From Candidatus Parcubacteria bacterium (GTDB lineage: Bacteria > Patescibacteriota > Minisyncoccia > Phycocordibacterales > UBA918): a stretch of DNA of 36,049 bases. The notes below the pieces were generated by a model. That model made no database searches. It was not told the DNA's origin and saw nothing but the letters and a program-made list of their open reading frames with translations. The stretch covers positions 1-36,049 of the forward strand of contig JBJOPW010000011.1 of NCBI GenBank assembly GCA_046050355.1, written 5' to 3'. This document shows, one piece after another, positions 1 through 36,049 of the stretch. Both the position numbers and the translations under genes were made by a program. Numbering within the stretch: the stretch's first letter is position 1; each line of letters opens with the position of its first letter.

Positions 1-122
1 TCAATTGAAAGTGCTTGTTTTTCATCAGACTCGGTAGATTTTCTGGCGTAGAGTAGATACTTAACTGGCACTTTTGGTACGTCGGTTTTAACGCCAAAGT
101 TGTTCATTACTTGTGTTTCCAT
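1..122 (-). CDS. Serine recombinase (resolvase/large serine integrase family), N-terminal part; runs off the window edge
   Basis: Not in the ORF track. ATG at 122 on the minus strand reads METQVMNNFGVKTDVPKVPVKYLLYARKSTESDEKQALSI, containing the YARxS catalytic-serine motif followed by Q..SI. Confidence 0.85.
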   Translation of the reverse strand, partial: METQVMNNFGVKTDVPKVPVKYLLYARKSTESDEKQALSI

Positions 123-338
123 CAATAATTAATGACAGACCTGCACGAGATGCATAGCTATGCAGACTAAGAAAAGTGTCACATACTCGCTGAAAGCCTT
201 AGCAAAGACACAAACATACGATAGGATGAAATTAGCAGACAAATCTGCTAAAATGTCGTTGTCGCACAATTGAATACATAGAAGTAGCCTAAACTTCAGA
301 GAATATCTGGAGCATGGTGAAAAGTCCTATCAAGCATA

Positions 339-421
339 AAAAACCCGTCATGGGGTTGCTTGATAGGCCGTATCGGGAAACTGGTACGAGAGGGTTCGCC
401 CTCTACCCGTGGCGGGCTTTT
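339..421 (+). ncRNA. Putative structured leader RNA resembling C4-type antisense RNAs
   Basis: Closing stem 344-354/406-416, GAAA-capped hairpin 369-388, UUCG-capped hairpin 389-404. Single-stranded 357-367 is complementary to two flanking direct repeats at 322-337 and 444-459. Confidence 0.5.
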
Positions 422-464
422 TGTATACCCGCCACGAATTATTAAGTCCTATCAAGCATTAATT

Positions 465-950
465 ATGGAAACAAATACACCAGTAGTGAAGAAGCCGTTT
501 TATAAGAAGAAGTGGGTTTGGGCGGTCGCTGTCGTTCTTTTAATTATCATTGGATCAAGTGGTGACAGTTCACAAACAACAAAAACAACTAGCGATACAG
601 CAGAAGCTGAAAAAGTTGCGGTAACAGAAGTTGCTCTTGAAGTCACTGCTACAAAACTAATAGCTGATTACAAAGCCAACGAGATTTCAGCTGATGGTAT
701 GTACAAGGATAAACAAGTAAAAGTAACAGGTGTCGTTGGGTCTATTGCAAAAGATATACTCGATAATCCGTACGTTACTCTTACTGACGAAACACAGTAC
801 GGAATTGAATCAGTACAGTGTTACTTTAGTAAAGCAGATCAGGCTAATCTGGCGAACGTTACTAAAGATACCCGTATAACTCTACAAGGTCGTGTTTCCG
901 GTAAATCACTAACAAACGTATTAGTGAAAGAGTGTTCAATTTCAGAGTAA
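465..950 (+). CDS. Membrane-anchored OB-fold protein (tRNA_anti-like family)
   Basis: Likely start is ATG 465. KKPFYKKKW plus a hydrophobic helix, a S/T-rich linker, then 'L..Y..NE..AD..YK.K...V.G.V..I' and two Cys, typical of this OB-fold family. Confidence 0.7.
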   Translation: METNTPVVKKPFYKKKWVWAVAVVLLIIIGSSGDSSQTTKTTSDTAEAEKVAVTEVALEVTATKLIADYKANEISADGMYKDKQVKVTGVVGSIAKDILDNPYVTLTDETQYGIESVQCYFSKADQANLANVTKDTRITLQGRVSGKSLTNVLVKECSISE

Positions 951-986
951 TTATTTATTATGAAAGAACTTTCAAAATAGTGCTGA

Positions 987-2036
987 CTATTCGTTCAACC
1001 AGAACCAAAAGTCATTCTTAAGGTTTTCGCCAAACATATAGGCATTGGCATGAGAAATGACGCCCATGTAAGATTGCAATGTTGACTTCAATGAGGTCTC
1101 ACTTATTTCTCCTTGCTTGTATAACTGGACGCTCTTTCGTAACTTCCTAGGAATTCTTCGTTTCGTCTTACTCCGCATTTTAATGTGTTCGGGCAAAATG
1201 ACATACCCAAGAAAGTCGATACCTTGGTGATGGGTGGTAAGAGTGACTTTTTTAGGATGTAACTCAAGATGGAGTTTAGTATTAAGAAAGTTTCGCATTG
1301 GAGGTAGTAAGTTCTCAAGATAGACCTTATCTGAGGAAATTAGAATAAAGTCATCAGTGTAACGTGCATAGTGTTTTACCTTAAGATCCCGCTTCACAAA
1401 CTGATCAAACTCATTCATGTAGATATTGGCAAAGATCTGTGATGTAAGGTTACCAATCGGTACTCCTTTCCGGTCAAAAAGATTCGTACGAACAGCGTCA
1501 AAACTGCCAATAATCTCATTCATGAGTCGGACTATTTTTTCATCTTTTACTCTGTGACTAATAATCTTGGCTAATACGTTGTGATCAATGGAATCAAAAA
1601 ATTTTCGTACATCACATTTGAGTGCGTAGCAGGTGCGTGTGTTATTGCGACTTTCTGCCCGAATCATGTCTGCAACTTTCGTGACTCCCTTATGCGTTCC
1701 TTTACCAACACGACACGAAAAAGAATTTGGAATGAAAGTTGGCTCAAATACCGGATTCAACGCTCGAAATACAGCGTGATGAAGAACTCGGTCACGCACG
1801 GTTGCTTTATGTATCCGTCTCACTTTTGGATCATGAATCCAGAATCCTTTATATGGTCCATGCTGGTATGTTTCATTTTTCAAATCTCGATACAAGCCAA
1901 AAATGTTTTGTTCAAGATTTATTTCAAATTCTGCCACATCAGGCTTATTTCGTTTGTCGGCTTTAAATATTTCCCAAGCCTTAAACAACGCTTGCGGAGA
2001 AATTATTAACCAGAACAATTCCTTATAAATTTTCAT
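987..2036 (-). CDS. DGR reverse transcriptase
   Basis: RT motifs RDRVLHHA, LKCDVRKFFDSIDH, GVPIGNLTSQIFAN (DGR-type SQ), RYTDDF and GIDFLGY; 349 aa with no maturase or endonuclease extension; adjacent TR/VR pair. Confidence 0.95.
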   Translation of the reverse strand: MKIYKELFWLIISPQALFKAWEIFKADKRNKPDVAEFEINLEQNIFGLYRDLKNETYQHGPYKGFWIHDPKVRRIHKATVRDRVLHHAVFRALNPVFEPTFIPNSFSCRVGKGTHKGVTKVADMIRAESRNNTRTCYALKCDVRKFFDSIDHNVLAKIISHRVKDEKIVRLMNEIIGSFDAVRTNLFDRKGVPIGNLTSQIFANIYMNEFDQFVKRDLKVKHYARYTDDFILISSDKVYLENLLPPMRNFLNTKLHLELHPKKVTLTTHHQGIDFLGYVILPEHIKMRSKTKRRIPRKLRKSVQLYKQGEISETSLKSTLQSYMGVISHANAYMFGENLKNDFWFWLNE

Positions 2037-2039
2037 ACT

Positions 2040-2393
2040 ATGAATGATTTAGACATACCAATTTTCAAGAAGACATACGACCTGTACAAAGACTTTTATC
2101 AACTACGTCTATCTGTACCGAAGCAGGATCGGTATACTCTTTGGCAAAAATGCGAAAGTCTTCTCATTGAAGTACTTGAGGGCATTCTCTCTGCCAGTCA
2201 GCAATCGAAATCTGAAAAACTTCCAACATTAGAAAAGACAAGTATTAAACTTAATTTCTTACGTATGTGCGTCCGTCTTATGAAAGACATAAAAGCGATT
2301 GATGATAAGAAGTATATTCTCATCGAAGCCAATCTCGACGAAATCGGAAGGATGCTTGGTGGTTGGATTAAGTCTACAAAGACCGTTAGCTAA
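2040..2393 (+). CDS. avd: DGR accessory variability determinant (Avd-like four-helix bundle)
   Basis: 117 aa helical basic protein with PK.DRY.L and EIGRMLGGW motifs, located between RT and TR. Confidence 0.85.
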   Translation: MNDLDIPIFKKTYDLYKDFYQLRLSVPKQDRYTLWQKCESLLIEVLEGILSASQQSKSEKLPTLEKTSIKLNFLRMCVRLMKDIKAIDDKKYILIEANLDEIGRMLGGWIKSTKTVS

Positions 2394-2395
2394 AA

Positions 2396-2422
2396 GAAAC
2401 TCCCGCACAAAGCGGGAGTTTC
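2396..2422. terminator. Hairpin, possible bidirectional terminator between avd and the TR
   Basis: GAAACTCCCGC-acaaa-GCGGGAGTTTC, a perfect 11-bp stem, with a T run on the minus-strand side. Confidence 0.6.
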
Positions 2423-2440
2423 CCTATAGATAGAGGTATG

Positions 2441-2560
2441 ACTGCCTGCCAGCCGACAGACCCAGATTGCCGTTGCGGTTGTCGTCCCAGTAGTTGTTGA
2501 CGTTCAGACCCTTGGCATCGAAGTTGCCGACGTTGACACGGTTACCGTCCGAGTCGAGAT
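2441..2560 (-). repeat. DGR template repeat (TR)
   Basis: Ungapped match to 2921-3040 at offset 480. 14 of 17 mismatches within 2441-2559 lie at minus-strand TR adenines; 9 in-frame AAY codons. Confidence 0.95.
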
Positions 2561-2844
2561 ATTGCTTGTTTCCGTCCGTGGCACTAGAAATTAAGGTTTG
2601 CTACTCCGTGAAGAGTTTATATCCTTTCCTTCTTGAATTTTATTTGAGAGCAGATTCTTTATAGAACCATCTCCACTAGAAACGAGCAAGAAGTTCTCTC
2701 TATCCTTGTTCGCACTCTGCTGTGATCCGTAGACCAGTAGCACTCTGGCGATTCTCAAAGTGAGATATCCCGCGAGTGTGAACCGTAACCCACACTACAG
2801 TAGCAAGATAAAGAAAGTATATTTCGTTTGTATAAAAAATGAAA

Positions 2845-2880
2845 GAGCCTCCGTGCGAAAAAAAATTCGCGCGGAGGCTC
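2845..2880 (-). promoter_or_regulatory. GC-rich inverted repeat downstream of the VR (candidate DGR homing hairpin and/or terminator)
   Basis: GAGCCTCCGTGCGAA-aaaaaa-TTCGCGCGGAGGCTC, a 15-bp stem with one mismatch, about 40 nt past the target stop codon. Confidence 0.6.
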
Positions 2881-2918
2881 AAGGTTTCAAGAGGAACAAG
2901 TCCTCAAGTGGTCAAGGA

Positions 2919-3719
2919 TCACTTCCTGCCAGCCGACAGACCCAGACCGCCGCCGCGGTCGTCGTCCCAGTCGTAGCTGACGTAAAGACCCTTGGCAACG
3001 AAGTAGCCGACGAAGACACGGAGACCGTCCGAGTCGAGACTCGACGTGCGAACGTAGACGCTCGGCAGCAGATAGGTGTTGCGAACGGCCTTGAAGGTCG
3101 TCACGCACCACGCCACTTCGGCAACGTTCGGGGTCACCTCGTCGTCGGACAGAAGAGCCTGCTGCTCGGCCCAGTTCTTCGCGGTCGATTGCGGGACCGG
3201 CTCCTTGCGAAGCATGATCCAGCGGGTTTCGGCCTTGTCGTTCTGGGCGAACGCTTGCTCGGCATACCAGCCGCCTTCCTTCGAGTAGAAGTAGTCCTTC
3301 TTGAGGCTGCGAACCTCGAGGAGGGACATGGGGCGGTTGGGTCCAGCGATCAGCATGTAGCCGTTGTCGCGGCACCACTCGAACACTTCTTGCGAAGGAA
3401 CGGTGTCGCTGAACTGCGCGAGCTGGTCGTCGGTATAGACGATCGCTTTGCGCGACTTCATGACATCCTCGGGGGAGATGAAATCCTTGCCGAGGATGGT
3501 GCGGACCAGTTCGTAGTTCGGCGCTTTCGCCGAGAAGCGACTGATCCCCGCGAGCATGTAGGCGGCGAAGCCCGGGTGCTCGTTGAGTCTCTGCGCGCCA
3601 TCTTCATCGAGTCCGGCCTTATTGTATTGGGCGCGGAACGTTTCGGTAGCTCTTTGTCCTTTCGGACCGTCTGCGGTTACCAGTGCAGACGTGTTCAATG
3701 ACTGTTTCATCGACATCAT
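2919..3719 (-). CDS. DGR target (variable) protein with C-terminal VR, probably a C-type-lectin-like fold
   Basis: The last ~39 codons (LDSDGLRVFVGYF...LGLSAGRK) are the VR. AAGG lies just before the ATG; no signal peptide is seen. The fold is inferred from known DGR targets. Confidence 0.9.
   Translation of the reverse strand: MMSMKQSLNTSALVTADGPKGQRATETFRAQYNKAGLDEDGAQRLNEHPGFAAYMLAGISRFSAKAPNYELVRTILGKDFISPEDVMKSRKAIVYTDDQLAQFSDTVPSQEVFEWCRDNGYMLIAGPNRPMSLLEVRSLKKDYFYSKEGGWYAEQAFAQNDKAETRWIMLRKEPVPQSTAKNWAEQQALLSDDEVTPNVAEVAWCVTTFKAVRNTYLLPSVYVRTSSLDSDGLRVFVGYFVAKGLYVSYDWDDDRGGGLGLSAGRK
2921..3040 (-). repeat. DGR variable repeat (VR)
   Basis: Copy of the TR at the 3' end of the target gene; all nine TR Asn codons are substituted (L,F,Y,Y,S,Y,D,G,G). 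Confidence 0.95.
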
Positions 3720-3844
3720 CCTTTGTTGGTTTTCCGAAATCGCTCGGTAACGACTGGTCTCTGTGCGAGACGAGCGAGCTATGGCCTATAGAAATAAGCC
3801 ACAATTCGCTCGTCTCAGTGATTTTTTTCAAAGAACGGACTTAT

Positions 3845-3874
3845 AATATAACACGAATACATAGTATCTGTCAA
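3845..3874 (-). promoter_or_regulatory. Putative sigma70 promoter for the DGR target gene
   Basis: Minus strand TTGACA (3874-3869), 18-nt spacer, TGn-TATATT (3850-3845). Confidence 0.55.
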
Positions 3875-3929
3875 GCAAGTGCTGGGATGATTTCTAACAT
3901 AGTATCGTCATATAGCGTTATATCTTACC

Positions 3930-5366
3930 TTACGCAAAAAATATTCTCGGTCGTTCTGGTTTCTTATTAACCATAACTTCAAGCGTGACTAACGAAAATG
4001 CATCAGCTAGATCATCATGCTTTTCTGAGCCAAAATGTATCAACTCTTGAATTAATTTATCGCTTGTTTCGTGTGGAAAAAAGACCCGTTTTTCACTGAG
4101 TGCCGTAGCAGCTAGATTAAGACGTTCTCGCTTATCCCCAAGCGGTCGAACTCCCTCAACTTCAATTGCTGTTTTTTCAAAATGTTGCACCACAGCCTCC
4201 TGATAAGCAACATTCTCAATTAAGAATTCTGGACTGAGCTTATACTTGGAGTTCAATTTAAGGTCAAGATATTTAATTTGTTCGCATGTTTTAGGAAAGC
4301 TCATGCGTGCATGTACAATCTCAGGTAATACGTACATGTATAACTCGCTGTTTTTTGTACAAGCCATAATAGGAACCATGGCGGTGTAGTCAGCTGTTGT
4401 CTTTTCTGAAATCGCAAGATCTACACCTACAAAAATACCTAAACGCTTCATGTCACTTGGTATCTCGTGATAGGTGCGAATCCAGAGAGGATCTATAATC
4501 TGCTCGTCATCAGGAATAATTTTCAATAGGTACTCCCGTTCCCATGCCTGATTACTCATTACCTCCTTCCTTAGTTTCTCAAGTGATTCCTTGTCAGGAA
4601 ACTTTTCTGGCCACAAACAATCCCCGTGACCATTAACAAGCGGGTAAGCTTTGAAAACACCAGATACTTCATTGTCATCAATTTTCTTTCGCAATCGAAC
4701 CATCAGCGAATCATCGTGTACCAGGTTCCCGATCAGCACAATTTTTGTATTGAGATCCCCAGCAGGAATGATTTCGCCAGTAAACCAATTAAAGGTCTTG
4801 TCACGGTTGTCCTGAGTTTTAGTAGAAGCAATATCTTCAATGTCGTCGCAGATAATTAAGTCAGGACGATGACTTTTATGTCGAAGTCCACGCATACTTT
4901 GGTCAGCTGACAGTACCATAATACGAGCATCATATTTTGGTATGACAATCGAAGATGCTCGCCATTCATCCTGTGGCTCCTCAAATGGACCGAGATCCTG
5001 TTTCAAGAGTTCATTACGTTCTAGTTCGACTTTTATGTTATGAAGTAACTGCTTAGCCTGTACTTGTGTTCGAGAGATCAGTAGTACAAACTTTTTTTGT
5101 TGTTTACCCAGGATTGCCCAAATCGGGTATGACAATGAAAAAATAGTTGATTTTGCTGATCCTCTAAACGAGACTATGGCAAAAAACTTTTCATCGGTGC
5201 GTTCCGTGAATTCAATCATTTCTGTATGGAACGACGCACTCGGATATTTAATGTATTCATGGAGGTAAATTGGTATAAAGTATTTGTGGCTTTCTTTAGT
5301 CACTTCACGTCGTACGGCACTGTCATTGGTAATTCGCTCAAGTAGATCTGAAGAAAAATTATTCAT
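3930..5366 (-). CDS. terL: Phage terminase large subunit-like protein
   Basis: Walker A-like FRGSAKST, Walker B DLIICDDIED, nuclease-domain GVDLA...DYTA and C-terminal HDDLADA. Confidence 0.85.
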   Translation of the reverse strand: MNNFSSDLLERITNDSAVRREVTKESHKYFIPIYLHEYIKYPSASFHTEMIEFTERTDEKFFAIVSFRGSAKSTIFSLSYPIWAILGKQQKKFVLLISRTQVQAKQLLHNIKVELERNELLKQDLGPFEEPQDEWRASSIVIPKYDARIMVLSADQSMRGLRHKSHRPDLIICDDIEDIASTKTQDNRDKTFNWFTGEIIPAGDLNTKIVLIGNLVHDDSLMVRLRKKIDDNEVSGVFKAYPLVNGHGDCLWPEKFPDKESLEKLRKEVMSNQAWEREYLLKIIPDDEQIIDPLWIRTYHEIPSDMKRLGIFVGVDLAISEKTTADYTAMVPIMACTKNSELYMYVLPEIVHARMSFPKTCEQIKYLDLKLNSKYKLSPEFLIENVAYQEAVVQHFEKTAIEVEGVRPLGDKRERLNLAATALSEKRVFFPHETSDKLIQELIHFGSEKHDDLADAFSLVTLEVMVNKKPERPRIFFA

Positions 5367-5745
5367 GTTTCTTTGTTGTAATGTTTGATAATTCCAGCGC
5401 TTGTCTAATAGTTTCTTTCTGAGTGTCAGTTAACTCAGGCAGTTCGTGCTTATTGACTACTTCCACCTTGTCTTTATAGGCTGGATGGCGTTTATTGAGC
5501 CAGAATCGTACCGCTGGAAAGTTCTTTTCCTTGATTAGGGTGAGAAGCTGGCTTTCACTCATGTCGTTCACCAAAGCAACACCGTCAGCGAGGGCTTGCC
5601 TCATTTTCTTCTCAAACTCCTTATCTTCTTTTCGCCAGCGGTATACTGTATTGCGAGACAAGTCAGCTTTCTCACACGCCACCTGTATAATTGGGACCTT
5701 AGTCAGCTCAAGCAAAAACTGTTCCTGAAATTTATTCTTTTTCAT
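5359..5745 (-). CDS. HTH protein, probable terminase small subunit
   Basis: ACEKADLSRNTVYRWRKEDKEF helix-turn-helix; overlaps the terL start. Confidence 0.65.
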   Translation of the reverse strand: MKKNKFQEQFLLELTKVPIIQVACEKADLSRNTVYRWRKEDKEFEKKMRQALADGVALVNDMSESQLLTLIKEKNFPAVRFWLNKRHPAYKDKVEVVNKHELPELTDTQKETIRQALELSNITTKKHE

Positions 5746-7006
5746 AGTAGTTTTTGATTACTATTGCTTTCCGACCAGTCAGTTTCTCGTAGCGACGAAT
5801 TGCTAAATCGCAAAAAACAGGTTCGATTTCAAGCGAATATACTTTTCTATCCAGTTGTTCAGCACAGATCATGGTGCTAGCAGATCCTGAGAATGCATCG
5901 AAGATAATGTCCCCAGGCTTAGTGCATCGCATAATAAACTTATGGTGCAGTTCGGGATTCTTACTAGTTGGGTGCTCCATTTGGTTTGAAGGTAATCGCT
6001 TAGTCGCCCAAATATTCGAGATATCTTCAAGTAGTTGATTACCCGTCGTGCAATCTTTGTTTTGGATCTCATTAAGATTTTTTATGAGGTCAGATAAGTA
6101 CGGAGAACCTTTTGTCCCATACACACAAAACTCTGTGCACTTATTAAATGCAACGGTCGGTATCGGGGACGAATTGTTCTTCACCCATATGTTGAGTCGT
6201 CGGTTCTTGATACCAAGTTCCATATAAAGTGTCTGGAATACCCATACCCACGCTTCGTCACACCAAAATGCGACATGTGTGTCTTTAGTAGCTACTGCAA
6301 GCGACGACTGCATGACTTTTCGTATAAAGTCTACATAGGCATCAGGTGACTGATTGTCATCAAACGACCCACCGTAATTACTTTTGTTACCAACACCTTT
6401 GTCATACGAAAGACCAATATTGAACGGCGGATCACTATAGATAGCGACTGCCTTGTCATCACCAAACAGTTTTTTGACTGCACTAATATCAGTTGAACTG
6501 GCACAAAGCAGTTTATGTTTGCCCATGACAATAAGATCACCTAGCTTTGTTTGTGGTGCTTTAATCTGCTTAAGTTCTTTCTCGACATCGAACATGTCAT
6601 CTTTGGTGTCATTATCTTCGTCCCAGAACTTCACCAGCTCCTTTTCATCAAATCCTGCGAATTGAAGTAACTCTAAGTCAAAAGACTTTAATTTATCGAA
6701 GTCCCACTCTCCGTCATTAATGTTGCTTTCAATACCAATTTTCCGTCGCTCATTGTCTGTGAGTTTTCGACTTGGGACTAATACATTTACCTTACCAATG
6801 CCAAGCTCAGTGAGTGCCGTCTTGCGCTGATTGCCCGATAGTATAGTGTTATCGGTATCAATGACGATTACACTGTGAAATCCGTTTTGCTTAATTTTCG
6901 TCTTTAGCTTATCGAGACCTTGTTGTGATATTTTTCTTGGATTTTCCTTCCAAGGTAATAAATCTGTAACTTCTCGTACTTCTGCACGCCAGATTAGTTT
7001 CTTCAT
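5732..7006 (-). CDS. ParB-like N-terminal domain fused to an N4/N6 DNA methyltransferase
   Basis: N-terminal NPRKI...ILSGNQR (ParB/Srx-like); catalytic DPPF; HPTSK; SAM-binding DAFSGSAST; phage-type arrangement upstream of the terminase genes. Confidence 0.9.
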   Translation of the reverse strand: MKKLIWRAEVREVTDLLPWKENPRKISQQGLDKLKTKIKQNGFHSVIVIDTDNTILSGNQRKTALTELGIGKVNVLVPSRKLTDNERRKIGIESNINDGEWDFDKLKSFDLELLQFAGFDEKELVKFWDEDNDTKDDMFDVEKELKQIKAPQTKLGDLIVMGKHKLLCASSTDISAVKKLFGDDKAVAIYSDPPFNIGLSYDKGVGNKSNYGGSFDDNQSPDAYVDFIRKVMQSSLAVATKDTHVAFWCDEAWVWVFQTLYMELGIKNRRLNIWVKNNSSPIPTVAFNKCTEFCVYGTKGSPYLSDLIKNLNEIQNKDCTTGNQLLEDISNIWATKRLPSNQMEHPTSKNPELHHKFIMRCTKPGDIIFDAFSGSASTMICAEQLDRKVYSLEIEPVFCDLAIRRYEKLTGRKAIVIKNYYEKE

Positions 7007-7167
7007 TTTATTTAGTACTTACGTAAATAAAATGTATGGATATAGAAAAAGCCTACTTCCACACACGAAATAGCAAAACCGTTTGGTTAACTATTTCTTG
7101 CGCGGAGTAGGCATAGCGGTGAGGCGGTGCGTTACTCTACTTTTTACTACGCAATGATGAGTTAATT

Positions 7168-7578
7168 TTACTCCTCTGATTTTTCTTTGGCAAGGCCTCG
7201 GATTTTCCGCTTGCCGTTTTTGCTGTGTATAAACTGCTCAGCGTCATTACCAAGCTTCGTTGGCGCTCCGCCTTTGGGAAAGGCGAAAAACACCTTACCC
7301 CCATTTGCATTAGTCTGACGGACTAATGCAATAAGTTCAGGATCATTCTCGATTTTGTCATTGATTGTATCTTTGTCTTTTTGCAGATCACCTGTTGATT
7401 GAACATACACCCGAGTCGCTTCTTTCTTATCCATCGCTCTTACTATCTTTTTGCCAACGGAGGGTGTTTCCGAGAAATCCCTAGTGTGAAGTGACATATC
7501 CGTAACATGAATTACTACATCACCATTTTGTGGCATTCGGGTGGGTGCGTGGGTTATTAGTTTATCTACCATTTTCAT
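7168..7578 (-). CDS. Hypothetical protein
   Basis: 136 aa ORF filling the intergenic space; no motif recognised. Confidence 0.55.
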   Translation of the reverse strand: MKMVDKLITHAPTRMPQNGDVVIHVTDMSLHTRDFSETPSVGKKIVRAMDKKEATRVYVQSTGDLQKDKDTINDKIENDPELIALVRQTNANGGKVFFAFPKGGAPTKLGNDAEQFIHSKNGKRKIRGLAKEKSEE

Positions 7579-7682
7579 ATGATTATTTTACTACGAAACA
7601 ATATCTAATGACTGACTACACTTAGAATAGCCTTATTTTTAGTATAATTGAGACATTCTCTGTATCAGGGCGGTATGACTTT

Positions 7683-9944
7683 ATGGAAGAAAATCAGAAT
7701 GAAAACAAAAAATTTACACTAAAGCAGCAGTTTTTACTGTTTGTTTTCCGATCACAGCAGTTAGTTCGTGCTTGGCTGTTACGAAAGAAGAACTTGGCGA
7801 CTGAAATAGTAGACACAATTTACTTCCAAGCTCTTATTTTTACGATATTTCTGTGCGGTACACACTATGTATTAGAGCTATACAAGCTACATTTCACCCG
7901 AGATCAGCTAGTGAGTATCGGATTAGCTGTGGCAGGTGTGATTGGTGCATCAATTGCCATTGTATTTTCGTTTTCTACCTTCATTCTCCAAAGTACTGCC
8001 GACCTGTTCTCAACGCAGTACCTTAATAAATTTATTCAGGATAAGAATGAAAAACTCATTTTTTGGAGCTTAGTCGCACTAACGTTTGCAGCAGCACTTG
8101 TTCCAATCTTTGCTTTTAGTGAAACTTTTGAGATTTTGCTTGGAATTTTATTTCTTGCATTTCTGCTTATATACTCACTCTATAAACAACTCCGCCAGCG
8201 TATCAATCCTGAAACTACCCTTAACAAAATAAAGAACGATGCTTTTTACCATTTGCGGTATGCACGACGTGAGCTAGAAAAACAAGCAAAAATCCAGAAT
8301 AAGATTTACGAACAAGAGGAGCGAGAAGAAAAGTTTACACTAGCGATTCAGTACAAGGCGTACCCATTATGGAGCGCGTTGACACTAGAAAACGTTAAGT
8401 ATCTCTATGAAATTGGACTGCGCCTTCTCTCAAAGAATGAAATCAACTCGTTTAACTTAACCCTCAGATACATTCATGATGTATACCTAGAGCACCTACG
8501 CTTGCGAAATGAGCATGTTATGTGTGTACCGGCCGGCTTGTGGGGAACATACACATTTGAGGATGAGAATTTCACTTCTTCGATATTGGAGTATCTTGAG
8601 TCAATCAGCCACCGCCTGATACAGGAAAAACGAAAAGAGAACATTTACAATCTCCTCAATGTTTATGAAAGTATCCTTAGTACTTCCTTGAAGTTTAAGT
8701 ACGCAGACCAGAATATGTATAATCAAGGTGAGAACCCAATCCTAAGTCTAGTACTAGGCTACTATATTGGCTTCATCGACAAACTAACCGAATCAAACGA
8801 ACGAGATTGGATTTGGGAGTCGTTAAAGTCCCTTACCAAGGTATCTAATGGTGTGTTAGGTAAAGGGTACAACCACTTCAATCACAATCAAATCAACGAT
8901 GCTATTGATCGAATCGTAGTGCATTGTTTTAAAAATAAACAACCCGAAAGCTTAACCAAGCAAGCTGTTTCGGTATATTTCAGTCAAGCGAAGGTTGGTT
9001 GGAATCAGTATCCAGACGAAGAAATATTTTGGCAGGATTTGTTTAAAGGTCTCCAAAAGAGCACCCTCGCTTTGGTAATCTCAAGTGAGATGAACCTTAC
9101 GTCTAGTGAACTGTACCTAGGGTTTAATGAGTGGCTCACCCTCATTTGCAACACCGTAGTTGGACTAGAAGAGGGCGAGGAGAAGAAAAAAGCATTCGAT
9201 AACTTCATCTCATTACTAGAGCGCTGGAGTGACTACTTGCTCGACTTTGCTCGGTCTACTGGCTTGGAGAATAAACAGATGGGTCTCCAAATTATTCAGG
9301 CAGTGAACTGCAACTTACGAATCATAAACTTCCTCAGTGTTAAATTCGATAAAGATTTAAGCAGCTTGTACCGAACGCAAATGCATACCCTAAGTTGGTA
9401 TTTTCATAATGTTGAGTCAGTTGATAGTAGCCATTTGTTTAATTTAGAGATTGTACAAGAAACACTAATAAGTGAAGTGTCCAGTAATCTAGATGAGCAA
9501 GTCTTTGACCCAAAGTTTGCTACTGAGTTATACATTCAGCTAGTGAAAAATTATTTCGATAAGGTGTCATTGGGACACGGATATAACCATCCTCGAGTAA
9601 TTAAAAAATTGGTATATCTTGGGTTGTTATTCCAAAAGTACTGTAAAGACACAGTAGAGCTAGTTGAACTTATTGATAACTTAAACAAGCGATACATAAT
9701 CTTGAATCAAGATTATTGGAAAATGAAGAAAGAACATCCAACACTATCTGGTCCCACCATGCATCAGCTCTGCTTAGAACTCCATGAACTAGAAAATGAT
9801 CTCTTTTCGTATAACAGAAACGTGAATCACGGAGCCAAGATGATTTTGAAACATGAAATAACTCAGGAAATCTGGGATGAGTTTGTGGCTAAAATTGAAT
9901 GGTGCAAAGATATTAAGTATGAAACAAGAAGTTCTTTCTTTTAA
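7683..9944 (+). CDS. Large hypothetical membrane protein (N-terminal TM helices, long helical C-terminal region)
   Basis: 753 aa with about four hydrophobic segments in residues 45-170; AT-rich cargo gene. Confidence 0.75.
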   Translation: MEENQNENKKFTLKQQFLLFVFRSQQLVRAWLLRKKNLATEIVDTIYFQALIFTIFLCGTHYVLELYKLHFTRDQLVSIGLAVAGVIGASIAIVFSFSTFILQSTADLFSTQYLNKFIQDKNEKLIFWSLVALTFAAALVPIFAFSETFEILLGILFLAFLLIYSLYKQLRQRINPETTLNKIKNDAFYHLRYARRELEKQAKIQNKIYEQEEREEKFTLAIQYKAYPLWSALTLENVKYLYEIGLRLLSKNEINSFNLTLRYIHDVYLEHLRLRNEHVMCVPAGLWGTYTFEDENFTSSILEYLESISHRLIQEKRKENIYNLLNVYESILSTSLKFKYADQNMYNQGENPILSLVLGYYIGFIDKLTESNERDWIWESLKSLTKVSNGVLGKGYNHFNHNQINDAIDRIVVHCFKNKQPESLTKQAVSVYFSQAKVGWNQYPDEEIFWQDLFKGLQKSTLALVISSEMNLTSSELYLGFNEWLTLICNTVVGLEEGEEKKKAFDNFISLLERWSDYLLDFARSTGLENKQMGLQIIQAVNCNLRIINFLSVKFDKDLSSLYRTQMHTLSWYFHNVESVDSSHLFNLEIVQETLISEVSSNLDEQVFDPKFATELYIQLVKNYFDKVSLGHGYNHPRVIKKLVYLGLLFQKYCKDTVELVELIDNLNKRYIILNQDYWKMKKEHPTLSGPTMHQLCLELHELENDLFSYNRNVNHGAKMILKHEITQEIWDEFVAKIEWCKDIKYETRSSFF

Positions 9945-10219
9945 ACTCCTAAGAGTTACAGTACTGTGTAACTTTGCGACACATCTTGAGATATGTGTCA
10001 CTTTTGTAACTTTTTGCGCACGAGACCCTTATTTGTAGCCATTTGGAAAATTAGCCAATCGGTCAAGCCAGGCTTGACGGTAATACGGTTCCTGCCCGAG
10101 ACGGCCCGCAGGAGTTTGAGACGATAGTTTCAAAGAGGGATTCCAAAACCCTGAATATATCGCACGCGGAACCCAAGTACCCAGAAAACGTAAACCAAGC
10201 TATAATTATTCGTATACAT

Positions 10220-10678
10220 ATGTTCGATAAACTAGCCCTAAAAAATTTCATTTTCGAAGCTAGCCGCGCCACATATGCATCTGGTGATGAATCGATAAAG
10301 AAGAAACAGCCCGATGGTTCTACGACAATTGAATTTCAGAGTGGTATGTATACATTTCATGATAACTATTTCGGTGGCGAACCATATGGTGGTCGTGAGG
10401 TTGTTTTCATTGACGGAAAGCCGATTTGGATGATGGTCTATTATGGCTTAGTTTATGCTGGAGTAAACAAAGACGTTTATAGTTTTCTTATAGAATCGCT
10501 TTCAAACACAACAATTGATATGCCGTATCGTGGCCCTGCCTTACATGAAAAGGGTGAATGGCGGTACGAGAATAAACTCGTTGGTGATGTAGAACATTTT
10601 TCAGGTACTGAAAAAATATTTAAAGACGGTACATGTATCTACGAAGCAAGGTATATCGGCGGCCAAGTAGACCAGTAA
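10220..10678 (+). CDS. DUF5680-like protein
   Basis: Y.D.YFGG..Y.G.EVV....P.W.M.YYG and PYRGP...F.G.E.I motifs. Confidence 0.7.
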   Translation: MFDKLALKNFIFEASRATYASGDESIKKKQPDGSTTIEFQSGMYTFHDNYFGGEPYGGREVVFIDGKPIWMMVYYGLVYAGVNKDVYSFLIESLSNTTIDMPYRGPALHEKGEWRYENKLVGDVEHFSGTEKIFKDGTCIYEARYIGGQVDQ

Positions 10679-10745
10679 AAAATCGGCTGTAAAAAGACCG
10701 GTGCACTTATGGGCATTTTGTTTTGTTCTGGTTTACAATACACTT

Positions 10746-11042
10746 ATGAAACACCACTACACCTTCTCCTCCAAAGTCTGGCTCTATCCGGGTATGACCG
10801 GCTGGCACTTTACCTCGGTCCCAAAAGCCGAATCAACCACTATCAAAGGTAGTGTCAAAGTTAAAGCCGGTTTTGGCTCAATTCCAGTTGAAGTGCAAGT
10901 TGGGAAGCAGATATGGACGACCTCCATCTTTCCCGATAAGAAGTCCGGGCAGTATCTATTGCCACTCAAAGCCACTGTCCGCAAGAAAGAGGGGATTTAC
11001 GCCGATGATACTATCAAAGTACGTATCAAGTTATTGGTGTAA
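10746..11042 (+). CDS. DUF1905-like protein
   Basis: Likely start is ATG 10746; GW.F..VP, GS.PV.V..G...W.TSIFP, YLLPLK..VRK motifs. Confidence 0.75.
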   Translation: MKHHYTFSSKVWLYPGMTGWHFTSVPKAESTTIKGSVKVKAGFGSIPVEVQVGKQIWTTSIFPDKKSGQYLLPLKATVRKKEGIYADDTIKVRIKLLV

Positions 11043-11104
11043 GAGTAATCCCCAGATACCACAGGTGGTGTGGCGCCACTTTTTTCCTGTATACTACGTT
11101 TGTT

Positions 11105-12331
11105 ATGCATACAAGTTACAAATTTTCTTTCCACCTCGCACTCTTTACCGTGCTCGTAGCTGGATTCTTTTCATTATTAGCAACCACCGCCTCTGCCGCC
11201 ACCACCTGTACCTTTAGTCGTGACCTCCAACTTGGTGTCATGGGTGATGACGTCAAATGTCTCCAGCAGTACCTGAACGCCAACGGATACGTTATTAGTA
11301 CCACTGGTGCCGGAGCACCAGGTAAAGAAACCGGGGAATACAAGTCTTTGACCCAAGCAGCAGTTATCAAGTGGCAGACAGCCAATAAGCTTAGTCCAGC
11401 TACCGGCTACTTTGGTCCAAAGTCTCGTCAAGCCTACAATACCCTCATGAATGGTGGCTCTGTTGCTCCAACCCCAACTACACCGTCAAATACCGGCAAC
11501 CCAACCCAAGACGCACTCATGAAGCAGATTCTTGAGCTCCAGCAAAAGCTAAAAGATCAGCCAAAAACAACTACCGTCACTAAGCCAGTAGCTAGTAGTG
11601 TCGCTGGCGAACTTAAGAGTGTGACCACCGCCCTCCGTGATGCCGAGGAAGAAGTGGCAGACAATGACGATGCAGAAGATTATGACGACGCAGTAGATAG
11701 CCTCGTTGACGCACGTGATTACTACTACCGTGCCGTACTGGCATACATCAGTGGCGATGCTGATGAAGCGTCTGAGTATCTTGATGATGTTGATGGCTAC
11801 ATCGAAGACGCGCTTGATTCAGTTGGATCAGCCTCTGAATCAAAGGAAGCTGAAGATGCCCTTGATGATGTAAAGGATAAACTTGACGAGGCGGAAGACG
11901 AGGTTGATCAGGCTGATGAAGATGGCGAAGCAACGAGTGAATCAGAGGATCTCCTTGATGAAGCGAATGATGTCATTGATGATGCCGAAACCGCACTTGA
12001 TGACGAAGATTATGATGAGGCAATGGATCTCATTGACGAAGCCGAAGACCTAATCGACGAAGCCCTTGATGCTATTGGCGAAGATAGTAGTGGCAATGAT
12101 GTCGAAGATATGCTCGATGATGCTCGTGATGAACTTGATAATGTCCGTGATGATGTCGACACCGCGATTGATGATGGGGACGATGTCGGGGACGCTGAGG
12201 ACTACCTCGACGAAGCCGAAGACCTCCTTGATGATGCTGAAGAGGCGATTGATGACGGCGATGATGATGAGGCCGAGGATCTGATTGACGAGGCTCTCGA
12301 TCTGATCGCTGACGCCGAAGACGAGCTATAG
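11105..12331 (+). CDS. Secreted peptidoglycan-binding-domain protein with a long acidic repeat region
   Basis: Signal peptide ending ASA; L..G..G.DVK.LQ.YLN...T..AV..WQ...TGYFGPKSR PG-binding motif; D/E-rich helical repeats. Confidence 0.8.
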   Translation: MHTSYKFSFHLALFTVLVAGFFSLLATTASAATTCTFSRDLQLGVMGDDVKCLQQYLNANGYVISTTGAGAPGKETGEYKSLTQAAVIKWQTANKLSPATGYFGPKSRQAYNTLMNGGSVAPTPTTPSNTGNPTQDALMKQILELQQKLKDQPKTTTVTKPVASSVAGELKSVTTALRDAEEEVADNDDAEDYDDAVDSLVDARDYYYRAVLAYISGDADEASEYLDDVDGYIEDALDSVGSASESKEAEDALDDVKDKLDEAEDEVDQADEDGEATSESEDLLDEANDVIDDAETALDDEDYDEAMDLIDEAEDLIDEALDAIGEDSSGNDVEDMLDDARDELDNVRDDVDTAIDDGDDVGDAEDYLDEAEDLLDDAEEAIDDGDDDEAEDLIDEALDLIADAEDEL

Positions 12332-12346
12332 AAGTCAACAAAGATA

Positions 12347-12378
12347 CGCAAAAAGCGCCCAAAGGCGCGTTTTGTGTT
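12347..12378 (+). terminator. Intrinsic terminator candidate
   Basis: GCGCC-caaa-GGCGC stem flanked by A and T runs after the stop codon at 12331. Confidence 0.55.
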
Positions 12379-12475
12379 GTGTTGCTATGTCACTTCAACT
12401 CCCCAGTGTAAATTCAATTATTATGATTGTATAATTGTGACAGTAGTTTTGTCAGTAAATAAGCAGGGTTATTTT

Positions 12476-12844
12476 ATGATTGATCACACCACTATTCATG
12501 TCAATGATATAGAGATAAGTAAGAATTTTTATATTACTGTACTTAAGCCGCTTGGCTATGAAATTATCATGGATTTTCCTGACGCGAAAGCTGCTGGATT
12601 AGGCGTTGCCGGTAAGATGGATACGTGGTTACATGGTCATGGTTGTATGCAGACAATTCACATTGCTTGGCACGCCGATAATCGTGAACAAGTCGATGCA
12701 TTTTTTACTGCTGCTATAGCCGCTGGTGCGAAGGATAATGGAAAACCTGGTATTCGTACCATGTACCATCCTCACTACTATGCTGCATTTGTCATTGATC
12801 CAAACGGACACAATATAGAAGTCGTGTGTCACAAACCGTTTTAG
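12476..12844 (+). CDS. VOC/glyoxalase family protein
   Basis: Likely start is ATG 12476; MIDH...V.D...S..FY, HIA..A, YAAFVIDPNGHNIEVV. Confidence 0.9.
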   Translation: MIDHTTIHVNDIEISKNFYITVLKPLGYEIIMDFPDAKAAGLGVAGKMDTWLHGHGCMQTIHIAWHADNREQVDAFFTAAIAAGAKDNGKPGIRTMYHPHYYAAFVIDPNGHNIEVVCHKPF

Positions 12845-12850
12845 TTTTCT

Positions 12851-13399
12851 ATGGTAGAGAAATCTATAGAATTTAAAACCATTCACAAGCTAGAACAATG
12901 GCTTGCAAATCACTATACAGAAAAAGATTCTGTTTGGTTGGTGTATTACAAACCAACTACAAAAATTGGTGATATTACGTACACAACGCTTGTTGATACG
13001 TTGTTGTGTTATGGTTGGGTGGATAGCTTACCGCGAAAGGTTGATGACTTGCGTACAGCAATAAGAATTTCACCCCGCAATCCAAAAAGCAATTGGTCAC
13101 GGGTCAATAAAGAGAAAGTGGCGAAACTCATAAAAGAGAAACGCATGCAACCATCTGGGTTAGCAATTGTGAATCAGGCAAAGAAACTTGGTACCTGGGA
13201 TGCTCTTAACGATGTTGAGAATCTTGTTCTGCCCGAAGATTTAAAACTATTTTTACAAAAATCCAAGACTTTACCGCTCTGGGAAAAACAAAGTCGCACC
13301 AAAAAGCGCGGTTGGCTCGAGCAATTACATAATGCTAAGAAAGAGGAGACAAGAACAAATAAAATCAAGCAAATTTTTGAATCATTGAAATTGCATTAA
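12851..13399 (+). CDS. YdeI/OmpD-associated family protein
   Basis: WL..., LCYGWVDS, SPR.PKSNWS..NK, M.P.G...V..AK..G.W, K.ETR motifs. Confidence 0.85.
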   Translation: MVEKSIEFKTIHKLEQWLANHYTEKDSVWLVYYKPTTKIGDITYTTLVDTLLCYGWVDSLPRKVDDLRTAIRISPRNPKSNWSRVNKEKVAKLIKEKRMQPSGLAIVNQAKKLGTWDALNDVENLVLPEDLKLFLQKSKTLPLWEKQSRTKKRGWLEQLHNAKKEETRTNKIKQIFESLKLH

Positions 13400-13405
13400 T
13401 CGTTT

Positions 13406-13931
13406 GGAATCTCATATCCTCTCGCAAAACAAATGTGAGGTTCGGTCACGCTTATGGATATTTTGTATCGTTATACTCACAAAATATCTCATGCGCCCGA
13501 CCCGGACTGTTTCGGCCCTAAAGGGAACCCCAAACAATCTTTCGAATCTCACATCCTCGCGCAACGGCAAAGGCCGCAAACATATCCATGTTTGCGGCCT
13601 GCCGATTGCGGAGGATGTGAGATTCGGTTACCAGTCACTAAGTATATTTGTCGTCTCGACTCCAAATCTACTAAGTGCTGTCGACCCCACCTCACTCGCC
13701 TAACGGCTCGTTGCGGTTTTCGAATCTCAACGTGAAGCAAAATTATTTGCTTCACTCATCCTCCGCGGCCTTTTTGAGGCGCTTTATTGTACTCGCGGAG
13801 GATGTGAGATTCGAAACTTACAGTTTCAGTACCCCAATTGGATACTTTGGTTCGCTTTGCTCCCAAAGTCTCTCAATCGGGCTTCGAATCCCAGCGCAAG
13901 TGACATTTAGTCACTTGCTCATCCTCCGCGC
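13406..13931. repeat. Array of alternating inverted and direct copies of the tRNA-Ser 3' end with hairpin spacers
   Basis: Direct copies at 13608-13626 and 13794-13815; inverted copies at 13541-13561, 13719-13767 and 13883-13931; degenerate copies at 13406-13445. Confidence 0.85.
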
Positions 13932-13968
13932 AAGAAAATAACCACCCCTGGGTGGTATTTTCAACGCG

Positions 13969-14055
13969 CGGAGGATGTGAGATTCGAACTCACGAGACGT
14001 TTTACCGTCCGGCGGTTTAGTAAACCGCTGCCTTCAGCCACTCGGCCAATCCTCC
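13969..14055 (-). tRNA. tRNA-Ser, anticodon ACT
   Basis: GGAGGAT/ATCCTCC acceptor, G73, anticodon arm GCGGT-TTACTAA-ACCGC, long variable arm, GTTCGAATC T-loop; no encoded CCA. Confidence 0.9.
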
Positions 14056-14251
14056 ATATATTTCGCTGCGCTCAAATGGAGGCGCGCTACGCGGTCCATT
14101 GTCCGAGTGGCTCGGCACTATCGTGCCGGTACCATTCTGCAGCAGTGCAGAATGGTACCCAACTCGGCCAATCCTCCAATATACTCGCTTTTTTACAACA
14201 GTTGTTGTGCACGCCAGTATAGACGAAAATGACAAAAAATCAAAATTGATA

Positions 14252-14875
14252 CTAATGCGCAAAGGCGAGGAGCTGGATTGTTACATGCTTGGGAATATGC
14301 GGCTGGAGTGTGGCTCTGGCAGCCTCAAGTGTACTGCCGGTGGTAGTGACATCATCGACGAGTACCACCCGCTGTATCTTCGTCCAATCAATCTTTTGTG
14401 GTCGGTAGGCAAAAGCGTCTTTGAGGTGGTCAAGGCGGTCGGCTCGAGCGAGGTGGCTTTGGGGTGAGGTATTCTTGGTTCGTTCGAGTAGCTGATAGAT
14501 GGGGAAGTCTGTTCCTGCGAGTCCCGCCTGCAGTAATACAGCAACCTGGTTGAAGCCACGTTTCTGCTGCCGTTCGCTATGGAGGGGGATGGGGACAAAA
14601 ACAGTATCGTTTGGCTGCCAGACAGTCGTAGTGGTTAGATGGTGGGTGAGGAGGCTGCCAAGTCGCTTGAGTGCCGCTTCATTGTGTTCAAATTTGCCGG
14701 CAGTGATACTAGCTTTGATAAACGGTTCGCTGTAGTGAGAGAGCGCAGTGACTTCTGCGGCATTGGTCGGTTGGTAAAACGACAATGGTGACGCCTCAGA
14801 AAAAGCTCGGAGCACTAGCATTGACTCGCTTGGTGGAAATAAAAAATCAAGACACGTTTGCCAGATGTGAATCAT
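14252..14875 (-). CDS. comF: ComF family competence protein (PRTase domain)
   Basis: LDFLFP, VPIPLH..R...RGFNQ, LVDDVTTTGSTL; divergent from the pilus operon. Confidence 0.9.
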   Translation of the reverse strand: MIHIWQTCLDFLFPPSESMLVLRAFSEASPLSFYQPTNAAEVTALSHYSEPFIKASITAGKFEHNEAALKRLGSLLTHHLTTTTVWQPNDTVFVPIPLHSERQQKRGFNQVAVLLQAGLAGTDFPIYQLLERTKNTSPQSHLARADRLDHLKDAFAYRPQKIDWTKIQRVVLVDDVTTTGSTLEAARATLQPHIPKHVTIQLLAFAH

Positions 14876-14918
14876 GACTACAGTATACCGTTACCACTGT
14901 GGTAGTATTATAGATGAT

Positions 14919-15998
14919 ATGGGTCTCATGGATCTTTTTGTAAAGGCGTCTCCACGCCCCCGAGTTCGTGGCCGGGTGGTGGGTATTGATATTGGTTCAT
15001 CCTCAATAAAAGTGGTTGAATTAGAAGAACGCGATGGGGTAGTGACATTAACCACCTATGGAGAGTTGCAGCTCGGACCATACATCGAAGGTTCAACCAT
15101 CGGACAGGCAGTCACCTTGCCGGCCAATATTGAGCGACAAGCGTTGGTGGATATACTACGAGAATCCGCAGTAAAGGCGAAACAAGCCGTTCTCGCTATT
15201 CCGCTATCTTCGAGTTTCGTGACCACCATGAGTCTTGAGGCTGGTCCAGAGGATGATATTTCTGCTCGAGTACGGGTTGACGCGCGCAAATATATTCCGG
15301 TACCAATTGCTGATGTTACGCTGGATTGGGCAGAGTTGACGGTAAGTGGTGACGGCACCACCGCAACCAGGGATGTACTTTTGGCTGCTATTCAAAATGA
15401 TGCCCTCAAGCGCTTTCTGACGCTGATGCAGAGTGTTGAATTGCCAGGGCCCCCAACAGAAATCGAATGTTTCAGTACCATTCGGTCTATCTTTGAAACC
15501 GAAAAGCCCCACACCGCTATTATTGATATCGGGGCGAGTGTGAGCAAGTTATACATTACCGAAGATGGGCTGTTGGCACGTATGCATCGTGTCCCCACAG
15601 GTGGTATTAAAGTAACTGAGCGCATGGTAGAGGAGCGCCAGCTCTCCTTTGCTGACGCTGAAACACTAAAACGTTCCGTCACACAAACAGAACCAGATTA
15701 CGGCTGGGTACAGAAATTAACTCACGTCACGTACGGGCGTGCTATGAAAGAGTTTCGACAGGTGATAGATGAATATCAGCGACGCAGTGGATTTGATGTT
15801 TCAAATATCATTTTGACGGGCGGCGGTGCAACTGGTTTTGGCTTGGAAGCGATGGTTGCCCATGAGCTTGACCGTACGGTGTCGGTCGCAAATCCGTTTA
15901 GTAAGGTGGCCTACCCAGCCTTTATGGAAGATACTTTAACGGTGATTGGCCCAGTGTTTGCCTCAGCCCTGGGTGCTGCTCTACGGCAATTTGAATAG
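14919..15998 (+). CDS. pilM: Type IV pilus assembly protein PilM
   Basis: VGIDIGSSSIKVVEL, IIDIGA, ILTGGGA, ALGAALR actin-like ATPase motifs; likely start is ATG 14919. Confidence 0.9.
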   Translation: MGLMDLFVKASPRPRVRGRVVGIDIGSSSIKVVELEERDGVVTLTTYGELQLGPYIEGSTIGQAVTLPANIERQALVDILRESAVKAKQAVLAIPLSSSFVTTMSLEAGPEDDISARVRVDARKYIPVPIADVTLDWAELTVSGDGTTATRDVLLAAIQNDALKRFLTLMQSVELPGPPTEIECFSTIRSIFETEKPHTAIIDIGASVSKLYITEDGLLARMHRVPTGGIKVTERMVEERQLSFADAETLKRSVTQTEPDYGWVQKLTHVTYGRAMKEFRQVIDEYQRRSGFDVSNIILTGGGATGFGLEAMVAHELDRTVSVANPFSKVAYPAFMEDTLTVIGPVFASALGAALRQFE

Positions 15999-16050
15999 TA
16001 TTCCACAGTGTGCTTTAGCTACGCCTCTGTCAACAACATATAATGTGACT

Positions 16051-16800
16051 ATGCCTGATCTTCCATCATCAAGTTCTTTCATTCCTAAGCGAACAGCCGG
16101 AACAAAAATTCGTCAAAAACGGACACGAAATTTTTTCTTGCTCTCTATTCTCAGTTACGCGTGTCTAATTGCTGCCCCGACCGCTTCTGCAGCAGTGTAC
16201 GTGTATCAAATATATGCTGAACGACAATTTAATCAAATGGTTACAAGACTCGATGAAGCAATCGGTGGTTTTAGTGAAGCGGAAATGGCTCGGGTGCTTG
16301 AGTTTGATCAACGACTCAAGTTCTCGCAGCATCTTGTTGATTCACATATTTCGGTAGTAAAAGCTCTTACTGCCTTAGAAGAGGCAACGGCTCGTAATGC
16401 TGGTTTTCGCTCTCTTGCCATCAAGCGCCTTAATGAAGAGACATTATCTGTCGAAGGAGAACTCGTCACTACAGACTTTGATGTCGCGCTATTCCAGCGT
16501 GGCATATATAAGAACACAGAAGAAATACCCGTGCAAAGTGCAATCCTTAATGAAGTGGCTTTTGTGCCACCAACAGAAGATGGCGGTATTGATATAGTGA
16601 CCTTAAAAGGCGCCTTCACCTTTTCTTCAAGCGATATTGCTTTTACGGTGAATGGGGGAGATGATACAGCCGAAGCAACCCCGGCTGACGCCACTGATAG
16701 TACCGTTACTGAAAATGCTGATGACACTACTGACACTACGAGTGTTGATGTACCGTCAGATGCGGGTGAAGCCAGTGCCGTAATTGATGAGTCTCTATGA
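16051..16800 (+). CDS. PilN-like membrane protein
   Basis: Follows pilM; SSFIPK motif, single TM helix, coiled region; likely start is ATG 16051. Confidence 0.6.
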   Translation: MPDLPSSSSFIPKRTAGTKIRQKRTRNFFLLSILSYACLIAAPTASAAVYVYQIYAERQFNQMVTRLDEAIGGFSEAEMARVLEFDQRLKFSQHLVDSHISVVKALTALEEATARNAGFRSLAIKRLNEETLSVEGELVTTDFDVALFQRGIYKNTEEIPVQSAILNEVAFVPPTEDGGIDIVTLKGAFTFSSSDIAFTVNGGDDTAEATPADATDSTVTENADDTTDTTSVDVPSDAGEASAVIDESL

Positions 16801-17381
16801 TAACAAATTCTCCTTTTGTGCAGCTGTTTATGATAATCCTCGCGGTCGCGATACTCATTTTGTATATCAAGCCAGCGGTGACCGAGATTCGTGCTACACA
16901 GGATCAGATTGGCGTGTACGCCTATGAACTTGATCGTGTCACCAATGTGAACGAGCTCGTACGTTCCCATGCGGCTGCTATTGATGCGTTGCCACTATCG
17001 AGCATCCAGGCATTGGAGCGATATATGCCTGTCCGAGTTGATGAAATTGCGGTGATGCGTGACCTCCAGCATATGGTCGAAGCCATTGGGGTAAAGTTGG
17101 TTGCCCTTGAATATACGGGTCATGAGGGGGAAGAAAGTGGGGATGCGTTACCTGAAGTGACGGCTCCAACCAATCAACCAAATACAGAAAAGTTTCGACT
17201 GAGTGTTCTCACTACCTATGACAAGCTTAAAAGTCTCTTAGCGGCGATTGAAGCCAATAATTATCAATTGATGATTCAGTCAGCTGATATTACCCCCTCT
17301 GATGAAGAGAATTTACTAACAGTGGATATTATCTTAGTCGCTTATTCGCTTGAGTCAGCCAATGACGAGTCACAATTTTAA
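16797..17381 (+). CDS. PilO-like membrane protein
   Basis: N-terminal TM helix, coiled coil, 'Y..LK..L..IE...' motif; operon position. Confidence 0.65.
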   Translation: MITNSPFVQLFMIILAVAILILYIKPAVTEIRATQDQIGVYAYELDRVTNVNELVRSHAAAIDALPLSSIQALERYMPVRVDEIAVMRDLQHMVEAIGVKLVALEYTGHEGEESGDALPEVTAPTNQPNTEKFRLSVLTTYDKLKSLLAAIEANNYQLMIQSADITPSDEENLLTVDIILVAYSLESANDESQF

Positions 17382-17384
17382 TGT

Positions 17385-17705
17385 ATGATACAAAAAATTA
17401 TTTTAGGAATTGGTGCACTGGGACTCTTCTATCTTGGGTACGTGTTATTTATTCAAACAGACGAGTTTGCCCTAGAAGACAGCGCTGTTAATCCAATGGC
17501 AGACAATCTCGTAGCGAAGACGCAGGTTTTTATTGGGCGACGAGCCCAACTTGATCAAGTAGCTATTGAGAGCGCTCTATTTACTGATCCACGGTTTACA
17601 ACACTACGCTCTTATACAACTGAATTGTCTGATCAGTCAGTAGGGAAAAGTTCAATCTTCGAACTGCCTGATGCTGTGGTTAATTACAATGCTGCGAGTG
17701 ATTGA
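17385..17705 (+). CDS. Small membrane-anchored pilus-cluster protein
   Basis: N-terminal TM helix; LF.DPRF..L motif; lies between the PilO-like gene and pilB. Confidence 0.6.
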   Translation: MIQKIILGIGALGLFYLGYVLFIQTDEFALEDSAVNPMADNLVAKTQVFIGRRAQLDQVAIESALFTDPRFTTLRSYTTELSDQSVGKSSIFELPDAVVNYNAASD

Positions 17706-17716
17706 TCGTCATTACT

Positions 17717-19531
17717 ATGAATGTTCTTGATCAATTTGTCGCTGAAAAACTACTCACCGAGTCTCAGCTTGAGGCCATTGCGTCTCGGCAGGCGAGTGGT
17801 GAAGGGTTGCCACTGGAGGCAACCCTCGTTGAAATGGGTATTACTCTTGCCGATATCAAGCGGATTTTTTCAAGCTATTATGAGATCCCGAGCTTTACGC
17901 TCCCAGACGAGTTTGTGATCTCAAATGAAGTACTCTCGTATATTCCTGAAGATTCAGCACTGCACTATGGGATTACACCACTTAATCTCGAAAATGGTGT
18001 TCTGCTGGTTGGGGTTAATAATCCTGACGATCTTCAATTACGCGAAGTCCTCAACTTCATTAGTACAAAGCATAATTTACCCTACAAGCTCGTCTATTTA
18101 ACGCCTGACGAAATCAAGAAAACTCAAGCCTTTTATGCCAACATCAAAGCAGACGTCACTGACGCGCTTGATACGCTTGAAGGCGAGCTTGATGTTACCA
18201 TTGATAAAAAATCAGTTGGTGGCGATGTTGATGAGCCAGCTGACGTGATGGAACATCTAAAAGAAGATGCTCCTGTGACTAAAATCGTCGCCACGATTCT
18301 ACGCTATGCCATTGATGGTAATGCCTCAGATATCCATATTGAACCGACGGATAAGAAAGTGATTGTACGTTTCCGTGTCGATGGTGTGCTCCAGACCAGT
18401 CTTGAGCTTCCGAAGAATGTACAACTGGCAGTGTCTGCTCGTATTAAGATCTTGTCATCAATGCGACTTGATGAACGCCGCAAACCCCAAGACGGGCGTT
18501 TCTCGGCTACTTTCGATGGGCGTAAAATTGACTTTCGTGTCTCAATCTTACCAACCAGTCATGGTGAGAAGGTGGTTATGCGTATTCTCGATAACGAAAA
18601 AGGAGTACGTACCCTCGAAGATGCGGGTGTAGATGGTCATCATCTGGAAGTGATCAAGCGTATGCTCAAAGAGCCATACGGTATTATCTTGATCTCAGGT
18701 CCAACCGGCTCTGGTAAATCGACCACCTTGTATGCGATGTTAGCTGAACTCGATAAAGCGACACAGAATGTACTCTCGCTTGAGGACCCGGTTGAATATG
18801 ATATTGAAGGGGTGAGCCAGTCACAAGTTCGTCCGGAGATTGGCTACACTTTTGCTACTGGGTTGCGGGCAGCATTGCGACAGGACCCTGACATTATTAT
18901 GGTGGGAGAAATTCGTGATAAAGAAACTGCTCAACTAGCCATTCAAGCCGCTTTGACTGGTCACCTAGTACTCTCGACCATTCACACCAATAACTCAATT
19001 GGGGTTATTCCTCGACTCATCGATATGGGAGTTGATCCGTATTTGATTGCTCCAACTCTCAAACTCGCCATTGCACAACGGTTGGCTCGCCGTATTAAAA
19101 CCGGAACCGGTCGAGAAGAGACACTTGATGAAAGTATGAAGTATCGCATTGACGATACTTTTAAGACATTGCCAGAGCAGTACAAAGATCGTATACCCAA
19201 AAACCGCACTATGTTACATCCAGTGGCCAGTCCTGGTAGTACGTCAGGTCTTAAGGGGCGGGTAGCTATTATGGAAGTGCTTGAAGTCAATGAGACGATC
19301 CAGAGCTTGATTCTAAAAGGCGCTTCAGAAGAAGAGATTTATACTGAGGCGAGACAGCGTGGCTTTATGAGTATGCAGGAAGACGCCATGATTAAGGCAC
19401 TCAACCACAAGATTCCATTTGAAGAAATGAATAATTTTGGTAGTAAAGTGGGTCTTGAGGATATTAATGCCACCGCCACTCCAGTTGTCGATAACCCTCC
19501 TTCTCCTGAAACTGAAGAGGCTATACTATAG
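17717..19531 (+). CDS. pilB: Type IV pilus assembly ATPase (PilB/GspE)
   Basis: ASDIHIEP, PQDGRF, GPTGSGKSTT, LEDPVEY, LRQDPDIIMVGEIRD, TGHLVLSTIHTN. Confidence 0.95.
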   Translation: MNVLDQFVAEKLLTESQLEAIASRQASGEGLPLEATLVEMGITLADIKRIFSSYYEIPSFTLPDEFVISNEVLSYIPEDSALHYGITPLNLENGVLLVGVNNPDDLQLREVLNFISTKHNLPYKLVYLTPDEIKKTQAFYANIKADVTDALDTLEGELDVTIDKKSVGGDVDEPADVMEHLKEDAPVTKIVATILRYAIDGNASDIHIEPTDKKVIVRFRVDGVLQTSLELPKNVQLAVSARIKILSSMRLDERRKPQDGRFSATFDGRKIDFRVSILPTSHGEKVVMRILDNEKGVRTLEDAGVDGHHLEVIKRMLKEPYGIILISGPTGSGKSTTLYAMLAELDKATQNVLSLEDPVEYDIEGVSQSQVRPEIGYTFATGLRAALRQDPDIIMVGEIRDKETAQLAIQAALTGHLVLSTIHTNNSIGVIPRLIDMGVDPYLIAPTLKLAIAQRLARRIKTGTGREETLDESMKYRIDDTFKTLPEQYKDRIPKNRTMLHPVASPGSTSGLKGRVAIMEVLEVNETIQSLILKGASEEEIYTEARQRGFMSMQEDAMIKALNHKIPFEEMNNFGSKVGLEDINATATPVVDNPPSPETEEAIL

Positions 19532-19533
19532 TA

Positions 19534-19905
19534 ATGAAGATACTTCTCGTCGATGATGACACATTTTTGCGTGATATGTATGCCACTAAATTTGTGGAGT
19601 GTGGGCACGATGTGACGACCGCGGTGCATGCTGCTGATGGCCTGCGGATTATGGAACAGGATAGTTCGTTTGATTTGATTATTGTCGACATGATCATGCC
19701 GGGGATGACTGGGGTTGAGCTCATGGAGGAGTTGAGTCGGATTTATAGCGATAAAAAGTTCAAGTTTATTGTCTTATCAAATCAAGGACAAGACCAAGAT
19801 ATTGAAGAAGCCAAGGCCGCTGGTGCTATTGGGTACATTATCAAGGCGCAATCAATACCGAGTGAAGTGGTCAAACGGGTAGAAGAAATAGTTAGTGGCA
19901 CATAA
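19534..19905 (+). CDS. Single-domain response regulator (receiver)
   Basis: KILLVDDD, D.IMPGMTG, LSN, GA.GYIIK. Confidence 0.9.
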   Translation: MKILLVDDDTFLRDMYATKFVECGHDVTTAVHAADGLRIMEQDSSFDLIIVDMIMPGMTGVELMEELSRIYSDKKFKFIVLSNQGQDQDIEEAKAAGAIGYIIKAQSIPSEVVKRVEEIVSGT

Positions 19906-19914
19906 CCTGAGTGT

Positions 19915-20982
19915 ATGGCAGTTGATTACAAAAAAGAACTAGAGTTACTCATTGCGTCGGTCGTGAATGAACATGGATCAGACCTGCATTTGTCTGTGGG
20001 GAATCATCCGACTATTCGAGTGAGTGGTTCGCTGATTCCGTTACTACGCAAACCAATTTTAACAGATGCCGATGTTATGGCTTTTGCTAAAGTATTAATG
20101 CGCGGTGAATTTCTGGAGCGACTAGAAAAGCGTCAAGAAGTCGACTTTTCATTTGAAGCGGCCGGCAAGGTTCGTTTTCGTGGTAATGCGTTTCATCAAA
20201 AAGGCAGTCCTTCGATAGTGCTCCGTTTGATTCCGAACGTGATTTTGAGCCTAGAAGAATTAAATCTACCACCAATTCTTGATAGTTTTACAGAACGTCC
20301 ACAGGGCTTTTTCCTCTGCGTTGGCCCGGTGGGGCAGGGTAAGTCGACCACGTTAGCGGCCATGGTTAATCGAATTAATCAACGACGATCAGACCATATC
20401 GTCACTATTGAAGACCCAATTGAATACATTTATACGCCACAAAAAGCGATGATTGACCAACGGGAAGTTGGGATTGATACCGAGAGTTTTGAGTCCGCGC
20501 TCCATGCTGCCTTTCGTCAGGATGTTGATGTCATACTGATTGGTGAGATGCGTAGTCCAGAAACCATTGCCACCGCTGTGACAGCGGCTGAAACCGGTCA
20601 TCTGGTGTATGCCACCTTACACACTAATGATGCTGCTCAGACCATCAACCGTATCATTGACTCTTTCCCTGGTTCACAACAAGATCAAATTCGTACCCAG
20701 TTGGCCTCATCATTGATTGGTGTTTTCTCGCAACGTCTCATACCTAGAATTGCTGGTGGTCTGGTACCAGCCTATGAGTTGCTTATTAATAATGTGGCGG
20801 TATCAAATCTCATCCGTGAACGACGTATTCACGAAATCTATTCGGTGATTGAGACAGGACTTGAACACGGTATGATTGATATGAACCGCGTGTTGGCACA
20901 GTTGGTCCAAAAAGGGGAGATCACCGTTGAGAATGCCTTCCTCCATTCGTCTAATCCGAAAGGGCTAGAGCGACTTATCTAA
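19915..20982 (+). CDS. pilT: Type IV pilus retraction ATPase PilT
   Basis: SDLHL, GPVGQGKSTT, TIEDPIE, GEMR, AAETGHLV..TLHT, NLIRE. Confidence 0.93.
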   Translation: MAVDYKKELELLIASVVNEHGSDLHLSVGNHPTIRVSGSLIPLLRKPILTDADVMAFAKVLMRGEFLERLEKRQEVDFSFEAAGKVRFRGNAFHQKGSPSIVLRLIPNVILSLEELNLPPILDSFTERPQGFFLCVGPVGQGKSTTLAAMVNRINQRRSDHIVTIEDPIEYIYTPQKAMIDQREVGIDTESFESALHAAFRQDVDVILIGEMRSPETIATAVTAAETGHLVYATLHTNDAAQTINRIIDSFPGSQQDQIRTQLASSLIGVFSQRLIPRIAGGLVPAYELLINNVAVSNLIRERRIHEIYSVIETGLEHGMIDMNRVLAQLVQKGEITVENAFLHSSNPKGLERLI

Positions 20983-20983
20983 T

Positions 20984-22192
20984 ATGTTATTTTCCTACAA
21001 AGCCATTGATAGTAGTAATACGCAACGCGAAGGGAAAGTCGAAGCGGCGAGTATTGATGCCGCTATCACGGTAGTCCAAAAGCGTGGTTATACGATTATT
21101 AATATAGAACCGATTGAAGATAAAAAAAATATTTTCGATATTGAGTTGAGTCTATTTAAATCAGTCAAAACAAAAGAAGTAGTGATCTTATCTCGTCAGA
21201 TTGCTACCTTATTTCAAGCCCACGTTTCGCCATTACGTATCTTCCGGTTGCTGTCGGCGGAAGTAGAGAATCCAATGTTGCAAAATGTTCTCAATCGTAT
21301 CGTTGATGACTTGCAAGGAGGAAGCTCTATCTCCCGTGCGCTCGCGGCACACCCGGCCGTTTTTTCGAACTTCTACGTTAACCTCGTGCGGGCTGGTGAA
21401 GAATCAGGTTCACTGGATAAGTCGTTCAACTATCTGGCTGATTACCTTGATCGCTCGTATGAAATTGCTTCGAAAGCCCGTAATGCACTGATATATCCGG
21501 CTTTTGTTATCACTATCTTTTTTGTGGTCATGATTCTTATGCTCACCATGGTTATTCCAAAGGTGGCACAAATTTTGATTGATTCGGGGAGTGAACTGCC
21601 GATTTATACCAAAATCGTGATTGCGTTCTCTAACTTCTTGGTGGACTGGGTTGGTGTGATTTTTATCTTCCTCAGTATTGGTATTATTGGCTTCTGGCAA
21701 TTTATTAAATCACCAGTTGGATCACGGGCAGTTGATGAATTTGTTCTTGGGGTACCGTACATTGGCGATTTGAAGCGAAAGCTCATACTGACCCGACTCT
21801 GTGACAACATGTCGACGATGTTGAGTAACGGTATTTCTATTGTGCCAGCACTTGAAGTGACGAGTGAAGTGGTTGAAAATGCTGTGTATGTCGAGATACT
21901 CTCAGCCGCACTCGCCGACGTAAAAGCTGGACGATCGTTTGCTGATGCTATTTCTGAATATCCGGAAATACCAACCGTGCTCTCACAAATGATCCGGGTA
22001 GGTGAGGAGACGGGTAGCTTATCTGAAATTCTCGGAACCCTGGCCCTCTTCTACCGCCGTGAAGTTAATAACGCAATTGATACCCTGATTGGTCTCATTG
22101 AGCCAGTTATGATTGTGATGCTTGGTCTTGGTGTCGGTTTGCTCCTGGCTTCGGTGCTTATGCCAATCTACAACATCACCACCGGGGTCTAA
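20984..22192 (+). CDS. pilC: Type IV pilus platform protein PilC (GspF family)
   Basis: GEESGSL, ALIYP, GEETGSL, LIEP, MPIY motifs. Confidence 0.93.
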   Translation: MLFSYKAIDSSNTQREGKVEAASIDAAITVVQKRGYTIINIEPIEDKKNIFDIELSLFKSVKTKEVVILSRQIATLFQAHVSPLRIFRLLSAEVENPMLQNVLNRIVDDLQGGSSISRALAAHPAVFSNFYVNLVRAGEESGSLDKSFNYLADYLDRSYEIASKARNALIYPAFVITIFFVVMILMLTMVIPKVAQILIDSGSELPIYTKIVIAFSNFLVDWVGVIFIFLSIGIIGFWQFIKSPVGSRAVDEFVLGVPYIGDLKRKLILTRLCDNMSTMLSNGISIVPALEVTSEVVENAVYVEILSAALADVKAGRSFADAISEYPEIPTVLSQMIRVGEETGSLSEILGTLALFYRREVNNAIDTLIGLIEPVMIVMLGLGVGLLLASVLMPIYNITTGV

Positions 22193-22302
22193 TGAGCCTA
22201 TGGCGAATTATCGCGAGCTAAGCCTATTCCAAGTAGCTTTGTCCGCGCCGAATCACTTTGATATCCCGCCTCCTTACAGGAGCTGTCCGTCTTACAGACG
22301 CC

Positions 22303-22481
22303 GTACAGGTTGTCGCTGCTCCGCAGCTGGCAACCTTCTCCAATAACATCCCATGTTATTGGAGCCTTGTCGCTACTTTATTTCGTTTCACTCATAAAGT
22401 ACCAGGCAAGGTCTTGCGAAATGGGTCATTACATGACCAGTACAGGTTGTCGCTATTTTTAATAAAAATAGCTGGCAACCT
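22303..22481. repeat. Three REP-like palindromic units in the pilC-pilin intergenic region
   Basis: GTACAGGTTGTCGCT-[variable hairpin]-AGCTGGCAACCT at 22303-22336 and 22440-22481; variant copy at 22364-22411. Confidence 0.7.
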
Positions 22482-22755
22482 CTTGCGGAGTGATATTTAA
22501 TCACTCCTCACCCATCCCATTTCTCACCTAGCATCTGAACTAATTTGGGTCGTTTAGAAATATCTTCGGCATTATAATTTAGTAATTATAAATTTTGTTT
22601 ACAAATTGTTGTCCACACGCGTGAGGCGGTTCGGTAGAAAATACAACATATAATTACAGGAGGTCACGTACAACGTGCCTAGTTGTGCAATATTAAGGCA
22701 TACAGCTGATGTCTGAATACTCACGATTTTAATCACCTAATCTTTTAAACAACAT

Positions 22756-23214
22756 ATGTTTAAGAACATGGCACACCGTGGTTTTACGCTCATTGAGCTC
22801 CTCGTTGTGATCGCAATTATCGGTATCCTCGCCGCTACTGTACTCGCTTCACTTGGCAATGCCCGATCATCTGGTAGTGATGCGTCGATGCAGGGAAGTA
22901 TTAACAGTATGAAATCGGAAGCAGAAATTTTGTACACATCAACTAATTCATATGCGACTGTCTGTAGTGCAACGAGTACTACTAACCTCCGCAATGCTAT
23001 TGTTGCCAATAGTAATGATGGTGATGCAACTTTGACTGTCGGTGGTGCTTCAAGTGCTACCGCGGCTGCCTGTAACCACAGTGCTACTGGTTGGGCTATT
23101 GCCGCGCCACGTAAGTCATCTGGTAACGTGGTATTCTGTGCTGATAGTACCGGCTACTCAGGTAACGTTGCTAACGGTTCACTCACGGGTGGTACGGATT
23201 ATACCTGTCTCTAA
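22756..23214 (+). CDS. pilA: Major type IV pilin
   Basis: [20 protein letters not shown] class III signal, four Cys, own upstream region and terminator. Confidence 0.9.
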
Positions 23215-23233
23215 GAGTCAGTGTGGATGAAAC

Positions 23234-23262
23234 CACAAAAGCGCCAATTGGCGCTTTTGTGT
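23234..23262 (+). terminator. Intrinsic terminator after the pilin gene
   Basis: CACAAAAGCGCC-aatt-GGCGCTTTTGTG perfect inverted repeat. Confidence 0.7.
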
Positions 23263-23305
23263 TTATGGGGGTTGGCAGCATCCCCCGTCCTGTATACTAG
23301 TGTAT

Positions 23306-24148
23306 ATGATTTCTGTAGTAGCAATGCTCCCTGGTTGGAGTTTGGCACTGATAGCTTTTGGTTTTGGCATTATTATCGGGAGTTTTCTCAACGTGGTCAT
23401 CTATCGTTTTCATACGGGCAAATCAATACGAGGCTCTTCACACTGTTTGTCTTGTCAGACAGATCTGCGCTGGTATGAATTGTTGCCAATCATATCGTAT
23501 GTAGCCCTACGAGGGCGCTGTAATACTTGTAGCGCAAGAATCCCGAGCCGCTACCTATGGGTCGAATTATGCACGGGGATCTTGTTTGTGTTGGTGGTTA
23601 TGACTACATCCCTGTGGTACTGGTTATTGGGCTTTTTCCTAGTATCACTCCTGGTCGTGGTGGCGGTCTATGACGTCTACCATATGGTGATACCAACCCT
23701 CCTCATCACTGAGCTATGGGTGGTGGCAATACTCTTTACGCTCCTCGATTATTGGTTTAGCGGCGACAGCAAACAGATACTTATGTCTATCGCTGCAGCG
23801 TTGCTCAGTTATGGGTTTTTTGCATTACTCTGGTATGTCTCTAAAGGGCGTTGGATTGGGTACGGTGACGCTAAGTTGGCTGCACCCCTTGGATTCTTGG
23901 TCGGCTTAGCAGGAGCCTTCTCGATGATTGTTTTATCGTTTTGGGTGGGGACGATAATCAGTCTATCTTTAATTTGGATCCAAACAATAAGGCAAAAACG
24001 GGGACAATCGACCTTACGTTTTTATAGAGAACCACTTACAATAAAAAGCGAAGTCCCGTTCGCTCCGTTTCTCATCATTGCCTTTATTCTTGTATATTTT
24101 TTGACCGTTGATGTGCTTAATCTCATTACCTATGTATTGCCAATGTAA
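23306..24148 (+). CDS. pilD: Prepilin peptidase
   Basis: GSFLNVVIYR, two CxxC pairs, GYGDAKL, VPFAPFL; exact start uncertain. Confidence 0.92.
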   Translation: MISVVAMLPGWSLALIAFGFGIIIGSFLNVVIYRFHTGKSIRGSSHCLSCQTDLRWYELLPIISYVALRGRCNTCSARIPSRYLWVELCTGILFVLVVMTTSLWYWLLGFFLVSLLVVVAVYDVYHMVIPTLLITELWVVAILFTLLDYWFSGDSKQILMSIAAALLSYGFFALLWYVSKGRWIGYGDAKLAAPLGFLVGLAGAFSMIVLSFWVGTIISLSLIWIQTIRQKRGQSTLRFYREPLTIKSEVPFAPFLIIAFILVYFLTVDVLNLITYVLPM

Positions 24149-24713
24149 ACAGGTAAAACAGGCGACACATGCCGGCTTTGGGTTAATTGAGCTTATGGTG
24201 TCGATGAGTATTATGGCACTTTTATCAACACTCATTATTTCTCGTCAGTCAACGTTTAACAGTGCGATACTGTTACGTAATCAGACATATGAAGTTGCCT
24301 TTGCCCTTCGAGAGGCGCAATTATTGGCGGTGAGTGGGGGCGACGAGACGGTTCGTCAGTATGGTGTTTATATCAATACTGGCACCTCTACCAAACAGCA
24401 ATATATTGTTTTTAAGGACAGTGATGATAGTGGCACCTATGATGTGGGAGAAGAAATCGGTCTTATTGGTAAGCTTGATACGCGATTTGAAATCCGAAAT
24501 GCGTACATTGGTACAACTCCTCATACTGAGATGGTGGTACTCTTTGAGCGTCCAAACTTTGACGCAAAGTTTATGGATAGTGCGGGGGTGGAGCAGATAG
24601 ATACCGTGGCCTATATAGACGTGGCGCGTAGTGATCTTACAGGCACTGCCCCGGGTACTGTCCGTCGGGTTGAGGTGAGCCAGACCGGGCAGATAAGTGT
24701 GGTAATCTATTAA
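24132..24713 (+). CDS. Minor pilin (FimT/FimU-like)
   Basis: GFGLIELMVSM prepilin motif; start uncertain. Confidence 0.8.
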   Translation: MYCQCKQVKQATHAGFGLIELMVSMSIMALLSTLIISRQSTFNSAILLRNQTYEVAFALREAQLLAVSGGDETVRQYGVYINTGTSTKQQYIVFKDSDDSGTYDVGEEIGLIGKLDTRFEIRNAYIGTTPHTEMVVLFERPNFDAKFMDSAGVEQIDTVAYIDVARSDLTGTAPGTVRRVEVSQTGQISVVIY

Positions 24714-24716
24714 TGT

Positions 24717-25322
24717 ATGTACCTGGCACAAGCAAGGAGTGAAGGATTTACTTTGGTGGAAATGCTTGTTTCTCTCGCCTTATTTACAATAGTGGCAACC
24801 ATGTCAGTGGGGACATTGATTGTGCTCATTGGTAGTAATACGCGGGTAGTAGGTGAACAGACATCATTAACCACCCTCTCTTTTGCGCTCGATAGTATGA
24901 CACGCGAGATCCGTACGGGGAGTGAGTACTATTGTGACACTGTGGTGCAGGTGGGGAGTGCAGCTGTCTATAATAGCGCGACGGCGGTGCGAAACTGCCT
25001 TACGGGTGATGTTGGCTTTTCATTTCGTGAAGCCGGGGATAGTATCACCGGTGGTGTCGGGGCAAAGCGGATTGCCTACTATTTTAGTAACAATATGATC
25101 TGGCGAAAAGTTGGCGCCAATACCCCTCAGCCCATCATTACTAATGATGTAGTGGTCACCAATGCACGTTTCGTTGTCAGTGGAGCCAACCCACTTGGTA
25201 CGAGTGCCAATATTACGCAACCAACGGTTACGATACTCATCGAAGCGCAAGCGAGTACAACCGGCAGCACCAAGAACTTTACCCTACAGAGTACCGTGAC
25301 CCAACGTTCACTTGATTTATGA
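24717..25322 (+). CDS. Minor pilin (PilW-like)
   Basis: GFTLVEMLVSL and M.REIR.G motifs. Confidence 0.85.
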   Translation: MYLAQARSEGFTLVEMLVSLALFTIVATMSVGTLIVLIGSNTRVVGEQTSLTTLSFALDSMTREIRTGSEYYCDTVVQVGSAAVYNSATAVRNCLTGDVGFSFREAGDSITGGVGAKRIAYYFSNNMIWRKVGANTPQPIITNDVVVTNARFVVSGANPLGTSANITQPTVTILIEAQASTTGSTKNFTLQSTVTQRSLDL

Positions 25323-25913
25323 AATTTTATACCACCAACAACCAAGGTTTTAGTTTAGTGGAAGTACTGGTCGCTATCACCATCCTCCTTTTGGTAATTG
25401 CCGGACCGATGCGCATTCTCACGAGCTCAACTAACAGCACTACCTATAGTAGCGAGCAAGTCGTTGCTTACTTTTTAGCACAAGAGGGATTAGAGCTGGT
25501 GCAGCTGGGGAGAGACAATCTTGTGCTCGGCGATTTCAAAGATATTATTAATGGCCAGTCAGTTGAGCCCAGTCCATGGGCGCGTTTCCAGATAAATTTT
25601 TCTAACTGTATTAATAACACCTGTGGCATCACCGCAACTAATGCTCATCCGACTTACAATATTACTAACTGTGCGAGCCTCACTAATTGTCGGTTGTATC
25701 TTAATACTGCTTCGCCCACTAACCGTGCGAGGTACACTCATACCGCTCCTGGTAATACTGCGACACCATACACACGGACAATCCGGATTGGTATGATTAC
25801 TGCCTCAAACGGACGCATTCAGGGAGCGGTGGCTACCTCAACGGTAACGTGGCGAACGGGGAGTCTTGTAGCCAGTCAACAGGTAGAATTAGTAACGTAT
25901 CTCGCCAATGTAT

Positions 25914-25927
<14 letters not shown>
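25319..25927 (+). CDS. Minor pilin (PilV-like)
   Basis: GFSLVEVLVAI and A..LAQEGLE motifs. Confidence 0.85.
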
Positions 25928-28536
<2,609 letters not shown>

Positions 28537-28550
28537 TATGATGCCTACGT

Positions 28551-28847
28551 ATGACAGTTGAAGAAATTAAGCATTTAGGTCATTTGTCGCGGTTGGCACT
28601 TGATGACAAGGAAGCCCTCGCTTTTAGTCAAGAAATAGAAGCTATTTTGGCCTATGTTGGTACAGTATCCGCGATGGCGGGGGATGGTGCTTTGCCAAAG
28701 AACATCGGGGTGGTACACAATGTATTTCGATCGGATGAGGTGACGGTGACCCCTGGTAGTTACACCGAAGCGTTGTTGGAGGCTGCGCCAGACAGAGCGG
28801 GAGCGTACATTCGGGTGCAAAAAATTATTGGTCAAAGCGAATCCTAG
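28551..28847 (+). CDS. gatC: Asp/Glu-tRNA amidotransferase subunit C
   Basis: L..LSRL, IL.YV, NVFRSD, AP......VQKI; directly upstream of gatA. Confidence 0.9.
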   Translation: MTVEEIKHLGHLSRLALDDKEALAFSQEIEAILAYVGTVSAMAGDGALPKNIGVVHNVFRSDEVTVTPGSYTEALLEAAPDRAGAYIRVQKIIGQSES

Positions 28848-28848
28848 T

Positions 28849-30273
28849 ATGATGACTGCAACTGCTCTGTTAGCTGCCTATCGCGCCAAAACTACTACTC
28901 CGACCGCTGAGGTGGAGCGCGTCTTTTCGATAATCAAAGCCAAAGATGCTCGCATCCACGCATTTCTCGAAACGTATGAAACTGAGGCTCGAGCCGCGGC
29001 GGCTGAAGCAACGCTTCGTTACACCGCTGAAGCAGCAGATCTTCCACCACTCCTCGGCTTACCGATTGCAGTAAAAAATAATATTCTTGTAGCTGGTAAG
29101 AAGGCTACGGCAGCCTCAAAGATTCTCGAAAATTATGTCGCATCGTATGATGCCACTATTATTACTCGCCTCAAAGAAGCGGGAGCCATCATTATTGGGG
29201 CCACGAACATGGACGAGTTTGCGATGGGTGGATCAACGGAAAATTCGGCTTTTGGGATTACTCGCAATCCTTATGATGAGGAGCGGGTGCCTGGTGGTTC
29301 CTCGGGTGGTTCGGCGGCAGCGGTAGCGATGGAGGCAGTACCAGTAGCGCTTGGTACAGACACTGGTGGATCAATCCGTCAACCCGCCAGCTATTGTGGG
29401 TTGGTTGGTCTTAAACCTACGTACGGAGCGGTGTCTCGATATGGTTTAATCGCAATGGGGTCATCGCTTGATCAAGCTGGTCCATTAACCACCAGTGTGG
29501 CTGATGCTGCACTCTTACACCGTATTATTGCGGGTCAAGATCCGCTGGACGCTACCACGTTACCCACAGGCGCTTATGGTGAAGTGCCGGTAAAATCAAC
29601 GTATCGTTTTGGTGTTCCAAGAAAATTCTTACAAAGTGGTATAGACCCTGATGTACTTACCGCTTTTGAAGCGCACATAGCACTGCTCCGAGAGCTCGGA
29701 CACGAAGTCGTTGATATCGAACTACCCCTCTTCGAACAAGGTCTGGCGGCCTATTACATCGTGATGCCAGCTGAAGTGTCTTCTAATACCGCTCGGTATG
29801 ATGGGATTCGCTATGGACTATCAGTCGCAGGCAAGAATCTTCTTGCGGTGTATGAACAGTCTCGGGGCGCTGGTTTTGGCCCCGAAGTGAAGCGCCGTAT
29901 TCTTCTCGGCACCTACGTGCTATCGTCTGGTTATTATGATGCTTATTACGGGAAAGCGGAAGCTGCCCGTGAAGCAATGCGTGAAGAGCTACGGAGCCAG
30001 TTCACTACGGTCGATATTATTTTAACACCAACCGCGCCATCACCAGCGTTCAAGATTGGTGAACAAACTGATCCACTTTCAATGTACCGCCAGGATATAT
30101 TCACCGTCCCAGTTAATCTGACCGGTGTGCCAGCATTATCGTTCCCGATGGGAACTGTGGAGCGTGACAGTAAATCACTTCCGGTTGGGGTACAATATAT
30201 AGTGCCACATGGCGGAGAAGCACGACTCTTTGATATCGGAGAGCGTGTCTATGACTCTCGTCTCGGACAATAA
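28849..30273 (+). CDS. gatA: Asp/Glu-tRNA amidotransferase subunit A
   Basis: NMDEFAMGGSTENS, PGGSSGGSAAAV, GTDTGGSIRQPA, EVKRRILLGTYVLS.GYYDAYY. Confidence 0.97.
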   Translation: MMTATALLAAYRAKTTTPTAEVERVFSIIKAKDARIHAFLETYETEARAAAAEATLRYTAEAADLPPLLGLPIAVKNNILVAGKKATAASKILENYVASYDATIITRLKEAGAIIIGATNMDEFAMGGSTENSAFGITRNPYDEERVPGGSSGGSAAAVAMEAVPVALGTDTGGSIRQPASYCGLVGLKPTYGAVSRYGLIAMGSSLDQAGPLTTSVADAALLHRIIAGQDPLDATTLPTGAYGEVPVKSTYRFGVPRKFLQSGIDPDVLTAFEAHIALLRELGHEVVDIELPLFEQGLAAYYIVMPAEVSSNTARYDGIRYGLSVAGKNLLAVYEQSRGAGFGPEVKRRILLGTYVLSSGYYDAYYGKAEAAREAMREELRSQFTTVDIILTPTAPSPAFKIGEQTDPLSMYRQDIFTVPVNLTGVPALSFPMGTVERDSKSLPVGVQYIVPHGGEARLFDIGERVYDSRLGQ

Positions 30274-30278
30274 TCATT

Positions 30279-30938
30279 ATGCGTGAAGATGAAATTGTAA
30301 ACGCCACCTCAGCTGCTATTGAAGTTATTGGTGTTGATATGTTGACACCGCTCCTCATGTTTATTTTTGGGGCGGACGGTTTATTTGCTGGTTTTACGGT
30401 CGCTGAGGCGTCTGCTTTGTTTGCGTCATTTTGGTCAGTCTTTGCAATACTGTCTTACATCATCTCAGCGATCTTCTTGTTTTTATATGTCTATGCCTCG
30501 GTTAATGTAGGGGAATTGTATGAAGAAGAAGATCATCATAATCGTGCACTTGAAGAAGCGTATCGCCGCAAGATGACCGGCGGTGCCACTACCAGTCGCT
30601 TCAATGATATGAAAAACCATATCAATTCTGAAAATCCAAACGACTGGAAGCTTGCGATCATCGAAGCCGATATCATTCTTGATGAAGCCCTCAAGCGACA
30701 GGGGTATGCTGGTACCTCACTTGGTGAGCGACTACGGAGTATTTCACCAGCCGCGATGCGTACACTCGATGATGCCTGGGAGGCGCACAAGATTCGTAAC
30801 GAAATTGCCCATAGTGGGGTCGACTTTGTCCTCACCCACAAACTCGCCCGCGAGACGATTGTACGTTACGAACGGGTGTTTGGTGAGCTTGGTCTTTTAG
30901 ACACTGGCCATGGGGGAGGCGGTCATGGTCATCATTAA
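30279..30938 (+). CDS. Hypothetical membrane protein with Gly/His tail
   Basis: TM helix, WKLAIIEAD..LD, GERL, AWEAHK.RN.IAH (HEPN-like RxxxxH), C-terminal GHGGGGHGHH. Confidence 0.75.
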   Translation: MREDEIVNATSAAIEVIGVDMLTPLLMFIFGADGLFAGFTVAEASALFASFWSVFAILSYIISAIFLFLYVYASVNVGELYEEEDHHNRALEEAYRRKMTGGATTSRFNDMKNHINSENPNDWKLAIIEADIILDEALKRQGYAGTSLGERLRSISPAAMRTLDDAWEAHKIRNEIAHSGVDFVLTHKLARETIVRYERVFGELGLLDTGHGGGGHGHH

Positions 30939-30969
30939 TCTGAATCTGTAAACACTAGTGCAATTTTTT

Positions 30970-31833
30970 ATGGGAGCATGGGGGACAAGAATAGACGATG
31001 ATGATTTTGCGTTAGATGTAATCACAGAATATTTTGAACTCTATGATAATGGAGTCAATCCAAAATCTATTCGCAGACAACTAGAAGAGAATAATGTGTC
31101 AGAAATTGCTGATCCTGATGAAGGTTATTTATTTTGGTTTGCACTCGCAAAGGCCCAATGGGATGTTGGTTCGCTTGATGATGATGTATTCAAAAAGGTA
31201 GTACAAATAGTTGAAAGTGATATTGATACACGGAGATGGATTTCATTGGAAGGGTTTAGGCCAGAAAAACGTAAACAATCAGTAAAAGAATTTGTTGAAA
31301 AGATAAGGACACCTAGGGAGAAACCCCGTAAGCGTAAAATAAAGCGTTTAAGAAGTGCCCCGTTTGAGACGGGTGACGTGCTTGTTTTTGAGACAAGTGA
31401 CAAAGAATACGGTGCTTGTGTAATACTCTCGGCAGAAAAAGATACTGACTACGGCACACTTCAACTTGTTTTTACCAATATAAAACAAAAAAAGAAACCC
31501 ACTATTCAAAACGTTATTGATTCAAATATACTCATCTTTCTCGCAAAGCATGAATTTTATACCAAACACATAGTTGAAGCCTTTAATATAAGCGTCTTTT
31601 TCCCTAGGAAAGATAAAGATAATTGGTTAAAGTTTGAAATAATCGGCCGGGTCCAAATTAAAAAAGTACGTGAAAAAATAACGGTTCATTCTAGTTGGAG
31701 TTATCTAATTGAACCATTTGAATACAGGATTCAAAGGCAGTCGACACAAAAAATTTCCTTAAAGAAGTTTATTGGTTATTCAATTGTTCAAAAGATTAAA
31801 GTTTTGTCCATTGTTAATAATCCTCTTGCTTAA
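30970..31833 (+). CDS. AT-rich hypothetical protein (MGAWG/DUF4259-like N-terminus)
   Basis: Likely start is ATG 30970 (MGAWGT...DDD.ALD); composition differs from neighbouring genes. Confidence 0.65.
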   Translation: MGAWGTRIDDDDFALDVITEYFELYDNGVNPKSIRRQLEENNVSEIADPDEGYLFWFALAKAQWDVGSLDDDVFKKVVQIVESDIDTRRWISLEGFRPEKRKQSVKEFVEKIRTPREKPRKRKIKRLRSAPFETGDVLVFETSDKEYGACVILSAEKDTDYGTLQLVFTNIKQKKKPTIQNVIDSNILIFLAKHEFYTKHIVEAFNISVFFPRKDKDNWLKFEIIGRVQIKKVREKITVHSSWSYLIEPFEYRIQRQSTQKISLKKFIGYSIVQKIKVLSIVNNPLA

Positions 31834-31882
31834 CAACAATTACAAAACAACCACCCTTAGGGTGGTTGTTTTGTAATTGTTG
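31834..31882. terminator. Long perfect hairpin between the convergent CDS and tRNA
   Basis: CAACAATTACAAAACAACCACCC-tta-GGGTGGTTGTTTTGTAATTGTTG. Confidence 0.7.
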
Positions 31883-31950
31883 CGGGTCCCGGAATCGAAC
31901 CGGGGTCTGGAGGTTATGAGCCTCCCGAGGTACCTCTCCTCTAACCCGCT
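31880..31950 (-). tRNA. tRNA-Met(CAT), probably initiator
   Basis: GGAGG-CTCATAA-CCTCC anticodon arm, GGTTCGATTCC T arm, unpaired 1:72 (A:A), GCGGG acceptor stem resembling fMet tRNAs. Confidence 0.85.
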
Positions 31951-32052
31951 ATAGCATTAGCTGCTTTTTTGCAGTGACGAGACTATACAATGTTTTAAAA
32001 AATATTGCAAATTATTTTCTCGTTTTTCTGTCGGTGGTATACTGCTGCATAT

Positions 32053-32757
32053 ATGCAATGTGTCATTCTCGCTGCGGGAAAGGGGACTCGTCTCCGCCCA
32101 TTAACTGATAATACGCCAAAACAATTGGTGGCGGTGCAGGGTCGACCGCTCCTTGATCATATTGTCGAAGCGCTTCCAAGTGCCATCGATGAAATTATCA
32201 TGGTTGCCGGCTACCTCGAAGACCAAATCAAAGCCCATTGCGGAGACACTTATATGGGTCGCAAGATGACCTATATCACCCAAGAGACACCATCGGGGAC
32301 AGCCAAAGCACTATGGCTCTGCAAAGACCTACTCAAAGGCCGCTTTCTCTTTATGTTTGGCGATGATATCCATGGAGCGAACGATCTAGCTCGGGTGACA
32401 TCTTTTAGTCGGGCGCTTCTTGCGATGCCGACGAAGACCCCAGAGCGTTTTGGGATTGTGGTGCGTCACCCCGATGGGACGGTGGCTGAGTTTGTCGAAA
32501 AGCCAGCGCATCCACCATCCAATCTTGCCTCAACAGGGGTGATGGTACTCGATACGCATATTTTTGAATTTGATATTAAAGTCGAACGAAATGGGGAGTA
32601 CTACCTGACCGATGTGATTGCGGAATATGTCGAAAAGTATCCAATGGCAGTGGTAGAGCAAGAGCTCTGGATTCCGATTGGCTACCCTGAGGACATTACC
32701 CGCGCCGAGACTATCCTCGAAAGTCGGGAGAAAAACCTCATGTACGGCCTCGTCTAA
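32053..32757 (+). CDS. Sugar-phosphate nucleotidyltransferase family protein
   Basis: VILAAGKGTRLRPLT...PK, GTA.AL, GDD, FVEKP, GEYYLTD. Confidence 0.9.
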   Translation: MQCVILAAGKGTRLRPLTDNTPKQLVAVQGRPLLDHIVEALPSAIDEIIMVAGYLEDQIKAHCGDTYMGRKMTYITQETPSGTAKALWLCKDLLKGRFLFMFGDDIHGANDLARVTSFSRALLAMPTKTPERFGIVVRHPDGTVAEFVEKPAHPPSNLASTGVMVLDTHIFEFDIKVERNGEYYLTDVIAEYVEKYPMAVVEQELWIPIGYPEDITRAETILESREKNLMYGLV

Positions 32758-32825
32758 GGCGGGGGAAGAGGGACTAGAATAATTTTAATCTTCTGGTATA
32801 CTCCTAGCACTTCGCAAGGAGTCAT

Positions 32826-32899
32826 GTCGATGTAGCTCAGTTGGTTAGAGCGTAGCACTCATAAAGCTAAGGTCGGAGGATCGTTCCCTCCCATCGACA
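32826..32899 (+). tRNA. tRNA with CAT anticodon (elongator Met or Ile2)
   Basis: GTCGATG/CATCGAC acceptor, canonical D arm, CTCATAA loop; atypical T-loop ATCGTTC. Confidence 0.8.
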
Positions 32900-32924
32900 C
32901 AAGAAACACCCGTCAGGGTGTTTT

Positions 32925-33057
32925 GTGTTGATGGAGAACAGTCTGGGAGACTGTTTGTGAGGGAACGATGACCTTTTCTAGACGTTTGTGAGCCCTGCGA
33001 AACAAACGACAGAAAAGGTGTACTGATTCTGTAAGAATCGTCCTCCCATCGACACAA
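32925..33057. repeat. Inverted plus direct copy of the tRNA(CAT) 3' end around a hairpin spacer
   Basis: Inverted copy 32925-32969 with insert 32935-32958; direct copy 33042-33057. Confidence 0.8.
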
Positions 33058-33122
33058 TAACAAAACAACCACCTGTAAGGTGGTTGTTTTGTTATATAAT
33101 GTATAGGTAGTATCACTGTCAT

Positions 33123-33797
33123 ATGCCTATACCGAAAAATTATAATAAAGACTTTTTCAAAACCTGGTCGAGTGACATGGCGTATATTCTTGGGTTTTTG
33201 TATGCGGATGGCAACATTGTTAAAACAAAAAGAGGAACACATTTTGTTGCAATTTATACTGCAGATAAAGATTTGTTGACACAAATGCAAACATCGCTTG
33301 GTTCTGATCATAAAATTGCAGCGAGAATGTCAAATACTGGTGCAGTATATCGATTACAGATTGGAAGCCAAAAGTGGTTTGAAGATTTGCACGAAATTGG
33401 CTTAAAACCGAATAAAACTAATCGAATGTCACTCCCAGATTTGCCGTCTCAATTTATTGGAGATTTTATCCGCGGTTATTTTGATGGTGACGGAAACGTT
33501 TGGACGGGTTTGATACATAAAGATCGACCTACAAAACATACTGTGCTTCAAGTAGCATTTACTTCGGCATCCCTTGAGTTCTTAAAAGAACTACAGACAT
33601 CGTTAAAGGTATTAGGTGTTATAGGTGGTAGTGTCAGAAACTCAAATAAAGGTAATTATGCTCGACTGAGTTTCAGTACCGAGGATGCTTTGACAATTCA
33701 TAAAATCATGTATAATGGTGCCCACAAACTATATTTGCCTCGAAAGAAGCAAGTGTTTGATAAGTTTGTTAACTGCGGTGGTAGCTCAACTGGTTAG
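33123..33797 (+). CDS. Free-standing double-motif LAGLIDADG homing endonuclease
   Basis: YILGFLYADG and FIRGYFDGDG motifs; the last 23 nt overlap the tRNA-Asp 5' exon. Confidence 0.88.
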   Translation: MPIPKNYNKDFFKTWSSDMAYILGFLYADGNIVKTKRGTHFVAIYTADKDLLTQMQTSLGSDHKIAARMSNTGAVYRLQIGSQKWFEDLHEIGLKPNKTNRMSLPDLPSQFIGDFIRGYFDGDGNVWTGLIHKDRPTKHTVLQVAFTSASLEFLKELQTSLKVLGVIGGSVRNSNKGNYARLSFSTEDALTIHKIMYNGAHKLYLPRKKQVFDKFVNCGGSSTG

Positions 33798-34063
33798 AGC
33801 ACCCGCCTGTAGACGTGCAGCTTTCTGTTGGAAACGCAGATTGAAACTCTCCTGGATATCGGTGAAGGCTAAGTCTCATAGAGATATGCGAATACCGAGG
33901 GAACCTCACACATCAAAACACATAGTGTGAGGGCGCCGTAGAGACTAGATACAGGGGTACCTAAAAGTCGAAAGATTCATGGTAAAGATATAGTCCACGC
34001 CGGTACGAAAGTATTGGAAGCAGTGCACGCGGGAGGTTGCGGGTTCAAGTCCCGTCTACCGCG
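33775..34063 (+). tRNA. tRNA-Asp(GTC) interrupted by an intron (exons 33775-33810 and 34026-34063)
   Basis: Joining the exons gives CCCGC-CTGTCAC-GCGGG anticodon arm, GCGGTGG/CTACCGC acceptor, G73 and GGTTCAAGTCC T arm. Confidence 0.9.
33811..34025 (+). ncRNA. Group I intron at anticodon position 35/36
   Basis: Exon ends in U that can pair with G in P1 (CTGT/GCAG); P7 elements GTAGAGACTA and AAGATATAGTCC; terminal G; 215 nt with no ORF. Confidence 0.88.
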
Positions 34064-34103
34064 CAGTTATACAAAAGCAGTCCGAACAGGACTGCTTTTG
34101 TAA

Positions 34104-34484
34104 TATAACTGGAGCGAGTAGACGGGACTTGAACCGAGGTGCGACGAAGTCCGCAGACGAGCTTTGCGAGTCGAGGACCGCACCGAGTGGAGGTCAATAG
34201 AGTGAGTTAGATTATGAGAGAAACGAAATAATCTAACCACGAGAGTGACCAAGTCCCGTCTACCGCGCAGTTAGGTAAACACAAAACACGGCTTAATAAC
34301 TATGCCGTGTTTTGTGTTTAGCAAGCAAACTGCTTTGCTTGCGTGCCTAACTGCGAGCCGGAGACATGTCGCTTAGCGACAGTCGAGGTGGGGTCGAGAG
34401 TACTTACCAGAATAGGAGCAAAGCGAACTATTCTGGTTAGTAACTCGTGACCAGTTAATTATTTGTGACCAAGTCCCGTCTACC
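34104..34484. repeat. Inverted and direct copies of the tRNA-Asp 3' end with hairpin spacers
   Basis: Inverted copy 34118-34135; direct copies 34250-34273 and 34470-34484, both preceded by GTGAC; degenerate inverted copy near 34347-34368. Confidence 0.85.
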
Positions 34485-34504
34485 CAAGATGCTATAATAT
34501 ACGT

Positions 34505-35101
34505 ATGCCAAAATCCCTCATCCCAGTTGTATCATTTTCCGCCTTATACCTTATCGCTGGGGGTATCTATTTCTTTCGTGACCTCAACCTCGAATTTGTC
34601 ATCTACGTGGCAGTAATCGTAGCTATCTTTGCGGGTGTATTTGCGACACTGCGCCACACACAATTTCCGGTCTGGATGTTGTGGTTCCTCTCTATCTGGG
34701 GACTGATGCATGTGGCTGGTGGGGCAGTGCAGACGGTTGATGGGGTCCTCTTTGCATACAGGATTTATCCCTTCCTTGATCTGGGGGGAGATTTCTACAT
34801 CCTCAAGTACGACCAGGTGGTCCATGCGTATCTCTATGGACTCGTAGCGATGATGGCGTATCACACACTACGGGTACCCTTAGGTATCAAGGGACATACT
34901 TTTCTTATTGCCTTGGCTGCTGCCATGATTTCACTTGGGATTAGCGGACTTAATGAAATCATGGAATTCTTGATTGCGGTGACGGTTGAGCGCAATGGTG
35001 TCGGCGGCTATGAAAATGCCATGCTTGATCTCATCTTTAATGTGAGCGGGGCCACCATTGCAGTGGTGGGGTATAGTATTGCTGTTTGGTGTAAAAGATA
35101 A
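34505..35101 (+). CDS. DUF2238-like integral membrane protein
   Basis: Multiple TM helices; H..GG, YDQVVH, NEI.EF, D motifs. Confidence 0.7.
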   Translation: MPKSLIPVVSFSALYLIAGGIYFFRDLNLEFVIYVAVIVAIFAGVFATLRHTQFPVWMLWFLSIWGLMHVAGGAVQTVDGVLFAYRIYPFLDLGGDFYILKYDQVVHAYLYGLVAMMAYHTLRVPLGIKGHTFLIALAAAMISLGISGLNEIMEFLIAVTVERNGVGGYENAMLDLIFNVSGATIAVVGYSIAVWCKR

Positions 35102-35105
35102 ACCT

Positions 35106-35654
35106 ATGTCCTTAGAGCAAGTTCCTGAAATTACCATTGGTCCAAGTACACCGGAAGATTACGAAGCTTGTTTGCGGATTCAACAAGCTGCGGCTCTTGA
35201 ACGGTACCCAAATAGTGAGATTGGTATTACTCGAGAAGATATCGAAGCTGACTATGCACCATATGTACAAAGTGAGGCTATAACAACAGAAACAAACCGA
35301 ATTGCTGCTACTGAACCTGATATCAACCATGCTCAGTTAGTAGCCAAAGAGAATGGTCAAGTGGTGGGCTTTTGCGACATAAAGGTCGAAGCAGAATACA
35401 ATCAATTGTTGAGCTTCTATGTTGACCCATTACAACAGTCACGAGGCATAGGGAAAGCGCTTTGGGCTGAGGCGCAAAAGAAGCTTGTTTCCAAAAACCC
35501 GACAATTGTCTACGTATTACCATACAATGAACAAGCCATTGCTTTTTATGAATCGCTTGATTTTATGATGACCGATTCTGTATCTGACAAGACGGGTAGC
35601 TTGATGGCAAGCGGAGCGGTGATGCCAAAACCGGTACTTATGATACGACAATAA
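35106..35654 (+). CDS. GNAT family N-acetyltransferase
   Basis: YVDP..QSRGIGKAL and N..AI.FY...F motifs; likely start is ATG 35106. Confidence 0.85.
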   Translation: MSLEQVPEITIGPSTPEDYEACLRIQQAAALERYPNSEIGITREDIEADYAPYVQSEAITTETNRIAATEPDINHAQLVAKENGQVVGFCDIKVEAEYNQLLSFYVDPLQQSRGIGKALWAEAQKKLVSKNPTIVYVLPYNEQAIAFYESLDFMMTDSVSDKTGSLMASGAVMPKPVLMIRQ

Positions 35655-35684
35655 CAAAAGACTCCCGTAAGGGGAGTCTTTTGT

Positions 35685-35868
35685 TATGTGAGCCAACGCC
35701 CAGGATTGGTCACGAATCACTAAGTAGAATCTTTCACTACGTTCAGATTCTACTAAGTGTTCTCGACCCCACCTCGCGGTTTTTGCTTTTTTGTGAAGCA
35801 AAAACATCGCTGCGGTTTTCAATTCTGGACGAAAGCCAAACTAATGGCTTTCTACATCGGCTCACATA
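35685..35868. repeat. Direct plus inverted copy of the tRNA-Thr 3' end around a hairpin spacer
   Basis: Direct copy 35685-35706; inverted copy 35818-35868 with insert 35829-35853. Confidence 0.8.
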
Positions 35869-35906
35869 CTAAAACACGCTCCCCGAGGAGCGTGTTTTAG
35901 TATGTG

Positions 35907-35979
35907 AGCCAATGTCCAGGATCGAACTGGAGACCTCATCCTTACCATGGATGTGCTCTACCAACTGAGCTACATTGGC
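35907..35979 (-). tRNA. tRNA-Thr(GGT)
   Basis: GCCAATG/CATTGGC acceptor, CATCC-ATGGTAA-GGATG anticodon arm, TTCGATC T-loop. Confidence 0.93.
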
Positions 35980-36049
35980 GATAGAACCAGGAAAGGTCAC
36001 TAGTATCACGACTACTTTTGCCGCTTAGTCCATTATAGTTACGGACGAC

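What the first reader, a model, noticed from the sequence alone, without database searches (positions are those of the whole stretch)
1..7006. DGR nested in a recombinase-terminase-methylase module with no portal or capsid genes
Seen: the minus-strand order is ParB-MTase, terS-like, terL, DGR target, TR, RT, then a serine recombinase. The slot after terL, where tailed phages usually encode the portal, holds the DGR instead, and no structural genes occur up to the host genes near 10 kb. Inference: this may be a capsid-less integrative element or phage satellite that keeps its own packaging motor and uses a hypervariable protein to recognise helper-phage or host proteins. A decayed prophage is the alternative, but all ORFs look intact.
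Basis: partly seen in the sequence, partly recalled or inferred. Interest (0 to 1): 0.75.

Follow-up and report, generated by a model that had tools for sequence, protein, structure and literature searches.

The report
Capsid-less terminase–recombinase island carrying a DGR
The window's first 10 kb is one copy of a small mobile island, widespread in ultra-small (CPR) bacteria, that keeps a phage DNA-packaging motor and a recombinase but has no capsid genes and here carries a mutagenic retroelement as cargo; it is probably a new kind of phage satellite.

Summary
The gene order is real, with three corrections. Avd lies on the opposite strand between TR and RT. A LOOT RNA and an OB-fold "Sie-like" gene lie between RT and the recombinase. 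Only 40 codons of the recombinase are in the window; the rest is on contig C14, followed by host genes. No portal or capsid gene was found in the window, on C14 or in the 99.97%-complete genome. The set ORF136 > ParB-methylase > TerS > TerL > (0-9 cargo genes) > large serine recombinase recurs in 7 genus relatives and across Patescibacteria. In a TerL tree of 158 rows, 136 element TerLs (0 with a portal, 94 with the recombinase downstream) separate with 100% support from 22 phage TerLs, 19 followed by a portal. TerL is under strong purifying selection (dN 0.014, dS 0.76). The DGR is optional cargo: an RT lies in 15 of 160 other loci. The same cassette occurs in a complete prophage of a same-order genome. 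Other copies carry restriction-modification, CBASS or copper-resistance genes. Best reading: an integrative, satellite-like island that packages itself with its own terminase into a helper phage's capsids. This is inferred, not shown. I found no published description.

The parts
1..122 (-). First 40 codons of a large serine recombinase (Rec), cut by the contig end. The full gene is G000:C14:207-1547.
   Evidence: A contig from run X8 runs on beyond position 1.
286..404 (+). LOOT RNA (Rfam RF03000), divergent from Rec and directly 5' of the OB-fold gene.
   Evidence: 89.6 bits against a gathering score of 46.4. The same arrangement is seen in G018 and G022. Related copies occur in 45 of 164 sources.
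466..950 (+). Membrane-anchored OB-fold protein (tRNA_anti-like), similar to phage superinfection-exclusion 'Sie-like' proteins. Accessory gene.
   Evidence: PF12869, 4e-24; phrog_8545, 4.5e-23. The ORF is listed from TTG 360. The ATG at 466 is read from the sequence.
987..2036 (-). DGR reverse transcriptase.
   Evidence: It is 62% identical to the RT of the G407 prophage.
2040..2393 (+). DGR accessory protein bAvd, on the strand opposite to RT.
   Evidence: PF22296, 1.3e-17; phrog_3206. The divergent Avd-RT layout recurs in the other DGR-bearing loci whose coordinates I checked, such as L109, L049, L107, L099 and L044.
2438..2559 (-). DGR template repeat (TR).
   Evidence: It is the only TR/VR pair in the genome.
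2845..2883 (-). G+C-rich hairpin followed by a T-run just downstream of the target's stop codon. Likely terminator or DGR-associated hairpin.
   Evidence: Read from the sequence. Not tested further.
2918..3039 (-). DGR variable repeat (VR) at the 3' end of the target gene.
   Evidence: 14 adenine-specific mismatches, all at codon positions 1 or 2. Contigs of run X8 break at 2946-3035.
2919..3719 (-). DGR target protein, 266 aa, no Pfam family and no obvious signal peptide. It belongs to a large Patescibacteria family. Its region has a G+C of 54% (1-kb bin 3001-4000), against 39-41% in most neighbouring bins.
   Evidence: (379 homologs).
3930..5366 (-). Large terminase subunit (TerL). Among the columns invariant across the five aligned homologs are residues that I read, from recall, as the Walker A, Walker B and nuclease acidic motifs.
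5359..5745 (-). Small terminase subunit-like protein (TerS).
   Evidence: several terS PHROGs, best 1.7e-9; weak Sf6_terminase and HTH matches.
5732..7006 (-). ParB-N domain fused to an N6/N4 DNA methyltransferase.
   Evidence: This gene is replaced by a divergent allele in run X8.
7168..7578 (-). ORF136, the first gene of the conserved operon. Function unknown.
   Evidence: The AF2 model has pLDDT 83 and no PDB match.
7683..9944 (+). ORF753, a multi-pass membrane protein with a large helical domain. It is variable cargo, in the slot where other copies carry a LexA-like repressor, CBASS and other genes.
   Evidence: (weak DUF2254), and (a similar gene only in L137).
9953..10110 (+). 'Segment A', a conserved non-coding block of about 155 bp with a GTTACA-N6-TGTAAC palindrome and tandem GTCACTTTT repeats. 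It probably marks the end of the element opposite to Rec. It is a candidate att, pac or operator region.

Best explanation
Window 1 to about 10110, together with C14:1-1547, is one copy of about 11 kb of a family of small integrative mobile elements of Patescibacteria. The conserved core is ORF136 > ParB-N/DNA methylase > TerS > TerL > large serine recombinase. A conserved 155-bp non-coding block (segment A) lies at the other end. There are two cargo slots, one between segment A and ORF136 and one between TerL and Rec.

In this copy the TerL-Rec slot holds a complete DGR (target, TR, reversed Avd, RT) plus a LOOT RNA and an OB-fold Sie-like gene. The other slot holds a membrane protein.

Shown here: the element has no portal, capsid, protease or tail genes. 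Its TerL lineage is a separate clade from that of related complete phages. Its genes are intact and under purifying selection. It moves between species and recombines module by module.

Inferred: the serine recombinase integrates and excises the element. In many copies a LexA/S24-type repressor keeps it silent. During infection or induction of a helper phage of the related portal-bearing clade, the element's own TerS-TerL recognises element DNA and packages it into the helper's procapsids. That would make it a phage satellite that brings a full terminase and borrows capsids and tails. The ParB-methylase probably methylates, or helps process, the DNA to be packaged.

The DGR and the other cargo (restriction-modification, CBASS, copper resistance, Sie-like) are accessory genes that benefit the host or the element. 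They are not part of the transfer machinery.
For: Recurrence. TerL relatives occur in 8 of 36 other same-genus genomes and in 0 of 24 genomes of other families of the order. In 7 genus genomes TerL lies next to Rec with no portal.

Gene content. Over 161 sources (the 80+80 best loci plus G000), the clusters present are TerL 159, ParB-MTase 145, TerS 113 and Rec 103. The next most frequent cluster is in only 31.

TerL tree (158 rows). A branch with SH-aLRT 100 separates 136 element rows from 22 phage rows. The element rows comprise 94 with Rec among the next 10 ORFs, 25 other, 17 on contigs too short to tell, and 0 with a portal. Of the phage rows, 19 have a portal within 3 ORFs. In the element clade, ParB-MTase is within 3 ORFs upstream in 127 of 136. 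Rec is on the same strand in 94 of 94 and directly follows TerL in 43 of 94.

The phage clade. It has portal (phrog_2662, 1e-101), protease, major head protein (phrog_10) and adaptor right after TerL. Two same-order genomes hold such prophages with tyrosine integrases.

Absence in G000. Related portal, MCP, protease and adaptor proteins and HMMs find nothing in G000. PF04860 finds nothing, and PF05065 gives only a 14-bit match below its cut-off.

Selection. For TerL, G000 against G018, amino-acid identity is 97.7%, nucleotide identity 88.7%, dN 0.014 and dS 0.76.

Mobility and mosaicism. Between G000 and G018, TerL is 98% identical, Rec 91%, ORF136 84%, TerS 82% and ParB-MTase 58%, while flanking host proteins are about 57-71% identical. 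In run X8 the ParB-MTase is swapped for a different allele.

Discrete size. The span from segment A to the Rec stop is 6.0-16.7 kb, median 10.0 kb, in 27 loci.

Inducible look. A LexA/S24 repressor lies divergent from the operon in 31 of 161 sources.

Cargo. It is typical of satellites and defence islands: type I and III restriction-modification, a PLD-SNF2 helicase, T5orf172, CBASS SMODS and copper resistance.
Against: No excised circle or encapsidated form was seen. None of 54 whole short contigs has terminal repeats, and the contigs laid show no circular junction.

No replication gene and no excision factor were recognised. ORF136 has no match.

The exact att sites and ends are unresolved. 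The flanks are rearranged relative to the nearest relative.

No helper prophage was found in G000.

This copy lacks the LexA-like repressor seen in G018.

The classification of contigs as viral in IMG/VR may rest on TerL alone.

No described satellite class that I found in the passages read encodes TerL without a capsid. The mechanism therefore has no experimental precedent.
Confidence: 0.55

Rival explanations
1. An integrative defence or fitness island whose terminase is not used for self-transfer. The TerS-TerL-ParB-methylase set would act against infecting phages, for example as a decoy that hijacks or blocks their packaging. Alternatively it would drive lateral transduction of neighbouring host DNA. 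The island itself would move rarely, by the recombinase alone.
For: The cargo is dominated by defence genes. The element is about ten times more frequent in genomes than the related prophages: 19 against 2 full-length cases in 400 class genomes. No replication gene was recognised. No free form was seen.
Against: TerL at 98% identity sits between species whose flanking host proteins are only about 57-71% identical, and modules are swapped between copies. Both argue for frequent horizontal movement. Packaging interference in known satellites needs only TerS (passages read). Strong constraint on a complete TerL with conserved putative ATPase and nuclease motifs (the motif assignment is from recall) fits real packaging better.
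Confidence: 0.2
2. A decayed or grounded prophage remnant, left after deletion of the morphogenesis genes and no longer functional as a unit.
For: The ParB-MTase/TerS/TerL module, the DGR cassette, the LOOT RNA and the OB-fold gene all have counterparts in complete prophages of the same order. One element (L151) has a 159-aa ORF with a 30-bit match to the portal profile. G000:C2 holds a truncated Rec remnant.
Against: The element TerLs form one clade of 136 rows spanning many CPR lineages, with no portal. Independent decay would not produce this. All core ORFs are intact. dN/dS for TerL is about 0.02. The elements use a serine recombinase, whereas the complete prophages examined use tyrosine integrases. 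The ends are conserved and the size is narrow.
Confidence: 0.08
3. A complete virus or GTA-like system whose capsid genes are unrecognisable, or are encoded elsewhere in the genome.
For: Several ORFs have no known fold or family: ORF136, ORF753 and the DGR target.
Against: No further gene is conserved across elements beyond the core. The minimal forms place Rec directly after TerL (43 of 94). A span of 6-17 kb leaves no room for a head-tail set. Nothing in G000 matches the related phages' portal, MCP, protease or adaptor.
Confidence: 0.05
4. An assembly or binning artefact: the contig end joins unrelated DNA, and the module is a chimera.
For: The window starts at a contig end inside Rec. The C11/C14 overlap is only 89% identical, and two variants with different depths exist in the probable source run.
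Against: The same order, Rec - LOOT - OB-fold gene - RT - Avd - TR - target - TerL - TerS, is covered by three overlapping or abutting contigs in an independent run from another study (X8). The core order recurs in hundreds of unrelated assemblies.
Confidence: 0.02

Closest known systems
Capsid-forming PICIs (cfPICI)
   Same: Small integrated islands that encode both TerS and TerL, package only their own DNA and depend on a helper phage for the rest of the virion (passage read in PMC10085698).
   Different: cfPICIs also encode capsid, portal, head-tail adaptor and connector, and borrow only tails. This element has none of these. It has a large serine recombinase, a ParB-methylase and no recognisable primase-replicase.
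Classical PICIs / SaPIs
   Same: Islands of about 10 kb with an integrase and a repressor-controlled operon. They redirect packaging with an element-encoded small terminase and carry accessory and defence genes.
   Different: PICIs encode TerS only and use the helper's TerL. They carry a primase-replicase and often capsid-size remodelling genes. From recall, their integrases are usually tyrosine-type.
PLEs of Vibrio cholerae and marine VEIMEs
   Same: Phage satellites integrated by a large serine recombinase (PLE; module 3 VEIMEs). Some carry TerS, restriction-modification or Abi genes (abstracts listed; passages read in PMC9618062).
   Different: The passages I read describe no TerL in these elements. 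They come from other hosts (Vibrio, marine plankton). No sequence relationship was tested here.
Temperate tailed phages of Paceibacteria (IMG/VR contigs L159-L181; prophages G337:C11 and G407:C23)
   Same: They share ParB-methylase, TerS and TerL (36-44% identity to the window's TerL; 60-61% between those prophages and the IMG/VR phages). G407 also has a homologous DGR cassette (RT 62%, Avd 67.5%, target 53%) and a LOOT-like RNA, and G337 has an OB-fold Sie-like gene.
   Different: These phages have portal, protease, major capsid, adaptor and tail genes directly after TerL, and a tyrosine integrase at the end. Their TerL forms a separate clade.
Patescibacteria-restricted, cell-encoded DGRs (clade 2 of Roux et al. 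2021, PMC8144416)
   Same: A DGR with adenine-specific TR/VR differences, Avd and a C-terminal VR, in a Patescibacteria genome (passage read).
   Different: That paper classes these DGRs as cellular. Here, and in 15 other loci, the DGR rides on a terminase-recombinase element, and in G407 on a prophage. Clade membership of this RT was not tested.

Membership tests
Diversity-generating retroelement (DGR) | A reverse transcriptase of the DGR type next to a TR/VR pair. | tested here: met
   RT: PF00078 at 3e-26 and phrog_1423 at 6e-115. TR 2438-2559 and VR 2918-3039.
Diversity-generating retroelement (DGR) | TR/VR differences confined to template adenines. | tested here: met
   All 14 mismatches inside the true repeat are A-to-N on the coding strand, at codon positions 1 or 2. 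The 4 non-A differences lie at the 3' edge of the 122-nt window, outside the repeat.
Diversity-generating retroelement (DGR) | VR at the C-terminal end of a target ORF, with an accessory Avd. | tested here: met
   VR covers the last 40 codons of the 266-aa ORF. bAvd: PF22296 at 1.3e-17. A C-type-lectin fold of the VR domain was not shown. The model is of low confidence there, and the best match is TaqVP at Z 2.5.
Tailed (pro)phage | Portal, major capsid protein and tail genes linked to the terminase. | tested here: not met
   None were found in the window ORFs scanned, in the 10 largest ORFs of C14:207-12813 or in the whole genome. None were found in the 136 element-clade loci, apart from one 30-bit fragment in L151.
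cfPICI | TerS and TerL together with own capsid, portal, adaptor and connector genes. | tested here: not met
   TerS and TerL are present. Capsid, portal and adaptor are absent. The definition is taken from PMC10085698.
PICI | Integrase, regulator, primase-replicase and TerS; no TerL. | tested here: not met
   TerL is present. No primase or replicase domain appears in any core gene. The definition is taken from PMC10085698.
Phage satellite (general) | Mobilised in virions built from a helper phage's structural proteins. | not testable with these tools
   Only indirect support. Related portal-bearing phages occur in genomes of the same order. No free or packaged form was observed.
Large-serine-recombinase integrative element | Recombinase with Resolvase, Recombinase and zinc-ribbon domains at one end of a discrete insert bounded by att sites. 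| tested here: inconclusive
   The domain architecture is met. Rec is always at the 3' end of the operon. The att sites and exact ends were not determined.

The most novel reading that the evidence does not exclude
A previously undescribed class of phage satellites, found across Patescibacteria, that carry a complete terminase holoenzyme (TerS and TerL) plus a ParB-methylase and a large serine recombinase but no capsid genes. They would take over helper procapsids with their own motor. Their two cargo slots would serve as a main vehicle for defence systems, metal resistance and DGR cassettes among these ultra-small bacteria. A conserved terminal DNA block (segment A) and the orphan LOOT RNA would be parts of the system.
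Probability: 0.45. Interest if true: 0.85.

Novelty: new variant of a known kind. Interest (0 to 1): 0.78.

Why it matters
Almost nothing is known about how genes move between CPR/Patescibacteria, which are uncultivated, have tiny genomes and have few recognised plasmids or phages. In a sample of 400 genomes of the class, 19 had a full-length element-type TerL; their neighbouring genes were not checked. In the loci examined, the element carries restriction-modification, CBASS, copper-resistance and DGR cargo. It would therefore be a major vehicle of horizontal transfer and of anti-phage defence in this radiation.

For phage biology it would add a satellite strategy not yet described: bring the whole packaging motor and borrow only the shell. 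It also gives a testable handle on terminase-portal specificity.

For DGR biology it shows that some "cellular" CPR DGRs ride on mobile elements and are shared with temperate phages. It also gives a genomic context to the orphan Rfam family LOOT.

Tried and rejected
Fold of the DGR target. The AF2 model from 37 sequences has pLDDT 68, and the VR part is below 50. Foldseek against the PDB gave no match at E <= 0.001. The VIA wide search gave a best Z of only 2.5, to TaqVP, a DGR variable protein. The protein atlas returned only unnamed Minisyncoccota clusters. So the fold is not assigned.

ORF136. The AF2 model has pLDDT 83 and no PDB match. Pfam, PHROGs and PADLOC gave nothing useful.

PADLOC on ten element proteins. 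Only generic RT and methylase hits.

Element ends. I looked for an empty site through the methyltransferase next to Rec. Only G018 has an ortholog. There it follows the tmRNA gene, in a rearranged region, so no empty site was obtained. A search for repeats between the segment-A end and the Rec end in 27 loci gave no consistent repeat. One 18-nt direct repeat was seen in L077.

Circular forms. None of 54 whole short contigs has terminal direct repeats.

Reads. No RNA holder was listed. All four laid runs are contigs, so starts, ends and expression cannot be read. A low-depth contig that joins TR-like and VR sequence through 22 other letters has non-adenine differences. I did not count it as evidence of DGR activity.

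GenBank phages. The best TerL identity is 26%, so there is no cultured relative.

Literature. Five searches found no description of a CPR terminase-recombinase element: Patescibacteria / terminase / serine recombinase / satellite; candidate phyla radiation / DGR / terminase; terminase / large serine recombinase / integrative and others; Patescibacteria / prophage / terminase large subunit / integrase; LOOT. I read passages only of PMC8144416, PMC9618062, PMC10085698, bioRxiv 10.1101/2024.03.08.584096 and PMC5737381. Subscription journals are not covered.

Complex prediction was not used. I make no specific binding claim that a pair-wise fold could test within the size limit.

I considered that the + strand ORF 2760-3701 might be the real gene. 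I rejected this because of the codon-position pattern of the VR changes and the 379 homologs of the minus-strand protein.

Full report
WHAT IS IN THE WINDOW.
The window is the whole 36,049-bp contig C11 of a 940-kb, 17-contig genome rated 99.97% complete. Titles of the nearest records place it among Paceibacteria/Patescibacteria.

The first 10 kb is a low-G+C stretch, 38-44% against about 48% for the genome. The exception is the 1-kb bin 3001-4000 over the DGR target gene, at 54%.

Minus-strand genes:
- ORF136 at 7168-7578
- ParB_N + N6/N4 DNA methylase at 5732-7006
- TerS-like at 5359-5745
- TerL at 3930-5366
- DGR target at 2919-3719
- RT at 987-2036
- the first 40 codons of a serine recombinase at 122 to 1

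Plus-strand features:
- bAvd at 2040-2393
- an OB-fold tRNA_anti-like / "Sie-like" protein, probable start at 466, end at 950
- ORF753 at 7683-9944, a membrane protein
- a LOOT RNA at 286-404 (RF03000, 89.6 bits)

TR 2438-2559 and VR 2918-3039 differ at 14 positions inside the true repeat. All 14 are template adenines on the minus strand, and all fall on codon positions 1 or 2 of the target. This is the only RT and the only TR/VR pair in the genome.

WHAT LIES LEFT OF THE WINDOW.
C11:1-332 matches the reverse complement of C14:331-1 at 89% nucleotide identity. The 40 recombinase residues are 100% identical, and both contig ends lie in identical stretches. I read this as a strain bubble in the assembly.

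C14:207-1547 encodes the full 446-aa large serine recombinase (Resolvase + Recombinase + Zn ribbon). It is followed by a SAM methyltransferase, an Rrf2 regulator, tRNA-Ser, an MFS transporter, malic enzyme and RecG. There are no head or tail genes.

In the probable source run, both variants of positions 33-326 are present at different depths. In an unrelated sludge run (X8) three contigs cover the same layout. One runs from beyond position 1 to 501. One covers 473-2946 at 92% identity. One covers 3035-5565, then 1436 different letters in place of the ParB-methylase, then 6996-7072. The break between the second and third X8 contigs falls on the VR.

To the right of 10 kb, the ORFs scanned match domains of unknown function, type IV pilus genes, LigA, an amidase and similar host-type genes.

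IS IT A LONE ODDITY?
It is not.
- TerL relatives occur in 8 of 36 other genomes of the genus, and in 0 of 24 genomes of other families of the order.
- In G018, G007, G022, G019, G001, G027 and G030, TerL sits next to a Rec homolog. Wherever the contig extends far enough, TerS, ParB-methylase and ORF136 lie upstream. None of these copies has a DGR.
- I clustered all ORFs of the best 80+80 loci plus G000 (161 sources). TerL was in 159, ParB-methylase in 145, TerS in 113 and Rec in 103. The next cluster, a LexA/S24-type repressor divergent from the operon, was in only 31. ORF136 was in 30, the OB-fold gene in 25, RT in 13 and Avd in 10.

THE CONTRAST WITH REAL PHAGES.
The most distant loci, with 36-44% TerL identity and all from IMG/VR, have a different continuation after TerL. 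It runs: a small ORF, a 740-aa portal (phrog_2662, 1e-101), a protease, a major head protein (phrog_10), a head-tail adaptor and further genes.

In a maximum-likelihood TerL tree of 158 rows, a branch with SH-aLRT 100 separates these 22 rows from the other 136. Of the 22, 19 have the portal within three ORFs. Of the 136, 94 have Rec among the next ten ORFs, 25 have other genes, 17 are on contigs too short to tell, and none has a portal.

Within the 136 element rows:
- ParB-methylase is within three ORFs upstream in 127.
- Rec is on the TerL strand in 94 of 94.
- Rec directly follows TerL in 43 of 94.
- In the rest, 1-9 ORFs intervene.

Profiles built from the phage portal, capsid, protease and adaptor hit only phage-clade loci. 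The one exception is a 159-aa ORF in L151 with a 30-bit match. The same proteins and profiles find nothing in G000. PF04860 finds nothing, and PF05065 gives only a 14-bit match below its cut-off.

The phage clade does infect relatives of this organism. In a 400-genome sample of the class, full-length portals occur in two same-order genomes (G337, G407), with partial ones in G449 and G389. G337 and G407 hold complete prophages. Each has a full head and tail module after TerL, and each ends in a tyrosine integrase. In the same 400 genomes, 19 have a full-length element-type TerL (586-750 bits). G337 and G407 score about 390 bits. The neighbourhoods of those 19 were not inspected.

IS IT FUNCTIONAL AND MOBILE?
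Across five homologs of 43-50% identity, the invariant columns include residues that I read, from recall, as the Walker A, Walker B and nuclease acidic motifs.

Between G000 and G018, TerL is 97.7% identical in protein but 88.7% in DNA (dN 0.014, dS 0.76). For the other core genes, NG86 returned no dS value, which I read as saturation, and dN is 0.06-0.41.

Across the same pair, Rec is 91% identical, ORF136 84%, TerS 82% and ParB-methylase 58%. Host proteins flanking the G018 copy are about 57-71% identical to their G000 counterparts, and they lie on a different contig (C2). That contig also holds a C-terminal remnant of another Rec.

Nothing beyond the five core genes is shared with the eight closest TerL relatives. 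Together with the allele swap seen in X8, this is the signature of a horizontally moving, recombining element and not of a decaying remnant.

THE ENDS.
A non-coding block of about 155 bp (segment A, window 9953-10110) is conserved with G018 and G022. nhmmer gave 50 hits in the 164 sources, always on the ParB-methylase side and in the same orientation. It contains a GTTACA-N6-TGTAAC palindrome and two tandem GTCACTTTT repeats.

In 27 loci that have both landmarks, the distance from segment A to the Rec stop is 6.0-16.7 kb, with a median of 10.0 kb. In G000 it is 11.3 kb. Exact att sites were not found.

CARGO.
There are two variable slots.

Slot 1, between segment A and ORF136:
- G000: ORF753
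- G018 and G007: a LexA-like repressor and/or a CBASS SMODS cyclase

Slot 2, between TerL and Rec:
- G000: the DGR plus LOOT and the OB-fold gene
- elsewhere: OB-fold genes and unknowns

Recurrent cargo clusters found in or next to the elements:
- type I and type III restriction-modification
- a PLD-SNF2 helicase
- a helicase with T5orf172
- a large SF1 helicase
- ABC ATPases
- copper-resistance genes, which lie just past Rec in several loci

A DGR RT lies in 15 of the 160 other loci, in either slot or just past Rec. In those whose coordinates I checked, the Avd-RT pair is divergent as here.

In the genus, target homologs occur in 8 of 60 other genomes. Seven of the eight were also searched for TerL. 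Only G018 has TerL, and it is on a different contig.

The G407 prophage carries the same cassette near its integrase: target 53%, reversed Avd 67.5% and RT 62% identical. Ten of its 11 TR/VR mismatches are at adenines, and a LOOT-like RNA follows. The G337 prophage carries an OB-fold gene in the equivalent place.

The DGR is therefore a movable accessory cassette shared between phages and elements. It is not part of the element's core.

The target belongs to a family of 379 detected homologs of about 265 aa with no Pfam domain. Its fold could not be assigned.

MECHANISM AND STATUS OF EACH STEP.
Shown: the composition, the recurrence, the separate TerL clade, the absence of structural genes, purifying selection, mosaic horizontal spread, the bounded size and the nature of the cargo.

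Inferred:
- Rec integrates and excises the element.
- A repressor, LexA-like in many copies but absent here, controls the operon.
- TerS-TerL package element DNA into procapsids of a helper from the related portal-bearing phage clade.
- The ParB-methylase modifies or helps process the DNA.
- Segment A is an att, pac or operator region.

I put about 0.9 on [quoted passage not shown]. I put about 0.5-0.55 on the satellite mechanism.

The main rival is a defence island whose terminase interferes with phage packaging, or drives lateral transduction, rather than self-transfer (0.2). A decayed prophage (0.08), hidden or unlinked capsid genes (0.05) and an assembly artefact (0.02) are disfavoured for the reasons given under the rival explanations.

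COMPARISON WITH WHAT IS KNOWN.
From the passages I read:
- PICIs encode TerS but not TerL.
- cfPICIs encode TerS and TerL together with capsid, portal and connectors (PMC10085698).
- PLEs and some marine VEIMEs use serine recombinases. VEIMEs may carry TerS, and TerL is expected from the helper (PMC9618062).
- Patescibacteria DGRs are classed as cell-encoded (PMC8144416).

The element works most like a cfPICI that has shed its capsid genes, or a PICI that has gained TerL. It fails the defining features of both. The closest cultured-phage TerL is 26% identical.

Five literature searches found no description of it (and 30/108 for LOOT).

VERDICT.
I classify the element as a new variant of a known kind: a phage-satellite-like integrative island. 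It is of high interest because of its breadth in an understudied radiation and because the mechanism is testable.

Noticed in passing
window 286-404 (+); L015:15619-15751 (-); L018:18281-18400 (+); further loci: The Rfam family LOOT (RF03000), whose function I could not find in print, is tied to this element family. An nhmmer profile seeded from three Rfam-level hits finds 47 copies in 45 of 164 sources. In 16 of 46 rows examined it lies directly 5', on the same strand, of the OB-fold Sie-like gene. In others it precedes different small genes. 22 copies lie between TerL and Rec. A copy also lies in the G407 prophage.
   Followed up: partly
window 9953-10110: 'Segment A' is a conserved non-coding block of about 155 bp (GTTACA-N6-TGTAAC palindrome, tandem GTCACTTTT repeats). 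nhmmer gave 50 hits in the 164 sources, always at the ParB-methylase end of the element and in a fixed orientation. No Rfam match. It may be an att, pac or operator region.
   Followed up: partly
window 13400-14055: There are three direct copies of the 3' end of a tRNA-Ser (starting at 13610, 13797 and 13970), plus inverted copies that form long hairpins. They lie next to a tRNA-Ser with the unusual anticodon ACU (13968-14055). This looks like a repeatedly used integration hotspot. A second, ordinary tRNA-Ser(GCU) lies at C14:3306-3396.
   Followed up: partly
G000:C2:37241-37822: This is a remnant matching only the C-terminal half of the element's recombinase (73% identical to G018's Rec). It lies beside genes that flank the intact element in G018. 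It suggests an older, decayed insertion at that site.
   Followed up: no
G407:C23 about 3600-39000 (L216, L217); G337:C11 (L213-L215): Complete temperate prophages occur in two same-order genomes. They have ParB-methylase/TerS/TerL, portal, protease, capsid, adaptor, tail genes and a tyrosine integrase. The G407 prophage carries a DGR homologous to the window's (VR at L217:13539-13655, TR at 14014-14130). These phages are candidate helpers, or the ancestral stock of the element.
   Followed up: partly
L049, L119, L125, L131, L135, L136: Some elements carry two different TerL genes in tandem before Rec. The two copies fall in different subclades of the TerL tree. Several IMG/VR contigs hold two whole elements (for example L116/L117, L102/L138 and L106/L143).
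   Followed up: no
window 2040-2393 against 987-2036; loci such as L109, L049, L107, L099, L044; L217: In this DGR lineage the avd gene is on the strand opposite to RT and lies between TR and RT. A TR-RT transcript would therefore run antisense through avd.
   Followed up: no
window 2919-3719; L217:12785-13657: The DGR target region is much richer in G+C than its surroundings: 54% (bin 3001-4000) against 39-41% in most neighbouring bins here, and 62% against 53% for RT in G407. This creates long spurious ORFs on the opposite strand, such as 2760-3701 (+).
   Followed up: partly
window 5566-6995 against run X8: In an independent sludge metagenome the element is 92-95% identical on both sides. 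The ParB-methylase gene, however, is replaced by 1436 unrelated letters. Among close relatives this gene stays at about 58% identity whatever the TerL identity. This points to allele swapping, perhaps for methylation specificity.
   Followed up: no
G007, G022, G019 and loci L024-L027, L055, L076 and others, just past Rec: A copper-resistance cluster (P-type ATPase, multicopper oxidase, cupredoxin, DsbA-like) recurs immediately beyond the recombinase in elements from different CPR lineages. It is unclear whether it is cargo or a preferred insertion neighbourhood.
   Followed up: no

Follow-up and report, generated by a model that had tools for sequence, protein, structure and literature searches.

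Several tRNA genes of the window (a stretch of 36,049 nucleotides of a Candidatus Parcubacteria genome, contig JBJOPW010000011.1) are followed by antisense copies of their own 3' ends, many of which are split by a small hairpin. Such a split copy always makes up the 5' arm of a modular, non-coding element trailing the tRNA gene. These elements have covarying cores and turn over like mobile DNA, and they constitute a large, apparently undescribed family in a group of bacteria with tiny genomes.

Split antisense copies downstream of tRNA genes

A first-pass annotation had reported four hairpin inserts in inverted tRNA copies, all of which were recovered in place: two behind tRNA-Ser (13730-13756 and 13894-13919), one behind tRNA-Met (32935-32958) and one behind tRNA-Thr (35829-35853). 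Read on the tRNA strand, they start with AG and end with CGT, CGC, TGT and CGT, respectively; AG..CGT equals ACG..CT in the orientation used by that annotation. The inserts are enclosed by reverse-complement copies of tRNA positions 54-72 (13719-13764, 13883-13927, 32927-32969 and 35818-35861). In the two Ser copies and the Met copy the insert falls at 64/65; in the Thr copy it falls at 64/65 or 65/66, because one T can be assigned to either side.

We extended the search to all 87 tRNAs of this genome (G000) and a congener (G007). At least one hairpin-split antisense copy was found downstream on the tRNA strand for 23 of the 87 tRNAs, versus 0.04 expected from 50 shuffles per tRNA. The same 87 tRNAs yielded one split copy downstream on the opposite strand and none upstream on either strand.

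Insert sites and ends were compiled by hand for 23 split copies at 22 tRNAs of the two genomes. Three entries were left off this list: G007 Phe (offset 25), where two copies overlap, G000 Cys, which is the Leu-taa copy viewed from the adjoining tRNA, and G000 Gly-gcc, for want of a simple hairpin as insert. The site was clearly 64/65 in nine copies, ambiguous but compatible with 64/65 in seven, 65/66 in five and 63/64 in two. AG formed the start of 21 of the 23 inserts, while the end was CGT in 14, TGT in three, CGC in two, and CGG, CAT, CGA(G) and GGG in one each. Hence, in the larger sample that the annotation had proposed as a check, both position and ends are non-random. Its claim of conserved ends holds, and its claim of a single insertion position holds to within one base: the insert site is the acceptor/T-stem boundary, 64/65 plus or minus one. 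This regularity arises because the spacing is fixed, with the hairpin 10-12 nt before the core and the end of the arm at T-loop position 54.

The hairpin stems vary in sequence yet keep their pairing, as the annotation had stated, with compensatory double changes between orthologous units of G000 and G007 (two in Met, one in Thr). At least 13 antisense arms match their tRNA at 19 of 19 positions, and some arms are decayed. In the Thr unit, the letters of the trailer and terminator have diverged heavily between G000 and G007, while arm complementarity was kept. Arm mismatches are of both the G·U and the A·C type, so that a strand-specific RNA signal is evident in the cores but not in the arms.

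Architecture and conserved cores of the units

The units are 130-250 nt long and contain no gene. Their order is a terminator-like hairpin, a conserved hairpin flanked by AG and CGY, an antisense segment, a core, often a sense copy, and a terminator. The antisense segment comprises 10-12 nt complementary to the 3' end of the host gene, often with 7-8 nt more across the hairpin. Four units trail tRNA-Ser, all features being on the minus strand:

13968..14055, minus: tRNA-Ser(ACU), host of the four units (ARAGORN; Rfam tRNA, 54.4 bits)
13928..13967, minus: trailer and terminator-like hairpin between tRNA-Ser and unit A, at the apex of the palindrome formed by the tRNA 3' end and the antisense arm (sequence reading, predicted fold)
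13883..13927, minus: unit A antisense arm (complement of tRNA 54-72), split at 64/65 by hairpin 13894-13919 (AG..CGC)
13813..13882, minus: unit A type I core, in which a long hairpin tipped by GAGC-NNN-GCGA precedes GUACUG and a further hairpin whose loop is CUGUAAG (covariation, 15 cores)
13797..13812, minus: unit A sense copy of the tRNA 3' end, 16/16
13719..13764, minus: unit B antisense arm, split at 64/65 by hairpin 13730-13756 (AG..CGT)
13626..13721, minus: unit B type II core (model R1, 79.9 bits; covariation)
13610..13625, minus: unit B sense copy of the tRNA 3' end, 16/16
13444..13559, minus: unit C, an unsplit antisense copy (13541-13559), then a type III-like core (R1, 34.3 bits)
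13404..13422, minus: unit D, a decayed, unsplit antisense copy
14056..14176, minus: mirror-image unit upstream of tRNA-Ser, in which the tRNA 5' end is copied in sense and antisense around hairpins

The mirror-image unit is kept in G007 with compensatory changes.

Covariation was strong in both main core types. Among nine paralogues of the type II core, 23 of the 35 pairs showed a compensatory change. Across 52 matches, 34 of the 35 pairs covaried and 93.3% of the cells were paired versus 67.4% after shuffling, a level that none of 500 shuffles reached. One near-invariant type II pair is G·U in 37 sequences, which implies that the core is read on the tRNA strand, as the opposite strand would have a C·A mismatch. 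Likewise, 16 of the 21 pairs of the type I core showed compensatory changes among 15 cores, and one pair is U·G in five of the 15. The modules share the strand of the tRNA in nearly all tRNA-adjacent cases. Judging from these substitution patterns, the cores and the hairpin are RNA structures that selection maintains on the tRNA strand. Between G000 and G007, orthologous units retain their arms, hairpin stems (via double changes) and cores, while the letters of trailer and terminator diverge. Three of the four units that we folded were predicted to close through their arms, with the hairpin as a branch.

The same modules recur at three further tRNA loci of the window, and also away from any tRNA:

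32826..32900, plus: tRNA-Met(CAU), host gene (ARAGORN; Rfam)
32927..32969, plus: Met antisense arm, split at 64/65 by hairpin 32935-32958 (AG..TGT)
32970..33041, plus: Met type I core (covariation; G007 orthologue with compensatory changes)
33042..33054, plus: Met sense copy (T-stem 3' strand, acceptor 3' strand, discriminator; sequence reading)
To about 33096, plus: Met terminator hairpin, after the sense copy (sequence reading)
33775..34064, plus: tRNA-Asp(GUC), interrupted by a 215-nt group I intron and hosting two units (ARAGORN with introns)
34110..34266, plus: Asp unit 1, with unsplit antisense copy (34110-34133), core and sense copy (34251-34266)
34320..34486, plus: Asp unit 2, with an 11-nt segment antisense to the trailer (34345-34355) and a sense copy (34471-34486)
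34320-34344, plus: Asp unit 2 hairpin (AG..CGT), the fifth of this hairpin family in the window
34353-34452, plus: Asp unit 2 type II core (R1, 100.4 bits)
35906..35979, minus: tRNA-Thr(GGU), host gene (ARAGORN; Rfam)
35818..35861, minus: Thr antisense arm, split at 64/65 or 65/66 by hairpin 35829-35853 (AG..CGT)
35708..35820, minus: Thr type II core (R1, 124.8 bits)
35692..35707, minus: Thr sense copy of the tRNA 3' end, 13/16
About 35650-35690, minus: Thr terminator hairpin, after the sense copy
22260..22530, minus: cassettes of the type I kind that are not near a tRNA and are nested, one lying inside the hairpin loop of another

The tRNA-Asp intron scored 43.7 bits with Rfam Intron_gpI, below the gathering score of 50. 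The annotation had overlooked the two Asp units with the fifth hairpin, the unsplit antisense copies, the sense copies with which most units end, and the place of the split copies within larger units.

Turnover and distribution of the units

Units are gained, lost, tandem-duplicated and nested in one another. Behind the same tRNA they may be present, absent, tandem, of another type or, once, inverted between congeners. At the Thr locus of eight relatives, two had a unit of the same type, one a tandem-repeat variant, one an inverted type I unit and one a short remnant, and three had none. The initiator tRNA carries a unit in G007 and none in G000; tRNA-Met has one unit in G000 versus two in G007. 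Modules were tabulated for every tRNA of both genomes.

Of the genomes sampled across the class, 34 of 121 carry the type II core, which amounts to 26 of 103 genera. The unit layout recurs in other families of the class, where a tRNA-Ala, for example, is followed by AG..CGT at 64/65. In rare cases units adjoin 5S rRNA, and one stands behind a protein gene, carrying antisense and sense copies of the end of that gene.

Possible origin and function

We tentatively read the units as mobile or duplicative structured-RNA elements whose arms clasp the 3' end of the host gene, and give this reading somewhat less than an even chance. In the mechanism that we propose from the sequences, read-through from the tRNA promoter would transcribe the unit. 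The antisense arm would then pair with the sense arm or, if that is missing, with the tRNA end across the terminator. Pairing would yield helices of 8 and 11 bp that meet the hairpin in a three-way junction, as the annotation had suggested, giving a compact RNA in which the closing helix would copy the host tRNA's acceptor/T-arm stack. In the DNA, recombination at the direct repeat of tRNA end and copy would permit gain, loss and tandem growth.

Because the closing helix would copy this stack, RNase P and the CCA-adding enzyme could handle the unit RNA as tRNA-like; RNase P RNA and the CCA-adding enzyme are both present. Longer transcripts are reported to carry tRNA-like processing signals, such as the MALAT1 mascRNA (PMC8457004). 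There as in the units, a helix imitating the acceptor/T-arm stack could recruit tRNA-processing enzymes that cut a non-tRNA transcript. Compared with the mascRNA, the predicted mimicry in the units is a two-helix stack only, made of copy and anti-copy of the neighbouring tRNA end, with no T-loop elbow.

Several results weigh against this reading. The sense arm is decayed or absent in many units (e.g. G007 Thr, G007 initiator Met, and G000 Ala-tgc, His and Phe), so closure through two arms is not general. The antisense arm often matches the tRNA itself better than the sense copy, and in predicted folds of the read-through RNA its partner is the 3' half of the tRNA itself, while the sense copy is not used. 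Among the type II units, several (Arg-gcg, Arg-tct, Leu-gag and Asp unit 2) have an antisense segment that covers the trailer and only 3-4 nt of the tRNA, so that the tRNA-like helix is not made there. RNase Z was not found (best score 24.6 bits versus a cut-off of 293), leaving one tRNA-like processing step without a candidate enzyme. A mobility enzyme linked to the units was also looked for, and none could be tied to them. Moreover, the specificity of each arm for its tRNA is not accounted for, which we count against the reading.

An alternative, which we consider unlikely, is a cis-acting processing or decay signal. Here the read-through arm would pair with the tRNA 3' half and trailer, forming a duplex of 35-45 bp that has the terminator as its apex. 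This duplex would be cut by RNase III or a different nuclease, either helping to form the tRNA 3' end in a lineage lacking RNase Z or destroying the read-through RNA. The hairpin would divide the duplex into two short helices and thereby allow the tRNA to refold. This agrees with the unbroken palindrome from the T-loop via trailer and terminator into the antisense arm, kept in G007 despite different letters, with the 19/19 arms and the arm-tRNA pairing in the predicted folds, and with the presence of RNase III beside the failure to find RNase Z. Encoded CCA is missing from most tRNA genes, and antisense copies occur at 32 of 72 CCA-less versus two of 16 CCA-encoding genes (Fisher p 0.02, overstated since the two genomes are kin). 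However, 40 of the 72 CCA-less tRNAs have no antisense copy, and orthologous tRNAs differ in having one, which rules out a required processing step. The distance from hairpin to tRNA 3' end also varies, the hairpin being opposite 64/65 in some units and past the trailer in others. Furthermore, the cores, sense copies, tandem arrays, nested cassettes and protein-gene unit are left unexplained.

The units might instead be DNA-level features, an explanation that we find equally improbable. They would be miniature integrated or transposed elements with the sense copy as the displaced original 3' end of the target, as in tRNA-gene islands. Palindrome and hairpin would be sites for a recombinase or single-strand transposase, or products of template switching at the terminator hairpin, and the RNA folds of the cores would matter for stability only. 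Each unit is indeed flanked by direct repeats of the target 3' end, cassettes nest at hairpin loops, and units differ in presence, occur in tandem and in one case are inverted. The two gene-end copies of the protein-gene unit are about three-quarters alike (estimated by eye), which fits an old duplication or an element-borne copy. The genome also has one IS200-like and three RAYT-like Y1 transposase genes, whose products act on DNA hairpins, and two tyrosine recombinases. Yet the flanks of the Y1 genes carry other palindromes and not the unit modules, and the units themselves have no gene. The near-invariant G·U pair and the U·G pairs are strand-specific, which fits RNA and not double-stranded DNA. 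The arms differ at every tRNA, which a protein-specified site does not explain, and no common target word was found at the left flank of the hairpin.

A smaller chance still falls to an RNA-guided element, in which the variable segment of 10-12 nt would be a guide docking the element RNA on the 3' end of the host gene (as RNA or DNA); docking would serve homing, self-cleavage out of the co-transcript or the guidance of some protein. In nine aligned type II units, the hairpin and the core are constant, and the antisense segment between them varies but keeps its length; many nucleotides of the core are invariant, the junction letters are conserved, and the target shifts from the T-arm in Thr and Ser to the trailer in Arg, Leu and Asp. 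However, searches found no TnpB-like or IS110-like gene, the sole reverse transcriptase is part of a diversity-generating retroelement, and known ribozyme families gave no match even at E up to 10. The match is moreover immediately adjacent in cis, where plain intramolecular folding explains it equally well.

Neutral by-products, i.e. chance or slippage duplications of tRNA ends without selected structure, would fit the decay of some arms, and template switching can perfect quasi-palindromes without selection, but they are highly improbable given the excess over shuffles, the compensatory changes in hairpins and cores and the features kept across the class, being already contradicted by covariation and strand and side specificity. 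The annotation's argument against random duplication thus stands, also in view of the conserved junction letters, the layout in other families and the arms kept complementary.

Comparison with known systems

REP, BIME and REPIN sequences with their RAYT transposases are short non-coding hairpin mosaics that occur in many copies at the 3' ends of transcription units, strand-biased and in tandem or mixed arrays. The units are likewise short, hairpin-forming, multi-copy, strand-biased and 3' of transcription units, in a genome with RAYT-like Y1 genes. However, their arms are copied from the adjoining gene, their cores are much larger and show RNA-type covariation as well as a conserved G·U pair, and the RAYT-like genes adjoin palindromes other than the unit modules.

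In islands and phages integrated at tRNA genes, attL and attR repeat the tRNA 3' end from the T-loop onward. The units resemble them in that such a direct repeat flanks the inserted DNA and the proximal copy keeps the tRNA intact. In contrast to islands, they measure only 130-250 nt without an integrase or other gene and add an antisense copy and a conserved hairpin, and identical kinds of core stand behind many tRNAs with arms matching each.

The guide RNA of an H/ACA pseudouridylation pocket binds its target on both sides of a hairpin. The hairpin-split antisense sequence of the units would similarly form a three-way junction upon target pairing, but leaves no target nucleotides unpaired, has no ACA box and has its target next door in cis; to our knowledge, the H/ACA partner proteins are not known in this bacterial lineage.

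Finally, genes for RNAs and proteins are insertion sites of bacterial MITEs, among them the Rickettsia palindromic elements. Like these MITEs, the units are small structured repeats, tolerated in or beside essential genes and patchy among relatives. They differ in having no fixed terminal inverted repeats, their termini being local copies of the target.

tRNA genes and hairpin-split antisense copies

The window, an entire 36-kb contig, belongs to a genome (G000) of 0.94 Mb that is 99.97% complete. ARAGORN identified tRNA-Ser(ACU), two tRNA-Met and tRNA-Thr(GGU), and its intron search added tRNA-Asp(GUC), which is interrupted in the anticodon loop by a 215-nt group I intron (43.7 bits against Rfam, under the gathering score of 50). 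The orthologous tRNA-Asp in G007, the complete genome of a congener, has no intron. The Asp region comprises:

33123-34064, region of tRNA-Asp(GUC) and the adjoining ORF
33123-33797, free-standing LAGLIDADG endonuclease ORF, extending into the 5' end of tRNA-Asp(GUC)

The first-pass annotation had described four inverted tRNA copies split by a hairpin, and the coordinates of all four inserts proved exact. Each insert lies downstream of its tRNA, on the same strand, inside a reverse-complement copy of tRNA positions 54-72. Read on the tRNA strand, the four inserts consist of AG, a hairpin of 8-10 bp, and then CGT, CGC or TGT.

We enlarged the sample to the rest of G000 and to G007, giving 87 tRNAs. 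A hairpin-split copy was present downstream on the same strand at 23 of these, against a shuffle expectation of 0.04. As controls, one copy was found downstream on the opposite strand and none upstream. Among 23 copies compiled by hand (three rows left out), the insertion site was 64/65 in nine, compatible with 64/65 in seven, 65/66 in five and 63/64 in two; the insert began with AG in 21 of the 23 copies and ended with CGT in 14. Insertion sites and ends are thus non-random in the enlarged sample. The phenomenon is real and far larger than first described. The selection that had been inferred from the four copies is supported; the three-way junction is a proposed structure with a putative partner.

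Layout of the units and types of core

The antisense copies are parts of geneless units of 130-250 nt with a recurrent order downstream of the tRNA: the trailer with a terminator-like hairpin, an antisense arm with its hairpin, a conserved core, often a sense copy, and a second terminator. The sense copies start halfway through the T-loop and stop a few bases beyond the discriminator. In the window they were located at:

13797-13812, sense copy of a tRNA 3' end
13610-13625, sense copy of a tRNA 3' end
33042-33054, sense copy of a tRNA 3' end
34251-34266, sense copy of a tRNA 3' end
34471-34486, sense copy of a tRNA 3' end
35692-35707, sense copy of a tRNA 3' end

At least three kinds of core were distinguished. 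In the type I core (Met, Ser unit A), GAGC-NNN-GCGA forms the tip of a long hairpin; next come GUACUG and a hairpin whose loop is CUGUAAG. The type II core (Thr, Ser unit B, Asp unit 2) combines a variable hairpin with a long one, which a GGUCG/UGACC helix closes. The type III core (Ser unit C, Asp unit 1) comes after unsplit antisense copies. The tRNA-Ser (13968-14055, minus strand) has structured units at both its 5' and 3' sides; its anticodon, ACU, is unusual for bacteria and is kept in G007.

The AG..CGY hairpin itself forms a family of many copies with conserved stem and flanks. It stands 10-12 nt upstream of the core, and this spacing, together with the end of the arm at T-loop position 54, accounts for its location at 64/65. 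Elsewhere among the type II units (Arg, Leu, Asp unit 2), this hairpin is followed by 11 nt that are antisense to the trailer.

Covariation of the cores

Compensatory changes were found at 23 of 35 pairs among nine type II paralogues, and a model built from these nine retrieved 52 copies when run against about 1 Mb of sequence. In the alignment of these copies, 34 of the 35 pairs covary, and 93.3% of the cells are paired, compared with 67.4% after shuffling and about 35% after sliding, a comparison that favours the model in that the alignment was fitted to it. None of 500 shuffles reached the observed values. The type I cores covary at 16 of 21 pairs (15 cores).

One type II pair is G·U in 37 sequences, and one type I pair is U·G in 5 of 15. 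Because G·U corresponds to a C·A mismatch on the opposite strand, the fold belongs to RNA transcribed in the direction of the tRNA; modules next to a tRNA share its strand in nearly every case. The cores are RNA structures. In a wobble count, simple hairpins downstream of tRNAs showed a weak bias (48 G·U versus 24 A·C); terminators, duplicates and hairpins outside the units are included in this count.

Predicted pairing partners of the antisense arm

At least 13 antisense arms are identical to the complement of their own tRNA at 19 of 19 positions. In predicted folds of isolated units, three of four are closed by pairing between the two arms, antisense and sense, and the hairpin branches off. 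In predicted folds of the read-through transcript, the antisense arm pairs with the 3' half of the tRNA itself, placing the terminator at the apex; the partner of the tRNA 5' strand is the distal sense copy. The sense copy is decayed or absent in many units. Mismatches in the arms are of both the G·U type and the A·C type.

Turnover and spread of the units

Units differ between relatives. Among the tRNA-Thr orthologues of eight relatives, two carry the same type of unit, one a variant containing a tandem repeat of 85 nt, one an inverted type I unit and one a short remnant, while three carry none. The initiator tRNA has a unit in G007 and none in G000, Met units number two in G007 and one in G000, and the unit types at Asp and Ser differ between the two genomes. 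A joint from 34261 to 34438 was present at depth 2 among contigs from four sequencing runs, and might stem from a relative lacking Asp unit 2; most of these contigs carry tRNAs of other organisms, and they break at the repeats. In the variant at tRNA-Thr(GGU) (locus L030, contig C30 of genome G015), the 85-nt repeat is exact, follows the core and spans T-loop, terminator, antisense arm and hairpin; it looks like a recent tandem duplication.

In a sample taken over the class, 34 of 121 genomes (26 of 103 genera) contained the type II core. The layout recurs in other families, among the examples being an AG..CGT hairpin at 64/65 behind a tRNA-Ala and tandem units behind a tRNA-Thr. It also extends beyond tRNA genes. 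At locus L170 (genome G096, C13:12046-15135), a type II unit follows a zinc-ribbon protein gene and lies between antisense and diverged sense copies of the last 40-60 nt of that gene. A type I-like cassette sits in a partial copy of the 5S rRNA 5' end, directly upstream of the 5S gene (G000 C2, about 125150-125330), closed by a strand complementary to the 5S 5' end with one G·U pair. Nested arrays of type I-like cassettes occur with no tRNA nearby (window 22260-22530, minus strand, and locus L020, G000 C7:17000-17800); there, one cassette occupies the hairpin loop of a second, and a type II core encloses another. The sense copy at L170 can still be read as a similar peptide.

We tentatively favour, with less than even confidence, the reading that the copies are the arms of structured-RNA elements. 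These would make up a family found across the class, clasping the 3' end of a host gene and behaving as mobile or duplicative DNA. The bacteria, members of the Patescibacteria (CPR), have genomes below 1 Mb, yet they carry hundreds of bases of folded, conserved, fast-turnover RNA modules downstream of a sizeable fraction of their tRNA genes. If mobile, the elements would spread by copying and anti-copying the end of their target, a mode for which no match among described elements was found.

Processing of tRNA 3' ends

RNase P RNA, the CCA-adding enzyme and RNase III are present in G000, whereas RNase Z was not found in the whole genome (best score 24.6 bits versus a cut-off of 293). CCA is not encoded by 34 of the 42 tRNA genes in G000, most of which end in discriminator-C-A (N73-C-A). 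In G000 and G007 together, 32 of the 72 CCA-less and 2 of the 16 CCA-encoding tRNA genes have an antisense copy, with a p value of 0.02 that overstates the difference because the two genomes are kin. These counts bear on the alternative that the units are cis-acting signals for processing or decay, which we regard as unlikely. If the units act on tRNA ends, they would be relevant to 3' end formation in a setting with CCA missing from most tRNA genes and no RNase Z found.

Comparison with known elements and RNA families

With the sense copies, the tRNA 3' end stands as a direct repeat on either side of the insert, as in integrase-type islands in tRNA genes. Unlike such islands, the units contain no integrase gene; two tyrosine recombinase genes sit on other contigs of G000 (C8 and C4). 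Four Y1 transposase genes were found in G000, one IS200-like and three RAYT-like:

G000 C7:24316-24675, C2:111467-111718, C1:6036-6263 and C1:69263-69484, one IS200-like and three RAYT-like Y1 genes

In contrast to REP/REPIN-RAYT systems, the RAYT-like genes are not flanked by the unit repeats, and the 400-nt flanks of all four genes contained no unit modules. Long GC-rich palindromes from a different repeat family surround the Y1 genes. A recombination feature acting at the DNA level, to which the direct repeats would correspond and from which the strand-specific RNA fold of the cores departs, is in our judgement a rather improbable explanation.

A copied tRNA gene with a replaced middle is ruled out, since the 5' arm is complementary to the 3' strand, and this extends to the T-loop. 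In the tRNA-Ala(UGC) unit, for example, the 5' arm has A, not G, opposite U70 and includes the T-loop complement. No unit was called by ARAGORN or the Rfam tRNA model as a cloverleaf with D, anticodon and T arms.

At gathering scores, Rfam 15 gave only the four tRNAs and LOOT in the window. At E up to 10, the Ser and Met-Asp-Thr regions gave tRNAs, chance-level matches and one group I intron in tRNA-Asp, and nothing else; models of hammerhead, twister, pistol, hatchet and HDV-like ribozymes had no match there. Six further loci gave tRNAs alone. The GAGC-NNN-GCGA tip, read by eye, resembles hammerhead stem II, yet lacks the CUGA turn and core letters, and a hammerhead was rejected. Neither TnpB of the IS200/IS605 guide-RNA type (PF07282) nor an IS110-type DEDD recombinase (PF01548) had a match in the 99.97%-complete G000. 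Searching the full text of articles turned up no account of elements like these; the supplements of PMC5737381 may list related motifs. Whether mobile or acting on tRNA ends, the units supply two or three covariation-supported motifs that are absent from Rfam 15, occur in about a quarter of the sampled genera of the class and are ready for experiment.

A more speculative proposal, to which we assign a low probability, is that the cores and the AG..CGY hairpin constitute a new programmable RNA. The 10-12 nt antisense segment would dock this RNA at the 3' end of the stable RNA lying upstream, and the core would either self-cleave, representing new ribozyme classes, or direct RNase P or RNase III. 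The outcome would be a selfish element riding tRNA promoters, or an RNA route to tRNA 3' ends where RNase Z is not found. An RNA-guided or ribozyme system in general, against which the enzyme and ribozyme searches speak, appears very improbable.

The reverse transcriptase gene of the window is the only one and adjoins bAvd, which marks a diversity-generating retroelement; it lies at least 11 kb from the units, and a retron was rejected. Repeats of a diversity-generating retroelement were also rejected, the differences between tRNA and copy not being adenine-specific. The features of this region are:

286-2393, region of the diversity-generating retroelement
286-404, LOOT RNA (89.6 bits), beside the retroelement genes
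360-950, tRNA_anti-like OB-fold protein
987-2036, minus strand, reverse transcriptase
2040-2393, plus strand, bAvd beside the reverse transcriptase

LOOT may belong to this retroelement.

Conservation of pairing between congeners

That the units are neutral by-products is scarcely credible, given the support for selection. A comparison of G000 with G007 shows double changes that preserve pairing: two in the Met hairpin, one in the Thr hairpin and several in the tip stems of the cores. In the trailer and terminator of tRNA-Thr, many letters have changed and the palindrome is retained.
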